From a virus: a DNA stretch of 64,000 bases. Shown one piece after another: positions 1-64,000 of the stretch (position 1 is the stretch's first letter; each line of letters starts with the position of its first letter). The stretch lies in IMG/VR virus record IMGVR_UViG_3300048104_000741, positions 1-64,000 of that record; one strand, written 5' to 3'. Position numbers and translations under genes: made by a program. The notes beneath the pieces are model-generated. The model did no database searches. It saw only the letters and a program-made list of their open reading frames with translations, and had not been told where the DNA came from.

Positions 1-14
1 CAATAACCATGTAA

Positions 15-215
15 ATCGCTGTAAATGAAAACGACTTCCTATTATGGCAAATGAAGCTTCAAAAAATAAGGAAAAGAGGATTAAAAAGTAATTTAAAATT
101 CCTGTGTCAGCATTACAGCATAGACTTTGACGAATCTAAACTTCACGATGCGCTCTACGATATAACAAAAAATTACGAAGTTTTCAAGAAATTAATTTGG
201 GATTTTGAATTTTAA
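15..215 (+). CDS. 3' fragment of a DnaQ/DEDDh-type 3'-5' exonuclease (partial, window edge)
   Basis: Frame 3 reads ...LKFLCQHYSIDFDESKLHDALYDITKNYEVFKKLIWDFEF*; HxAxxD is the ExoIII motif. The stop abuts the dnaE ATG. An in-frame TAA at 12-14 suggests an edge artefact or truncation. Confidence 0.6.
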   Translation: MAVNENDFLLWQMKLQKIRKRGLKSNLKFLCQHYSIDFDESKLHDALYDITKNYEVFKKLIWDFEF

Positions 216-3200
216 ATGATATCTATAACTTTAAATAAAAAAGAATTAAAAAGCCTTAATGATCTGTCAATCAAAAGACATTACTCTAAAGATTCTAAAT
301 TTAGAGATTCAGGAATTTTAATTAAAGATCCGAAAGAAGTCTCTCTGCCTCACTTAATAGGGTTGATAGGAGAATATGCTTGGGGTAAATACATAAACGA
401 CTCTGTAGATAAAAAAATCTATAAAGTTAGAGATGATGGGCAGGATTTTGAGGGTACAGAGGTTAAAACCATAACTTTCTTGGGGGCTAACCCTGAATTA
501 AAAATAAAAACCTCAGAGTTTAACTCTAAAACTCCTAATAAATATGTACTATGTAGAGTAGATAAAAATAACTTATCAAAAGTAGATATTTTAGGGGAGA
601 TATCTAGAAATGATTTTAACGAGAGAAAGAGTATTAAAAAATATGGAATTAATAATCCAGAAAATTATATAGTGGGATTAAAAGAAATGAAATCTATTAA
701 TAAAAATTTATTTTACAATTTATTTGAATCTTACGATGGATGTTTTCCTCCTGGAGTCTTGCTGCCTTCCATTAAAATAACAGACTCGGATTATAAAAAG
801 CTAGGAGAGTCATCCTCGATTTCTAATTTCACTTTTTTAACAAAATTGTGTGAAAATTCTTTTTTTAATAAAAATCTAAACAGCCTTGAAAATTCTTCGG
901 CTTACGAAGATAGATTTAAGTATGAGTTGAGCGTCTTGGAGGAGTTAGGTTTTGTTGATTATATTTTATTAAATTGGGACATAATTAACTTTTGTAAAAA
1001 ATCAGATATTCCAGTGGGGCCAGGAAGGGGTTCGGCTGCAGGCTCTTTAGTTTTGTATTTAATTGGTGTAACAGACATAGACCCTGTGAAATATGATTTA
1101 TTTTTCGAGAGGTTCGTCTCTAAGAGTCGGGCAAAAAAAACCGAAAAAGATGGAGTAACCTACTTAGATGGTTCCTTGCTTGCAGACATAGATAATGACA
1201 TAGCTTACGAGCATAGACAAAAAGTTATTGACTATATAGAATCCCAAAACCCTTCGAGAACTTCAAAAATACTAACTTTAAACACTTTGAGCAGTAAGCT
1301 ATGCGTCAAGGAGTGTGGAAAAATAGTTGGAGATCTGCCGGAAAAAGATGTAAATTTGGTTAGTGATTCAATTCCCAAAAAATTCGGAAAGGTAGCCTCC
1401 CTAACTTCGGCAGTTAAAGAATCTGAAAAATTTAAAGATTGGGCCTTTGAAAACGCAGGAATTTTTGATGTTGCCCTAAAGCTTCAAGGCTTGAATAAAA
1501 ACTCTGGAGTTCACCCTTCTGGTATAGCTATATCAAATCAAGAGATATTAGATTTATGCCCTATGCAAAAAACATCTGACGGTGGAATAGTTTCAGCTTA
1601 CGATATGAATGATGTCTCAGAGCTCATGGTAAAATTCGACGTATTAGGGTTAAGAACTTTGAGTGTTGTGGACAGAATATGCAAAAGTTTAAATATAGAT
1701 TTAAAGACTTTAGATTTAAATGATAGCAAAATATTTGAACCCCTACGAGAAGACTTTAGAAATCCTCAAGGAATTTTCCAAATAGAAGCTGACACTAATT
1801 TCAGAGTTTGCAGAAAAGTAAAGCCCTCAAACCTAGAAGAGCTTAGCGCTGTTATTGCCATAGGTCGACCAGGAGCTTTAGATTTTGCAGATAGATACGC
1901 CGAATATTTGAGGACTAAGGAGGTTGATAACATACACCCCTTATTTGCAGACGTGCTTTCTTATACGGGAGGGATACCTCTTTATCAAGAGCAGTTAATG
2001 AAAATGGCGGTAAAGATCGGATTCAGTCTTGATGAAGCTGAGCAATTAAGAAGAATAGTAGGAAAAAAGAAAATAGATCTCATGCCTGAGTGGAGGGAAA
2101 AAATAAACACAAAAATAGCAGAAAACAATTTGCCCACTGAAGCTGGAGAAGTCTTATGGGGGGTGGCAGAAGATAGTGCTAATTATTCCTTCAATAAGAG
2201 TCATTCTCTTTCTTATGCGACCTTATCGGCTTGGACTTTATATTTAAAGTTTAAATATCCTCAAGAGTTTTTCTTAAGTCTTCTTAGCTTAACAAAGTTT
2301 GAGCCTGACCCTCAAAATGAAATTAACAATATTTCTCAGGATCTACCTCATTTTGATATACGTCTACTTCCACCAGACCTAGGAAAATCAAGCATGGATT
2401 TTGATAAAGAAGGTAAAAACATAAGATTTGGCTTAAACAGCATTAAAGGGGTAAGCGAAAAGTCTTTAGAAGCTTTATCTAAATTCAGAAAGAGCAAATC
2501 GCCAAATAAATTCGATGTCTTTGTCGCAGCAAAGCAGGCGGGCTTAAACATAGGGATATTAGCCTCCTTGATTCAAGCTGGCTGCCTGTCGGGGGCTGAG
2601 GCTAGTAGACCTCTTTTGGTTTTAGAGTGTCAGGCTTTTAATTTGCTAACGGATAGAGAAAAAAGAAATATAATTCTTCTCGGGAAAAAATTTAATTATA
2701 AATTGCTAGATATAATGCTAGCCGCAAAAGAAGGCTTGATGGCTGACGACGGAAAGTTGTTAATGAAAGAGTCTAGATTTAACACTTTTAAAAGTAAGTA
2801 CGATAAATATAAAGAAGTTTACCTACAAAATAGACAGTATGAAAAATTTGCTAATTGGTTTTTCGAGAGAAAGCTCTTGGGTTATAGTTATAGTGAAGAT
2901 TTAAAAAGTGTATTTAAAGATGGAAACTTAATTTTAAATTCAATTGATTATAATAATATGGAAGACAGAAGAACGGGGAAGTTTATAGGGGTGGTAGAAG
3001 ACTCGTTTAAAGGAGTCTCAAGAACTGGAAACGCATATCTAAAGATTTTAATGTCTGATGAGTATGGAAAATATGTAGTAATGCTTTGTGATAATAGGAG
3101 GTATCAAAGATACACTGAATATTATAATTCGCCAGAGGCTAAAACGCCGAAAAAAGATGATATAATCTCAGTGTTTGGTTCTAAATCGGGAGATGCTTTA

Positions 3201-3263
3201 TTCGCGGAAAATATCAGCTTATTAAATGAAAAAATTTACATGAAACTAGGAGACTTAAAATAA
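216..3263 (+). CDS. dnaE: DNA polymerase III alpha subunit lacking most of the PHP domain, with an N-terminal PD-(D/E)XK-like nuclease extension
   Basis: Motifs GPGRGSAAGSLV, ADIDND, HPSG, KFDVLGL, YQEQLM, YSFNKSHS, RFGLNSIKGV and a C-terminal OB-like region. Residues 1-157 contain GEYA...DDGQDF..EVKT. Confidence 0.95.
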   Translation: MISITLNKKELKSLNDLSIKRHYSKDSKFRDSGILIKDPKEVSLPHLIGLIGEYAWGKYINDSVDKKIYKVRDDGQDFEGTEVKTITFLGANPELKIKTSEFNSKTPNKYVLCRVDKNNLSKVDILGEISRNDFNERKSIKKYGINNPENYIVGLKEMKSINKNLFYNLFESYDGCFPPGVLLPSIKITDSDYKKLGESSSISNFTFLTKLCENSFFNKNLNSLENSSAYEDRFKYELSVLEELGFVDYILLNWDIINFCKKSDIPVGPGRGSAAGSLVLYLIGVTDIDPVKYDLFFERFVSKSRAKKTEKDGVTYLDGSLLADIDNDIAYEHRQKVIDYIESQNPSRTSKILTLNTLSSKLCVKECGKIVGDLPEKDVNLVSDSIPKKFGKVASLTSAVKESEKFKDWAFENAGIFDVALKLQGLNKNSGVHPSGIAISNQEILDLCPMQKTSDGGIVSAYDMNDVSELMVKFDVLGLRTLSVVDRICKSLNIDLKTLDLNDSKIFEPLREDFRNPQGIFQIEADTNFRVCRKVKPSNLEELSAVIAIGRPGALDFADRYAEYLRTKEVDNIHPLFADVLSYTGGIPLYQEQLMKMAVKIGFSLDEAEQLRRIVGKKKIDLMPEWREKINTKIAENNLPTEAGEVLWGVAEDSANYSFNKSHSLSYATLSAWTLYLKFKYPQEFFLSLLSLTKFEPDPQNEINNISQDLPHFDIRLLPPDLGKSSMDFDKEGKNIRFGLNSIKGVSEKSLEALSKFRKSKSPNKFDVFVAAKQAGLNIGILASLIQAGCLSGAEASRPLLVLECQAFNLLTDREKRNIILLGKKFNYKLLDIMLAAKEGLMADDGKLLMKESRFNTFKSKYDKYKEVYLQNRQYEKFANWFFERKLLGYSYSEDLKSVFKDGNLILNSIDYNNMEDRRTGKFIGVVEDSFKGVSRTGNAYLKILMSDEYGKYVVMLCDNRRYQRYTEYYNSPEAKTPKKDDIISVFGSKSGDALFAENISLLNEKIYMKLGDLK

Positions 3264-3264
3264 C

Positions 3265-5730
3265 ATGGAAGAACCATTACCAAATTTCACGCCTAGAGTG
3301 CAGCAGGCTATAAAAATAGCAAAGCAACAAAGCATACACAATAAAAATGAAATAGTAGAGCCGATTAATTTGCTTTTTGGAATCTTCAAAGTACAAAGCT
3401 CTTTCTTTGACTCCTTAAGTCGATCTAAGCTTGCGGATGAAGATTTTTCAAATTATCTTTCTGCGATAAATTTACCCTCAGAAAAATTCGACATATCCAA
3501 GCTCACTTATTCTAAAAAATTTAAAAATATTTTAAGAAATTCAGTTGAAAAAGCCAATTCTTATAATCATGATTACGTCGGGATAGAGCATGTGTTAATC
3601 TGCTTGTTGGAAGACCCAGATGTAGCCCTGGTATTTAAAGGTTATAACATTGACCCAAGATTACTATCTAGGCAGTTAGAGCTATCGCTATCCGACTCAT
3701 TAGACGAAAACGAAAAAGAATCCCACCCCCATTCCGCCGAGGGAGATCAAGCTCAAGAAAGTTCTTTCAAATCTAATTTAAATTTATCAAAATATTGCGC
3801 AAATTTAACTGAGTTGGCCTCTCAAGGAAAATTTGATAAAGTTATAGGTAGAGATTCATCCATACTTTCAATGATTGAGATTTTATGTAGGAGAATAAAA
3901 AATAATCCTGTTATACTCGGAGAAGCTGGAGTTGGAAAAACAGCTTTGGTTGAAGGCTTGTGTCAAAAAATAGCGAATGGCGACGTGCCAGAACTTCTTT
4001 CGGGAAAAAACATTTACTCCTTAAACTTAAGCACTTTGGTCGCCGGAACTAAATATCGGGGTCAATTCGAAGAAAGGCTTCAAGACTTAATAAATGAAGC
4101 TGTCGCCGATGAAGACTGCATTCTTTTTATTGATGAATTTCATACGATAACTGGCGCTGGAGGAGCTGAAGGAGGTTTAGACGCGGCAAACATAATGAAG
4201 CCGTTACTTTCAAGAGGGCAATTAAAATGCATAGGAGCTACCACTCCAAAAGAGTACAAAAAGACTATAGAAAAAGACTCTGCTCTGGACAGAAGATTTC
4301 AGCCTGTTTCAATCGGCGAGCCAGATCAAAAGGATTGTCTAAAAATCTTAAATGGAATCATATCTAAATATGAAGCCTTCCATCAAGTCTCTTATAGAAA
4401 AAATGCAATAAAACTCGCTGTAGAATTGAGCTGTCGCTATATAAATGACAGAAACTTACCAGATAAAGCAATTGATATCCTAGATGAGGCGGGCTCAAAA
4501 GTAAAGTTGAAAGCTTTAGATAAGCCTCTGGAGTCTAGAGAAATAGAGGAAAAACTAGAAAACTTAATTCAGGAAGAGCAGGACTGCACAATTAAATCAA
4601 AAAAAGAAATCCTTTCGCAATCAATAGATGATCTTTTTGATGAGTACCAAACTATACTAGACTCTTGGCAAAAAAAATTATCAAAAAAGAAAGTTTTTGT
4701 TTCTGCTTCAGATATAGAAATGGTAATTTCCGAAAAAACGAAAATACCCCTTTCAATCATATCTTCAAATTCTAATGAAAAATTTTTAAATCTAAAATCA
4801 AACCTGTCGAAAGAGATAATAGGCCAGGATTCAGCTTTAGATTCTATATATAAATCTGTACTTAGATTCGCCTCGGGATTAAATGAAAAAGGAAAGCCTA
4901 TGGGAACTTTTTTATTTTTGGGTAAAACCGGAACTGGAAAAACCTTAACTGCGAAAAAAATTGCCAAATATATTTTTGGCGGAGAGAAGAATATAATTAG
5001 ATTCGATATGGGGGAATTCTCAGACTCTGTAAGCTCTAATAAAATAACAGGTTCTTCTCCGGGTTATGTGGGTTATGAAGAAGGAAGCTCTTTAGTTGAT
5101 TCGGTTAGGAAAAATCCATACAGCGTAATATTGTTTGATGAAATAGAAAAAGCTCACCCAGAAGTCTTAAAGGTTTTGCTATCTATAATGGATGAAGCTG
5201 AATTAAAAGATAATTTCGGTAGAGTTGCCGATTTTTCAAACACTTTTATAGTTTTAACTGGAAACCTAGGGTCTGAGATTATAGAAAAGTCTTCAATTCC
5301 TTTTGGTTTTTCTCAAGAAAATTCTGGAGATTTAATGAATAGTAAAATAAAATCAAAAGTAGAATCTTTCTTTTCTCCTGAATTTGCAAATAGAATAGAT
5401 GAGCTTGTAGTCTTCTCGGATTTCGATAAAGAGTCTTTTGTCAAAATAATAAACATTCAACTTAAAAAATTAAACCAAAAATTAAATTCAAAAAGAATTC
5501 GTGTTTCCTTAGATAAGTCTATGGAAGATTTTTGCCTAAAAGAATTAGAAAAATCTAACTTGGGAGCTAGACCTATTGAAAGAATATTCAACCAATCTAT
5601 AGAATTCCATCTGTCGAAAAGTCTACTTAAGAAAGAAATTGAATCTGGAGACAAGATTGAAGTGTTAAAAGATGCTGAAGGTAATGTCGTGATTAAAAAG
5701 GTCAACAACACTCCACAGGAACAGGCGTAA
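3265..5730 (+). CDS. clpC: ClpC-like AAA+ unfoldase (ATP-dependent Clp protease ATPase subunit)
   Basis: Clp-N repeats (FTPRVQQAI; HDYVGIEHVL), Walker A GEAGVGKT, GTKYRGQFEER, Walker B FIDEFH, second NBD GKTGTGKT / GYVGYEEG / LFDEIEKAH, IPFGF as a putative ClpP-docking loop, short middle coiled coil. Confidence 0.92.
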   Translation: MEEPLPNFTPRVQQAIKIAKQQSIHNKNEIVEPINLLFGIFKVQSSFFDSLSRSKLADEDFSNYLSAINLPSEKFDISKLTYSKKFKNILRNSVEKANSYNHDYVGIEHVLICLLEDPDVALVFKGYNIDPRLLSRQLELSLSDSLDENEKESHPHSAEGDQAQESSFKSNLNLSKYCANLTELASQGKFDKVIGRDSSILSMIEILCRRIKNNPVILGEAGVGKTALVEGLCQKIANGDVPELLSGKNIYSLNLSTLVAGTKYRGQFEERLQDLINEAVADEDCILFIDEFHTITGAGGAEGGLDAANIMKPLLSRGQLKCIGATTPKEYKKTIEKDSALDRRFQPVSIGEPDQKDCLKILNGIISKYEAFHQVSYRKNAIKLAVELSCRYINDRNLPDKAIDILDEAGSKVKLKALDKPLESREIEEKLENLIQEEQDCTIKSKKEILSQSIDDLFDEYQTILDSWQKKLSKKKVFVSASDIEMVISEKTKIPLSIISSNSNEKFLNLKSNLSKEIIGQDSALDSIYKSVLRFASGLNEKGKPMGTFLFLGKTGTGKTLTAKKIAKYIFGGEKNIIRFDMGEFSDSVSSNKITGSSPGYVGYEEGSSLVDSVRKNPYSVILFDEIEKAHPEVLKVLLSIMDEAELKDNFGRVADFSNTFIVLTGNLGSEIIEKSSIPFGFSQENSGDLMNSKIKSKVESFFSPEFANRIDELVVFSDFDKESFVKIINIQLKKLNQKLNSKRIRVSLDKSMEDFCLKELEKSNLGARPIERIFNQSIEFHLSKSLLKKEIESGDKIEVLKDAEGNVVIKKVNNTPQEQA

Positions 5731-5752
5731 TTTAAATTATTTTCTACTTACA

Positions 5753-6604
5753 CTATTTTTTATACCTTGATAAAGCTTCTTCTAACGCTTGTTGAGCGGT
5801 TCTTATTTTAATATATTGTTCTACTTTTGAAGTGTCTAGAATGCAATTTGATCTTGGTGCGACAGTTTCTTTGCTAAAAGATTCGATATCGTCGAAGAAT
5901 TTGAAGTCTTTATTTGATAGCTTATATTTCTTGATTAACCCAACTACTCCTTTTGCGTCGATAAAGCCCTTGTTTGTTATGTTGTATATTCCTTTTGGGA
6001 CTTTTTGTTCTATCAAGTCAATGCTGTACTTTGCGAAGTCAGCTCGATGAGACAAAGAATTGTCTAGATTAAGCAGCTTATCGTAAGATAATAACTTGGT
6101 AATGTAGTTTCTGGGAGAGGCGTGTTCGTCAAATGGAATGCGCAATCTAAAGATATAAGCGTTTGGATTGTTTTGCTTGACAACTTTTTCGGCGAGAGCT
6201 TTTGTTCCGCTATAGAAACTACCGTTTTGAAAATGAAAGTTAGAAGGATCGTCTTCTGCAAAGTGCTTATCGTAGCCACCATAAATACAACCTGAAGATA
6301 TATGAGTTAGCTCGTAGTCTTTTTCGCGGCATAATTGCGCAAGCATTAAAGGTAGCAGGACGTTCCCTTCTATACAGTCAGCTTTAGCTAATTCACAAGC
6401 GTCAACATTTGGTTTGCCGATATATCCTGCGCAATTAATTATATGCAAATTATCACCTAAGATATAGAGGTTGTATTTAAGCTCTGCGAGGTTCGTGTAA
6501 TCTACATCATTTCTACTCCAAGCGACATGAGATAAACTGCGAGACTTCAGTTCTTTAATTATAGCTTCTGCTATATAGCCGTTTTTACCTAATATTATGT
6601 ACAT
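5753..6604 (-). CDS. NDP-4-keto-6-deoxyhexose 3,5-epimerase/4-reductase (RmlD/NRS-ER-like SDR)
   Basis: GKNGYIA Rossmann motif, AGYIGKPNVDACE, SSGCIY, YSGTK catalytic YxxxK, LRIPF. Confidence 0.8.
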   Translation of the reverse strand: MYIILGKNGYIAEAIIKELKSRSLSHVAWSRNDVDYTNLAELKYNLYILGDNLHIINCAGYIGKPNVDACELAKADCIEGNVLLPLMLAQLCREKDYELTHISSGCIYGGYDKHFAEDDPSNFHFQNGSFYSGTKALAEKVVKQNNPNAYIFRLRIPFDEHASPRNYITKLLSYDKLLNLDNSLSHRADFAKYSIDLIEQKVPKGIYNITNKGFIDAKGVVGLIKKYKLSNKDFKFFDDIESFSKETVAPRSNCILDTSKVEQYIKIRTAQQALEEALSRYKK

Positions 6605-7152
6605 GATTTTATAAATTTATCTACAAATTCTTGAATCTCATCATTGCATAATAAGTTCACATTTTCATGAATTTTTTCATCGTCCCAATCCCACCATTGT
6701 ATTTTAAGGAGGTTTTTAATAGTTTCTTCATCAAAACGAAACTTGATATGTTTTGCAGGATTTCCGCCGACAACTGAATATGGTTCTACATCTTTAACGA
6801 CATGACTATTATTTGCAATCACAGCACCATCACCAATTGTAACACCACTGAGTATCTTAGTATTTTCACCAATCCATACATCACTTCCAATAACAACATC
6901 TCCATTTGTGTTTTTAGATTGATTATTTGCATTTTTAAATTTATCACCAGACATCCCTTTGAGTCCTGGTGCTCCAAATGGAAACGTAGAAACATTGTTA
7001 ATATCGTGACCTTTGCCGTTTGATAGCATAATTTCTACGTTTGTAGCTATACTTGAAAAATTTCCAATAACCAATTTATGATTAAATAAATTCCAAGTTA
7101 CACGGCCACGAAAATAAGAATGTCTACCTATGGTAATTGGGTTAGTTTTCAT
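6595..7152 (-). CDS. Hexapeptide-repeat (CatB/Vat-family) O-acetyltransferase
   Basis: IGNFSSIA, VSTFPF, DVVIGSDVWIG, GVTIGDGAVIA, VGGNPAK, IQWWDW. Start placed at ATG 7152, which overlaps the upstream stop. Confidence 0.85.
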   Translation of the reverse strand: MKTNPITIGRHSYFRGRVTWNLFNHKLVIGNFSSIATNVEIMLSNGKGHDINNVSTFPFGAPGLKGMSGDKFKNANNQSKNTNGDVVIGSDVWIGENTKILSGVTIGDGAVIANNSHVVKDVEPYSVVGGNPAKHIKFRFDEETIKNLLKIQWWDWDDEKIHENVNLLCNDEIQEFVDKFIKSCT

Positions 7153-7586
7153 TTTAATATATCTGGGTTTTGTTGTATTGTTTGTTTGGTAATTAAATCT
7201 TTGAGTCGAGTGGTTGACCATTCATGGGAGCGAGTAGTATATATAACTTTTGGAGGGAGGTCGTGTCCTGTGAAACTTTTACCAATGTAATCTTCTCCAA
7301 GTATGCGAACATCGGGCTTCCAAAATTTAATCAAATCAATAAGTTCTTCCTCTGTCTGATACATATATACTTCGTCAATATATTTTATAGCCATTAAAGC
7401 TTTATATCGTTCATAATATGGTATAACAGGTTTGTATTTTGTATAACGCGTAGCGCTTGGATCTCGTTGTAAGAAAACTAAAAAACGATCACAATGTCGT
7501 TTTGCTTCTTCGAAAGTATAAATATACCCTGGGTGCAGCAAGTCAAAATTGCCTGCTGTAAATCCTGTTATTTCTTTGTTTTTCAT
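7149..7586 (-). CDS. Cytidylyltransferase (TagD/glycerol-3-phosphate cytidylyltransferase-like)
   Basis: GFTAGNFDLLHPGY (HxGH variant), GEDY, RSHEWSTTRLK. Confidence 0.85.
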   Translation of the reverse strand: MKNKEITGFTAGNFDLLHPGYIYTFEEAKRHCDRFLVFLQRDPSATRYTKYKPVIPYYERYKALMAIKYIDEVYMYQTEEELIDLIKFWKPDVRILGEDYIGKSFTGHDLPPKVIYTTRSHEWSTTRLKDLITKQTIQQNPDILK

Positions 7587-7587
7587 T

Positions 7588-8337
7588 TTAAATTATTTTG
7601 TGTTTTATTGGGTGAAAACATCCAATCGGGACTTCGTTTTCATTTTTATATTTTTGATTCAAAAAATCAACCTGAGGACGCCTAGCTAAATTTTCGGAGT
7701 CAAAAATTGTTTTGTCGACTTTTGGCTTTACATTCGTTAAATAAGTTAAGATTGACATTCGAACTTCGCAGAAAATATCTAGTTCATATAAATAATCATA
7801 TTTACTGGAGATTATTTGCTCAATAAAGTCTTTGGTTGTGTAAAAGCCGGCAAAAGGAGCAACGAAACGCTCAATATTTTTTTCGTATTTTAAAGCTTCT
7901 TCGTAGTATTGCCATTTAAGTTTTTTGATCCATCCCACCACAGTCGAATTAAACCCTTCAATTTTAATATGAGGAAGCTCTTTGTTTAGTAATACATCCC
8001 ACTCAAAAAATGCTACATTATTTGTAGTAATCATATGAAAATTATCTTTAAGCCAATTTCGTAGAAATTTGTCATGATTTCTTACCAATATATGCCTCAA
8101 TTCATCTTCATTAGAATCGCGTAATGCCATTTTTGAGAAATCGACTTCAACACCATAATTAACATCTTTTACTTTGTATGAAGAATATGGGGCTGGTAAA
8201 AAATATTCTCTACCATCTGCGTATAGAATATTCGCCGAGGGATTTGATTTTTCATAAAAAGAACTATGAATATGAGGGCAAACAGATGAATCTGCTGTAT
8301 GATATATTATAGTCCAGTCATTCTTACTCATCTTCAA
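7588..8337 (-). CDS. Hypothetical protein, possibly glycosyltransferase-like
   Basis: Lies in a sugar operon; FFEWDV (DxD-like) and C-terminal FHPIK as seen in GT-A folds. Confidence 0.4.
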   Translation of the reverse strand: MKMSKNDWTIIYHTADSSVCPHIHSSFYEKSNPSANILYADGREYFLPAPYSSYKVKDVNYGVEVDFSKMALRDSNEDELRHILVRNHDKFLRNWLKDNFHMITTNNVAFFEWDVLLNKELPHIKIEGFNSTVVGWIKKLKWQYYEEALKYEKNIERFVAPFAGFYTTKDFIEQIISSKYDYLYELDIFCEVRMSILTYLTNVKPKVDKTIFDSENLARRPQVDFLNQKYKNENEVPIGCFHPIKHKII

Positions 8338-8343
8338 GCTTCC

Positions 8344-9276
8344 TTATGTTAATTCTTTTAATCCTGTCTTAAAGTTTACACTTGGAAACCAATTTAGTTC
8401 ATTCTGAATTTTACTATTGTCAATTGCATAACGCCAATCGTGACCCAATCTATCTTTAATGAATTCTATCTGACTCTCATCTTTATCTAAAAGTTTGAGT
8501 ATAGTTTTAACAATATCAATATTGCGAACTTCATTTTTGCCGCCAATATTATAAACTTCACCAATTTTTCCATCATGCAATACCACATCAATACCAGAGC
8601 AATGATCTGAAACATGAATCCAATCACGAATATTCCTACCATCACCATAAACAGGGAGTTTTTTGCCTGCCTTGGCATTTTTAATCATTAATGGAATTAA
8701 TTTTTCTTCATGTTGATTTGGCCCGTAATTGTTTGAACAGCGAGTAATTAAAATAGGATAATTGAAAGTCTCATAAAAACTACGGCACAACAAGTCAGCA
8801 CTTGCCTTGCTTGCCGAATAGGGGCTATTGGCTTGTATTGGCGTGTTTTCGGTAAAGGCATCATCCCCTTCGCTCAAAGTTCCATAAACCTCGTCTGTGG
8901 ACACCTGAAGATATCTCTCGATGGTCGGACAATCATGAAGTAACGTGAGGAGCGAGTGTGCGCCATTTATATTCGTATGAACGAAAGGAGTCGAATCATT
9001 TATACTATTATCAACATGACTTTCAGCCGCAAAATTAACAATATAATTTATATCATTCTTTTGTATTAAATTACGAATACGATCTGTATCATTAATATCG
9101 CAAATGGATAAACTGTATCGACTTGAATTGTTAATTTCGTCACTGATGTTATCGTAGCTTGCTGCATATGTTTTTAGATCAACATTATGAATATGATAAT
9201 TTTTATATTTATTGAATATGTATTTTATGAAATTACTTCCAATAAATCCTAGCCCGCCAGTAACCAATAAATTCAC
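8344..9276 (-). CDS. rfbB: dTDP-glucose 4,6-dehydratase
   Basis: LVTGGLGFIGSNF, NFAAESHVD, STDEVYG, PYSASKA, RCSNNYGP, RDWIHV, DRLGHDWRYA. Confidence 0.95.
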   Translation of the reverse strand: MNLLVTGGLGFIGSNFIKYIFNKYKNYHIHNVDLKTYAASYDNISDEINNSSRYSLSICDINDTDRIRNLIQKNDINYIVNFAAESHVDNSINDSTPFVHTNINGAHSLLTLLHDCPTIERYLQVSTDEVYGTLSEGDDAFTENTPIQANSPYSASKASADLLCRSFYETFNYPILITRCSNNYGPNQHEEKLIPLMIKNAKAGKKLPVYGDGRNIRDWIHVSDHCSGIDVVLHDGKIGEVYNIGGKNEVRNIDIVKTILKLLDKDESQIEFIKDRLGHDWRYAIDNSKIQNELNWFPSVNFKTGLKELT

Positions 9277-9283
9277 ATTGAAA

Positions 9284-10111
9284 TTATTCGGGTCTTTTTC
9301 CTAACGGCTTTCCGTCTTGTCCAATTTCGCCAGCTCGTATCTTTGTGGCGGATACATCCTGAAGCTCTTTGCTTAGTTCAAGTTGTTCGATGTTATAACC
9401 GACCCCTCTCCCATAAAAAACATCCATAATATTGGGTATCTCTATTATTTTTATTTTATTTCCAAATTCTACGCAAGCGGCATGAATTTCTGCTTTTACT
9501 TTTTCAAAATCGTATGGGTTTTTTTCATCGATTCCCCCTACATCTCTTAATGCTATACAGCATTGGCCAGTTCTTTTAATTGCTTCAGCAACTAAGGTTT
9601 TGTGGCCCACGTGAAAAGGTTGATATCGACCAATGAGTAGCGCTGTAGGAGCTTGATTGTCCCAAGCTTCTGTTTTGTAAATGTTTCCTAACGCAGTTTC
9701 AGCCCATTCTTCGGGAGTACCATCTTCAAGGATTAAATCTCCTTCATCCCATCTTTCATCTTTAGTTGGGTCTTCAAATAATTTATTTGTATCCTCGTAT
9801 CTACCTTCTTTAATTCTGTTGACCCAAATCACAAAATCAGGGTTGAACAATTCTCTAGCTTTTGCTGTTGGACAACAAAAATCAGATATTACATAACCCC
9901 CTCCTAGCGCAGCCCAATCTGCGAGCTTCCCCATTCTTCTTGAATGCTCGTTCCTGTCTTCTTCTGAAAATCCAAGGTCTTTATGTATTTCTTGTCTTAC
10001 AGCGTCAGCATTAAACCATACAGCGTTTAGCTTTGGTACTAGCTTTTCAGCTAGAGTCGTTTTTCCTGATCCGGGCAACCCCATTATTAATATTTTTCTT
10101 TTTGTTCTCAC
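9284..10111 (-). CDS. cysC: Adenylyl-sulfate kinase-like domain fused to an HxGH nucleotidyltransferase domain
   Basis: GLPGSGKTT, NADAVR, DLGFSEEDR, FCCPT; C-terminal GRYQPFHVGH and SATKIR. Confidence 0.75.
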   Translation of the reverse strand: MRTKRKILIMGLPGSGKTTLAEKLVPKLNAVWFNADAVRQEIHKDLGFSEEDRNEHSRRMGKLADWAALGGGYVISDFCCPTAKARELFNPDFVIWVNRIKEGRYEDTNKLFEDPTKDERWDEGDLILEDGTPEEWAETALGNIYKTEAWDNQAPTALLIGRYQPFHVGHKTLVAEAIKRTGQCCIALRDVGGIDEKNPYDFEKVKAEIHAACVEFGNKIKIIEIPNIMDVFYGRGVGYNIEQLELSKELQDVSATKIRAGEIGQDGKPLGKRPE

Positions 10112-10120
10112 GACCTTTGT

Positions 10121-10155
10121 TACACTTTTTTTTTTTGCTATTTTAGATTTGTGTA
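10121..10155. promoter_or_regulatory. Divergent pair of GTGTA-N9-start promoters
   Basis: TACAC 10121-10125 lies 9 nt from the minus-strand GTG at 10111; GTGTA 10151-10155 lies 9 nt from ATG 10165. Confidence 0.65.
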
Positions 10156-10164
10156 TAATTTTAC

Positions 10165-10362
10165 ATGAAAAACTCTTTAAAGCTAATCAAAAAATTAAAA
10201 AAATGCCTTTTATTATTAAATAAAGAACAAATAGAATATGAAATGATAGAAAAAATAATTAGATCTTTAAAAAGAAAATTAGAAATGGGAGAGAATCCCT
10301 ACAAGTTTAAATCTAATGCTCAATTAACCGACAACTACTTAAAAGATTTTCTTGATTTTTAG
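10165..10362 (+). CDS. Hypothetical protein
   Basis: 65-aa ORF preceded by the GTGTA-N9 motif. Confidence 0.6.
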   Translation: MKNSLKLIKKLKKCLLLLNKEQIEYEMIEKIIRSLKRKLEMGENPYKFKSNAQLTDNYLKDFLDF

Positions 10363-10365
10363 GCT

Positions 10366-10411
10366 TGACATTTACTCTTCTATGTGTAATATTACTTATA
10401 GATCTTTGAAA
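10366..10411 (+). promoter_or_regulatory. sigma70-type promoter and boxA-like element upstream of the tmRNA
   Basis: TTGACA at 10366 with a -10-like region (TGTAAT/TATTAC) near 10385-10395; GATCTTTGAAA at 10401-10411. Confidence 0.55.
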
Positions 10412-10419
10412 TTTTTGCT

Positions 10420-10848
10420 GGGGGTGTACTGGATTCGACTAATGTTGGAATTTGGCGCTGCAAGTCGGAGATGCATCTGGCTCCGATATCAAGATGCAAA
10501 AGCTATACATGGCGAAGGTTATTATAGTATTGAAGAGCTTATTGAAGCTGCTACTGAAGAGTACGAGTCTCTCGTGCAATTTGAGCAGGCTGAAGAGCTT
10601 GAGATGGTAGCTTAAAGCTGCCCCCTTACTTTCTTTGACGCAGATACTAGAATAGTAAGGACATTTATCTGCAAAAACAGAAAAGGTTTATCTGTTAATA
10701 AACTGTAGTCCGCTGAGTATTTGGAGGCAAATAATTGTAACAGAAAGTTAGATGTTAATATCGCAACTATAAAAAAAATTAACTAAACTTGTAGGTGCGT
10801 CAACCAAAGGCACTTAGGACGCGGGTTCAACTCCCGCCACCTCCACCA
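10420..10848 (+). ncRNA. ssrA: tmRNA (transfer-messenger RNA)
   Basis: 5' GGGGGTG pairs with 3' CACCTCC including the G3-U wobble, followed by ACCA. 5' GGATTCGAC and 3' GACGCGGGTTCAACTCCCGC T-arm. Tag frame 10511-10615 ends in ...EMVA*. Confidence 0.95.
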
Positions 10849-10893
10849 AAATTTTTAAAAATAGAAAAAAAAATTACAACGAAAACTCGAACA

Positions 10894-11061
10894 GTGGACG
10901 ATACACACAAGAAATACAGAAATACAGAAAAAGGTAAAAAAGCGCAAGAGAAAGCTCGCAAAAAGTATGATGAAGCCGATTTGGAAAGAAGGAGATCTCA
11001 AAAGCGAGAGTACATGAGAAAAAAAAGACGAGAAGACCCTGGGTATTGCAAGTGGAAGTAA
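10894..11061 (+). CDS. Small basic hypothetical protein
   Basis: GTG 10894 chosen because the track start (10795) lies inside the tmRNA; K/R-rich helix. Confidence 0.55.
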   Translation: MDDTHKKYRNTEKGKKAQEKARKKYDEADLERRRSQKREYMRKKRREDPGYCKWK

Positions 11062-11104
11062 AAACTTGACTTCTGAACTTAATTCTGCTACAATGTTTTA
11101 AGTT

Positions 11105-11791
11105 ATGAAAAAAAGAGGTAGAAAAAAACACACCTGTCAATTAAAATTCAGAAAAACTATTTTTCAGTACGATCAATACTGGAACATTCATTATACAGAG
11201 TTATTTGCAGATGGCAAAGAAAAAGATTTTAAAACCGTCATTAAAGCTCGTTCGGCTGATTTAGCGAGGCAATATCTCAAGAAAAAAGTTTCCCAAGACT
11301 CGCCGAAATCCAAAATAAAATCTTTTACTGTTTTTATGTTTCATAGGAATGGAGAGGTAAACGGAATAAATCTTTCGACAGAAGATTGGTCTTTAATAAG
11401 AAAATGCTCTTTCCCTAACGAAGTTAATATATTATTTAAATACGAGAATCCGAGGCCAAAAGGTTACACCAATAGATTCAATAGTCAAGTTCAGGGCAAA
11501 ACCCCACTAAATGGCTTCAAAAAAGGGCATGCCTACATTGCTCCAAAAAAACTTTACACTAAAGAAGAGAAGTCAAAAATGAAGTATGAAGGAGGGTGGA
11601 AGCCTTGGCCAAAGGCAGAAAGAGAAGCTTTAAAAGAAAAGATAATTTATAATTTTAAATTAAGCAAAAATAGTAGAATTAAAACTGCAAAAGCCCTTGG
11701 TTTCACAAGTTCAAAAGCTCTAAAAAAGCTTTTAGATGAAAAATTTATTGAAATAAATTGGAGTAAAGAATTTCCCTGTCGCACAGATTAA
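11105..11791 (+). CDS. Hypothetical protein with a C-terminal Fis-like HTH
   Basis: C-terminal NSRIKTAKALGF...LKKLL; TTGACT-N17-TACAAT upstream. Confidence 0.6.
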   Translation: MKKRGRKKHTCQLKFRKTIFQYDQYWNIHYTELFADGKEKDFKTVIKARSADLARQYLKKKVSQDSPKSKIKSFTVFMFHRNGEVNGINLSTEDWSLIRKCSFPNEVNILFKYENPRPKGYTNRFNSQVQGKTPLNGFKKGHAYIAPKKLYTKEEKSKMKYEGGWKPWPKAEREALKEKIIYNFKLSKNSRIKTAKALGFTSSKALKKLLDEKFIEINWSKEFPCRTD

Positions 11792-11793
11792 TT

Positions 11794-12663
11794 ATGACCA
11801 ATAAAGATAAAAAAATAGAAAAATTTAACCAATGGCTATCTTGCTATCAAGAAGATTTGGGTCGAATAGTCGGTAAATATAGATTTACTAATCACGCTTT
11901 GGAGCATGATGAAGTGGTTTCTGAAATTAACTTAGGCATCATAAAGAGTTATGAAAAGCTAGCTTCAGACTTAAAAAATCCGATTAAAACTGAATTAGAT
12001 TTTCAAAAAACAGCTTACTCTTATGCAAGAAACTATATAAAGTGGACGGCAGATGGAGCTTCAAATAGAGATAAGAAATATATAATGAATCGTCAGGATG
12101 GAGTGGTAGCTTCTGATGGTGAAGGTAAAACTGTTTTTGAGTCTGTGTGTGAAACCATAGGTAAGGAAGACTCTTTTTTTGCATCTTTGAATGACTCTGA
12201 TAAATTTCAAAATATACTTTCTTGGATTTTTGATTTCAGCCATTTTCTTACCCCTCATCAAAAAAACATACTAGAGCTTTTATTGTCTGGAAAAAATCTA
12301 GATGAAGTCGGAGATTTAACCGGGGTAAGCCACCAGGCGATATCATCAATTTCAATAGAAATGTTTGCGGCAATTAAAAACAATGTAAAAGTCGCCATAG
12401 GGGACGATGATAGTGATAAATTAAAAATAAAAGAAGGTCATGCTTCTATAAAAAAGCTTTTTAGCTTGGAAAGAAAATCTAGAATGATGAATCTAAAAGA
12501 CTTAAGTTTTATAAAATCTCGATTAATAGAAAATCCAAAAAAATATACTCTGATAGATTTGGTGGCCATGTTAAAAGGTAAATATTCCTCAAGACAGATA
12601 TGCGCTTTTGTTAACAGGAACAAATATAATATTTATTTAAAGAAAATCGCAGATAAGACTTGA
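11794..12663 (+). CDS. Phage sigma70-family RNA polymerase sigma factor
   Basis: Region-2-like HDEVVSEINL...AYSYARNYIKW; region 4 LTPHQKNILEL...LDEVGDLTGVSHQAIS. Confidence 0.7.
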   Translation: MTNKDKKIEKFNQWLSCYQEDLGRIVGKYRFTNHALEHDEVVSEINLGIIKSYEKLASDLKNPIKTELDFQKTAYSYARNYIKWTADGASNRDKKYIMNRQDGVVASDGEGKTVFESVCETIGKEDSFFASLNDSDKFQNILSWIFDFSHFLTPHQKNILELLLSGKNLDEVGDLTGVSHQAISSISIEMFAAIKNNVKVAIGDDDSDKLKIKEGHASIKKLFSLERKSRMMNLKDLSFIKSRLIENPKKYTLIDLVAMLKGKYSSRQICAFVNRNKYNIYLKKIADKT

Positions 12664-12699
12664 CTTTTTTTAAAAACCTGTTAATATATAAACCATATT

Positions 12700-13236
12700 A
12701 TGAATCAATTAGAAAACACAAAAACTTACTTAGTAGGGCATATGCAATACTTGAGCGGGAGAAATTGGAGAGAAGAAATTTCAGAAAGTCTTGCAGGCTT
12801 AAACATCACCTGTTTTGACCCTTACAAAAAACCTTTTATAAAAGATGTGGAAGAAGATGAAGCGTCAAGGCAGGAAATGGAAGGGTGGATGAAAACTAAG
12901 CAGTATGACAGAGCTTCAGAGAGAATGAAAACTGTCAGATCCTACGATCTAAATTTAGTAGATAGGTCTGATTTTATAATTGCTCATTTAGTTCCCGAAG
13001 TAGCTTCGTGGGGAAGCGCAGAAGAAATTGTTACAGCTGTAAGAATGAAGAAACCTATATTTATAAGCATGGAAGGCGGAAAAGCCAAAACCCCCCTTTG
13101 GCTCCTCGGCATGCTCCCCCATAAGTATATTTATAATTCTCTTGACGAAATTGTCGATATGTTGTATGCTATAGACAATGGTACAAAATCAATTGATTCA
13201 GATAGGTGGAGATTATTAAAAAAGGAGTATAGATAG
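12700..13236 (+). CDS. Nucleoside 2-deoxyribosyltransferase-like protein
   Basis: TYLVGHM, WRE, FDP, DLNLVDRSDFIIA, SWGSAEE, KPIF. Confidence 0.7.
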   Translation: MNQLENTKTYLVGHMQYLSGRNWREEISESLAGLNITCFDPYKKPFIKDVEEDEASRQEMEGWMKTKQYDRASERMKTVRSYDLNLVDRSDFIIAHLVPEVASWGSAEEIVTAVRMKKPIFISMEGGKAKTPLWLLGMLPHKYIYNSLDEIVDMLYAIDNGTKSIDSDRWRLLKKEYR

Positions 13237-13300
13237 CATGGAATTATTATTACTTTACGCAGTAGGTTCAATCATATATTATTGTATTCATTTTAAATAA

Positions 13301-13549
13301 ATGATAATTATAGATAATATTAAAAATTATAATTTTCAGTTTGGATTTAATCAAACTCAAGATTTTATTTTAGATTCTCTAGAGAAAGAGTTTAAATCAA
13401 AACATGGAGACTCTTTTTTTTATGAAAACTCCCTTATTATTATAGTTGAAAACGAAAAATTCTACCACGTTATTAGAAACAAACATAAAGTTAGAGTTAG
13501 TGGAGAACTTCTTGAAAATTTAACCTTAGATATTAATTCTCACCTGTAA
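13301..13549 (+). CDS. Hypothetical protein
   Basis: ORF in a tightly packed plus-strand run. Confidence 0.55.
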   Translation: MIIIDNIKNYNFQFGFNQTQDFILDSLEKEFKSKHGDSFFYENSLIIIVENEKFYHVIRNKHKVRVSGELLENLTLDINSHL

Positions 13550-13759
13550 GCAATGAACAAATCAAAATTAAAAGAAATAAAAGAAATAATGGGCTACAAA
13601 GGCCTTAGAGAACAAAAAAGACTTTTGAGGAGATTTAAAAAATCGTACTCAAGTTTAAATCAGGAAGATAAAATAAAAGTTATTAAAGATTTAAAAGAGG
13701 CTTTTGAAATAAAATCAAAAAATACTTGATTTTTTAACCTTAACATATATTATAAGAAT

Positions 13760-14044
13760 ATGCACAAATTAAAATATTTCTCAGCGCCTTGGTGCGGTCC
13801 ATGTAAGTTTTTTAAGCCAATCATTAACGAATTAAAAGAAGATGGTTATGATATAGAAATTATCAATATAGACGAAGACCAAGAAAAGACTTTAGCTTAT
13901 GGAGTGCAATCAGTACCTCATTTAGTTTTTGAATCTAAATGTTCTGAAAAATCTCCAGACTGCAAAGAAGAAATTTTATATAGAGTCTCTGGAGGAGCCT
14001 CTAAATCTGATATAGAAAAAATATTAACAACTAAAATCAAATAA
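13760..14044 (+). CDS. trxA: Thioredoxin
   Basis: FSAPWCGPCK active site and YGVQSVP cis-Pro loop. Confidence 0.9.
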   Translation: MHKLKYFSAPWCGPCKFFKPIINELKEDGYDIEIINIDEDQEKTLAYGVQSVPHLVFESKCSEKSPDCKEEILYRVSGGASKSDIEKILTTKIK

Positions 14045-14046
14045 AA

Positions 14047-14322
14047 ATGACAGAAGAAAATAAAAGTGCCAACGAGTGGAAACAAAGAGAGCTTGGAGCC
14101 TTGTGGAAAAAAGAAGGTAAATCTCAAAACTATTATTCTGGAAAAATAAACCTTAAAAATTTATCAAATTCTGATTCAGTCAGCATTGTAGGGTTTGCAA
14201 ATAAATCTAAAAAAGAGTATCCAAATTCCCCAGACGTAATTCTTTACGCCTCCTCATCTCCCGAAGTTTCATCTTCTGAATCTACAAAAGTAGAAGTTGA
14301 CGATGAATCGCCAATGCTTTAA
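14047..14322 (+). CDS. Small putative ssDNA-binding-like protein with acidic tail
   Basis: ELGALWKK...YYSGKI...NxxK...PD pattern; acidic C-terminus EVDDESPML. Confidence 0.45.
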   Translation: MTEENKSANEWKQRELGALWKKEGKSQNYYSGKINLKNLSNSDSVSIVGFANKSKKEYPNSPDVILYASSSPEVSSSESTKVEVDDESPML

Positions 14323-14509
14323 TATATGGGCGTTCCGGTATATGTTATAGTTAGAAATAGAAGAAGGGCAGATCCTTCAAATTTCAAAACAAAAAAAGAA
14401 TCTGAGTCAAGATTAAATTCTATGGTTTCTCACTTCAAAAGTTTAGATCCTGATTTTAAAGAGGTTTTTAAAATTATAAAAACCTCAAACCCTCACTTCT
14501 TAAGGTAGA

Positions 14510-14947
14510 GTGAAAGATTTTGGGGTTTTTTCTGAGGCTTGCCGAAAAAAAGGTTTAATACTTAGGGAGTCAGCGTATACGTTAAAAAGAAATTATTCAA
14601 ATTTTACCCTAGAAGGTAAAAACCGTAAAAAAAGTTATATTTACTTAAAAAAAGTTCAAACGAATAAAAGTTTTGTCTGGGTTGAAGTTAAAAATAAAGC
14701 AGGAAAACCTGGCTGGCTTTTTGGTTCTAGCGACTTCTTAGTGTTTGATACAAAAAGTTCGTTTGTTTTAGTTTTAAAAGAAAAAATGATAAAATTTATA
14801 ATGAAAAATCTAGATAGCCCACAAGTTTCTTCGGGCAAGAGAGGGTTGCCTTATAGCTCTTCTCGAAGAGAAGGTACTAACGAGCAAACTGTCTTAGTTC
14901 CAATTGAAGATATTAAAAAAATAAGTTACGAGATTTGGAGCAAATGA
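14510..14947 (+). CDS. PD-(D/E)XK-like nuclease-fold phage protein
   Basis: WVEVKNKAGKPGWLFGSSDFLVF pattern; catalytic residues look degenerate. Confidence 0.45.
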   Translation: MKDFGVFSEACRKKGLILRESAYTLKRNYSNFTLEGKNRKKSYIYLKKVQTNKSFVWVEVKNKAGKPGWLFGSSDFLVFDTKSSFVLVLKEKMIKFIMKNLDSPQVSSGKRGLPYSSSRREGTNEQTVLVPIEDIKKISYEIWSK

Positions 14948-15279
14948 ATTTAAGTCAAATAGATTTCGCCTTAGTTACGAGTGAATCCTTGCGTCAGAGA
15001 ATTAAGTCTTGGAATTCTTTTGAAGATTTATCTGAAGATCAGTTTGTAGATTTAATCGATTATTCAAAAGAGTTGGTAAAAGAAGACCCTAATCACGAAA
15101 TACTTTTTCTTGTTGTTGCTAAAGGCGTTGATGAAAAGGAAAAGCAGGAAGAGGAAGAGTTAACGGAATTAAAAAGTGAACTAGAGCAGGCTGAGAAAGA
15201 AAAATACGCTAGCTCCAAAAAGAAAAGCGAATTAAGAGAAAAGTCTAAGCAAATTTTAAATTCTCTTTATGGAATTTAA
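14944..15279 (+). CDS. Hypothetical coiled-coil protein
   Basis: ATG overlaps the upstream stop; E/K-rich C-terminus. Confidence 0.55.
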   Translation: MNLSQIDFALVTSESLRQRIKSWNSFEDLSEDQFVDLIDYSKELVKEDPNHEILFLVVAKGVDEKEKQEEEELTELKSELEQAEKEKYASSKKKSELREKSKQILNSLYGI

Positions 15280-15324
15280 TTTTAATATTGATTTTTTGCT
15301 TCAACATACTATAATATATTAATC

Positions 15325-16071
15325 ATGAATGATTTTAGCGGTAAAGAAATAAATAAAGCTCAAGATGGTTTTAAAAAATATTGCGACTCAAATAAAATAT
15401 CTCAAAAACGAGACACTATTTTTAATAAATCGAGTAGCGCAGGAAAAGGAGATGTTCCAAGAAATATAAGTGACTCCTTTAAATCAAACTTTGAAGAAAT
15501 TTTCCCAAACTCCTTTAAACCTTATTGGAAAAAATAATTTATGAGTAATTGTGTAACAAGTTATAACTTAGATATAATCCATAGAGATTTATCGTCGCTT
15601 AATGAAATTATTCATGGCCGATTGAATCAGAGCTATGTTAGAGTAATTCACAAGCCTAAAAGAAGCGATTCTCAGAATATATCTTCGTGTAAAATCGCTA
15701 TTGTTTTTGAAGAGACGGAATCCCTTCTTTTTACCGACATAATAAAAGACCTCTTAAGTGAAAATAACTTCCTGGAAATAGGGGGAAGCTTTGTAGATCC
15801 TTCTGGAGAAGGCTATGTGAATTCTTTAGGCGATAAAGATTATATTTCCATTAATTAATAAAATATGAATTTCCATCTTTTAAATTTTCTTCTAAACAAG
15901 TTTTTGCCTTTTTTTATTATAGCTTTTTTATGTTTTTTAAAAATGGGTTTTAATTGCTTCGAGCCTTACGTAATAATGTCTATGTGTTTTTTTACAAGCC
16001 ATTTTCACTTTAAGACTGGGTATGCGTTAGCTTTCTGCGAATCTAACGGTGTATCAACAGTTAAGAAATAA
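15325..16071 (+). other. Three hypothetical ORFs (15325-15537, 15541-15858, 15865-16071; the last is a membrane protein)
   Basis: Contiguous ORFs; the last is hydrophobic. Confidence 0.55.
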
Positions 16072-16128
16072 AACTTTTTGGAGAGACGCTTAAATACAAT
16101 TCTACAATTGTAAATTAAAAATATTTCA

Positions 16129-16743
16129 ATGGATTCTATTTATTTAGTTTACGGGCTATTTGCTATTTGCTTATTTCTTGCTTCTTGGATTTTTCTCTCA
16201 CAGAAAAAAACTTCTGAGAAAAAAAATCTACAAGAGTCCATAGCTTCTATTCCTCAAAATTTTGAAGAAATTAAAAAAATCTTAACAGAAGAAAGAGATT
16301 CTTGCTTAGATAGGGAGAAAATGCTTTCTCAAACGATATCTGAGCTTCAAGAAAATCAGAAACAACAACATTCGCTTTTTCAAGAAAATTTAAGTCAAGA
16401 GAAGGCTCGTTCTGAAGGTTTTTTGAGTGAACTTCGAGCGTATAAAGATAAATTTGAATTAGTTTCTCAAGAAAAGTCAAAAGTTTTGTCTCAAAAGAAA
16501 AGTAGTGAAGTAAGGCTTGGTCATATAGCGGAAACTTTAGCTCCTTTTTTGGACGAATTTGATTTTAATCCAGAAGAGTGCGTATTTATGGGAAAGCCCA
16601 TTGATTATATTTCCTTTGGAGAAGAAGAGGTAACCTTCATAGAGGTAAAAAGCGGCAATAGCAAACTAAACTCAAAACAGAGACACATTAGAGACTTAAT
16701 AAAATCTAATTCAGTTTGCTGGAAAGAAGTTCGACTTAAATAG
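16129..16743 (+). CDS. Holliday junction resolvase-related endonuclease with N-terminal TM helix and coiled coil
   Basis: GHIAETLAPF, FMGKPIDYISF, FIEVKSGNSKLNSKQ; hydrophobic N-terminus. Confidence 0.75.
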   Translation: MDSIYLVYGLFAICLFLASWIFLSQKKTSEKKNLQESIASIPQNFEEIKKILTEERDSCLDREKMLSQTISELQENQKQQHSLFQENLSQEKARSEGFLSELRAYKDKFELVSQEKSKVLSQKKSSEVRLGHIAETLAPFLDEFDFNPEECVFMGKPIDYISFGEEEVTFIEVKSGNSKLNSKQRHIRDLIKSNSVCWKEVRLK

Positions 16744-16814
16744 CTAAAAATCGACATTCAATTACTCGACAAGAGTGTACTTAACAATGAATTTAATTAA
16801 TAAATAAAAATAAT

Positions 16815-17456
16815 ATGAAAAATAAAATCGTATCATTATTACTGGCCATTGGGCTAATTACTAACGTCGCGCTAGCAAATTCCGCAAAGCTTGGATATAC
16901 CTCTGATTTCTTTTATCGGGGAGAACAAAAAGCTCAAGAGTCTGTTCAGGGATCTATCAACCTTAAAGCTAAAGTTTTGGGTTTAAATGGATCTGCTCAT
17001 GTTTGCACAAATCAGTCTGTCGATACAGGTTCTGATAGCTACAACATGGGTCTGGGTTTAAGCCATAGCTTTGATCTATTAACTGTTTATGGAGGTTTTC
17101 ATCATTTTGAGGATGTTCCTGGGGATGCTTTATCTGAAATAGAATTAAAATTGTCCATTGAGTCTATTGGGTCGCCTTCTATTTCTATTTTTAGAAGCAC
17201 AGATGACAACCTTTATACCTTTGAAGGATCTGTATCTCATTCTATGGATTTTGATTTAGCGAGCTTAACTCTAGTTGGTTCCGCCGGAAACACCGAATTA
17301 ACAGATTCTTCGGATAGGTCCTATTATTCAATTGGAGCTGATTTATCAAAGTCTATCTCAGATAATACAACGCTGAGCGGAGGAGTAGACATTATGGATG
17401 CTGACGACATTGATCGGGAATTTGTCTTTGGAACAGCCTTAACTTTTAATTTCTAA
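16815..17456 (+). CDS. Outer-membrane beta-barrel (porin-like) protein
   Basis: Signal peptide ending ALA, first strand GYTSDFFYRG, alternating beta strands, C-terminal LTFNF. Confidence 0.75.
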   Translation: MKNKIVSLLLAIGLITNVALANSAKLGYTSDFFYRGEQKAQESVQGSINLKAKVLGLNGSAHVCTNQSVDTGSDSYNMGLGLSHSFDLLTVYGGFHHFEDVPGDALSEIELKLSIESIGSPSISIFRSTDDNLYTFEGSVSHSMDFDLASLTLVGSAGNTELTDSSDRSYYSIGADLSKSISDNTTLSGGVDIMDADDIDREFVFGTALTFNF

Positions 17457-17474
17457 ATAACAAAAAAGAAAAAT

Positions 17475-17738
17475 ATGAAAAACACACTAAACACAATCTC
17501 AGGAGCGGTAAAAGGTATTGCCGCTACCTTATTAAGCGTACTAGGACTTCTAGTAGTAGTTCAAGCAGTCTTTGGAGCTTCAGCTCCTGTAGACGTAATT
17601 GGCAACCTGCAGGCCCTAGTTACAGGATTTGCTGGACCTCAAGCAGGATTCACGTCTTTCTTGACTTTAATTCTTGTAGTTGCTCTGTTGGCTAAGAATA
17701 GTTCTTGCTCAGAAGGGGAATGCAACAAGAAAAGCTAA
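17475..17738 (+). CDS. Small two-helix membrane protein
   Basis: Two hydrophobic segments around VQAVFG...DVIGNL. Confidence 0.7.
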   Translation: MKNTLNTISGAVKGIAATLLSVLGLLVVVQAVFGASAPVDVIGNLQALVTGFAGPQAGFTSFLTLILVVALLAKNSSCSEGECNKKS

Positions 17739-17760
17739 GAAAAAAACTTAAAATATAAAG

Positions 17761-17789
17761 AAAGAGGGCTTCGGCCCTCTTTTTTTTTT
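17761..17789 (+). terminator. Rho-independent terminator
   Basis: AAAGAGGGC-TTCG-GCCCTCTTT followed by a T tract. Confidence 0.9.
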
Positions 17790-17803
17790 GTGTATATTGT
17801 TTT

Positions 17804-20800
17804 ATGAACAAGAAAAAAACCGTTTCAAGCGACGTACTCGCATCGGATATCGCCCCTTCTTTCCCTGTCGATCAATCAGGGAATTCTTTAACTATTTCAA
17901 CTTACGCTGATATGCCCGATAATTCTTATGAGAAATGGGCTTATTCTTTTGACGATATTTTATACGTTGAAAAAGAGTGGACTGATTTTCAAAGTGGAAG
18001 CCTTCAAATAGACTTAGATGGGACTGAGTCCGCTATTCATTTTAGGGGAATGAACAATTCTATACTTTCTTCATCTAAAGCTGAAAGTTCCTTGCAATCT
18101 TCAAGTCTTTTTTCAATAACCTTTGATAGCGGCGCTAACTTTTCGGAAACGGTAAAAAGTCAGGTTACTCAAGGCTTCTTAAAATGGTCTGATTTAATAT
18201 CAGGAATAAAGCCTAGTAATTCGTCTAACCCTACTGTTTCTCATAATATAGAGGTTACGGTAAAAGCTTTTGCTGAAAATTCTTCAAAGGTAGGTAGCGC
18301 TATTATTACAAACACTGACACAGTAGAAGGTTCTACTTTTGCTATATCGGGAGATATATCTCTTAATACAAATAATATAGACGCCTACTCCACTAAATTT
18401 CTACAAGTAGCCGGACCTACTAGCAACAAGACTTATACCGTTACTGTTTCAAACGGAGACTTCTATATTGATGGTGCGCAGCAGCCAACGCTAGCTCTTA
18501 CGGAAGGCAACACTTACAAGTTCGACCAATCAGATAGCTCGAATAGCAACCATCCCTTGCGGTTCTCTACCACTAGCGATGGAATACATAACAGTGGATC
18601 GGAATACACAACAGGTGTAACGACTGCTGGAACCCTAGGTAGTGCTGGAGCGTTTACGCAGATTGTGATTGCAGCAGGCGCACCAACGTTGTATGTGTAT
18701 TGCAAGACTCATTCGGGAATGGGTTTCCAAGTTAATACGGAAACGGGAAATAGCTACCAAGTTTCGGTATTAACTTCTATTATCGTTCACGAAGCTGCTC
18801 ATATATTAGGACTGGGGACCTTATGGAGCGATAGAGGTTTTATTAAAACTCACTCTAATGGTTCAACATATTACGATGGAGTAAAAGCTTTAGAGGAATA
18901 CAAAACAATTTTTTCAAATTGGCCAGATTCTAGCAGTTTTATTGGAATTCCAATTGAAAATGATGGCGGAGCAGGAACAGCGGGATCTCACCCAGAAGAA
19001 GGTTTTAAAACTTTTGTTTCCTTTACATCTGATTATGCCCAGTTTGGCGGATTAATATACCCAGGACTTCAAGACGAGATTAATACGGGATTCATGACTG
19101 AAGATAATTACATGCCTTTGAGTAAAATATCTGTAGGTTTTGCGGATGATTTAGGGTTTGTTGTGGATTATGATAAAGCTGATGACTTTGTGGCTCATGA
19201 TCCGCCCTCAACTCCTACTCCTACTCCAGCGCCTCCTGCAGAAGGAGATGGAATTACAATGTATTTTGAAGATACAAGCTCTGTTTCTCTTCCGATTGCA
19301 CAGATTGGCTGGAAACCAACTACTGATCATTTGGGAAATCAAATTACACATTACAAAAATGACGGTCCAGATTCTTCGATTGTTATAGATTGGGGAGATG
19401 GAACTACGCAAACCTTAACTAAAGGTCAAGAAGGGGTAATAACAAAAACTTACGCCTCTAATTCTGGAGTTAAAACAGTTAATATAACTGGGCATTTGGT
19501 AAAATATGGAACTCCTGATTTAGTTGTAACCGGTGGGTCCGAAAATACCGATGTAGTTCAGAGTAACACGAAAATGACAAAACTCGTTATAAAAGGGATG
19601 GATTTTCTAGAAGATACTTCTTATGCTTTTTACAAGACCTTAATGCTGGAAACTGTGGATTTAGCTGATTTTAAATCCCCAAGTTTAGAAAAATGCGCAT
19701 TCATGTTTGCGATAGAGAAGCTTATATTTGAAACTAATGGAAAATTACATTGCAGTGCCCCGTTTGGCCTCAACACTCCAGTTTTAAAAAGCATAGATAT
19801 TTCCTCAATGAATTTCTTTGATGTAACATGGTGGACAGGCATGTTTAGAGCTCAAAAAAATCTTGAAACCATTTCAGGCGCGGAAAATCTTTTTTTCCGA
19901 TACGGAAATGACTTTGGTGGCAACTCCAATAGGAATACTTTTTCAGCTCTGGGAACGGGGGGAACAATGGACGCTTCGACTAGTATATTTAGTGGTTGTG
20001 ACTCTTTAGCTTCTTTAGATTTAAGTTCATATGGATTTGCGTATGAAGAAGGTACGGGTTTTTCTGTTTCAGACGCTTATATTGCTGCAAATTCGGACTG
20101 GCTGGATACATATACCACCCTTGACTGTATATATGATCCACTTTGTGAATCTTTAAGTAATAGTTGGAATGCGGCTTTTATGAAAATTCCCTCAAATAGA
20201 CCTCAATGGGACTCTTTTAAGCCGTACAGACAATCTGGGGGAGATTTTTGTAATAACTCAGGAGATTATATTGAATTAAAATTTAGCGCAGCAAGATTGG
20301 CCTCAATAAATAGAACTGTTTCATTTGAATTTACTCATCATTTGCTTCATTGGGCTCAAGACTCTTACGTAGAGTTAACCGCTGGTAATTGGGGGCCGGA
20401 TCCAGATTCAGAACCTCATGTCTATATAGATTGGGGCGAAGGAGCTGGAAACCAAGAATACGCTTGGAGCAACTCAGCTTCTTTCACCTACCCAGATAGC
20501 AATACAGAACGCACTATTAAAATTTCTGGAGATTTAAGTTGGATTACCTGCAAACACGCAAGCTCTGCTAAAATAATTGGAATGAGGTCTTTAGAGAAAA
20601 CAGATCGAATGTTTAAGTGCGATTACGGAAAGGAGTTAGATTCTTTAGATTTATCTCAATGGGACTCTAGAAATATCGTATCTATGAATAGAATGTTTTA
20701 CTATCAGAATTTGAACGCTCTATCTGATAGTAATGGAGAATTCACTGGATTGTCAAATTTTTCTTCTAAAAAATTAACAGATATGGCTTATCTTTTTTGG

Positions 20801-21175
20801 AAATGTGGAATGCCTAAAAAAATAGATTTAAATCACATAAATGTTTCAAAAGTAACAGATATGACGGAAATGTTTCGTAACAATTGGTCTGGGTGTTGCT
20901 CTGCTGTTCCTGTGAGCAATGGGGGTTCAGGAGTTGCCACTCAGATAGGAATTTCAGAATGGAGGCCCGTGAACTTAAAGTATGCTTCATCTATGCTTAG
21001 AGACTGGTGTGAAGTACCGGACTTAACAAAATGGGAGACGCCTAACCTGAGGAGTTATATATGGAATGGGTATAATCCATACTACAGCACCTACGAGACC
21101 GAGATGAGAGCTAAAGCTCCCACCTCTTGGAAGATTGAAGCAGGGGGAAGCCTCGTTCCTCATTGGTTTAATTGA
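17804..21175 (+). CDS. Large mosaic protein: leishmanolysin-like zinc metalloprotease with an inserted beta domain, Pro/Thr linker, PKD-like units and BspA/DUF285-type LRRs
   Basis: HEAAHILG, PIENDGGAGTAGSHPEE, PSTPTPTP, IDWGDG/IDWGEG, repeats LSQWDSRNIVSMNRMF and VSKVTDMTEMF. Confidence 0.7.
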   Translation: MNKKKTVSSDVLASDIAPSFPVDQSGNSLTISTYADMPDNSYEKWAYSFDDILYVEKEWTDFQSGSLQIDLDGTESAIHFRGMNNSILSSSKAESSLQSSSLFSITFDSGANFSETVKSQVTQGFLKWSDLISGIKPSNSSNPTVSHNIEVTVKAFAENSSKVGSAIITNTDTVEGSTFAISGDISLNTNNIDAYSTKFLQVAGPTSNKTYTVTVSNGDFYIDGAQQPTLALTEGNTYKFDQSDSSNSNHPLRFSTTSDGIHNSGSEYTTGVTTAGTLGSAGAFTQIVIAAGAPTLYVYCKTHSGMGFQVNTETGNSYQVSVLTSIIVHEAAHILGLGTLWSDRGFIKTHSNGSTYYDGVKALEEYKTIFSNWPDSSSFIGIPIENDGGAGTAGSHPEEGFKTFVSFTSDYAQFGGLIYPGLQDEINTGFMTEDNYMPLSKISVGFADDLGFVVDYDKADDFVAHDPPSTPTPTPAPPAEGDGITMYFEDTSSVSLPIAQIGWKPTTDHLGNQITHYKNDGPDSSIVIDWGDGTTQTLTKGQEGVITKTYASNSGVKTVNITGHLVKYGTPDLVVTGGSENTDVVQSNTKMTKLVIKGMDFLEDTSYAFYKTLMLETVDLADFKSPSLEKCAFMFAIEKLIFETNGKLHCSAPFGLNTPVLKSIDISSMNFFDVTWWTGMFRAQKNLETISGAENLFFRYGNDFGGNSNRNTFSALGTGGTMDASTSIFSGCDSLASLDLSSYGFAYEEGTGFSVSDAYIAANSDWLDTYTTLDCIYDPLCESLSNSWNAAFMKIPSNRPQWDSFKPYRQSGGDFCNNSGDYIELKFSAARLASINRTVSFEFTHHLLHWAQDSYVELTAGNWGPDPDSEPHVYIDWGEGAGNQEYAWSNSASFTYPDSNTERTIKISGDLSWITCKHASSAKIIGMRSLEKTDRMFKCDYGKELDSLDLSQWDSRNIVSMNRMFYYQNLNALSDSNGEFTGLSNFSSKKLTDMAYLFWKCGMPKKIDLNHINVSKVTDMTEMFRNNWSGCCSAVPVSNGGSGVATQIGISEWRPVNLKYASSMLRDWCEVPDLTKWETPNLRSYIWNGYNPYYSTYETEMRAKAPTSWKIEAGGSLVPHWFN

Positions 21176-21220
21176 TAAAATTTTTACATTCAGATACGCG
21201 CTTTAAGTGTATACTTTAGT

Positions 21221-21454
21221 ATGACTAAAGAAGGTGAATATATAGACGACGACGACATTTTTTTTGTGTCCCCTAGGGACTACGATGAGCAAACTGACGC
21301 TTTAAGATTTGACCTGGACGATCTAGTTGATAGGTATACAAGTGAATTTGATTTAAATACGATAACTATCATAGGAGCGCTCCAAGAAAAAATTGAGGAG
21401 TTAGCTGATTCGGGAAATATCGAGTTCACAATGGATGAAGATTTTTTTAATTAA
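21221..21454 (+). CDS. Small acidic hypothetical protein
   Basis: 77 aa, very D/E-rich; GTGTA-N9-ATG upstream. Confidence 0.65.
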   Translation: MTKEGEYIDDDDIFFVSPRDYDEQTDALRFDLDDLVDRYTSEFDLNTITIIGALQEKIEELADSGNIEFTMDEDFFN

Positions 21455-21468
21455 ATATTATATTAATA

Positions 21469-21882
21469 ATGAATATAATAGTCGGAGAGATGTTCAAGTT
21501 AACTTTTTATAAAAAGTTTTTTAATTGTTTTTTTAAGACGTACCTAAAAAGCGGATCTTACTCCTACGATCAAATTATAAAAATAGACTTAGAGTTAAGA
21601 TTTTTCTTTAATGAAAACTTAAAGCGAAAAAAAGATCCTAAAAAGGTTAGAGAAGAATTATGCGTCAATTTATCTAACTCTTTTAAGAGTCCATTTGATG
21701 TAGAGTGTCTCGTTTATAACTATCAAAGCACAGAGCTTTCAGACGTTTCTAATTTTGCCTTTGAGGATATTTTCAACTTTAAATTTTGCCCTACTATAAA
21801 ATGTTCTACCGAAGAATATTTATCTCATTTATTATTTTTTTATTTTAAAAATGGAAAACTATTCAAAAATACCAATTCATAA
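21469..21882 (+). CDS. Hypothetical protein
   Basis: ORF track; packed between neighbours. Confidence 0.5.
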   Translation: MNIIVGEMFKLTFYKKFFNCFFKTYLKSGSYSYDQIIKIDLELRFFFNENLKRKKDPKKVREELCVNLSNSFKSPFDVECLVYNYQSTELSDVSNFAFEDIFNFKFCPTIKCSTEEYLSHLLFFYFKNGKLFKNTNS

Positions 21883-22360
21883 AGAATCTCCCTATATAGT
21901 CAACTCTATAATAGAAATAGAAGAGGGCTCGAGAAATAAATATGAGTTTGATAAAAATCTCAACGCTTTTGTTTTTGACAGAATTTTAAGGTCAGCGATG
22001 GTCTATCCTTGTAATTACGGCTTTATACCCAACACAATGGCTGACGATGGAGACGCCTTGGATGTCTTAGTTTATAGCCCCGAACCTATAAAAAGAGCTA
22101 CTTTAGTCGAGTCTAGGGTTATTGGATGCTTAGACATGGAAGACGGAGGCTTCAAAGATTATAAGATTTTTGCAGTGCCATCTTTTTTTAGGGAAGATTT
22201 TAGCATTTTGAAACATCTTGATCCAGATATTTTAGACATATTTGAAAATTTCTTCTTAAGATATAAAGATTTAAGTCATAGCGAGTCGCACGTCTCCTTA
22301 AAGGGGTGGCTTACCAAGGAAGAAACTTTTAAAATTATAAACGAAAGTGTTTTAAAATGA
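21851..22360 (+). CDS. ppa: Family I soluble inorganic pyrophosphatase
   Basis: IEIEEGSRNKYE, YPCNYGFIPNT, DGDALDVLV, MEDGGFKDYK, FFLRYK. Confidence 0.93.
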   Translation: MENYSKIPIHKESPYIVNSIIEIEEGSRNKYEFDKNLNAFVFDRILRSAMVYPCNYGFIPNTMADDGDALDVLVYSPEPIKRATLVESRVIGCLDMEDGGFKDYKIFAVPSFFREDFSILKHLDPDILDIFENFFLRYKDLSHSESHVSLKGWLTKEETFKIINESVLK

Positions 22361-22457
22361 TTTCTATACTGCTTCTATCAATCTTATATTTTTTTTGTGA
22401 AAGATATTATTTAAATATCCCGAAGGGAAAACATATAAAAGACTTGCGATTAAATAA

Positions 22458-22667
22458 ATGAAACCAGTTTTACTTCTCTCTTTTTTGTTTTTGTTTGGGT
22501 GTTATCCAATAAAAGTAAAAGAGAAGGAAAGAGACTGGAAAGAAATTTACAAGAAAGAAATGCTTAAAGCTAGGGAAAATCAAGATAGAGATGCTTATTT
22601 CTTTTTTCTTAAAGAGTACGAGAAAGAATTCGAAAAGTCTGCGGCAAATAAAAATACTATTGACTAA
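22458..22667 (+). CDS. Putative lipoprotein
   Basis: Lipobox LFLFGC after a hydrophobic N-terminus. Confidence 0.6.
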   Translation: MKPVLLLSFLFLFGCYPIKVKEKERDWKEIYKKEMLKARENQDRDAYFFFLKEYEKEFEKSAANKNTID

Positions 22668-22694
22668 AAAGTCTTTTTGTGTTATATTTATAGT

Positions 22695-23489
22695 ATGACA
22701 CAAAAAATTATTGAAAATTCTTTCGTTGATAAACTAATTAGTTTCGGGGAATCCTTATCTAAGGAAATTGTAGATATACAAAACTCCGATTTTGAGGTAA
22801 ATCAAAAAGAAGATGAGTCCCCGCTGACTAAAGCTGATTTGCATTCTAATTCTCGAATTAAATCTTTCTTAAAGGAAAATCACTCGCTAAGTAACATTTT
22901 ATCTGAAGAAGATAAATCTGTTGATTTCGACTTAAGAAAAAAATGGGAGTATTATTGGGTAATAGATCCTATAGACGGAACAAAAGAATTTGTTAAAGGT
23001 CGAGAAGATTATTGTGTAAATATAGCTTTATGCAGAGGTTCTGATCCTATTTTTGGATATGTTTTAGTCCCCAAGTCTAAGGATTATTATTTGGGAGGAG
23101 AAGATTTTAATGCGGAAAAAAATGGATCCCCTATAAAATGTGGAAAAGTCTCGAGCTCAAGCAAGATGAGGATCGTAGCTTCCAATTCGCATATAAATGA
23201 AGCTACTCAGTCTTACATTGATGACGTAAAAAAAGATTTTGAAGTTGAAGTTTTAAAAGTTGGAAGTTCTTTGAAATTTTGCTTAATAGCTGAAAACAAG
23301 GCGGATATATATCCGAGAATAGGTCCGACTATGGAATGGGACACCTGCGCCCCACATGCCATTCTAAATTCGGCGGGAGGGAATGTTTCGGAGTATCTAT
23401 CGCCTTCAAGCTTAAAATATAATAAAGAGAATCTTCTAAACCCAAGTTTTGTTGCTTCGGGATTTTTGGTTTTCCCCACTGTAATTTAA
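22695..23489 (+). CDS. cysQ: 3'(2'),5'-bisphosphate nucleotidase (CysQ, inositol monophosphatase family)
   Basis: SPLTKAD, LSEE, WVIDPIDGTKEF, GSSLKFC, YPRIGPTMEWDTCA, YNKENLLNP. Confidence 0.92.
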   Translation: MTQKIIENSFVDKLISFGESLSKEIVDIQNSDFEVNQKEDESPLTKADLHSNSRIKSFLKENHSLSNILSEEDKSVDFDLRKKWEYYWVIDPIDGTKEFVKGREDYCVNIALCRGSDPIFGYVLVPKSKDYYLGGEDFNAEKNGSPIKCGKVSSSSKMRIVASNSHINEATQSYIDDVKKDFEVEVLKVGSSLKFCLIAENKADIYPRIGPTMEWDTCAPHAILNSAGGNVSEYLSPSSLKYNKENLLNPSFVASGFLVFPTVI

Positions 23490-23514
23490 AGATTTTAATT
23501 ACACTCGTTTATAT

Positions 23515-25149
23515 ATGGCAAATAAAAGCCCCAGAGTAAAAGACAAGTGGATATCTATAGAATACGAGGGAGTGAACTATCGAAGTGTAGCAGCTTGTGC
23601 TGAGGCTATAGGTATTGGAAAAGCTGTTCTATACAGAGGTTTTAAGAAAAAGTTAAATATTTATCAAATCGTCGAAAGACATAATACCCATGGGCCTAGT
23701 ACTTCAATACCCATGGAGTATAAAGGTAAACTTTATGAGTCTACTGCTGCTTTTTGTCGAGATCACAATATTCACCCCGCAACTTTTCTTAGCAGAAGAA
23801 AAGCTGGTGATTCCATTGATCACATACTTAAAACTTATCAACCTCAAGTAGTTATCAAATGGTCGGAAGAAAAAGTCAAGAATGCAGTTTTAGAAATTTA
23901 TAAAAAATTTAACGATGGAAAACCTTGCGGCTTAAGCGTTTCTGATGTTCGTCAATATATTGTAGACAATAATCTCGCATCTTTATCCAGAGAAATAGTA
24001 AAATATTTTGGATCAAAACCTAATCTTGATAAAGAGCTCGGGCTGGAAAAAATAGACAGAGGACTTCCTTGTAGAGCGTCTTTTGATCAATTTATTATTG
24101 ATTTTAAAAAAACTTGGAGCGATCCTGATTCGGAATTCTCAAAATGGTTAAAACATATTGGGCACGAAGGTTACCCCTTTGATTATTCTGATTCTGAATA
24201 TAAAAATAACCATACAAGTGTAAAAATTTTCTGCAACATATGTAAAAATCCCTTTTATCAATTAGTCGATTCGCACAAAAAAGGATTCTGCGGTTGCAAA
24301 AATTGCATACCTAAGTATAGAAGTTTTAAAACCCAACAATATACTATCGAAGATATATTTAGATTAGCCATTGAAAAGCATGGAACCGACCTTGAATATA
24401 ACTTTGAAAAAACAAAAAAAGAATATACAGGGTATTCTCATAGCTATATTTATTATGTTTGCCCTAAACATCGAGATAATGGAGAGCGTAAAGTTTCCTG
24501 CCAGAATCATTTATTAAATGGCCATGGATGCCCATCTTGCGGCAGTATTCAAAGTGGAATCTCTAACACTGAATCCCTCGAAGAGAACATAAGAAAGAGT
24601 GAAGCAAAACATGGTAAAGGGCGCTACGATTATAGCTATATAAAAGAAGAAGACTTTAAAACAAAAAAAGATAAAGTAAAAATCTTTTGCCCTGAACTTG
24701 ATAAAGATGGGAATCCTCATGGATTTTTTCTTCAAACTTGGAGCAATCATATTGCTGGATCTGGATGCCCAAAATGCAATACATTAAATAACTCAAAAGC
24801 TGTTCAACTAATTACTCAAATACTCTTAAAGCATAATATTAATTTCGAAAGAGAAAAAAGATTTCCTGAGTGCAAAAATAAAAAACCTTTACCATTTGAT
24901 TTTCTTTTGGTAGATTACAATATACTCATTGAATTCGATGGAATACAACATTTTGAACCCATGAGATGGTACAATAATCACCCTGCTGACCCAAAAAAAG
25001 CAGAAGAAAAACTCCTACAAACCCAAGCTAACGACAAAATAAAGAATAACTGGTCTAAGAAATCTCCCTATACTTTATATAGAATTCCTTATGATAAAAA
25101 CGTCGAAAAAGAATTGAATAAAATTTTAATTAAAAATAAAGTAATATGA
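23515..25149 (+). CDS. Homing-endonuclease-like protein with HTH and zinc-ribbon repeats and a C-terminal Vsr/DUF559-like nuclease
   Basis: Two YxSxAAxxxxxxI repeats, several CxxC/CxxH...GCPxC modules, LPFDF...IEFDGIQHF...DKIKN. Confidence 0.7.
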   Translation: MANKSPRVKDKWISIEYEGVNYRSVAACAEAIGIGKAVLYRGFKKKLNIYQIVERHNTHGPSTSIPMEYKGKLYESTAAFCRDHNIHPATFLSRRKAGDSIDHILKTYQPQVVIKWSEEKVKNAVLEIYKKFNDGKPCGLSVSDVRQYIVDNNLASLSREIVKYFGSKPNLDKELGLEKIDRGLPCRASFDQFIIDFKKTWSDPDSEFSKWLKHIGHEGYPFDYSDSEYKNNHTSVKIFCNICKNPFYQLVDSHKKGFCGCKNCIPKYRSFKTQQYTIEDIFRLAIEKHGTDLEYNFEKTKKEYTGYSHSYIYYVCPKHRDNGERKVSCQNHLLNGHGCPSCGSIQSGISNTESLEENIRKSEAKHGKGRYDYSYIKEEDFKTKKDKVKIFCPELDKDGNPHGFFLQTWSNHIAGSGCPKCNTLNNSKAVQLITQILLKHNINFEREKRFPECKNKKPLPFDFLLVDYNILIEFDGIQHFEPMRWYNNHPADPKKAEEKLLQTQANDKIKNNWSKKSPYTLYRIPYDKNVEKELNKILIKNKVI

Positions 25150-26366
25150 AAATTAATAAAAAATTAAAAAACGCAGAGTTCGAATACGATGAAGAAACAA
25201 AGGTTTTTACCATTATGGAGCAAGATGGCTTCCACGGTCATATTCAATTAAATAAGGTATACGCTTTTGCTTTCATGCGTTTTGTTGTTAGAATGGCTCA
25301 AAGAAATTGGCTAAAAAACCCGAAAAAGAATCATAAATATGAGCCTGAGGCCCTAGAGAAAGAAAACGAAGATCAATTAAAAATGTTTTAAAGTTTATAT
25401 TGAATTAAAGATATATAAAGTATAATATATAATATACATGACAAACAATAAAAAAAATAAACCAAAAATAATTTACTCCTCAGAAATAGAAGAATTTTTC
25501 TGGGAGGATTCTGACATTTCTGTATCTGAAGGCTTTCCTGTAGGCGTAGAAATTGACAATGGAGATCGCGTAGATTTAGTTTTATGCGAGGGAATTTACC
25601 ATGAGCACAAAGAGAGCAGAGCCTAGACTTTTTCAATTTAGAGTGAAATATAACGCTGGTTCTTATCATTCTGCTATGGATAGTCATCATTATTATTATG
25701 CAAAAAACGAGCAAGAAGCTTTAAATAATCATAATTTCGTAATCAAGAAAACGGGCTCTTCTCAGACTCTAAAAGTTGAAAAATTCAATCCTTATTCGGG
25801 AAAGTGGGAAGACAAAAGCGAAATTTTAGCGAAGAATATTAGCTTTGATTTTCAAAATTGAACATGAAATCTTCAAATATAGTATATTCAGAGCATGGTT
25901 TAGACGAGTGTTTTGAGTATAAAAATGGATCTGGTAGAGTGCCAGATGGATTGGCTGTTGGCTTTGTAAAAAATTTCTCTGGGAGTACTTTGAGAGATTT
26001 ATTTCTTTTTGATGATATAATTTATAGTAATTACGATCACGACTATTGGGACAACCTAGAGTTGGAAAATGACGTAGATAGATTAATATTGCCATGATTG
26101 CTTTTAATAAAGACTTCGGGGATCTTGGCAAAAAAAAAGTTAGTAAGCTTATTGACCTCCAAGATCTTTTGGATTTGGCCTCCGAAATGGAGGCTGAGAT
26201 GGAGCAGGAAGAGAAAAAGCTACAAACTTTCGAAAATGTAGATCTTTCTAAAATTTTAGAATTGATATATAATTCCTTATTTTTAGATAAAAATTCTCAA
26301 ATTGAATTAGCTATCGTAAAATCCGACAATAACTCCTTAAGTTTATCCATGTCTTCAAAAAAATGA
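25146..26366 (+). other. Run of five small hypothetical ORFs (25146, 25438, 25601, 25858, 26094)
   Basis: Overlapping start/stop codons in the ORF track. Confidence 0.5.
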
Positions 26367-26914
26367 CTAAAGAAAAAGTAGATAAAGAAAAAAATTACTC
26401 AAAAAAAATCGAGCGAATAAAACCTATATTAATGGGATTTGCGTTAAAAAAAATTCGAAACCGCGTAGACGCTGAAGATGTAGTTCAAAATTGTCTTATT
26501 ATTTTATTTAAGAAAGAAGCTCTTTTTGATTCGAGTAAAAGTTTCTTCAACTGGGCTTTTACTATTTTAAATTTCCAAATAAAAGGTTTTTTTTCTCAGC
26601 GCTCAAGATCAAAAGAAGATTTAGTCGGTGAAGTTGAAAATTCTTCTAACAATGCGCATGCCGACTATATAAATTCTAGAGATTTTTTAGAAAAGAAAAG
26701 AGATCAGTTACGCCTATTAAATCTAAACAAAGATTGCCTATCAACTAGAGAGTCTCAAGTCTTAAATTTGACATTAAAAGGTTTTAAACAAATAGAAATA
26801 TCTCGAGAGTTGAAAATTCGATCCTGCCATGTAAGCAATTACAACAAGAATTTAATAACTAAGATGAAATCAAGACTTTCAAACGAGGTGGCAAAAACCT
26901 CCAATCATTATTAA
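26363..26914 (+). CDS. ECF-type RNA polymerase sigma factor
   Basis: DAEDVVQN, SFFNWAFTI, LSTRESQVL...GFKQIEISREL. Confidence 0.85.
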   Translation: MTKEKVDKEKNYSKKIERIKPILMGFALKKIRNRVDAEDVVQNCLIILFKKEALFDSSKSFFNWAFTILNFQIKGFFSQRSRSKEDLVGEVENSSNNAHADYINSRDFLEKKRDQLRLLNLNKDCLSTRESQVLNLTLKGFKQIEISRELKIRSCHVSNYNKNLITKMKSRLSNEVAKTSNHY

Positions 26915-27482
26915 AAGAAAATTAAATAATACTTCTCGCAAATCTTCTATTTTAAAGCTGAGATCGCAAGGAAAAAGTTATAGTGAAATCGAAAAAGAGC
27001 TGGGTTGCTCTAGGTCTACCATATCATACCATTGCGGCACGGGAAGTGAAAAAAAAAGAGCAAAAGCTTCAAATAAAAACACCTCTCCTCTTTGCAAAAA
27101 GGTTTCAAACTTTAAAAGTCGATGCTCAAGAGCTAATTATAAAATTTTTAGATCTAAATTTAAAACCTTTAAAAAACGAAGTAAAGGCTCCAAAAACATT
27201 GTGAATAATGTATCAAAAAATTATTCCTGCAAGGATGTAATAAATAAAATTGGAAAAAATCCCATCTGTTATCTTACGGGAGAAAAAATAGATCTAAATA
27301 AACCCCAAACCTATAATTTAGACCATTTAATTCCAACCTCAAAAGGAGGCTCTAATGACCTTTCCAATCTTGGTATTTGTTTAAGAGACGCAAACCAAGC
27401 TAAGGGGGATTTGCTTGTCGACGAGTTGCATTCTCTGTGTGAAAAAATTTTAAGCTGGAAGAAAAAATGCGATTCCCCTTAG
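26910..27482 (+). CDS. HNH endonuclease with N-terminal HTH (non-canonical ATT start or lost ATG)
   Basis: The frame of ORF 27201-27482 is open from 26868 and encodes LRSQGKSYSEIEKELGCSRSTISYHC, then CYLTG...LDHLIPTSKGGSNDLSNL...NQAK. Confidence 0.65.
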   Translation: MKRKLNNTSRKSSILKLRSQGKSYSEIEKELGCSRSTISYHCGTGSEKKRAKASNKNTSPLCKKVSNFKSRCSRANYKIFRSKFKTFKKRSKGSKNIVNNVSKNYSCKDVINKIGKNPICYLTGEKIDLNKPQTYNLDHLIPTSKGGSNDLSNLGICLRDANQAKGDLLVDELHSLCEKILSWKKKCDSP

Positions 27483-27823
27483 AAACTCATTTTTTTGTAG
27501 ATTGTGGGTCTTTTTTTGAAGCGAAGCTCGCGGGTTTTTATGATGAATTTTGCGAAGAGCTTATTTATATTAAAAGTTCTGAAGACCCTGAATTAAATTT
27601 AACTCCAAGCGAAATTGAAGAAATATCCGAAACTCCAGACTTATTCGACATCAATTTTATTGAATCTGGGGAAATTTTAACTAATTGCAAGATTTTTTAC
27701 TTAGAATCTTATAATAATTATTATATGCTTCAAAAAGATTTCGTGCCTGACAGCGTTTTAATTCAATGTTGGAAGCTTCTTAAGGTGGAAGACTTGTTTG
27801 ATCCCAATGACTATTGGTTTTAG
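27467..27823 (+). CDS. Hypothetical acidic protein
   Basis: ORF track. Confidence 0.5.
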   Translation: MRFPLETHFFVDCGSFFEAKLAGFYDEFCEELIYIKSSEDPELNLTPSEIEEISETPDLFDINFIESGEILTNCKIFYLESYNNYYMLQKDFVPDSVLIQCWKLLKVEDLFDPNDYWF

Positions 27824-27888
27824 TTTTAAAAACAAATCTCTTTTTTTGCAAATATAGACCTAAAAAAGTTTTTAGTGTATTTTTTTCT

Positions 27889-28293
27889 GTGGAAAAATAC
27901 GATAAAGAGCACAAACACCTGCTAATAAACGCGACTTTTGAAAAAACGCCTTTCATTGATGAAGCTTTCACCCGATCTTGGATTTCTAATTTGGTAGATA
28001 TTATTGGAATGGAAGAACTCTTAACTCCTCAATCAGCCCGTTCAGAAGAAAAAGGAAATGAAGGGGTTAGCGCTTTTTGCATAATCACAACTAGTCACAT
28101 TTGTCTACATTCTTGGGAAAAAATGAAACCAAATTTAGTGCAGTTAGACGTTTATAGCTGTAAAGATTTTTGTCAATTTTTAATATTAGATGAATTAAAA
28201 AAATTCAAACCAATAAGGCTTGGTGGAAAATATCTAGACAGAAGTATTGAAAATACTAGGGGATGGGAAATGGGCAGAGAGGATCTTTTTTAA
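27889..28293 (+). CDS. speD: S-adenosylmethionine decarboxylase proenzyme (pyruvoyl-dependent)
   Basis: HKHLLI, GVSAFCIITTSHICLHSW, LDVYSC. Start placed at GTG 27889, 9 nt after GTGTA. Confidence 0.8.
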   Translation: MEKYDKEHKHLLINATFEKTPFIDEAFTRSWISNLVDIIGMEELLTPQSARSEEKGNEGVSAFCIITTSHICLHSWEKMKPNLVQLDVYSCKDFCQFLILDELKKFKPIRLGGKYLDRSIENTRGWEMGREDLF

Positions 28294-28294
28294 T

Positions 28295-29068
28295 TTGAAA
28301 ATACACTTTAAGCATTATTCGGGTTCCATATCTCAGTATGATTATTTGTTTTTTGATTGTATGGCTGAATTAAAACCTCAAGAGGAGAATGAAGCTTTAG
28401 AAGGGGGCTGGTTGCCCGATGATTATTTAATTATTAAAAATAAAAATGGAAAAACGAAGAGTTCTCGCTGGTATCAAGCTAGGCAAACTAGAATTGCTTT
28501 AAAAAACTATAAAGACACAAAAAGTGCCAAAAAAACTAGAAAAAAATGCAGCGATATAAATGTAAAATCTATTAAAGCTAATGAGGTTGATATGCCTGAA
28601 TTAGAGTTGATTTTTTCAAAATATACTCAATATAAAAATTTTAAACAATGGGAGCTAAAACCTCTAATTTCTTCTGAGGTCGAGAGGAAATATTTTTTAA
28701 TTTATTATTTAAATAATAAAGCAATAGCTTTTACCTTTATGAGGGATGTTGGCTCAAACAGCGTTTTCTCCACTCAATTTGCTTGGGACTATCAAAACCC
28801 GAAATTATATCTTGGCAAATATGCAACTTTAGCTGAGATTGATCATTCTATCAATAGCGGAAGAGACTATATGTACCTTGGCTTAGGGTATGAAAAGTGC
28901 TGTATTTACAAATCAGATTATAATGGTTTTGAATTTTGGACTGGAGAGGAATGGTCTAACGATGTAGAGCATTATAAATTTTTATGCGAAAGAGATTCAA
29001 AAATAATTAAAACTAGCGATCTCGATAAGGTAAAAAGGCATGATGATAAATATTTTTATAATAAATAA
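28295..29068 (+). CDS. Arginyl/leucyl-tRNA-protein transferase-like (ATE/Bpt C-terminal GNAT-type domain)
   Basis: ALEGGW, WYQARQTRI, FAWDYxxPKLYLGKYATLAEI, YMYLGLGYEKCCIYK. Confidence 0.6.
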   Translation: MKIHFKHYSGSISQYDYLFFDCMAELKPQEENEALEGGWLPDDYLIIKNKNGKTKSSRWYQARQTRIALKNYKDTKSAKKTRKKCSDINVKSIKANEVDMPELELIFSKYTQYKNFKQWELKPLISSEVERKYFLIYYLNNKAIAFTFMRDVGSNSVFSTQFAWDYQNPKLYLGKYATLAEIDHSINSGRDYMYLGLGYEKCCIYKSDYNGFEFWTGEEWSNDVEHYKFLCERDSKIIKTSDLDKVKRHDDKYFYNK

Positions 29069-29527
29069 ATGATTAAAGATTATATAGATTACATTTCCAT
29101 CAAGAGGAAGGAGCTTGGGGGTCATGCTATCTGCCCATTTGCTAAAAGTTTTTTAAATAAAACTCAAATAATAGAATCTAAAAACTTTATGAAAGATGCT
29201 TTTCGATGTATTCAGAATGAAAAACATCCAATGCTTTACTTAATATATGGCGATGCAAAAAAATTCGACAAAAAATGGCTAGAAGAATTCTGCGATGATC
29301 ACCAACAATTTGCTAAGATAAAAGACCTTTGGCTCATTTGGGATCATCCCGATCAAATAAACGAGATAAATGGGGTAAAAACAAACAATGATAAATATGC
29401 GGTATTATTAATACAAGGGTTAACTGAGCTTAATAAATATTCAAAAAAGCTACATAAAACAAATTATTATGGATTTTGGGATAAAATATATTATAATAAA
29501 ATAGTAAAAGATAGAAAAATATCATGA
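29069..29527 (+). CDS. DUF1415-like hypothetical protein
   Basis: ICPFAK, WDHP, LLIQ, YYGFW motifs. Confidence 0.5.
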   Translation: MIKDYIDYISIKRKELGGHAICPFAKSFLNKTQIIESKNFMKDAFRCIQNEKHPMLYLIYGDAKKFDKKWLEEFCDDHQQFAKIKDLWLIWDHPDQINEINGVKTNNDKYAVLLIQGLTELNKYSKKLHKTNYYGFWDKIYYNKIVKDRKIS

Positions 29528-29886
29528 ATAATCAAGCAAAATTTGTAGAAAAAAGATGGGGACATGAAATATGGTTCGCAAATAACGAGGCTGAAAATTA
29601 CTGCGGTAAAGAGCTATTGATCAAAGAAGGTAGTCACACATCAATGCACTTTCATTTAGAAAAGCATGAAGTGTTTTATATATTAGAAGGTCAGCTTGCT
29701 CTTGAATTAATTTGCACAAAAATTGGTCAGTCAAGTCAAATCATCTTGAATAAAGGTGACAAGTATGAGATAGAACAGGGTCAGCCACATCAATTAATTG
29801 CTCACAATGGTTCAGTAAAATTGATTGAAGCAAGCACATTCCATAAAAACTCAGACTCTTACAGAATATATGATGAGCTAAGATGA
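29524..29886 (+). CDS. Cupin protein (sugar isomerase-like)
   Basis: VEKRWGHE, YCGK, SMHFHLEKHEVFY, PHQL, EAST...DSYR. Confidence 0.75.
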   Translation: MNNQAKFVEKRWGHEIWFANNEAENYCGKELLIKEGSHTSMHFHLEKHEVFYILEGQLALELICTKIGQSSQIILNKGDKYEIEQGQPHQLIAHNGSVKLIEASTFHKNSDSYRIYDELR

Positions 29887-29894
29887 GGTTATAG

Positions 29895-30086
29895 TTAATT
29901 GGGTCGAGTTTCTAAATAATCAATAATTTTGCTTCTAACTATATTGTTTTTCACGGAATTTTTTATAAATTTGCTCAAACTTATATTATCTTTTTTAGCG
30001 TGGCTCTGCCATCTTTCAAATTCTTCTTCACTAACCTCCAATAAAATCTTTTTGACGAGATTTTCTGATGACTTGTTTGTTTGCAT
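29895..30086 (-). CDS. Ribbon-helix-helix-like DNA-binding protein
   Basis: ILLEVSEEEFERWQSHA...ISLSKFIK; GTGTA-N9-ATG upstream. Confidence 0.6.
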   Translation of the reverse strand: MQTNKSSENLVKKILLEVSEEEFERWQSHAKKDNISLSKFIKNSVKNNIVRSKIIDYLETRPN

Positions 30087-30146
30087 AAAGAATGATACAC
30101 GAAAAAGTTTGACAACTCCTTACTTTTGTGATTGAATATTTCTTAT

Positions 30147-30971
30147 ATGAAAACAGAATACATAAAATTAACAGAGTTGTGGTTTGAACGCGAATATGCT
30201 GAATTAGGGCATATCATAAAAGAAGAAAGCTGGAGTCATGCTGAAGTAGCTGAATTCTGCTCTTATTTTGCAAAATACGTTGGTCTAAAAGACTTGAGCG
30301 TACTTTACAAGTTCTTATAAGTGGAAGATATTTCCTTAGCTTGGGATACTTTTGATTTTTATGCTTCCTTAATCTCAAAGAAAGAGGGAGTTTTTGAAAA
30401 AATGACAAACAGATCTCATGAATTTTTAAGCACTTCTAAAATCTCAGACAGAAATAAAGCTTATTTAAAAGAAATAATAGAGCTTTCCGACATTCTTTCA
30501 AACGACTATAGAAAACAAAACCTAGTTTTAATTGATTTAATAAAAATCTACAACTACAAATTAAAAAATGGAATTGCTATACCGATTGAAAATGATGTTT
30601 CTGTCGAATATCTTCTTGAATTAAAAGACCTAAACGAAAACTTGTTAAAGGAGTTAAAAATTCAGAAAAATCTTTTTTTAGATTTTTTAAGTTGACTCTT
30701 CAATAAAAACCTAATATAAAATATAACCATGAAAAGAGGAAGACCAAAAGGATATAATCCTTATACAGAAATAAGTTACGAAGAATTATCGGATTGGGTA
30801 GGCAGAAAGACAAAAGTACCTGTCTCTAAAAAATGGCTTCAATCCCTAATGGGGGAAGACAACTCTTCTCAGAAAGAAGATATTTCCCTTGACAATGATA
30901 GTGAAGCAACTTATAGTAAGGATATTGACTCAAAAATAGAATACACATTAACAAACTTCAATAATGAATAA
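30147..30971 (+). other. Three hypothetical ORFs (30147-30320, 30321-30695, 30729-30971; the last has an AT-hook-like KRGRPK)
   Basis: ORF track. Confidence 0.5.
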
Positions 30972-31890
30972 TTACTTCAAAGACTTAATAGGGCAAACGG
31001 CAGTAAAGAAAAAGTTGTCTTTTTACTTAGATGCCTTTCATAAAACCTCTCAAGCTCCTTTCTTGTTGATGGCAGGAGCAAAGGGCTTGGGTAAAACAGA
31101 GTTTGCAAAAGCTTTTGGCAAAAACCTATATAACCAAGATGGAGAAAAAAGAACTTTCTTAGAGTTAAATTGTTCTACAATAAAAAATAACGAACAATTT
31201 TTTGAGCAAATTTTCTTGCCCTTAATAGCAGACAACGAAATCACTATTTTATTTGACGAATGCCATGCGTTGCCCACTGACCTAACAATGGCTTTTCTGA
31301 CTATTTTTAATACGGAAGCTAATTCTCGAAAAAATTTCGTATGGAATGATATGTCTTTTGAGTTTAATTTTAAAAATCAGACCTTTATTTTCGCTACAAC
31401 AGAAACAGATAAGATTTTCCCGCCATTGAAGGACAGGTTGACTACGATTGATTTTGAGCCTTACGAATCTTCGGAGTTGTCTGAAATAGTAAAATTGTGC
31501 GTACCGCATTTAAAGTTCGTTGATGGAGTTGATGATCTAATTGCGCCTACAATAAGGGGTAATGCTAGAAGCGCAGTAAAAAGAGCTAAAGAAATAGACT
31601 TGTATTGTGGGGCGAAAGGTAGAAGTTTTTTCACTAAGAAAGATTTTGAAGTCTTATGTGATCAAGTCGGCATATTACCTTTTGGAATAACTTTTACAGA
31701 GAAACAAATTCTTCAAACTTTAAACTCTTGTGGTTCGGCAACTCTAACAGGTTTAGCCGCGAAAATAGGAATGAGTAAAACATCCTTGCAAAAAGACCAT
31801 GAATTATATCTTTTGGGGAAAAACTTAATTGAAATAGATGGAAAAAGAAAAATCACTTCAAGAGGCTTAACTCTTTGTAAAGCTTTATGA
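30964..31890 (+). CDS. ruvB: RuvB-like Holliday junction branch-migration ATPase
   Basis: FKDLIGQ, GAKGLGKT, LFDECH, FIFATT...PLKDRL, RGNAR, C-terminal winged helix with RKITSRG. Confidence 0.8.
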   Translation: MNNYFKDLIGQTAVKKKLSFYLDAFHKTSQAPFLLMAGAKGLGKTEFAKAFGKNLYNQDGEKRTFLELNCSTIKNNEQFFEQIFLPLIADNEITILFDECHALPTDLTMAFLTIFNTEANSRKNFVWNDMSFEFNFKNQTFIFATTETDKIFPPLKDRLTTIDFEPYESSELSEIVKLCVPHLKFVDGVDDLIAPTIRGNARSAVKRAKEIDLYCGAKGRSFFTKKDFEVLCDQVGILPFGITFTEKQILQTLNSCGSATLTGLAAKIGMSKTSLQKDHELYLLGKNLIEIDGKRKITSRGLTLCKAL

Positions 31891-32562
31891 AAATAAACTC
31901 TAAGGAAAAACGTATTTTATTAAAATGCGCGGAAGAATTAAATGAGCTTTCGCTTGAATTGCTTCAATGCGTCAATAAGCCCAACAAGGATAATTGGAAT
32001 AAAATCCTCGAAGAAATTATTGATGTGGAAAAATATATTGTATTATTAAAAAAAATTAAAAATGATTGAATTTGAAGATTTATATTTTGGGTTATTTCTT
32101 TTCATCGGTGTTCTTTTTCTTTATGATTTAATCAATGGACGAGGAAAAGATAAATAATTACAATTGGGGCTTGATATTGTTGGGTGTTATTGTTATAATA
32201 ATATTATTATGGAAATAGATGAATCAAAAGAAAATAAGTATATCCTAGTGGACTTTGATCGCTCTCATGGGCATGAGCGTCTTAGCCCTAAACCAATAAC
32301 AATGACAATCAATGAGGCGTATAAATTAAATCGTGCGCTCACAATGAACCGCCAAAACAAAAGGTATGTAAAATCAGAAATATGATGCACGAAGATATAG
32401 TTGAAAGTATTGCCTACGAAAAAGGTTTAAATAAATGCAAAACCAATTACTCAAAAGAAGAGATAATTACTGCGCATACAAATGAAATAGTAATGAATTG
32501 GGTGAAAGACAATCACCCCGAAATTATTAAAAAAACAAGAAAGTTCGTAGAGGGAAATATAA

Positions 32563-32934
32563 GTGAGGAAGATGCAGAATAGTTTATGCTCAATTTTTGT
32601 TGTTTTATTTTGTGGTTGTCAATCTCAAAGCATTCAAAAGGAAGAGTTCATACCTCCTCCGCCACCTAATATAAAGCCTCCGACTCCACCTCCTAGCTTT
32701 ACTCCATCTATAAAAAGATTAGCTGAAATACAAATAAACCCCATACCGCATCCATTTAGCGTTAATGGCGAAGTTCCTTTTGTCATTTGGGTAGATGGAA
32801 AACGCTCAGAATTAAGCAATTCCGAAATAATTCAATTAACAAAATCTCTGAATATAAAATACCAAGTGCCAAATAATACCGCTGAAATACATCGAGGAGA
32901 AGGTTGGCAATATCCGTTAACAATAAATGAGTAA
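32563..32934 (+). CDS. Putative proline-rich lipoprotein
   Basis: VLFCGC lipobox followed by PPPPP...PPTPPP. Confidence 0.55.
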   Translation: MRKMQNSLCSIFVVLFCGCQSQSIQKEEFIPPPPPNIKPPTPPPSFTPSIKRLAEIQINPIPHPFSVNGEVPFVIWVDGKRSELSNSEIIQLTKSLNIKYQVPNNTAEIHRGEGWQYPLTINE

Positions 32935-33172
32935 AAAAAATGATCCATTCTATGATGAAGATTTAAATGTCACTTGCCCTATTACGAATAAAGATGTGCT
33001 TGATGATTGTCACATCGTAGTAGAGTTCGGTTATGGTAGCGACAAAGATATGACTACTTACAAATTCTCACCTGTTCACGATGAAGTAGGTAAGAAAGTT
33101 ATAGCTTACATGCAATCCCTCATGCCCAAGGGTAATTCAGTAGAAGAGTTCGGGGTGAATGTAATAGACGAG

Positions 33173-33622
33173 TTATTTTAAAGGGATAATCACATCCTTT
33201 AGCTTGTTTAAATATTTTAATTTTTTATTACTAATAAGACCTCCTATACAATCATTAAAATCGCCATATTTTTTAAAAAAATGTTTATTAAATGTTGTAA
33301 TTAATTCTCTTTGGTAAGATTTGACTATTATGTCTCCAAATATTGTATTAATAAAAAATTCAACATGATCTTTTCTATTATTACTGCAATGACTTGGGTT
33401 TAGATTCTTCTCGACATTTTTTATCTTGCAATGTTTCTTTGTTTTATTTTTGAATTCTATGTTATGTTTGTCTAAGTCAATTAGCCATTCTTCTTTTTTG
33501 CATTTTATCCATATTTTTTCTATATAACCATTTGGCATAGATACGGAGCTTAAAGTATTAACTTTGGCGTTTATAATAAAGTCTTCACCTTGAAACATTG
33601 CTACAAAATATGGTAATTTCAT
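33173..33622 (-). CDS. Hypothetical protein resembling the part of a vWD-like domain that follows GDPH
   Basis: Begins MKLPYFVAMFQGEDFIINAKV and ends ...CIGGLIS; divergent from the GDPH-ending ORF. Confidence 0.55.
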   Translation of the reverse strand: MKLPYFVAMFQGEDFIINAKVNTLSSVSMPNGYIEKIWIKCKKEEWLIDLDKHNIEFKNKTKKHCKIKNVEKNLNPSHCSNNRKDHVEFFINTIFGDIIVKSYQRELITTFNKHFFKKYGDFNDCIGGLISNKKLKYLNKLKDVIIPLK

Positions 33623-33641
33623 TTTTTTTGTGTATTCAATA

Positions 33642-34409
33642 ATGAATACACAAAACATTATGGCTATTTATTATTATAAATTTCAAAAAACTGAAGCCAC
33701 ATGGACATTTACGAATTCTAGTCAAGTTTCTGAGGATGGATGGGATATTTCTGAATTTGATGGTGACCCAAGGGGTACTGCTAGGGTTGCTGATTGGAGT
33801 GATTTATCAAGTTTTGACGAAAACGATTATGATGCCTTAAAGGAAGTTTTTGGAATAACTGAAAATACGGGACTTGGTTGGACAAGTTTCGATGGAGATA
33901 CTCAAAGAACTTCGGGAAATAAATACTACAAAGCTAGTTTTAACAATAATAGAGCTTATTACTCTGTGATTTCAGTAGGTACTGACTACTCAGGAGGCTA
34001 TCAGCAAACTAACTCTATATCATCAAATCCAATTAAAAATTTAAAAATTGGCTCGTGGAGATTTGCTAATTACCCTGCTTTGGTTTATTTTCCAAATTAC
34101 AAAGCAAATGGTGGACATAGCACTCTAATTATAAATGGTAGCATTAGCGTTAATTGGAGCGATGCAAATAATAGATTTCAATCTTCAGACGGAAATACTA
34201 CTCTTAGTCATAATGGAACAACTTGGGTAGGAGATGCCGAAGGCACTTCTTCTACATCTACTTTAAATGGTTCTAATGTTAAATATTATGTTGACCCTGT
34301 AAGTTCAGACATAGATTGGACAAACAGCCTATCAGTTTCCCTACCTTCTTCTAGCGCTCAAGGAGATCCCCACATCAATCCACTTTTTGGCGATAAATAC
34401 ACAATTTAA
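33642..34409 (+). CDS. S/T/G/N-rich beta protein ending in a GDPH motif
   Basis: C-terminus SAQGDPHINPLFGDKYTI*. Confidence 0.7.
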   Translation: MNTQNIMAIYYYKFQKTEATWTFTNSSQVSEDGWDISEFDGDPRGTARVADWSDLSSFDENDYDALKEVFGITENTGLGWTSFDGDTQRTSGNKYYKASFNNNRAYYSVISVGTDYSGGYQQTNSISSNPIKNLKIGSWRFANYPALVYFPNYKANGGHSTLIINGSISVNWSDANNRFQSSDGNTTLSHNGTTWVGDAEGTSSTSTLNGSNVKYYVDPVSSDIDWTNSLSVSLPSSSAQGDPHINPLFGDKYTI

Positions 34410-34521
34410 TTTTTATCGTGTGTGGAAAAGTTTTTAGATTTTTATTTGATCTTATTATAATGTTTTTCGCTTTTTGGTATTACTTACTAATAGAGCCAGT
34501 AGTAAAATATTTTCGAGGTTA

Positions 34522-34605
34522 TTAACTAGAAGGGAAAAATATAAATATTAAAGCTATAAACATAGCTGAATATAAAAAAATATTCCATACGCTTTCGATT
34601 TCCAT
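34522..34605 (-). CDS. 27-aa single-pass membrane peptide
   Basis: MEIESVWNIFLYSAMFIALIFIFFPSS; GTGTA motif 10 nt upstream. Confidence 0.4.
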   Translation of the reverse strand: MEIESVWNIFLYSAMFIALIFIFFPSS

Positions 34606-34663
34606 AAGAAAAGAATACACAAAAAGGCTTGACATTGTTTATTTTTTGTAGTAATGTGTTGGT

Positions 34664-35665
34664 ATGACACAAATATTAGGATTAACTTGTATAAGCGAAC
34701 AACTTAAAGATAAAGATAAAAAAAAATACTCATTTCGCACGATGACTCGCAAAAGATTCAACGATTTGTGTAATCTAAAAAATAGAGATGAAGCAGTCAA
34801 ACAATTATCTGAAAGAATTTTGCACAATGTTATTGTTACTCAATATATTATCAATCATTGTAATTCCTCAGATATTAGGCATTATCGTCTTAGTTCTGCT
34901 CTTTTTCCTCTCCTTACCGATAAAACTTTGGCTTTATCTTTTGAAGATTTGCCGAACCATGCTCAAATCGACCAAGAGTTAAGATTCGCAGGTTTAATTG
35001 CGCAAACTTTTAAAATATCAATCGGTTCTCACCCCGACCAATTCAATGTTCTTGCTTCAAATAATCGAGATGCAGTTGATCGCACAATAAATGAATTAAA
35101 TTTCCAAGCTAGTATTCTTGACAAGTTGGGTCTACCTCAAGACCATACTGCACCAATGAATATTCATATCAACTACACCCCACAAGCAGATGAAACATTA
35201 GAGCTTGTCGCAACTAGATTTTTTCGCAATCTCTCCATGTGCGATAAAGGAGTTTATAAGCGTTTGACTATCGAGAACGAAGATAAAGGCTTCTTCAATG
35301 TAGATAATTGCATTAAATTTAGTGACTATTTATTTGAAACATTTAAAGCGAATATACCTGTCTGCTTTGATAATTTACATCATATGTGCAATCCATCAGA
35401 AGAATCTTCCATTAAGTGGCAAGCCGAGCGTTGCGCCTACACATGGGTTAACCAAGGAGAAGGTGAACATGATTTTATCGCTCCTGTTTTTCATTGGTCA
35501 GAGGGCAAACCCGAAAAGCCTCGTTCTCATGCAGATTATTTTGCTCTTGGCAATATTCCACCTATAATTGCCATCGACCCAAATAAAGAAGCTAAATGGG
35601 AGTGCGAAGTGAAACAAAAAGATAAAGCAATAAAAATTTTACGCAATAATTTAATTACTGCATGA
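34664..35665 (+). CDS. uvsE: UV damage endonuclease
   Basis: LGLTCI, YRLSSALFP, HPDQFNVL, NIH, LTIENED, FDNLHH, HWSE, SHADY, ECEVKQKD. Confidence 0.9.
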   Translation: MTQILGLTCISEQLKDKDKKKYSFRTMTRKRFNDLCNLKNRDEAVKQLSERILHNVIVTQYIINHCNSSDIRHYRLSSALFPLLTDKTLALSFEDLPNHAQIDQELRFAGLIAQTFKISIGSHPDQFNVLASNNRDAVDRTINELNFQASILDKLGLPQDHTAPMNIHINYTPQADETLELVATRFFRNLSMCDKGVYKRLTIENEDKGFFNVDNCIKFSDYLFETFKANIPVCFDNLHHMCNPSEESSIKWQAERCAYTWVNQGEGEHDFIAPVFHWSEGKPEKPRSHADYFALGNIPPIIAIDPNKEAKWECEVKQKDKAIKILRNNLITA

Positions 35666-36213
35666 AAAAAACAAACAGAGAGTTATCTATTGGAGATTAT
35701 GTAAAAGAAAAATCTTTAAAATTAAAAAGAAGGGTTGGAGAGATATTAACCATCTTGTCAGATAATAAGTCTGACCCCACTTTTGAATGTATGCAAGTTG
35801 ACCCCAAGACTTTAAATCCGATTGAAAAAATGGTTGGCAAGTTTAAAAGTTTTAAAATAAAAAGAAGTCAATGCAAGCCATATACTCCTAGAAATCAATT
35901 ATTCCAAAAGAAAGGTTTTTCTTTGGGCGCATTTATTAAATATAAATCAAATGGTAAAATTAAATATGGAAGAGTCACTTGTTTCTTAAACCAAGAAGAA
36001 GGTTTGTATCCTCACTCTTATGATTTAGGAAAACATAATGGAAAAGATTTGCTAGAATGTGTTGAAATAAATCCAAATAATTTAAGTAGGATTTTAGATT
36101 CAGATGATAATCCAAAAATTTTTGTAGCCAACCCGAATAAATGTAAATCAGTTAATGCTTTAGTTAAAAATGACAAAGGCAAAGAAATCATCCCAATAAG
36201 GCTTGACATTTAA
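35662..36213 (+). CDS. Hypothetical protein with two KOW/SH3-like repeats
   Basis: LSIGDYV...ECMQVDPKTL and FSLGAFI...ECVEINPNNL. Confidence 0.55.
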   Translation: MKKTNRELSIGDYVKEKSLKLKRRVGEILTILSDNKSDPTFECMQVDPKTLNPIEKMVGKFKSFKIKRSQCKPYTPRNQLFQKKGFSLGAFIKYKSNGKIKYGRVTCFLNQEEGLYPHSYDLGKHNGKDLLECVEINPNNLSRILDSDDNPKIFVANPNKCKSVNALVKNDKGKEIIPIRLDI

Positions 36214-36249
36214 TTAATAATTTATTAATGTATTAAAAGATTCACTTTC

Positions 36250-37077
36250 ATGGAGCAGTTAATTATGAAGCATCCCATATCTTGTGATTGCAAAAAATGT
36301 CTTGATTGTGGAGAATTAAAACATTTAGATAAGTTTACTAAAGATTCTTCAAAAAAAGATGGTAAAAATATTTATTGCATCCCTTGCAGAAAAAAAAGAA
36401 GTGCAAAATGGAAAGAAAAAACTGATTACAAAGAAAAACGAAAAGTCTCTTCGGAAGATAAATTAAAAAATCTTCAAAAAAAAGATCGTAAAAAATTCTC
36501 ACGAATTATAGGTGCAAACATTGCACACTTTGATTTTTTAAAAAAATATTTTGATCTGTATTTTTTTATTTTAGTTTGTGTCTTAAAAAATCATAACGAC
36601 ATGATTTTAAAAAGGCGGGAGACTCAAAGAAGATACGACAAAGAGAAAAGATGCAAGCAAAATCCCCAATTATCTTCATACCATGATCATTTAAGAAGAG
36701 CTAGAAAAAAATCTGCTATCTTGCCATCTACTAATAATTTAATTATCCAACAAATGGTAAGTAATAGGGTTGCTCTTGATAGCTATGCAAAAGCAGGATG
36801 TTATCTAGCTAATAAGCTCGATCTAGCAAACAAATTACCATCTTTTCAAAAAACTAAATGGTCTCTCGACCATTTAGTACCAATCTCGAAAGGTGGATCA
36901 CATCATCAAGATAATTTACGAGTCTGGAAACTTTCTGAAAACATTGCGAAACTCAATCATAGTTATTATAAATATGTTCATGTAAAAACTCGTTGGGCAA
37001 CAAACAAGGAATCTTTCGATAATCCTTTGTCTCCTTATTTTAAAAATATATTTGACAAATCAGAATACTTGGTTTAG
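36250..37077 (+). CDS. HNH homing endonuclease
   Basis: KKCLDCGELK...YCIPC zinc ribbon; LDHLVPISKGGSHHQDNL...ENIAK. Confidence 0.8.
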   Translation: MEQLIMKHPISCDCKKCLDCGELKHLDKFTKDSSKKDGKNIYCIPCRKKRSAKWKEKTDYKEKRKVSSEDKLKNLQKKDRKKFSRIIGANIAHFDFLKKYFDLYFFILVCVLKNHNDMILKRRETQRRYDKEKRCKQNPQLSSYHDHLRRARKKSAILPSTNNLIIQQMVSNRVALDSYAKAGCYLANKLDLANKLPSFQKTKWSLDHLVPISKGGSHHQDNLRVWKLSENIAKLNHSYYKYVHVKTRWATNKESFDNPLSPYFKNIFDKSEYLV

Positions 37078-37086
37078 GGTATCAAC

Positions 37087-37581
37087 ATGATCGCTACTAA
37101 AAATATAGAATTAATAGATGGCAATTTGCTTGATTTTCCTAATGATATAGATTTTATTGCTCACTCCTGCAACACGCAAAATGTTATGGGGGCAGGAATT
37201 GCTAGGCAAATAAAAGATCGTTATCCTATGGCTTACGAGGCTGATTGTAACGCAATGTATGAAGATGAAGTAGGTCTAGGTAGTTATAGTTTTGCTTGGA
37301 CTGACGCAACTCAGACTAAAGGTATATATAATATGTACACTCAAGATAGAATTGGAGGGGCAAGAGCGGTTGACTACGAGGGCTTCTATTTAACTCTACA
37401 AAATGTCGCAAATCATATCGAATGGCAAATGAAGCACGAAGACGAAGAAAAGACCTTGGGATTGCCTTGGGGTATCTCTTGTGGACTCGCAGGGGGTAAT
37501 TGGAGTGTTATTTTTTCTATGATAAATGATATTTTAGTTGACAAAAGTTTTAAAACCTATATAGTTAGATACCATGAATAG
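37087..37581 (+). CDS. Macro-domain ADP-ribose hydrolase (Poa1p/DarG-like)
   Basis: GNLL, IAHSCN...MGAGIARQI, NMYTQ, ISCGLAGGNW. Confidence 0.85.
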   Translation: MIATKNIELIDGNLLDFPNDIDFIAHSCNTQNVMGAGIARQIKDRYPMAYEADCNAMYEDEVGLGSYSFAWTDATQTKGIYNMYTQDRIGGARAVDYEGFYLTLQNVANHIEWQMKHEDEEKTLGLPWGISCGLAGGNWSVIFSMINDILVDKSFKTYIVRYHE

Positions 37582-38198
37582 ATTTGAATTAGAAGACGCA
37601 ATGAGCGACTTGCACCAAATAGGTGAAGACATAGAAACAATCATATATGCTATTGGAGACTCTCCAATTAAACATACTGAAGATCAACTATTAAATATGT
37701 TGATTGGAATGAAACAATTACATGATACTCGCTATCAAAAAATGTGGGGTATATTTGAACAATTAATTAAAAATGGAACAATATCAAATAAGGAAAAACA
37801 AAATGATTGAATTAGAAAAATCTTGGTTAGCGCCAAAAAAAGCGCAGTTGGCAATAATTGATCTAGCAATAACTCACATTAAAAAAGTTGAGATTAATCC
37901 CGATGTTAAAACCGAAGGAGATAATTTTGACTATTGGAATAGTTATGAACTAGAAGATGGCTCTTTTGTAGATTACAATATCCATTGTGGTGACGAATGG
38001 ACTAGGGTCAAGCAAGATGGTTCGGGCAAGTATGAATATACTCATCCTAGCACATGGTCTTGGGATGTCGCTTGCTATGCGGTTGATCCACCAAATAAAG
38101 AAAATCAGTATCATCAAATAGATACAGATAGAGAACAATATTTATTTAGTTATAACAAAAAAGGGGATAGAGAGGTAGAATTTGAAAATGCATCTTAA
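37574..38198 (+). other. Two hypothetical early ORFs (37574-37810, ~37803-38198)
   Basis: ORF track; TTGACA promoter at 37538. Confidence 0.55.
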
Positions 38199-38433
38199 TA
38201 TATTATATATTTTTGTTTTTTTATTTGGATGCTCTACTCCTCAAAAGAAACCTTTGTCGCTTCACAATTATCCAATGCTTAATGATGAATGCCCATCTCT
38301 GATTGATCGCTCGATTGATAACGAAGAGGGACTGCGCACAAAAGCGAGGTTGACAAATATGAGGTATGTTGATTACTTGCATACTTTAGCGAATCAGCCG
38401 AAGCAAAACGACAAAACTTTGGGGGTTAAATAA
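38182..38433 (+). CDS. Putative lipoprotein
   Basis: FLFGC lipobox. Confidence 0.55.
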   Translation: MKMHLNILYIFVFLFGCSTPQKKPLSLHNYPMLNDECPSLIDRSIDNEEGLRTKARLTNMRYVDYLHTLANQPKQNDKTLGVK

Positions 38434-38633
38434 TTGAGCGATACAATTGCAGTAATCGTCATAATCATAAATGTGATTTTGATTTGCGGAATGATTTGTT
38501 GGTTAGCTTTTTGCTAGATATGGATGCCGAAGATGTATTGGAATTAATTGCAATATTTCTTTGGGTTGGATTAATTACTTATTTATCGTTTTTTAGGTTG
38601 ACATTACTTTGGGAGTAGTTTATTGTTTTAGTT

Positions 38634-39689
38634 ATGAGCGGAGAAGGACACACAACGAGTTTCAAAAGAACGACACAGACTACCAAGTCTAACGAACAAC
38701 TCTTAGAGGAGTTTAAAGGTCTAGTTTATTCTAGCAAAAAGGTTATGTCTCATATGAAATGGTATGGCAAAGAGCATAGTGTTGAGCTTATAGAGCATGG
38801 AGATGAAGAGCAACCAAAGTGGAGGCAAGAAAGCGTTGCAATTAAAGATACTTTTGAATTTTATATTAGCACTTATGAATCTTGGGGTGAAGATTCAAAC
38901 TATTACGAATGTCATAAAACAGAGGGAAGTTTCGTTTCTCTTGCTATGGAATTTGCCGAAGGCAATAATCTAATGTATTTCCCCGATGGTTTTCCTGCTG
39001 AATGGATTGAGCAAGAAATAATTGATGGAGAAAAAAATTGGAATCATTTTATAGTTAAACCCGATGATAAAAACATTGACATGATCTGCGAAGTATGGTA
39101 TCATTATGGTGTGGAAAAATTACAAAACGATTCAAGCGAACTTTGGGGTAAAGCTAAACAAAAAATCAAACAATTAATGGAACATGAATATGCAAGATAA
39201 TATAGTAGCAAGCGAAGATATGGCAATTCAACTTGATAATAATGATAGTGGTGAAGATTTTGTCTTGACAGGTAGAACTGCATGGATTACAATAGATGGA
39301 TATTCACTACATATCAACAATCACGATAATCATATTTCAGTCAACCTCTATAAGAAAGAGCATGAAGCTGAAGACGAACTAGAAGGGTTCAACCACTACA
39401 AATGAGCGCAAAAAATAGCCACTTAACAATTAGATCAGACTTACTAGAAGAAGATGCAGATATCTCTGTGCCTGTTCGCTTCCTTGATTATCAAGAAGAT
39501 GATTATGTAGGGGATAGTGCTACCTTAAATATAGATTGCGAATATTCTACTGATGGTGAGCAACTAGATGACATGGCGGGTTATAATATAATCGTTAGAA
39601 TTACTGACTCATCAAAAAAAGATAAATACAACAATCCTTGGAAAGATAGATTGGCATTCGCAATATCAGCGGATTTTGATTGGAACTAA
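38634..39689 (+). other. Three hypothetical early ORFs (38634, 39184, 39402)
   Basis: ORF track; leaderless-type promoter at 38598. Confidence 0.55.
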
Positions 39690-39702
39690 ATAATAAAAAA
39701 AT

Positions 39703-39993
39703 ATGGAAGAATTAATTAGCAAGGTAAAGCAATGGCATCAAGATAGAAATCTAATTGATGGCTCTGATGATAAATCTCAAGCGTTAAAACTTCTTCAAGA
39801 GTTGGGGGAATTGTCTGACTCAATATGCAAGGAAAAGCCTATTTTGGACGATATAGGGGATATGCTAGTCGTTATGATCAATCTTTGTGAAAGAAATGGT
39901 GTTACGCTAGAAGAATGTCTTAATGTTGCTTATAACGATATAAAAGACAGAAAAGGGAAAATGTTAGATGGGGTATTCATAAAAGAATTATAA
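39703..39993 (+). CDS. MazG-like nucleotide pyrophosphohydrolase
   Basis: QALKLLQELGEL, DDIGDMLVV, AYNDIKDRKG. Confidence 0.85.
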   Translation: MEELISKVKQWHQDRNLIDGSDDKSQALKLLQELGELSDSICKEKPILDDIGDMLVVMINLCERNGVTLEECLNVAYNDIKDRKGKMLDGVFIKEL

Positions 39994-39999
39994 CATAAT

Positions 40000-40311
40000 A
40001 TGTGGAATTACAGAATATTAAAATTAACCGATGGCACTTATGGTCTTTACGAAGTTATCTATAATGATGATGGAGAAATATCAGCGCATTCCGAAGATTC
40101 TGAGTTGGTAAGCCCTAGCGTCAAAGACCTGTTGGATACTTTGAGATTAATGCTTGACGATGCGCAAAAATCCTCTTATAATGTTTTGGAGGTGGATAAA
40201 ATAAAGTTTGCCCCCTTGATTGATGAAGATGAAAAAGGCGAGTCAATTGAAATAGAAGATTTCGCTAAATTTATGGGTTTAAATCCAAATAAATATAATA
40301 ATGAACAATAA
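40000..40311 (+). CDS. Phage hypothetical protein (WNYR type)
   Basis: MWNYRI...YGLYEVIY. Confidence 0.6.
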   Translation: MWNYRILKLTDGTYGLYEVIYNDDGEISAHSEDSELVSPSVKDLLDTLRLMLDDAQKSSYNVLEVDKIKFAPLIDEDEKGESIEIEDFAKFMGLNPNKYNNEQ

Positions 40312-40729
40312 TAATGAACAAATAGTAGTTGCTGTTAGTGGATATTTTGACCCAATTCATGTAGGTCATATAGAATACCTTGAATTAGCTAAAGACTTGG
40401 GGGATAAATTAATTGTGATAGTTAATAACGATGGTCAAGCTAGAGGGAAAAAAGGCAGTTCGTTTATGAATCAAGATGATAGATTGAAGATAGTGGCTTC
40501 CTTGAAGTGTGTTGATGAAGCGATAATATCAATAGACAGGGGGTTGAGCCAATGTGAAACTTTAGCTTTTTTACAACCAAACATTTTTGCTAATGGGGGT
40601 GATCGCAATGTTGATGAAATACCCGAAACGGAAGTTATGGAAAAATTAAACATAAAAATGGTGGATGGCTTGGGAAAAAAAATCAGAAGCTCTTCAGAAT
40701 TAACAGGATTGAAAGAAATAAAAAGATGA
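40301..40729 (+). CDS. Second cytidylyltransferase-family protein
   Basis: VSGYFDPIHVGH, VNND, FANGGDR, KIRSSS. Confidence 0.85.
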   Translation: MNNNNEQIVVAVSGYFDPIHVGHIEYLELAKDLGDKLIVIVNNDGQARGKKGSSFMNQDDRLKIVASLKCVDEAIISIDRGLSQCETLAFLQPNIFANGGDRNVDEIPETEVMEKLNIKMVDGLGKKIRSSSELTGLKEIKR

Positions 40730-43015
40730 AATTGTCAATAACATTAAACAACAAAACTTATAGCGTAGAATCTGAAGAGGAATTTGATGGTTCAAATATC
40801 AACGAACTAGCGGAACAATTCAAAGGTTTGCTTGTTAGCGCAGGATTCCACCCAAGCAATGTGGATGAAATGTTTAATACAGAATACGAATGGTTCACCC
40901 AAGAAGAAAGAGATGATAATATGCAAGGTCACTTAAAAGACAATAAATACAATGAAGGTTATGCAAAAGGTTGGGACGATGCCAATCACAATGACAAGGC
41001 GAGTCAATTCCTAAAAAGCTCCAATGATGATGATTACTTATTTTAAATTATGATCCAAATAGAAGATTCAAATAACGAGAAATATCACATAAATCCCAAG
41101 CAAGTAATTTATGTAAAAGAAAGACTTCATTCTGGAAAATTAATGTACAAAATAATGATGTCTAACGGAGAAGCTTTAATGACTTCAAACGAGCATGGAG
41201 CAAAATGTATTATAGCTTCGATTAAGAGCAGAAAGACTCTTTAAAATGAAGTTAATTTTTTCAAACATTTTTTATCGCATTGGTCACGCATTAAGTTTTT
41301 TATTGCGTTTTGATTTTTTCACATTTTTACATCCTGTTTATAGTAAAATAATGCTTTGGAGCGTGAAGCTAGACAAAGATCGCAAAGTTTGGAAGATGAC
41401 AATAAATAAAAGAAAATTGCACGATAAATGAAAACATTACATAATACAAAGAATTGCAATTACAGAAGGTTCTTGCATAAAAGAGTGAAGGACGGAAAAA
41501 TAAGCGGTCAATTCTATCGCTTTCTTTGCAGGAATTTCCCTTATCGCTTGACTTATCATGCCATTGGCATGAATGTCAGAAAGGTTATGCACGGCAAGAT
41601 GAACGAATCTACTGCGATCAATACTTTAAAAGAAAAGGAAAAAGACGAAATAAAGCGCCAAGCAGAAATGTATAAGTCAAACATTGAATGCCGAAATAAA
41701 ATAAGCGAAAAAAAAACTGCTAAAAAATTCACAACAGAAGAAGATGTCGGGCGAGATATTGCAAGTGTAGAATCTACATATGACAAATATGTAGCAAAGA
41801 TAAACAACAGAGAAAAACAAGAGTATTTAGAATTTATTAAAAACAAATTTAAAGCAAATAAGATATCCCGAAAGGTATTAGATCATGCAGTTTTATTTAT
41901 CAAGAAATGTATGAAAGAAAATTTATATTTACCTGTGAGATTTAAAACATCATTGTACAGAATATTCGATAACGATGGTTATAATATTCACGCTAGAGAA
42001 GCAGAATTTTTTATGTATTTTAAGTGTGCATTCTCGAAAACACACAAATATAGTCTATACAAACAATCAAATGAAAAATAAGCTAATAAAAACTTGACTT
42101 AATGAACATTAATTGATATTATAAAACAATATGCCGTACATAAATAAAGAAGAAAAATATAAAAACAGCTTAGGAAAACTATCTGACTGCGGTCATCTCA
42201 ATTACTCTTTTTCTGAGATTATAAAAAAGTATATAGAACAGAACGATCTAAACTATCAGACTTTTAATGATGTTGTGGGAGCAATGGAGTGTTGCAAAAT
42301 GGAGTTGTACCGAAGATTGATTAGCCCTTATGAAGATGAAAAAATTTCGGAAAATGGAGATGTCGGTCTTTTTGAAAATAATGTTAATTCAAAAACAGGA
42401 AGCAAATACTAATGAATAAATCTCTATATAATATGCTAAAGAGTTCCGCTCAAGCAGATGTTGATAAAGCAAAATTAAGTCTTCATTTACTCGGAAATAA
42501 GGCGGTTGGAATTGGAGATCACTCAACAGGGGACTTTTACAAAAATGCAGAAGAGGCTTTAGATTTGTTAGATAATGCGAATAGCAGATTAGAAACTTTA
42601 GAAAAATTAATCAAAGAAGAAATATGAGAGAAGTAATATTAAAAGTTTTAAGTGAAGTTGCTTGCGGAAACACAGGTAGTTGTCAGATAAACTTGCAGTC
42701 TGAATCTGCGCAAATAATGATTGCCGACAAATTAGAAAAAGCCCTGCAAGATAATTTAAACGAAGCTATTGAAAGCGTTTGTTGCGGAAGTTAAGCTGAA
42801 TGGGTAATTTTCATTACGAAGAAATTCAAAAACTCCAACAAATAATCTCTAAAAAAACTTTAGATGATAATTTAGATTTAGAAAGATTAGTTGAAATAAA
42901 TGATTATATGGCTATATTACTAGATAGTTTAAATCATTGGTTTTTTTATGATAATACCGAAAGATATTATTACGATTTAAAATCTTTTATTTCTTGGCTT
43001 GAAAAAATAAAATAA
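40726..43015 (+). other. Cluster of hypothetical early ORFs (40726, 41050, 41246, 41428, 42131, 42412, 42800)
   Basis: ORF track; compact same-strand arrangement. Confidence 0.55.
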
Positions 43016-43057
43016 TAAAGTCTTGACAACTTTGCTTTTTTGCCTTAGTGTTATGGC

Positions 43058-46000
43058 ATGAGCAAAGATATTACAGATAAATTAAAAGAGTTAAAACTTA
43101 AAGAGCGAGAGCAACTCCTAGAGTCTATTGCTGAATTTAATCCCGAAGCATTGTTAGCGGATGGGCTTGAGGATGCAATCGTAGGGTATGATACAAAAGG
43201 CAGAGTTATTTATTCTGTTGGCAATATCATTGATATCCTTGTCGAGCGTGATGGTATGAGTTACGAAGATGCGAGTGAGTATTTTTCGTTCAATATTGAG
43301 TGCGCCTATGTTGGCGAGCATACTCCAATTTATATGTACGAGGAATAATTATGAGTAACAAAATAGACAAAGAAATCGTTTGGGCGAAAAGCAGAAAGCA
43401 GTCTGAATCCTCTAAATTCACAACTTGGGCAAGCTCAAAAGATTGGTGCAAACTTGGGGGCTTTTCAGTAAAAGCGCACGATTTCAGCAATTTCGTTTCG
43501 GTAAGCGCTCATAATAGTGATGGAGAGTCTTGGAATAGATATTTTCAGATTCCTGTTGACAAGATTGAAGAGTTTTGCAATAGTTTAATGGATGCTAAAA
43601 AATTAATGGAAAGCAATAATGAAAAAATATAGATTATCAGTAACAGAAGAGATTGGTGGATACATTGTGGTTAAAGCTAAGAATGAAGAGGAAGCAGAAG
43701 AAATTGCAGAGGAATTACTTAATGAACATGGTTGTCAAGATCTTTTTTACAATCATAATTTAACTAAATATCATGGCGATCATACTCATGGAGATAGAGG
43801 AGTTTTAACTTGCGAGGAAATAAAATGAAAAGATTTGAAATAGAAATAGGAAGCACAACTTATCGCACTTATTTTATTGATTCAGAATCGAAAGATGATG
43901 CAGTCAGTAGAGCTTTTGATGAAATGGAAGCAGATTGGGAAATAAGTAAAGCATGGAAACAAAATGCTGAAGTTAGTTTTTGTGAAGAACAAGAAAAAGA
44001 TTCTGAGCTTGACAAGTTAAACCAAGACCTATAAGGTAAAGATATGAATAAACACACAGAAGTATTACAACTACAAGAATTACACGAAGTAGAGAGTGGA
44101 CTCAATACTCGCATAAGCGAAATATATGATTATCCACCTGCAAAGAAAATTGCTGAAAAATTATTTCATTTAAATGATGAATTAAATCTTTTATTAAATA
44201 AGAGAGCAGATGCAGTAGGATTAAATATAAAATTTGGCGCAGTACCTGTTGATACATCTCATTTAAATAATGATGATTTTGGCGCTTTTATTCGGGGTGA
44301 AATAAATGAACATAGAAAAAAACTATAATGAGCAAAATTACAAATAAAGCTAAAAAAGAAAAATACTTTGTGTTTTCTGTGCCTACTGCTTATGTCTACG
44401 AAATTCAAGCTGAAACAGAAAAGGAAGCTAGAGAAATATTAGTAGAGCATGGGGGTATAGAAATATATGGAGAACAATGCGAAATGCTTGCTGAAGATTA
44501 TGAAAACGCAGAGTTAAACGAAACTTACGAAATGTAAAAAAAGTATTGACAACATTTAAAAATTAAACTAGAGTACAAATATGAAAGTGAAAAAAGTTTG
44601 GAACATTGAACCGCAAAAGATGCTAGATTATATTCTTGAGTCAGACAAATCAAATGGTATGCACAACGAAAAAGATTATAGTCCTACATTTTATATAGGT
44701 AAAGACCTCGTGTACATTCGTGAAGTTTATGAAGATTATAATGGTCTTGATAGTCTTACCGAAGAAGAACTAATAGAGAATGAATATTATAGATTGGAGA
44801 TAGCATAATGAGCATCTATACAAAAACATATAGAGTACCATGTTCATGGCAAGTTTATGCCCAAGTAGAAGTTGAAGCAGAGTCTTGGGAGGAAGCAATT
44901 GCCAAAGTCGAAAGCAATAGTGTTCCACTACCAACAGACCCTAATTATGTAGATGCTTCTCTTGAAGTTGATATGGAAATAATTGAAGAGGAGATGGAAA
45001 ATCCAAATACTTTTGATTTGGTAGATTAATTACTTGACAACACAATAAAAACAACATAGGATTATAACATGAAAGAAATAATAGGAGACGATTACCCGAC
45101 TTACGAAGATTCAGTCAACATGACTTTAGCTGAAAGAAAAAATAAACCAAGTAATACTTATATGACAGAAGTAGAGCATGAAATAAATAAACAAAATGTC
45201 GAAAGATTATTGAAAGAAAATTTTGAGCTTCGACATAGACTTGCCTGTATTGCTGATGATATAGAAATTGTTGATAGACACATTCAAAAGAATTGTAACA
45301 AAAGATTCAAAAGATCAAGTCTGAATAAAGATGGAAGTATCTATGCAGACGAAGCATGGCATAATATTTCTAACATAGAAATTGCTTGTGATTTAAATGA
45401 TGACGAACCATTGTATTGGGGTAGTAAAGTTATGGCAGAAAAAGAAAATTATATAAAATGAAAGTTTCAGAATTAGAAGTTAAAGAAAGTTTTGATGGTG
45501 AATTATATTTTCGTTTGCCCGATGACCTACTTAAAAGATTAGGTTGGGAAGAAGGAGATGATCTAAAATTTATCCCACAAGATGATGCGTTTATTATTAA
45601 AAAAGTAAAATACGAAACGATTGAGCTTGACTTTGATGAAGAAGAGTTGCTAAAATATATGACTTGCGCACATGAGCAGAGTTTAAGTTTTAACGAATTT
45701 GTAGAACAAGCATTAACCGAGGTAATAAAGCAAAAAGATGAACATTGATTATCAGTTGCTAGAAAAGCAGAGAGATCACCTATTGTCTGTCCTATGGCAC
45801 GACTTCAAGCCTCCGCACGAACAAGAAGATGCTCCTGTCCCCTTGGATAGAGAAACAGGTTGGGGCATTGTTCATTTATTAGATGACCTACTAGATAAAG
45901 AATACTACAGAAAGAATCCAAAGACTTTTTTAAGAACAAAGATTATTAATGTTGACAATATGAAAGAAAAGGAATAAAGTATAAACATGAACAAAGAAAG

Positions 46001-47044
46001 AGAATATTGCGTTGGAGTAAAAATTATTAATTGTTATTATGTTAGCGCCAAAACTAGAGATGAAGCAGAAGAAATTGTTAGAAACATGGATAATGATGAA
46101 ATTTTGCTTGACTCTGATTTTAATATTGAATATGCTGATCCTACAAATGGAGAAATCGCATGGAAAATAAAAGCGCATGAATATGACATTATTGATGATG
46201 ATCATGGAAATGTGTTAATATGAATAAAGAAACATTACAATCTCTAAAGCGAGAGGAAGAGCAAAGAGAAGAGTTAAAAGACTCTTGGAAGCACATCAAA
46301 GACCTTGAGGCAGAGTTGGAGTTTTTGTATGTCAGAGAACCTCACGAAGTAGATTATATTGAAAGCGTTAAAAACGCACTTGACAATTTATATAAAAAAG
46401 TAGAGAATATAGGAGTCAATTTAATTGGAAAAATATGAAACTAACTAAATACCAAAAAGCTAGACTACTTGAACACGAATGGGATGTCATCGAAACCGAT
46501 GAAGGGCAAAATTGTTCTTGGATCGCTATTCAACCCGAAGATGGGGAAGCCTATCAAGTCGCACTTGATATTTTCAGCTTGACAGACACAGGTAAAGACA
46601 TTAAGCTACTTGTAGTTGGAACACAAAACGAAGGAGAATAAATATGAGAACTACGCAAAGAGAACTTAGAGAAGGTAATCCTACTATTGATGATATGAGA
46701 TATGACATCGCTGAACAGGAAGCAATGAATATGAGTGTTTCAGAAATTATAGATATGCTCATCTATGGTTGCGAGGGGGTAGAGTCTACACCCGACATTG
46801 AAGTGAGAGATGAATGGGAGCAAACTTTTGGAGAATTAAAAAATTGGGAGAATAAATAATGAAGCTAGAAGAAGCAATGTATATAGTAATTAATGAAGCA
46901 GAAGTCTCTGCTCTCGGAGAAAGAACTGATGAAAATTTAAGAGTTTTGCTTGCAACTGAAGTCGTTCAAGCCTTTTATGATGAACATGGGCATCATTTCT
47001 CAAATTTTTCTGTTGACAACGCTGAAGAAGTGTGTCAGCCTTAA
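43058..47044 (+). other. Array of ~15 small acidic early ORFs, many with their own TTGACA promoter; includes five xVxAxxxEEA paralogues
   Basis: ORF track; promoters at 43023, 44009, 44546, 45034 and 45952. Confidence 0.65.
45458..45748 (+). CDS. AbrB/MazE-like DNA-binding protein
   Basis: GELYFRLPDDLLKRLGWEEGDDLKF, followed by a ribbon-helix-helix-like C-terminus. Confidence 0.65.
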   Translation: MKVSELEVKESFDGELYFRLPDDLLKRLGWEEGDDLKFIPQDDAFIIKKVKYETIELDFDEEELLKYMTCAHEQSLSFNEFVEQALTEVIKQKDEH

Positions 47045-47083
47045 ATTATTAATTAAATTATTAACACACAAAAAATATCACAC

Positions 47084-47695
47084 ATGAATTATTTCAACAA
47101 ATCAAAAGTAAATTGGAACACATGGAGTCCCGAAAGCATCATCTTTAAAAGCAACCAACTTGTCAAGAAGGTTTTACCGCCCGAAAATGTTTTGTCTTGG
47201 ACTAGCAAGCGTGATCGTGACGAAAAGATGTGCAAATTAACAGGTGGAAAAGTTTACCAAGGTTATCAAGGTTATTCTTATCATGGTCAAGAAAACTACA
47301 AAGGTGTTATGGTTCAACTCAAAGATTTGAAATCTGACTTTCCATCTGCCAATATTGATTTTATTGATCGCACACAAAGAAAAGATAGTGTCGGCAATGA
47401 GAAAGGTTTTCTTGATGTATTGATGTATCTAAATTCCTTTCATTCTCCTTGGGAATATGTCAGATGTGCGCAAACAGGAAATTGGGTAAGAAAAAATAAG
47501 CCAAATGTTGCGCCTCTTGAAGAAGGTTATCGCTTTTGCTATGGTGGACAAGGAGATGCTAACTCTATGAACTTTGAAGAGTTTCAAGAATTGATTCAAA
47601 TAACAGAAGCAATAAAAACTTTTTTGGTCGAAGTCATTGTTCCAATAACTAGAAACGAATTGACTCCCGATGAATACGAACTAATGGTAGCATGA
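47084..47695 (+). CDS. Hypothetical protein with a tmRNA-tag-like C-terminus
   Basis: 203 aa, ends DEYELMVA. Confidence 0.75.
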   Translation: MNYFNKSKVNWNTWSPESIIFKSNQLVKKVLPPENVLSWTSKRDRDEKMCKLTGGKVYQGYQGYSYHGQENYKGVMVQLKDLKSDFPSANIDFIDRTQRKDSVGNEKGFLDVLMYLNSFHSPWEYVRCAQTGNWVRKNKPNVAPLEEGYRFCYGGQGDANSMNFEEFQELIQITEAIKTFLVEVIVPITRNELTPDEYELMVA

Positions 47696-48007
47696 ATAAA
47701 GAAGACATAAGTAAAGAAGAGTATCACTTGTACGACATAATTAGTTCTTGTGAGAATATACTTGATGACCTTGAAAATGGCGCTCATATCGAACAGGCAG
47801 ATTTCAACAACCTCGGTTATGCTGATAGTATTATGCTTCGCATACAACATAATGTATCCCGACAATTAAATCCAACAAATATTAAAGATGAATAATTTAT
47901 TAAAAAGTTTACCCGATGTTTTTTATGCGATTAATGTTATTGGGGTTTGTTTATTGGTTTTGTTGTTCGTTTTAATTGTAACAAATTCTTTTGGAGATTA
48001 AAAATAG

Positions 48008-48166
48008 GTTCACCTCTGAATGTGAGTGACTTCAGTAGTTCGTGATAGTTTGCTAGTAACTTAATCCTACTGAATGAGCAAGATCTACCATGTCTGATCA
48101 GCAGAAAAAGACTAGCAAGTAATTCGATTACTACTATATTGGAGTTAGTCACGGATACTCTCCGTG
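48008..48166 (+). ncRNA. Unassigned structured RNA (pseudoknot or switch candidate)
   Basis: Helices TTCAGTAG/CTACTGAA, TTGCTAGT/ACTAGCAA, TGACTTCAGTA/TATTGGAGTTA and CACGGA/TCCGTG in an intergenic gap. Confidence 0.5.
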
Positions 48167-48183
48167 CAAACATTTTAAAAAAT

Positions 48184-48815
48184 ATGAAAATACAATTAGG
48201 AATACGAGGAAGCACAGATTCAATTAATCATATCATTGTAAAAATAGATGATCTTATGCTTATAAATGCAAATAACTTATTTTTGGTTGGAGAGGAAGAG
48301 AGAATTAAAATAGGAAAAAATTTAGTAGAATTATTAAACTCTCTATCAAAAGATCACGAAATATCTGTTGGTGAAAATGTTGCCAAGGAAATAGAAAGAG
48401 AATTGAACTTAAATGGAGAAATAATTAAATATGGCACACGATGAATTTAATAGTGGAGTAAGGCATGGATTTGACATGGCATTGTATGCAGTAAGAGGTA
48501 TTGACAGGCAAATAGAATATCCCGATGAGAGAGGGAGAGAAGACTATATAAAATATAATGCACAAAAAGATTTGTTATATAAAATATACGAAGAAATAAA
48601 AAAAGAGATGGAGCAAGAAGTACATGAAAACGATTATTAAAAAAGCGATTCAATTTCTTTACATTAAAAAAGATGATTACCTAAAAAAAAGATTAATCAA
48701 AAAAGCAGTTAAAGTTTCTCTAGATAAAAACGAAAGAATTCTTGAGCAGTTAAATGACAACATGGACTATGATGGAATGGGTAATTATGGAAGATTCCCT
48801 CCGATAAAAAAATAA
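48184..48815 (+). other. Three hypothetical ORFs (48184-48444, 48431-48640, 48624-48815)
   Basis: ORF track; first start moved to ATG 48184, downstream of the structured element. Confidence 0.5.
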
Positions 48816-48857
48816 AATAGTGTTGACATAGTTGAGCTATTCCATTAGTGTGTTGGT

Positions 48858-49361
48858 ATGGAATTAAAAAAAGCATCAGCACTCACTCATGTATTAATGC
48901 ACGAACATGGTTTATCTAGGGGATGGACATTTCGTTGGCAAAACAAAAAGCGCTCACTTGGCACTTGCAGTTATGATTGGCGAGAAATTCGGTTGTCTAA
49001 ATGGTATGTTGAATTAAACGACATAGATGATGTAAAGGATACTATTCTCCATGAACTCGCCCATGCTTTGGCTTATGAGCGCTATGGTTCTAAAAGCATT
49101 GGTCATGGAGTTTTATGGAAAAAAGTTTGCAGAGAAATTGGCGCAATTCCAAAAGCTAGAAGTAAGTCTAATTTAAATACTCCCAAAAATCATCACAAGT
49201 ATGTTGACACTTGTTGTGGCTTGACTTTCAGAAAGCATAGGTTGAGAAAAAACAGGACATACTCTTGCCCAAAATGCCATGTCAACTTGTTCGTTAGTGA
49301 GAAAGAAAAAAAAATAGATCGTGCGACAAAAGCATTAGCGAATGAAATATTTAGCGCTTGA
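48858..49361 (+). CDS. SprT-like zinc metalloprotease domain protein
   Basis: LGTCSY...IRLS, TILHELAHA, HGVLWK, C-terminal CC...CPKC. Confidence 0.85.
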   Translation: MELKKASALTHVLMHEHGLSRGWTFRWQNKKRSLGTCSYDWREIRLSKWYVELNDIDDVKDTILHELAHALAYERYGSKSIGHGVLWKKVCREIGAIPKARSKSNLNTPKNHHKYVDTCCGLTFRKHRLRKNRTYSCPKCHVNLFVSEKEKKIDRATKALANEIFSA

Positions 49362-49668
49362 CAATTTTTTATTTTTACTTTAATGTATGATTATGAAAGA
49401 CGAAATTTTAGTTGAACCAAAGATTTTAAAAAATAGAAAGAATCCTTTATATGTGATTACTTCTACTCATGCAGAATCAATTAACTTATTGACTCGCAAG
49501 AAAAGTCTTGATGAAGTTGATCTTGACTCTTTGAAGCAATTAGGTTTTGCGGTTGCGGAAAATAAACTTGACAAGGATGGCAACAAAGTCTACCTTAAAC
49601 ATAACACAAGAACATTTGCAGAGAAAATGAATTCTCGCAAACAACAAAATAAATAGGAGAAAAATATT

Positions 49669-50088
49669 ATGGGATTAGATATGTACGCTTATGCTCGTCC
49701 ACCTCGCAAGAGAAATAATGACGAAGACCTTCATATTGCAGAATGGCGCAAGCACAATCGCTTGCAAGGTTGGATGCAAGAGTTGTGGGAATCTAAAGGT
49801 TGTCCCAACGCAGACACAGAAGGCAATCCAATGGGTGACTTCAATAGTGTCGAAATGAAACTTACTTTAGCGGATATTTATGCTCTTGAAGATGCAATTC
49901 TTACAATGACCATGCCCGAATCTAATGGTTTCTTTTGGGGTAGTGATTCCTTTTTTTGGGCAGACGAAGATGGTAATGATTACCCCGAAGATCGTTACTA
50001 TTATTTAGAAAGTGATTTGCAATTTGTAGATGATGCAAAAAAAATGCTTGACAAAGGTTATCGGGTGTTTTATAGTTGTTGGTATTAA
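49669..50088 (+). CDS. Phage hypothetical protein (MGLDMY type)
   Basis: MGLDMY...WRKHNRLQGWM...GFFWG...VFYSCWY. Confidence 0.75.
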   Translation: MGLDMYAYARPPRKRNNDEDLHIAEWRKHNRLQGWMQELWESKGCPNADTEGNPMGDFNSVEMKLTLADIYALEDAILTMTMPESNGFFWGSDSFFWADEDGNDYPEDRYYYLESDLQFVDDAKKMLDKGYRVFYSCWY

Positions 50089-50113
50089 TCAATCACAAAA
50101 CGCAAGGAAAAAC

Positions 50114-53100
50114 ATGGATACCGCACAAGCATTCGTAAATAGCATTAAACAATCAATCGCAAGCGCAGAAAAGATAGCAAACTCAATACCCAAGAAGGGT
50201 CTTAATGTTTATCTTGACAAGTCAACTATGGTCATGCAGACTTTTAGCGACCCAAGCGCATTTGCTTATGCCAAGCAAGCAACTGCTCGCAAGGGTCAAT
50301 CAAGTATTCTTAGGATGCAAATGGATGGGGCGGGCAGAACCCAAGCAAAAGCATTGTAAAAGATGCAAAATATTAGTTTAACTATATAAATACGAACTTT
50401 TCGCCAATAACACAATAAAATGCTTGACATATCATGCAAATTAACATTAACTAAAAACATGAAACAATTAGAAGAAAAAATACCAACATACGAAGAATAT
50501 ACAAAAGATATGTCGTTAGTAGATCAAATAAAATTTTACTATGATGTTGACCTCAAAGATTTTTTTCCCGATGGATGGATGACTGATCCTTGGGAAATTG
50601 TTGCGCAAGTTGCAATTAATCCTAATTGGCTAAATGAATTCAACAAAGAATTTAAAGAATACCTACAAGAAAGAGAATACATACAATGAAACAACCTATA
50701 TATAATGGCATAAACGAAGATGAGTGCGAATATTACGATGTAGTACAAGGAGAGATTGAATACAACAAAATGAATAAATTAAAAGAAAAATTAAAGACAA
50801 ATATTAAATACCATATAGATAGAATAGCTGAAACAGGCTCATCATCATTTTCTACTTGCGATTATAGTGGATGGGATAAAGATATTTGGAATCACAGACA
50901 TTCTATCATGGACAAATTGACTGATGAAGGTTATCGTGTTGAAAGTGCAGTTAATCATGGAGTATTAGATGTAACAATAACTGCAAATTTAGAATTATGA
51001 GTGGAGTAGTAGATACAGAACAATTAAAATGCCAAATATCTAACTTCTTATATGACATTACCAATGATGAGTATTATAGTGATGAAGTAATATTATCGGA
51101 TGAAGACATTTCAAAATTAACAGACAGAATAGTTTTTAGAAACACAGAATTAAGAGAAATATTAAATAATGAAAGTAACAAAAATAAGATATTTTAATAC
51201 ATTAAATGGAGTTGGTTACGAATGCCACACAAATATAGATGGGGTGAGAATATGTAATCACGGAACAGGTGGAGCAACTTTTATTGATGGCGCATTTAAA
51301 GATACAAAAAATTTTAGAGAGTTATCTGAATGGGACTTAGAAGATTTAATTGACCAATACGAAAATAAACTCTTGACACAATAATAAAACCAATATAAAG
51401 TATTAAACATGAACGATTACATAGAAGAAAATAATAATAAATTACAATACGATAGTTTCACAGGAACTTATTTCTTACATGATGAAGAGTGGGAAGAACC
51501 TATGGAATTTACTGAAGACGAACTAGAACAAGAGGGGATATACATCAATGAATAAAGAATACAACATGACATTAGGATTAACTAGAGAAGAAATTAATGA
51601 CATTCTAAATGGAGTGCCAATGAAGTTTCATTTCTTGAATGATGACAATTCTCCTGCGATTAGCGTTGCTATTAAAACTATGGAAGATGATCTACCTTTG
51701 GAGAACTACATGGATTTAAGCGAAAAGCTAGACGAAGAGTTGGCAAATATTGTTGACAAGTCTCCTGTTAATGTTTAGAGTATCGACATATTAACAACTA
51801 TATGTACATAAAAGAGTAAAATATCGACATGAACCAAATAGAAGAAATAGTTTACCACAAAGATCAAATGTCTCTCGATTTTAATTGGAAAAAAATTGAT
51901 GACGAGTTAATCCAAAGGGAGGCGACAATTTCCGTAGCAAATGGAGAGTATGAAGATTGGGATCATGCTTATGAATCTCATTGGGATATGTGGGAAAGTG
52001 GAGATTTAATCTTGACACCTTCTTTTTAATCGCTTAGAGTTATATTATGAAATTAGTATTAAGAGAAAACGAAGTAAATAATAAAGCAGATGGAACATAT
52101 TATATAGATTGCATAACTACAAGTTATTTTAATCTAGTTAATTTGCTCGGAGAACCTACCTCAAAAAGAGGAGATAAGGTATTATGTGAATGGGTAATTG
52201 AATCAAATGAGGGTAACATTGCTACAATTTACGATTACAAGTCTGATACGAATGATGTTGCATTGGTAACTGAATGGCATTTGGGGGGCAATAAAGATTC
52301 GCTTCCTCTAATTGAAGAGATTAAAAATAACATTAAAAATAATATTGACTTTTACAATCTTGTCTGCTAGTGTATTAATATGAATTACACAACACAAAAA
52401 ATTAGTTTCAATGTTGCCACAAATGGTGGAGATCAATATCGCTTATATGAATGCGTAGATCAAATCGCAGACCTCATTGATATGTACTTCGGTACTGCAA
52501 TAGAAGATACCACAAATATACATAGATTAGTCGATGAAGAACTTGTTGTAGCAATGAGAAGGCAAGCTAAAGAAAATGAACTAGAAAACATAAATGGGGG
52601 GAGTAAATAATGAATACTAGAGATAAAGTAGAATGGAGTCGCACTCCTGTTCGCCAAATACAATGTCATAAAGTTAGTGGATACGATTATCACGACAAAA
52701 TTGAGCTACCTATTCTTTTTAACTTGACAGATGATGGTAAAAGGCTTTATGATCGTGAAACAATGACTGATTATTTAGAAGATATTTTAAATGGTATAGA
52801 AGAACACGAAAAACATTATAATTAAATAAAAACATTTAGAAGATTAAACTAATTTTTCAATTAAAATAAATTTTAATATCAAATTACTTTATTAAATAAA
52901 TAATTAAATTAACTAGAACAATGATAAAACAATTAGAAGGAGCAAAAACTTTCAAAGAGATTTTTCATCTTTATATAGGTGAATTGACAAACGCAGACAC
53001 AGGAATGTCTTTTGAGAAGTATATAGCAAAGAAATCTTTTATGAATCTAGCAGAATTTTTAGACAATAGTCCATTAAGTGTTTCTCAATGGGCGCAAATA

Positions 53101-53139
53101 GACAAAGAAAAAGAAAGAACTAATAACACACCATCTTAA
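50114..53139 (+). other. Cluster of small hypothetical early ORFs
   Basis: ORF track; promoters at 50424, 51374, 52012 and 52345. Confidence 0.6.
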
Positions 53140-53364
53140 TAAAAATGAACGAAATAATAGAATTAATTGAACAAAAAATAGAAGAGATTAAAAATTACTC
53201 TATATCCAACCAAGAAGACGAATCTCAATACATGAAAGAATTAGGTGCTTTTGAAGAAATGTTGAGAATAGTTGAAGAATTTTAAAAAAAAGTGTTGACA
53301 TTATCACAATCATCAGTCATACTTCAATCATAGTTTAATTTATCACATATAACACACAAGAAAA

Positions 53365-55635
53365 ATGATTATCACGGAAAACAAAAACAAGCAAGTAGTT
53401 CGCTCACACAACTTCGATGAAGTAAAATGCACCATTGATGCAGAAGATATGCGTTATGTAGCATCTTTGCTCCGAAACAATTACTCTAACACTCGTCTTG
53501 CAGTAGTGCGTGAAATTACCGCCAATGCGCTTGATGCCAACCTTGAGGCTAATGCTTCTCGTTCAATAGAAGTCAAGTTGCCAACTTCAATGAATCCATC
53601 ATTTGCGGTTCGTGACTTTGGGGGAGGACTTAGTAAAGAAGATGTTTTTGGTCTTTATTCTAAGTACGGCAAGTCAACCAAGCGCACATCCAACAATTAT
53701 ATTGGCGCATTCGGCATTGGTAAGTTTGCACCACTTTCTTATGGTGATAATTTTACTTGCACATCATTTCATGGTGGATTAAAAATCGCATACAATGTAT
53801 TTGTCGATGAATCTGATGATACAAAAATCGTAGAGCTATTTAGTGAACCAAGCAACGAACCAACAGGATTGAGTATTGAGGTTGCGATTTCTGATGGAGA
53901 TATTAATGACTTCAAAGATATTTGTCAAAAATTCTTTAAGTTCTTCTCAAAAGAAGATATGCCTAAATTTATCGGGGCAGAAGAAAATTTTATCAAAGAG
54001 AATAAGGTCACATTAGAATCGAAAGATGATTCTTGGTTCTTCTTGGATGAAGATTCGGGTAGATACAGATATGGGGGTTATAATGCTCATGTTATTATGG
54101 GTAGAGTTTCCTATCCTTTAGACTCTCAAGCATTGAATGTTAAAAAATTCGTGCAAGACGATCAAAAAGCTAGTATAATTGGACAAATTATAGGTTCAAG
54201 TAATTTCTACTTGCGAGTACCTCTAGGTTCAGTAAAATTACATCATAGCAGGGAATCCTTGGAGTATAACAAAACTACTCAACAAAAAATTATTGATAGT
54301 TTATTGGTAGTTGTCGATCAAATTCAAGAGATTTCCAAAGAAAAGTTGGCAGATTCAACTGATCTTTTTGATGCTAAACGCAATTACGCTAGAATTGTCA
54401 ACGCTATGCCTTATGGTATTCGTTCTGTATTTGAGAATAGCTTTGAATGGAATGGTGTAAAGATTGACTCTTCTGTTTTTAACAGAGATTATAGTCTGCA
54501 AGACAATTTGATTCTTACTCATTCTTGGAAAGAAGATGACTCTTCATCTCGCAATGGTTTCAAGATTCGTTCTCAAAAAGTGACTAGAGTTGAATGTCAA
54601 GACAATTATTTGTTCGTTATGCAAGATTTAGAATCTGCTCATGGCATGAATCTGCGAGTCAGAACATTAATGAATGCAGATGATTCGCTCAAAGGGGTTT
54701 ATATTATTCGTGCAGTTGATAGCATCGCAGAAGATCATATTTACAATGAATGGAACTTCAATTTGATCGACAAAAAGCATATTCGATATGCCTCAAATGT
54801 TGAGAAAGAAAAAGTTCAGCATAGTGGAGTGCGCAAGAAAAATGGTAGCCGAGCAAACATTCCATTGTTCAAAATGGTAACAAAAAAGTCAAGTTGGGCA
54901 AACAAGAATCTTGACTTTTGGGAAAATGTCAAGGATAAAATTGAAGATGCCTCTAGCGTAGATGGTTCTTATAATGGCAAACTTGTATATATTCCAATCA
55001 AAAACTACAAGATTGAATATAATGAGTACACTCTCGACATCATCTATGCCAAGATGCAAAGATTCAATGGGCTTCAAAAAGAATCCGAAAAAAATAAAGT
55101 CTCTTTATTTGGTGTTCGGGTAGGAGATGTTAAAAAGTTAGACGATTCTATTTGGATTTCTTTTGATACTTTTTACAAGCAAGTCGCAAAAGATTTTCTA
55201 TTGTCTGACATTAACTCTGCTAATGCTTCTTATACGCATAACAAACTTAAATTTGATCCAAGTGGACTAAGTGTGTATGTTCAAAATTTAGGCAAATTAT
55301 TTATTAATAATTTTGTTGCGAGTAAAAAAGGTCATTCTCTTAATGTGGTTGCAAAGAATTGGAAGATGTTTGCTGATATTGGAAACCATACCGCATATAA
55401 TTATATTCAGTTTCTTCGTAGTACAGATAAAGAGTGGCTTGAATCCAACCTCACGCAACTTGTAACTGCAAAAGAATTGTTGGCTCAATTAAAGTTAGTT
55501 GAAAAGCAATATCCTTTGTTGGTCAATGTTTCTGATATGTTCTCCTCATGGCATGGCATCGAAGAAAATAACTTGCTTAAAAATTTAAACGAATACATTT
55601 CCTTGTGTGATGATAACAGAGAGGGGGAAGGGTGA
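53365..55635 (+). CDS. rIIA: rIIA-like protein (GHKL/HATPase N-terminal domain)
   Basis: YSNTRLAVVREITANALDA, VRDFGGGLS, YGKSTK, IGAFGIGK, SRESLEY; directly upstream of the rIIB-like gene. Confidence 0.85.
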   Translation: MIITENKNKQVVRSHNFDEVKCTIDAEDMRYVASLLRNNYSNTRLAVVREITANALDANLEANASRSIEVKLPTSMNPSFAVRDFGGGLSKEDVFGLYSKYGKSTKRTSNNYIGAFGIGKFAPLSYGDNFTCTSFHGGLKIAYNVFVDESDDTKIVELFSEPSNEPTGLSIEVAISDGDINDFKDICQKFFKFFSKEDMPKFIGAEENFIKENKVTLESKDDSWFFLDEDSGRYRYGGYNAHVIMGRVSYPLDSQALNVKKFVQDDQKASIIGQIIGSSNFYLRVPLGSVKLHHSRESLEYNKTTQQKIIDSLLVVVDQIQEISKEKLADSTDLFDAKRNYARIVNAMPYGIRSVFENSFEWNGVKIDSSVFNRDYSLQDNLILTHSWKEDDSSSRNGFKIRSQKVTRVECQDNYLFVMQDLESAHGMNLRVRTLMNADDSLKGVYIIRAVDSIAEDHIYNEWNFNLIDKKHIRYASNVEKEKVQHSGVRKKNGSRANIPLFKMVTKKSSWANKNLDFWENVKDKIEDASSVDGSYNGKLVYIPIKNYKIEYNEYTLDIIYAKMQRFNGLQKESEKNKVSLFGVRVGDVKKLDDSIWISFDTFYKQVAKDFLLSDINSANASYTHNKLKFDPSGLSVYVQNLGKLFINNFVASKKGHSLNVVAKNWKMFADIGNHTAYNYIQFLRSTDKEWLESNLTQLVTAKELLAQLKLVEKQYPLLVNVSDMFSSWHGIEENNLLKNLNEYISLCDDNREGEG

Positions 55636-55660
55636 TAACTTCCCTCTCTCAATCTTTTTT
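55619..55660 (+). terminator. Putative terminator hairpin between rIIA and rIIB
   Basis: GAGAGGGGGAAG / CTTCCCTCTCTC stem followed by AATCTTTTTT. Confidence 0.55.
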
Positions 55661-55745
55661 AAAATAAACACTTGACATTAAATAGAAAATCACTATACTA
55701 GAACATATTATTAATTATAGAAGTAACAATAAAAACAAAAACATT

Positions 55746-56906
55746 ATGAATAAAGTACCATATACATTAAGTGAAAATTCACTCACCATTTTTTGGGAAG
55801 GCAAGCCTTACACATTGCGCAATGACCATCCCAATTTTAATTTAGCTAAGAAAGCTATTTTTGATGCAAGATACGATGATCTAGGAGATTTGCTAGACAT
55901 TAGCAAGTCTATCGAGAATTTCGTTGAGGGTGACATTGAGGTCAAAGACGAAGTTGTTTACTACAAAGGTCATCGTTTGCATGGTGTTGTGGTTGACAAA
56001 TTGCTCGAAATGCTTCGTGCAGGAATGAAGGATTCTGCTCCTCTTACCAATTTTATTACTCGCTTGCAAGCCAACCCAAGTGCAAATTCAGTCAATGAAT
56101 TGTATTCTTTCTTGAGCTACAAGTCTCTTGCAACCACTCCCGAAGGTATGGTTTTAGGTTACAAGGGTGTTCAAGGTGACTTTTGGAGTTCAACAGGTAA
56201 TGCTGATACCATTGTGGTTCAAGGCAAAACCAATGAGCGCCATCAAATTCTCAACGAAGTCGGGGCAACAATCGAAGTTGCTAGAAGATGCGTTGATGAC
56301 AATAAGGACAATCATTGTTCTTTTGGTCTTCATGTTGGATCATACGATTACGCAAATGGTTGGGCAGGAGAAAGTGGACGCTTACTTCTTGTTGAATTTG
56401 ATCCCCAAGATGCAGTTTCAGTTCCAACTGATTGCGATTTCCAAAAACTTAGGGTTTCTAAGTACAAGGTGATCTCCGATATTACTGACACTCGAAAAGA
56501 GTTAAATACACCTGTCTACGAGGCTAATAAGCCTATCTATGGGTCAGATGATGATGTCGATTATGATGATCTTGACGAAGATGTGGATAATTTCTTAGAT
56601 TCAGATGATGATCTTGATGAATATGGAGAACCAAAAGTCATTCTTCCCGATAATTACGATGATGATGATTTCGACATGGACAATACTGAATCAGAAGACA
56701 ATGAAATGTTGCGCCTTGCGATTCGCAATTATGTTGAAAACAAACATGAACAAGGTATTGACCCAACAATCAATCATGTTAATTCTCTTAAAATTTGCAG
56801 AGATTCGGACATGACTTGTCGTAAGGTTTTTGAATTGTTGGTTAATATGGGTTTTGATATAGAAGATAGTGAATACAAAACTTTAAGCCAATTACAAGTT
56901 TCTTAA
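55746..56906 (+). CDS. rIIB: rIIB-like protein
   Basis: RLQANPS...ELYSFL, TPEGMVLGYK, CSFGLHVG, PQDAVSVPTD...KLRVSKY; acidic linker. Confidence 0.88.
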   Translation: MNKVPYTLSENSLTIFWEGKPYTLRNDHPNFNLAKKAIFDARYDDLGDLLDISKSIENFVEGDIEVKDEVVYYKGHRLHGVVVDKLLEMLRAGMKDSAPLTNFITRLQANPSANSVNELYSFLSYKSLATTPEGMVLGYKGVQGDFWSSTGNADTIVVQGKTNERHQILNEVGATIEVARRCVDDNKDNHCSFGLHVGSYDYANGWAGESGRLLLVEFDPQDAVSVPTDCDFQKLRVSKYKVISDITDTRKELNTPVYEANKPIYGSDDDVDYDDLDEDVDNFLDSDDDLDEYGEPKVILPDNYDDDDFDMDNTESEDNEMLRLAIRNYVENKHEQGIDPTINHVNSLKICRDSDMTCRKVFELLVNMGFDIEDSEYKTLSQLQVS

Positions 56907-57094
56907 AGATTTTAATAAAAAATATTGAAATAAAAACTTCTTTTCATATTATAAAGATATGGAAGAAAATAAAAAATTATCAGATATTACTAGCGTTGAA
57001 GAATTAGATTTATTTATCGGGGATGACGATATTACTGAAGAAGAATATCAAGATTTAGTTTCTTACATTCAAGATAAAAATGCTAAAAATAATT

Positions 57095-57790
57095 AATTAA
57101 ATTTTTAATAATGGGTATTGTAGCGAGGTTAATTTGTTGTCCTTGGTTAAACTTCATCACCCAACTTGTAACTACATAAAAGCAAGTTAATTTTTATTAT
57201 TTCAAATAAATCTTTAAATTATAAGTTCACACAGGAAAATGATAATTTCAAATGCTTTTTTTTATTTTCTATTTCCTTCTTTAAATAACTATCCCAACTA
57301 TACAATATATAAAGATTAGTATAAGGGAATATATAAAGGATAATATAAAGATTTACATATAGATAAGATATATAATTAAAATGAATAAATTATTAAATAT
57401 TATATTTTAGGGAGTGGCGAAATTAATTATATAAAAATATTATGAAAATTAAAATACTATCAATTATAAAAAATACTATAAAATATATTACAAAAAATAT
57501 TATATCAAATAAAAAAAAGAACCAAGCGCAAAATAAAACAAATAAAAAAACTTTACGAATAACAAGAAATCAGTATGGATTTTTTTCAGTCGAAAATAAA
57601 GAAAAATAAATAATAATAGAATTAAATAAACAATTATAATAAATAATAAAATATTTAAACTAAATAAATATAATAATAAATTCGCGCCAAATAACTAAAA
57701 ACAAATTTTAATAAAGTTAAATAATAAAATATTTGAAATAATAAAATATAGAATCAAAATAATTAAACAAGAAATAAGTTAAAGTAATTT
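57095..57790. other. Extremely AT-rich, A-skewed non-coding region (origin/regulatory candidate)
   Basis: No ORF of 60 aa or more; AATAA/AAATAA low-complexity runs. Confidence 0.5.
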
Positions 57791-57791
57791 G

Positions 57792-57868
57792 GAGGGAGTA
57801 GCTCAGATGGATAGAGCATCTGCCTTCTAAGCAGAATGTCGTGAGTTCGAGTCTCACCTTCCTCGCCA
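57792..57868 (+). tRNA. tRNA-Arg (anticodon UCU)
   Basis: Acceptor GAGGGAG/CTTCCTC, D-arm GCTC/GAGC, anticodon arm TCTGC-CTTCTAA-GCAGA, T-arm GTGAG-TTCGAGT-CTCAC, encoded CCA. Confidence 0.96.
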
Positions 57869-57991
57869 AATAATTAAACAAAATATTTTATATAATATAA
57901 AAGCAAATAATAAATAATAATGCTTGACATAATATAAAAAATTATTTAATGTTAAGACTCAAACAAAAATTAATCCAAATAATAAAACAAA

Positions 57992-58291
57992 ATGAGTTTA
58001 GCAAAAGAAATAAATAATAGATTAGATGAAATATTATATATGCGCAAAGAGATGGAACGCATGGAGACAGACCTAAAGGAGGGTGAACCCCTAAAGAATA
58101 TAACAACAGGCGAGAAGACAGACAAGGAGGGCGCAAAGAAGGTTGTCGAAGCAATGATCGACCAAATAAAGTCCGACCTATCCTCTCTTACCAACAAAGG
58201 TCAAAATGTAAGAGATATATTTACAAATAAGTATTATATAAATGACTTCATGCAAGATAGAGAGATACTAGAGAGCGCGCGAAATAATTAG
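57992..58291 (+). CDS. Hypothetical protein
   Basis: ORF with upstream TTGACA promoter. Confidence 0.6.
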   Translation: MSLAKEINNRLDEILYMRKEMERMETDLKEGEPLKNITTGEKTDKEGAKKVVEAMIDQIKSDLSSLTNKGQNVRDIFTNKYYINDFMQDREILESARNN

Positions 58292-58324
58292 AAACAAAAT
58301 TTTTATATTTTAAATAAGTATATA

Positions 58325-58522
58325 TTATTTAATTTTATCAATTTTTTTAATTAATAATTTTCGTTCTGTAATAGGCATTTCTTTATATACTTTATATGCT
58401 ATACTCCTAGAGTTCATTAATCTCTGAAAGGGAGTGCCATTTACTTCGTAAAATAATAAAGAAGAATTAAAAAATTTGTGCGCCAAATACTTAACAATCT
58501 TTTCTTTATCTTTTCCTTCCAT
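58325..58522 (-). CDS. Hypothetical protein
   Basis: GTGTA-N9-ATG upstream (TACAC 58532-58536). Confidence 0.6.
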   Translation of the reverse strand: MEGKDKEKIVKYLAHKFFNSSLLFYEVNGTPFQRLMNSRSIAYKVYKEMPITERKLLIKKIDKIK

Positions 58523-58709
58523 GCGTTGTAATACACTGCTGAAGCGGATCTTGAGGGAAATTATAAATAATTAAGTATAAAATAAATTAAAATTAAAATA
58601 AATTAATGTTAAATAATAAAATAAATTAAAAAATGCTTGACTTAGTCTGAGTATGGCGCTAGTATGGTTCTATCAATCACATTAATCACACACAAAAAAA
58701 GGAAAAATA

Positions 58710-59137
58710 ATGAGTTTAGCAAAATCAGCAAGAGCAAGCGCAGTAATGAGTAAGGTAAAAGGAGGCGACCCTTTCGCTTTTACTCGTAGGTTCTTGGGTT
58801 ACAACGAGGCAAAAGAAGGTATATTAGCTCAACAAAGACAGGCTAGTATAAAACTACAAAAAATTCTGTTTAATAAAAAAGTGAGGGGGGTAGCATAATG
58901 GATACAACAATAAAGCCTCTTAGTGATAAAGTTAGTATGTTTGCAACCAACGAAGAGTTGTATAACCAATTAACTCCAAAAGAAATTTCTTTAATTAAAT
59001 TAGTTAAAGCAGAAGAATTCCTAGAAGATTTATACGGATCAATAATATATCCACAGACACAGGATATGTTTCCGCCCAAAAATAGTTACAATAAAATAAA
59101 AGACTTATTAAAAGAACTGCGCCAATTAAATAAATAA
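58710..59137 (+). other. Two hypothetical ORFs (58710-58898, 58898-59137)
   Basis: TAATG stop/start overlap; upstream TTGACT promoter. Confidence 0.6.
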
Positions 59138-59280
59138 TGAATAAACATACTTATAATAATAACTTTAAATATAAAGGACAATCAATAAACATACTAGTAT
59201 GGAATAAAGATTTTAATCCCTGGAAAACAAAATTAATACTTGACAAATAAAAAATAAATTTATATAATATAAAACATAAT

Positions 59281-59583
59281 ATGAAATATATAATTATAAC
59301 TTGCTTAATACTATGCGGTTGCACCTCTCACATTTCCAAAAAACTTCCACCTGTTGAAGACACTTCTAAAAAACTTCCACCTCTTGCAGATGGTTATCAT
59401 AGACTCTTTGATAAGAATAGTGATAGATATGAAGATATTAGATGCATGAGAAATCCAAAAAAAACTTATGTAACGCATCAAGGGTGCATTATGTGTTGGA
59501 TAGGTGATGATTTGACGAGTGATTCGCGCGATCCTATAATTATGGATCTTAAATCTGGATACGGAAAACGAAAAAAGAAATAA
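59281..59583 (+). CDS. Putative lipoprotein with a duplicated SKKLPP motif
   Basis: ILCGC lipobox; tandem ~27-nt repeat at 59335-59390. Confidence 0.6.
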   Translation: MKYIIITCLILCGCTSHISKKLPPVEDTSKKLPPLADGYHRLFDKNSDRYEDIRCMRNPKKTYVTHQGCIMCWIGDDLTSDSRDPIIMDLKSGYGKRKKK

Positions 59584-59759
59584 TGAAATACATTTTAATT
59601 ACATTAATTTTTATTTGCAGTAGTTGCGCGAACAGGCAAACTGTATTCACGAAAGAATTAGATGGTTTCGACCACTCATGTCCTACTAAAGGTCATGGAG
59701 ATTGTTTCCTCTGTGATTCAAAAGACTTTCGGATAAAAAAATACTTGACAAATAAATAA
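59583..59759 (+). CDS. Putative small Cys-rich lipoprotein
   Basis: MKYILITLIFICSSC...HSCPTKGHGDCFLC; N-terminus resembles that of the preceding ORF. Confidence 0.5.
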   Translation: MKYILITLIFICSSCANRQTVFTKELDGFDHSCPTKGHGDCFLCDSKDFRIKKYLTNK

Positions 59760-59782
59760 TAATATACTATAATACTAAACAT

Positions 59783-60037
59783 ATGACAAATACAAAAAAA
59801 TCAACCGCAATTAACTTTGCTTATTCAAGTTTAGGCTTTTTTGCCGTTTCATTTTTCATCTGCATTGTCTCCCAAGGTATTGGGGGTTATGGAATGCTTG
59901 CTTCTTGCCTCCTTGGTCTTGTGGCATTTGTACTTGGCTTAGTAGAAAAGAATGCTAAAGCATGGGGATTAGGCTTAATAGCCCCTGTTTTGTTCTTTGC
60001 TTTGGTTGTTATAGGTTTAGCAATGGGGATAAGATAA
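59783..60037 (+). CDS. Small three-helix membrane protein
   Basis: Three hydrophobic segments. Confidence 0.65.
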   Translation: MTNTKKSTAINFAYSSLGFFAVSFFICIVSQGIGGYGMLASCLLGLVAFVLGLVEKNAKAWGLGLIAPVLFFALVVIGLAMGIR

Positions 60038-60049
60038 ATAAAAAATAAC

Positions 60050-60078
60050 TTGACTTTTAACAAATAATAGAGTATACT
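60050..60078 (+). promoter_or_regulatory. sigma70-type promoter for the ncRNA
   Basis: TTGACT-N17-TATACT with no start codon or ORF directly downstream. Confidence 0.7.
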
Positions 60079-60084
60079 ATATAA

Positions 60085-60497
60085 ATCATTGAGAAAGCTA
60101 AACTCAATTAAATCAAATAAGTTTTGATCTTTAACATTTTAATTTCTCACAGGTAGCCAATTATAACAATATAGTTTGGACTGAAAAACTACCTGTGAGT
60201 AACACTTTGGAAGGGCTTATAATCCTTCCTGTGGGTGACTGAGTAAGCCTGTGATGAGCGGGCTAAAGTATGCAGATCCCTGTGGTAGGGATGGTAGAGT
60301 CCAATCGGATGAGCCAAATGACAAATACCATGTCTAGTCTGTAGTACGAAGTAGGTACACCATGAACTGATGTTCATCCCGAAAAGTCGGAGGTATACAG
60401 TAGTCCTCCCCCACATCTATTTATCTATTGTCTTGTTCTATGTTTACCCCCTTGTGATTCCTGCGATATTCGCTAACGAATCACAAGGGGGTTTTTT
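60085..60497 (+). ncRNA. Large unassigned structured RNA
   Basis: GC-richer island with at least 8 helices, a boxA-like GATCTTTAACA, and its own promoter and terminator. Confidence 0.7.
60446..60497 (+). terminator. Rho-independent terminator
   Basis: 15-bp stem ACCCCCTTGTGATTC / GAATCACAAGGGGGT followed by a T tract. Confidence 0.85.
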
Positions 60498-60535
60498 GTT
60501 TGACAAAATAAACGAGATCCGTCATACTTATAAAC

Positions 60536-60883
60536 ATGATAGGAATAAATATAAACGACAAAGAACAATCTTTTACCGAGCAAATAATGGCTGGAGATAA
60601 AACAATAGAGACGAGAAATTCAAAGTCTCTTCATCCTTATATAAATAAAGTAGTAGGTATAATAAGAACAGGTAAAGGTAAAGCTACATTAGTAGGGTAT
60701 ACAAAAATAAAAGAAGCAAAAAAATATAATAATAATTTTGATAAAGATTATAATAAACATTTAGTTGCCCCCGATTCTCCTTATCATGGTCAGGATAAAT
60801 GGGGATATATTTTAGTCGATTCATTTCGATGCGAGCCAAGATTAATTACCTCTAAAGGTATAGTTTCCCGAAAATTAGTTTGA
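60536..60883 (+). CDS. ASCH/PUA-like domain protein
   Basis: FTEQIMAGDKTIETR motif. Confidence 0.7.
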   Translation: MIGININDKEQSFTEQIMAGDKTIETRNSKSLHPYINKVVGIIRTGKGKATLVGYTKIKEAKKYNNNFDKDYNKHLVAPDSPYHGQDKWGYILVDSFRCEPRLITSKGIVSRKLV

Positions 60884-60914
60884 CACATTAACCATTAACC
60901 GTTATAGTATACTC

Positions 60915-61214
60915 ATGATCAATACACTATTAAAAATTATATCTAAAGAACAATTCGGCTTTGTCGATTCTAACGACCTTAAGGTGATTGAGGAGGAGAT
61001 GCCCACCCTTCCATTGCTAATGCGTTTTGGAGCCTGTCGCGAGATCTCAGAAGCGTCTCTAGTTAAGACCATTATCTCGGAGAAGGAAGCAGCCGGAGAT
61101 TATATTCGAGATGTCTCTATTCCTGCGAGAGTATTAGACGCGATGTATGAAACTCCACCCATTCGCGGGTTTGAATCTGAGGTTAAAACTGCCATTGAAA
61201 CCTTAAGGGCGTAA
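60915..61214 (+). CDS. Hypothetical protein
   Basis: Leaderless promoter TTGACA at 60880. Confidence 0.65.
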   Translation: MINTLLKIISKEQFGFVDSNDLKVIEEEMPTLPLLMRFGACREISEASLVKTIISEKEAAGDYIRDVSIPARVLDAMYETPPIRGFESEVKTAIETLRA

Positions 61215-61393
61215 TGGAGCTATTCTTTATTATTGCCTTTGCAATCATCCTCGGAATAAAACTCTTAAACGAAAATTAATATATATAAATATAGTATACA
61301 GTATAATATAAAATACAAAATATAAAATAATATAAAAAGCAAAAAATATATGTATAAACAATAAATAAATAAAATTTTCTTATCATAATAATT

Positions 61394-61424
61394 CCCCTCG
61401 TTCCATTCGGAGCGGGGGTTTTTT
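61394..61424 (+). terminator. Rho-independent terminator
   Basis: CCCCTCGTTCC-ATTC-GGAGCGGGGG followed by TTTTTT. Confidence 0.75.
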
Positions 61425-61447
61425 ATTGACTTATTCTCTTGCTTTCA

Positions 61448-61542
61448 TAAGTGGTTGAGTATTAGTGACTTACAGCTGGCGGCTGCCGGATTCCTAAGTT
61501 GATGATTATCAATTACTTAGCCAAGTTAAATTAATTTAACTT
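61448..61542. repeat. Two 25-bp TAAGT-N15-ACTTA quasi-palindromes around a GC-rich spacer, plus a 20-bp perfect palindrome
   Basis: 61448-61472 and 61495-61519; AAGTTAAATTAATTTAACTT at 61523-61542. Confidence 0.65.
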
Positions 61543-61582
61543 TTTTCTTGCTATATTTGAAGAACTACCTTAGTATGTATAT

Positions 61583-61984
61583 ATGATTAAGAGAAACCAA
61601 CACGACCCACGATACATCATCAAGTCAAACCGACCTGTTTATGTATACAAGAATCTTCACAAGGACTGCTGGTCAGTCAAGCAACACGGATTAGTCAAGG
61701 CTCATATCCCAAGAGATCATTCAATTGGAATGTGGGATTGCTATTTCCATGTTGATGTTAAGGGCAGAGAAAAGGTTCTTCGTGAGAAGCGGAAGAATGT
61801 TCATGCGTTTGTCAAGGGTTATCTTCAAGATGCAGAGAATGTAGACACCGATCTTCCCGCGACAGAGGTAACATATAATCCATATAAGTATGAGACTTTT
61901 GTTGACAAGAACACCGAAAAGTTTGTATACTATGCAGATCAAGTTTTACTACAACACAACCAAGTAACCGCCTACACAAGATGA
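61583..61984 (+). CDS. Phage hypothetical protein
   Basis: VYKNLHKDCWSV...GREKVLREKRKNVHAFVKG...YNPYK motif set typical of a widespread phage family. Confidence 0.75.
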   Translation: MIKRNQHDPRYIIKSNRPVYVYKNLHKDCWSVKQHGLVKAHIPRDHSIGMWDCYFHVDVKGREKVLREKRKNVHAFVKGYLQDAENVDTDLPATEVTYNPYKYETFVDKNTEKFVYYADQVLLQHNQVTAYTR

Positions 61985-63901
61985 GAATAGAAGAAAGAAT
62001 GATAGACTATGCCCAAAAGTGGTATAAAGAAAACGACCTAGAGACAGAGAAAAAGAACGGAAACGATCTTTATCTTCGAGTCAATGACAATGTATTTACT
62101 GAAGTCTCACACTGCGACATCAGACAAAAAGCCATTTTATGGTTGCAATCAGAACTAGAAGGAGTTATGTATAATTAAATGAAAGAAGAATTAAATGCAA
62201 TTAAACATTCTATTGACGGACTCAGCGATGAAATGCTAGAACATCGCAGACACGCTAATATGGATGACCTTGTTAAAGTTATGAAAAGCATTAACGAAAA
62301 CCTCTACTCAATCACATTTGCTCTTGAGGATTTGGCTAAAGAGAAAAAGATGCAAAACGAGTTGACAGTCGCACTAAAATAGTTTAGTTTTATATTATGA
62401 AACAATTATTAGTTAAAGTTCCCGTGTCACAATGCATTCAAGAAGTCCTCGACTATATTCAGTATAGCGAAATGGAGGGCGAAGTGGATCCGACAGATTC
62501 GTGGTACACCACATATCAATCACTACAAGAGTTGCAAGAGAAAGTTCTTGATGAAGAAGAAATGTCTTGACACAATTATTCATTTAGTATAGTTTTATAT
62601 TATGGAAGAAACAATAGACATCACACCAAAATGGACAGCAGTCGTTAGAATATTAACTGAAGTGCTGAAAAGCCCAAATGCCGGAAATGCAGATAAGCAA
62701 AATGCCACCAATGAATTGCTAAAACTTGCAAAGATCGTGGACGATCAAAACGAAAGAGCAAAACAATGACACAAGCAAAGATAAGAGAAACCATTCTAGA
62801 CATAGTCAGAGGAGAAATGGCATATGCCGATCCAATGTCCAAAGTATGCCTAGAGCAACATGAACGCCATCCTGAAAAGTTTCCACTTGGTAGCACTTTT
62901 CAGTCCGCAGAAGAAGTTTTAGAAGATATTGTTTTAAGCTTGACCTCATTGCAAAATGAGCTTAGGATAGAATCATCTTTTCAATCAGCACAACTATAAA
63001 CACAAGGAACAACATGACAAAAGCACAGATAGAATCAAGAGTAGAAGGATGGAATTGGAACATGAACATCTTCGAGATATACGATGAACTCAGAGATGGG
63101 CATACAGGAGAAGAGCAAGAGCAACTTTTAACTCATGCATATAATTATTTCAATAACGATGTAATGATTAAAGAGCTTGCGAATCATTTTTGCGTAACTA
63201 TTCATACAGACGAAGACTCACCGATACCTTGCTAAAATGAAGATGACAGAGATAAACATAAGAAACGAAAACATAATCCCTCAAGGTCAACATCTTGCCG
63301 TGATCGAAAGAAGCGATTTCTATAAGGACGACTACGATCAAGCTCTTATTCTTTATGGATGGGATGAGGTTGGGACATTTGAATCAGAGTTTAAAGATCC
63401 GATTTATGTTTTTATTTCTTGACATCATCTAAAAAACCTACATAATTAAAATCATGAACAACTACATAGAAGCAGTATGCGAAGGCAAACCACTTGACCT
63501 TCCTAATTATAACGAAAATTCAGAGCAATGGGAGATTTACTTTGAGGAGTCAGCGACACCTTATCACCCATACGATCAAAGAGATTTACTCGCAGTAAGT
63601 TTCGATTCAGCACAAGAAGCTTGCGACGCTTATAATTTCTACAACACGAGAGGAGAAAGCAAATAACATGAAAAAACTATTATTAAAAATTTATCGTTGG
63701 GTTAATCCTCTATACCAAGTGGTTTATACCACCCAAGACGGAAGAACAGAAATGTACACAATTACAGAACCTCAATATAAAAACGAATTCGGCAACATAA
63801 AAGAAGGTAAAAAAGTTGTGGGTTTTAGAAGCTTTTGTATCAATCGAGATGGCATTCGCTCTTTTCGCTACGATAGAATCACAGCCTTAAATAAAGTTTA
63901 A
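61981..63901 (+). other. Cluster of small early ORFs (61981, 62179, 62397, 62602, 62766, 63014, 63237, 63454, 63668)
   Basis: ORF track plus two short ORFs behind TTGACA-N29-ATG promoters. The last ends IRSFRYDRI, a WYL/SH3-like motif. Confidence 0.6.
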
Positions 63902-64000
63902 TATGAAAAATACTGAAGTTAAAAAAGACGGATTAAAAACCTCCCTAAGAAAGTTTGGGCATATGCTAGCCCATAGAGAAATGAGAGGAGATGTCTCCGA

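Follow-up and report, generated by a model that had tools for sequence, protein, structure and literature searches.

An uncultured marine phage probably carries a ClpC-tmRNA pair and a separate aminoacyl transferase cassette rather than one protein-degradation circuit

We analysed a stretch of 64,000 nucleotides (hereafter, the window), which makes up roughly half of an uncultured marine phage (72.6-kb record, 33% G+C), and found that a ClpC-type unfoldase and a tmRNA co-travel among related phages, whereas an ATE/Bpt-like transferase does not belong to that set. The window therefore probably holds two separate modules and not one circuit. The first would be a proteostasis pair, unfoldase and phage tmRNA, kept across the clade; the second would be a mobile cassette that joins a SpeD-like decarboxylase to the ATE-like transferase and a CPF-motif protein. 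A first-pass annotation had joined ClpC, tmRNA and transferase into a three-part circuit and had added a tRNA-Arg. All four features are real (Table 1), and ClpC retains its ClpP-docking loop, but the transferase falls outside the proposed circuit.

Table 1. Features of the window, in order of position
Feature	Position	Strand	Basis and remarks
DnaE-type DNA polymerase III alpha subunit	216..3263	+	directly upstream of ClpC; Pfam DNA_pol3_alpha, finger, HHH_6; NCBIfam TIGR00594 457 bits, above cut-off; phrog_405
ClpC-type double-ring AAA+ unfoldase, 821 aa	3265..5730	+	N-domain, short M-domain, D1, D2; Pfam, phmmer, phrog_4871
ClpP-docking loop, ClpC residues 678-682 I-P-F-G-F	5296..5310	+	variant of [ILV]-G-[FL] tripeptide; aligned to B. 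subtilis V-G-F
Six-ORF block separating ClpC from tmRNA	5753..10111	-	ORF list; Pfam matches for two of the six ORFs
NAD-dependent sugar epimerase/dehydratase, in the six-ORF block	8344-9276	-	Pfam
APS-kinase-like / cytidylyltransferase-like protein, in the six-ORF block	9284-10111	-	Pfam
Promoter-like site TTGACA-N16-TAATAT	10365..10392	+	27 bases upstream of tmRNA; consensus scan 10/12, pattern match only
tmRNA (ssrA)	10420..10848	+	tRNA-like domain, G3-U acceptor pair, CCA end; Rfam, ARAGORN, alignment with 4 relatives
Tag reading frame, 34 codons + TAA	10511..10615	+	resume codon GGC at 10511, stop 10613-10615
SpeD-like pyruvoyl decarboxylase (AdoMet_dc family), first cassette gene	27814..28293	+	Pfam PF02675 43 bits; phrog_3125
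ATE/Bpt-like aminoacyl-tRNA transferase homologue, 257 aa (273 aa from TTG 28247)	28295..29068	+	Pfam ATE_C; AF2 model; without ATE_N Cys motifs
CPF-motif protein, 152 aa, conserved partner of the ATE-like gene	29069..29527	+	possible haem-thiolate enzyme; phrog_10325; AF2 pLDDT 89
tRNA-Arg(UCU)	57792..57868	+	ARAGORN, Rfam

The unfoldase proved to be a full ClpC-type protein, as the annotation had read it. Its ORF contains the Pfam domains Clp_N, AAA, AAA_lid_9, AAA_2 and ClpB_D2-small, aligns by phmmer end to end with Bacillus subtilis ClpC (3j3s; residues 7-813 against 5-806, E 1e-180) and matches phrog_4871, 'ATP-dependent protease' (E 3e-222). Close relatives supplied five homologues and G012 one more, and the ATPase (Walker) and pore-loop motifs of the phage protein are intact. 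What had been called a ClpP-docking-like loop held up as a variant, with I-P-F-G-F opposite V-G-F of B. subtilis; G681-F682 is invariant in 7/7 phage homologues, and the relatives show VGF or IGF. The annotation had also called for a search of the genome for clpP, clpS and smpB. None of the three was found in any record searched, namely the window's own 72.6-kb record and the relatives G002-G005 and G007; ClpP was likewise missing from all five genomes at least 98% complete, and MecA from 5/5 records. Since no phage ClpP, ClpS, SmpB or MecA was found, the phage ClpC must rely on host parts, and its loop would have to dock on host ClpP.

The tmRNA matches the full length of Rfam RF00023 (model positions 1-374; 118.1 bits, gathering score 47), was also called by ARAGORN, and has an acceptor pairing that we read from the sequence. 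An independent DNA run spans 10127-10792 with 0 differences. Two metatranscriptome runs each yielded a discrete 418-nt contig on 10429-10846, again with 0 differences and with adapter letters afterwards, although contigs from RNA libraries prove neither transcription nor strand. We expect the tmRNA to be transcribed, probably from its own promoter. For its charging with alanine and its delivery it would have to depend on AlaRS, EF-Tu and SmpB of the host.

The tag had been described as atypical, and comparison with the relatives bore this out. We set the tag start from the resume codon that the relatives share (GGC, preceded by ACATG); the stop position is also common to them. This gives 34 codons, compared to the 21 residues reported by ARAGORN. 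The tag read by this homology is GEGYYSIEELIEAATEEYESLVQFEQAEELEMVA, with a net charge of -11 and the end -EMVA, and its stop codon sits in a hairpin loop (GGTAGCT-TAA-AGCTGCC). In comparison, the tmRNAs of 23/23 related phages encode tags of 20-21 codons that end in LALAA or VAMAA, with net charges of +2 to +6. The window is thus an outlier in its clade, the sole one of 24 tmRNAs in the family with a 34-codon acidic tag. The +1 frame of the tag region is also open for 32 codons, so the open frame in the window is weak evidence for a tag.

In the relatives, the tmRNA would write a conserved basic tag ending in LALAA, an ordinary ssrA-type C-degron, and in the window phage the tag region appears to have been replaced, resulting in a 34-residue, strongly acidic tag ending in EMVA. 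Alternatively, the tag may be decayed or neutral, such that the tmRNA still frees ribosomes and the acidic stretch is no degron and has no reader. The isolated position of the window in its family, the reversal of charge and the second open frame in the replaced stretch are all consistent with decay. However, the frame, the resume codon, the stop position and the stop-codon hairpin have all been kept, and the identical sequence recurs in many seawater runs from different years and in RNA libraries. In addition, ssrA variants with an -LVA end undergo rapid degradation in E. coli, and a non-polar -MVA end remains here. On balance, we consider decay somewhat unlikely, though the strongest of the alternatives.

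The annotation had named co-occurrence across relatives as a check on the circuit, and the outcome was divided: ClpC and tmRNA occurred together in 9/9 near-complete relatives, on one strand and 0.2-22 kb apart, but the ATE-like gene was present in only 4/7 complete genomes selected by tmRNA. Among 18 records selected by their tmRNA, ClpC was found in 12, including 7/7 of those at least 90% complete; the six records missing ClpC are all fragments with a completeness of at most 26%. In G007, the closest relative, about 190 bases lie between ClpC and tmRNA, which leaves no room there for the six-ORF minus-strand block. Co-occurrence within a single clade may, however, merely mirror a shared core genome. 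The two genes could then be functionally unlinked core genes: ClpC would be a general ATPase for host takeover or chaperoning, and the tmRNA would do no more than rescue ribosomes, which sustains phage translation. The variable spacing fits this reading, as does the reversed gene order in two relatives (G002 and G227). Moreover, ClpC-like ATPases are an established phage family (phrog_4871), and phage tmRNAs without ClpC are known, for example in the mycobacteriophage Bxz1 group and Bacillus phage G, according to the available text of PMC4131195. On the other hand, ClpC and tmRNA are direct neighbours in two relatives (G007 and G221), lie 1.4 kb apart in G232, and share a strand in all 17 records that have both genes. 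We therefore regard the absence of any functional link as unlikely, more so than a decayed tag. Our preferred reading is that the ClpC-tmRNA pair most likely frees ribosomes and removes truncated or host proteins during infection. Phage ClpC or host ClpX may read the tag. Against this reading, the portions of PMC8138137 available to us describe ssrA tags as read by ClpX with SspB and ClpC as needing adaptors or phospho-arginine substrates, and no adaptor was found in the phage.

The transferase is a genuine ATE/Bpt homologue that has been remodelled, and this upholds the identity first assigned to it. Pfam ATE_C scores 32.6 bits on its ORF against a cut-off of 25, and NCBIfam arginyltransferase models match with E 2.6e-10, yet stay far under their cut-offs (40 vs 170 bits). 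The best PDB matches of its AF2 model (pLDDT 84) are ATE1 (Z 16.4 and 14.5), followed by MprF and FemX; the top match, made with the whole model, aligns 218 residues at an rmsd of 3.4. In the profile alignment, E277, W260 and Y303 of KlAte1, with roles taken from the accessible text of PMC9351520, correspond to E181, W164 and Y205. The enzyme thus retains residues on the tRNA side and, in the donor pocket, the Glu that is typical of arginyl transferases. We found no ATE_N match and no CxxC or CC motifs in the protein, and the GFRRSG-type region tentatively reads GWLPDD. In a motif-level alignment, the Arg that recognises acidic N-termini (the Arg80 equivalent) has apparently been lost. Metagenomes contained 90 homologues of the protein, and 50,697 deposited phage records contained none.

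The genes that flank the transferase define the second module. A SpeD-like gene lies directly upstream in 8/8 close relatives, and the CPF-motif partner adjoins the ATE-like gene in 14/30 loci, including those of an otherwise unrelated phage lineage, where (L025-L028 and L030) these two are the sole genes in common with the window. Across 50 sequences of the CPF-motif protein, C22 never varies, and conservation is 90% or more at P23, D92, H93 and P94. In fold it matches AglA best (9ub3_A, Z 6.8 over 138 residues; the next match reaches 4.5). Sources use the family name 'FPC/CPF motif-containing protein YcgG'. However, Pfam PF08892 gave no match at E up to 1, the profile-profile probability against YqcI/YcgG was 0.5%, and no sequence match to AglA was found in the PDB. 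A link to AglA, drawn from a mid-range Z (6.8) together with a motif, is possible.

These data bear directly on the full circuit, in which tmRNA C-degrons and N-degrons written by a transferase fed with Arg-tRNA would both be read by the phage ClpC on host ClpP. The window does contain all three genes, as do the two near-complete relatives identified via the ATE-like gene (G002 and G003). The retained ClpP loop, the donor-pocket Glu and the presence of a tRNA-Arg gene also agree with such a scheme. However, the ATE-like gene was present in only 6/18 tmRNA-selected records and absent from 3/7 complete genomes having ClpC and tmRNA; it lies 18 kb from the tmRNA in the window and 29-47 kb away in relatives, and it turns up again, together with its CPF-motif partner, in phages that otherwise have nothing in common with the window. 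The N-degron arm fares no better, as the ATE_N Cys motifs are lacking, the Arg for acidic N-termini appears to be missing, and ClpS, the N-degron reader, was not found in any record searched. The tRNA-Arg(UCU) itself was confirmed by ARAGORN and Rfam, but codon usage explains it without a circuit: AGA accounts for 150/284 Arg codons in 19 long ORFs, and the tRNA would serve these AGA-rich phage genes. We consequently judge the full circuit very improbable. Instead, the transferase and its partner more likely aminoacylate and modify an amine than write N-degrons. By analogy with AglC and AglA, a small-molecule, arginine-type pathway appears no less likely than the writing of N-degrons.

Both modules have counterparts in known systems. 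The phage ClpC shares its N-domain, D1, short M-domain and D2 with phrog_4871 and with ClpC of the ClpC-ClpP systems of B. subtilis and Staphylococcus aureus (3j3s, 6em8), along with the Walker and pore-loop motifs and a Gly-Phe docking loop. It differs in its identity to deposited ClpC sequences (only ~35-42%), in reading FGF instead of VGF and, in the printed alignment, in a first N-domain repeat without the G-T-E-H-type motif, which the second (GIEH) keeps; unlike the bacterial systems, the phage encodes no ClpP, MecA or other adaptor that we could find. The tmRNA resembles those of bacterial trans-translation and of phages on record (the mycobacteriophage Bxz1 group, Bacillus phage G and huge phages, in the available texts of PMC4131195 and PMC7162821) in being a full-length, one-piece molecule with a tRNA-like domain, G3-U pair, CCA end and a tag frame that stops inside a hairpin. 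It departs from the tmRNA-SmpB system, as no phage SmpB was found, and from related phage tmRNAs in the length, acidity and EMVA end of its tag. The transferase is like ATE1 (8tzv, 7wfx, 8e3s) and the bacterial leucyl transferase Bpt in its ATE_C score and whole-model fold, like KlAte1 at the equivalents of W260, E277 and Y303, and Bpt-like at two donor-pocket positions (A177 and M193); it differs in having neither an ATE_N match nor CxxC or CC.

The closest comparison for the second module is the argolaphos system of Streptomyces monomycini, in which AglC, an aminoacyl transferase that depends on tRNA, is paired with AglA, a small haem enzyme with a Cys ligand, as predicted for the phage pair. 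The available text of PMC12866846 describes AglA as a haem enzyme, ligated by Cys, that hydroxylates arginine, and has AglC, ArgRS and tRNA take part in making its substrate; the haem enzyme acts on the guanidine group of arginine. We compare AglC and the ATE-like protein by tRNA-dependent role. The phage partner lacks significant sequence or profile similarity to the YqcI/YcgG family and is shorter (152 aa against ~240). No phosphonate genes were seen; the neighbour is instead the SpeD-like decarboxylase. The resemblance of the phage partner to AglA lies in an invariant Cys within a CPF motif close to the N-terminus and in the fold, for which AglA is the best match.

The first-pass annotation had proposed that a ClpC-like unfoldase, a tmRNA with an odd tag, an ATE/Bpt-like transferase and tRNA-Arg(UCU) act together as one protein-degradation circuit. 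We recovered all four features at the places named there, which confirms the observation; the circuit interpretation is only partly supported. ClpC and the tmRNA emerged as a conserved pair, and the transferase was found to belong to a cassette of its own. The tRNA is sufficiently explained by codon supply, since AGA accounts for 150 of the 284 Arg codons counted across 19 long ORFs. The same tRNA occurs in one relative, clustered with tRNA-Leu and tRNA-Thr.

Coordinates of the features discussed in the window
Feature	Position	Strand	Detail
ClpC-like unfoldase	3265-5730	+	821 aa
Minus-strand block, six ORFs	5753-10111	-	GDP-mannose-dehydratase/epimerase-family protein; APS-kinase-like protein with cytidylyltransferase-like part
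tmRNA	10420-10848	+	
tmRNA tag frame	10511-10615	+	
Second ORF with weak sigma-factor match	11794-12663	+	
HNH/homing-endonuclease-like ORFs	23515-25149, 27201-27482, 36250-37077	+	
Sigma-70-like protein	26363-26914	+	region 2 plus GerE-type region
SpeD-like gene	27814-28293	+	
ATE-like gene	28295-29068	+	257 aa, or 273 aa from TTG 28247
CPF-motif partner	29069-29527	+	152 aa
rIIA homologue	53365-55635	+	phrog_612, E 4e-87
rIIB homologue	55746-56906	+	phrog_609, E 1e-57
tRNA-Arg(UCU)	57792-57868	+	
manA RNA motif	60209-60419	+	Rfam RF01745, 80.8 bits vs gathering score 55.2

The record is linear, 72,649 bases long, 33% G+C and 53% complete by CheckV, and the window is its first 64 kb. Homologues of rIIA and rIIB, a tail-fibre-like protein and homing endonucleases in the window support its identity as a phage. 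The rII homologues reside together with a DnaE-type polymerase and not a T4-type polymerase. Deposited phages are all distant, with a best DnaE identity of ~33%. Near-identical DNA for positions 3265-11000 was present in 23 public runs from 22 studies, each labelled as marine or seawater metagenome, and two of the runs may be the record's own source. The two sigma-like ORFs may serve to turn host RNA polymerase to phage promoters or genes. Peptide patterns for ClpC relatives found none in viral contigs; in bacterial genomes they returned only three distant matches (27-33% identity), which gave no clue to the host.

We next assessed how the genes co-occur across related phages. Among 12 records found through the ATE-like gene, six had ClpC and four had a tmRNA scoring above the cut-off, and both near-complete records had all three genes. 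Since the choice of these records biases the set, we also searched 18 records picked by tmRNA motif. ClpC was found in 12 of the 18, including all seven that are at least 90% complete, the six misses being fragments at most 26% complete. The ATE-like gene was present in only 6/18 and in four of the seven complete genomes. The co-occurrence named as a check in the first-pass annotation holds for ClpC with the tmRNA and is incomplete for the transferase. ClpC and the tmRNA share a strand and are separated by 0.2 to 22 kb; they adjoin each other in the related phage records G007 and G221, have 1.4 kb between them in G232, and stand in reversed order in G002 and G227. The gap measures 4.7 kb in the window, where it is filled by minus-strand genes of sugar-nucleotide type, and only ~190 bases in G007, the closest relative. 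In relatives that carry the ATE-like gene, it is 29-47 kb from the tmRNA. From co-occurrence and position together, we conclude that ClpC and the tmRNA form a conserved pair of the clade, with the transferase as an accessory gene.

The ClpC product matches Clp_N (30 bits), AAA, AAA_lid_9, AAA_2 and ClpB_D2-small in Pfam. Residues 5-806 of B. subtilis ClpC align to phage residues 7-813 with few gaps (E 1e-180); ClpB and ClpA align only in two pieces. The protein has the Clp N-domain and the short, half-length M-domain of the ClpC type, and it is a member of the existing phage family phrog_4871. In an alignment with six phage homologues, taken from whole-record searches, both AAA+ modules (GVGKT/DEFH and GTGKT/DEIEKAH) and the KYRG and GYVGY pore loops are conserved. 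The loop in D2 that had been likened to a ClpP-docking site holds up in part: its Gly681-Phe682 is invariant in 7/7 phage sequences, and the F-G-F of the window departs from the [ILV]-G-[FL] pattern, which relatives follow with VGF or IGF. The loop favours a protease-coupled unfoldase over a ClpB-type disaggregase.

A search of the rest of the genome for clpP, clpS and smpB, as the first-pass annotation had proposed, found none in the record. ClpP was likewise not found in five relatives or in five genomes of 98% or higher completeness, SmpB in five relatives, ClpS in any of the six records searched, or MecA in any of five. From this we infer that any protease partner and any adaptors must be the host's. 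The ClpC class depends on adaptors (MecA, McsB, ClpS); the searches for MecA and ClpS found no phage gene, and host adaptors may serve the phage ClpC. An SmpB of the host is likewise assumed as the tmRNA's partner. A review (PMC8138137) describes ClpX with SspB as reading ssrA tags, ClpS as reading N-degrons and ClpC as needing adaptors, and this phage encodes none of those readers. The ClpC-tmRNA pair, using host ClpP and SmpB, is a reasonable candidate for a proteostasis module. Unusually, an entire clade of abundant marine phages, ~140-210 kb in size, carries ClpC and a tmRNA with no ClpP or SmpB found in the records searched. The parts themselves are not new, phage tmRNAs and phage Clp ATPases each being on record already; literature searches gave no match for a phage Clp protease ATP-binding subunit as an auxiliary metabolic gene or for a phage-encoded tmRNA under that name. 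A more distant phage with an ATE core, G012 (loci L036/L037 and L043), encodes a 769-aa ClpA-like ATPase with an IGF loop and no M-domain, together with a sub-threshold tmRNA-like match that ARAGORN calls as a permuted tmRNA.

The tmRNA matches Rfam RF00023 at 118.1 bits (gathering score 47) over model positions 1-374, the full model. Its acceptor stem is tRNA-Ala-like: 5' GGGGGUG pairs with CACCUCC followed by ACCA, so that the G3-U pair and the 3' CCA are both present. A TTGACA-N16-TAATAT site lies 27 bases upstream by pattern match. ARAGORN gave inconsistent tags in relatives, choosing different frames and missing two tmRNAs, and we replaced it with a reading based on homology, in which five aligned tmRNAs were all read from the shared context ACATG|GGC. 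Taken alone, the open frame of the tag is weak evidence: a stretch of 32 codons is open in the +1 frame as well. In four relatives the tag reads GNKSRI(K/Q)AYSP(Q/K)SE(S/Q)LALAA. Scanning viral contigs for the tmRNA motif returned 31 loci, of which eight without a resume motif were excluded from the tag count; the other 23, the four relatives included, belong to this tmRNA family, and all 23 carry tags of 20-21 codons that start with GNK or GKK and end with LALAA or VAMAA. Read in the same frame to the same structural stop position, with the stop codon in a hairpin loop, the tag of the window has 34 codons, GEGYYSIEELIEAATEEYESLVQFEQAEELEMVA. It ends in EMVA, where ssrA tags are expected to have a non-polar, ALAA-type C-terminus, and has a net charge of -11, compared to +2 to +6 in the relatives. 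The atypical tag noted in the first pass is thus borne out by the homology-based frame.

An assembly error as the source of the odd tag was ruled out, since an independent DNA run spans 10127-10792 with 0 differences. In each of two metatranscriptome runs from different studies, a 418-base contig lies on 10429-10846 with 0 differences and is followed by adapter letters. Such contigs are consistent with a discrete, abundant RNA but are no proof of transcription or of strand. Contigs from RNA libraries also touch parts of ClpC and the minus-strand block, where uncovered parts carry no meaning. Particular to the window is the replaced tag itself: long, acidic and ending in EMVA, it turns up in many seawater runs and also in RNA libraries. 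In one member of the clade a long acidic tag has taken the place of a canonical degron tag, and the RNA still appears in metatranscriptomes. The exchange is a natural experiment for asking which properties let an ssrA tag work and whether a phage unfoldase reads it. An improbable, more far-reaching reading is that trans-translation has been privatised, with an acidic tag that host ClpXP/SspB would leave unread and phage ClpC on host ClpP as its dedicated reader, or with a tag that would shield the rescued products. If this were true, the fate of rescued polypeptides would be in the hands of the phage and not of the host. The net charge of the ClpC N-domain showed no pattern tracking the tag, with a single odd tag (n = 1) to compare.

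We then characterized the transferase. The ORF matches Pfam ATE_C (PF04377) at 32.6 bits (cut-off 25) and scores far below the NCBIfam equivalog cut-offs. The family counts 90 members among metagenome proteins, the longest of their contigs reaching 217 kb, and none in 50,697 deposited phage records; it has no PHROG. An AF2 model (pLDDT 84) has ATE1 8tzv as its best fold match (Z 16.4, 218 residues aligned) and matches K. lactis Ate1 (KlAte1) 7wfx at Z 14.5. The ATE1 matches span residues 10-257, and MprF, FemX and L/F-transferase follow. In a profile alignment, KlAte1 S255, S273, E277, Y289, W260 and Y303 correspond to S159, A177, E181, M193, W164 and Y205, of which E181, W164 and Y205 vary little or not at all among 25 sequences. 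The roles of these donor-pocket and tRNA-side residues are taken from PMC9351520: the Arg moiety is bound by E277, a position that is Gln in Bpt, which transfers Leu. At two pocket positions, A177 and M193, the phage protein is Bpt-like. For a residue-level comparison of the N-terminal region, no bacterial Bpt sequence was found in 121 genomes sampled from one phylum.

The first-pass annotation had cast this enzyme as a possible writer of N-degrons, which the sequence does not bear out. No ATE_N domain was matched in Pfam at E up to 0.01, CxxC and CC motifs are absent, with a single Cys in the first 100 residues, and NCBIfam alignments begin at residue 79 of 273. The ATE motif at the region that recognises acidic N-termini is GF-RRSG. 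At the region of KlAte1 Arg80, which recognises acidic N-termini, the phage protein tentatively has GW-LPDD, placed by motif-level alignment only. The transferase belongs outside the ClpC-tmRNA pair and probably does not write N-degrons, and on the present basis we advise against labelling it an N-degron enzyme. A search by title or abstract gave no literature match on a phage-encoded arginyl-tRNA-protein transferase.

To survey its neighbours, all window ORFs were compared by tblastn with 30 ATE loci. The SpeD-like decarboxylase lies directly upstream of the ATE-like gene in 8/8 close relatives, and the 152-aa partner adjoins it in 14 of the 30 loci; none turned up next to it at L009-L024, 16 loci among which many have short flanks. 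Six distant loci retain only the C-terminal core of the transferase (136-140 aa), with the partner gene abutting it upstream, and five of these share nothing else with the window. The SpeD-like, ATE-like and partner genes are a mobile cassette. One of the HNH/homing-endonuclease-like ORFs lies just upstream of it. Two loci of an otherwise unrelated lineage, L025 (9417-10671) and L030 (220-2607), carry, in this order, a CPF-motif protein, a C-terminal-only ATE core and a DUF6614 protein; in L030 an additional ORF of 383 aa precedes the DUF6614 gene as an insertion. A predicted complex of the ATE-like protein and the 152-aa partner scored 0.00, in a run without controls.

The partner family has 802 representative relatives. 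Across 50 sequences the Cys of its C-P-F motif is invariant, the Pro is at least 90% conserved, and a D-H-P motif is conserved in at least 90%. The protein matches no Pfam family: PF08892 (YqcI/YcgG) went unmatched at E values up to 1, and DUF6875 gave only weak matches. Of ten homologues compared with Pfam, one matched, as a radical SAM fusion. A representative of the CPF-motif family, P0235 (572 aa), is fused to a radical SAM/SPASM domain. No significant PDB sequence match was obtained, nor any Foldseek match with E of 0.001 or below. A model of the partner (pLDDT 89) placed AglA at the top of 48,161 chains, with 138 residues aligned at Z 6.8, a value under 8 that possibly reflects a common arrangement; the next chain scored 4.5. 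With hhalign, the partner reached a probability of 4% against one YqcI/YcgG member and of 0.5% against 24 members, the Cys motif alone being aligned.

In PMC12866846, AglA is a YqcI/YcgG haem enzyme with Cys44 as ligand that hydroxylates the guanidine of arginine, and AglC, ArgRS and tRNA are used to make its substrate AMPn-Arg. Enzymes of the YqcI/YcgG family combine a sandwich fold with an N-terminal Cys ligand in an FPC/CPF motif, and sources name the family 'FPC/CPF motif-containing protein'. As the sequence tests of this link failed, the AglA parallel is a lead and not membership. With the ATE-like cassette, a phage would be putting charged tRNA to use outside translation. Unlike AglA, the partner stands outside YqcI/YcgG by sequence and profile; its CPF-motif Cys lies near the N-terminus, and AglA is its top fold match.
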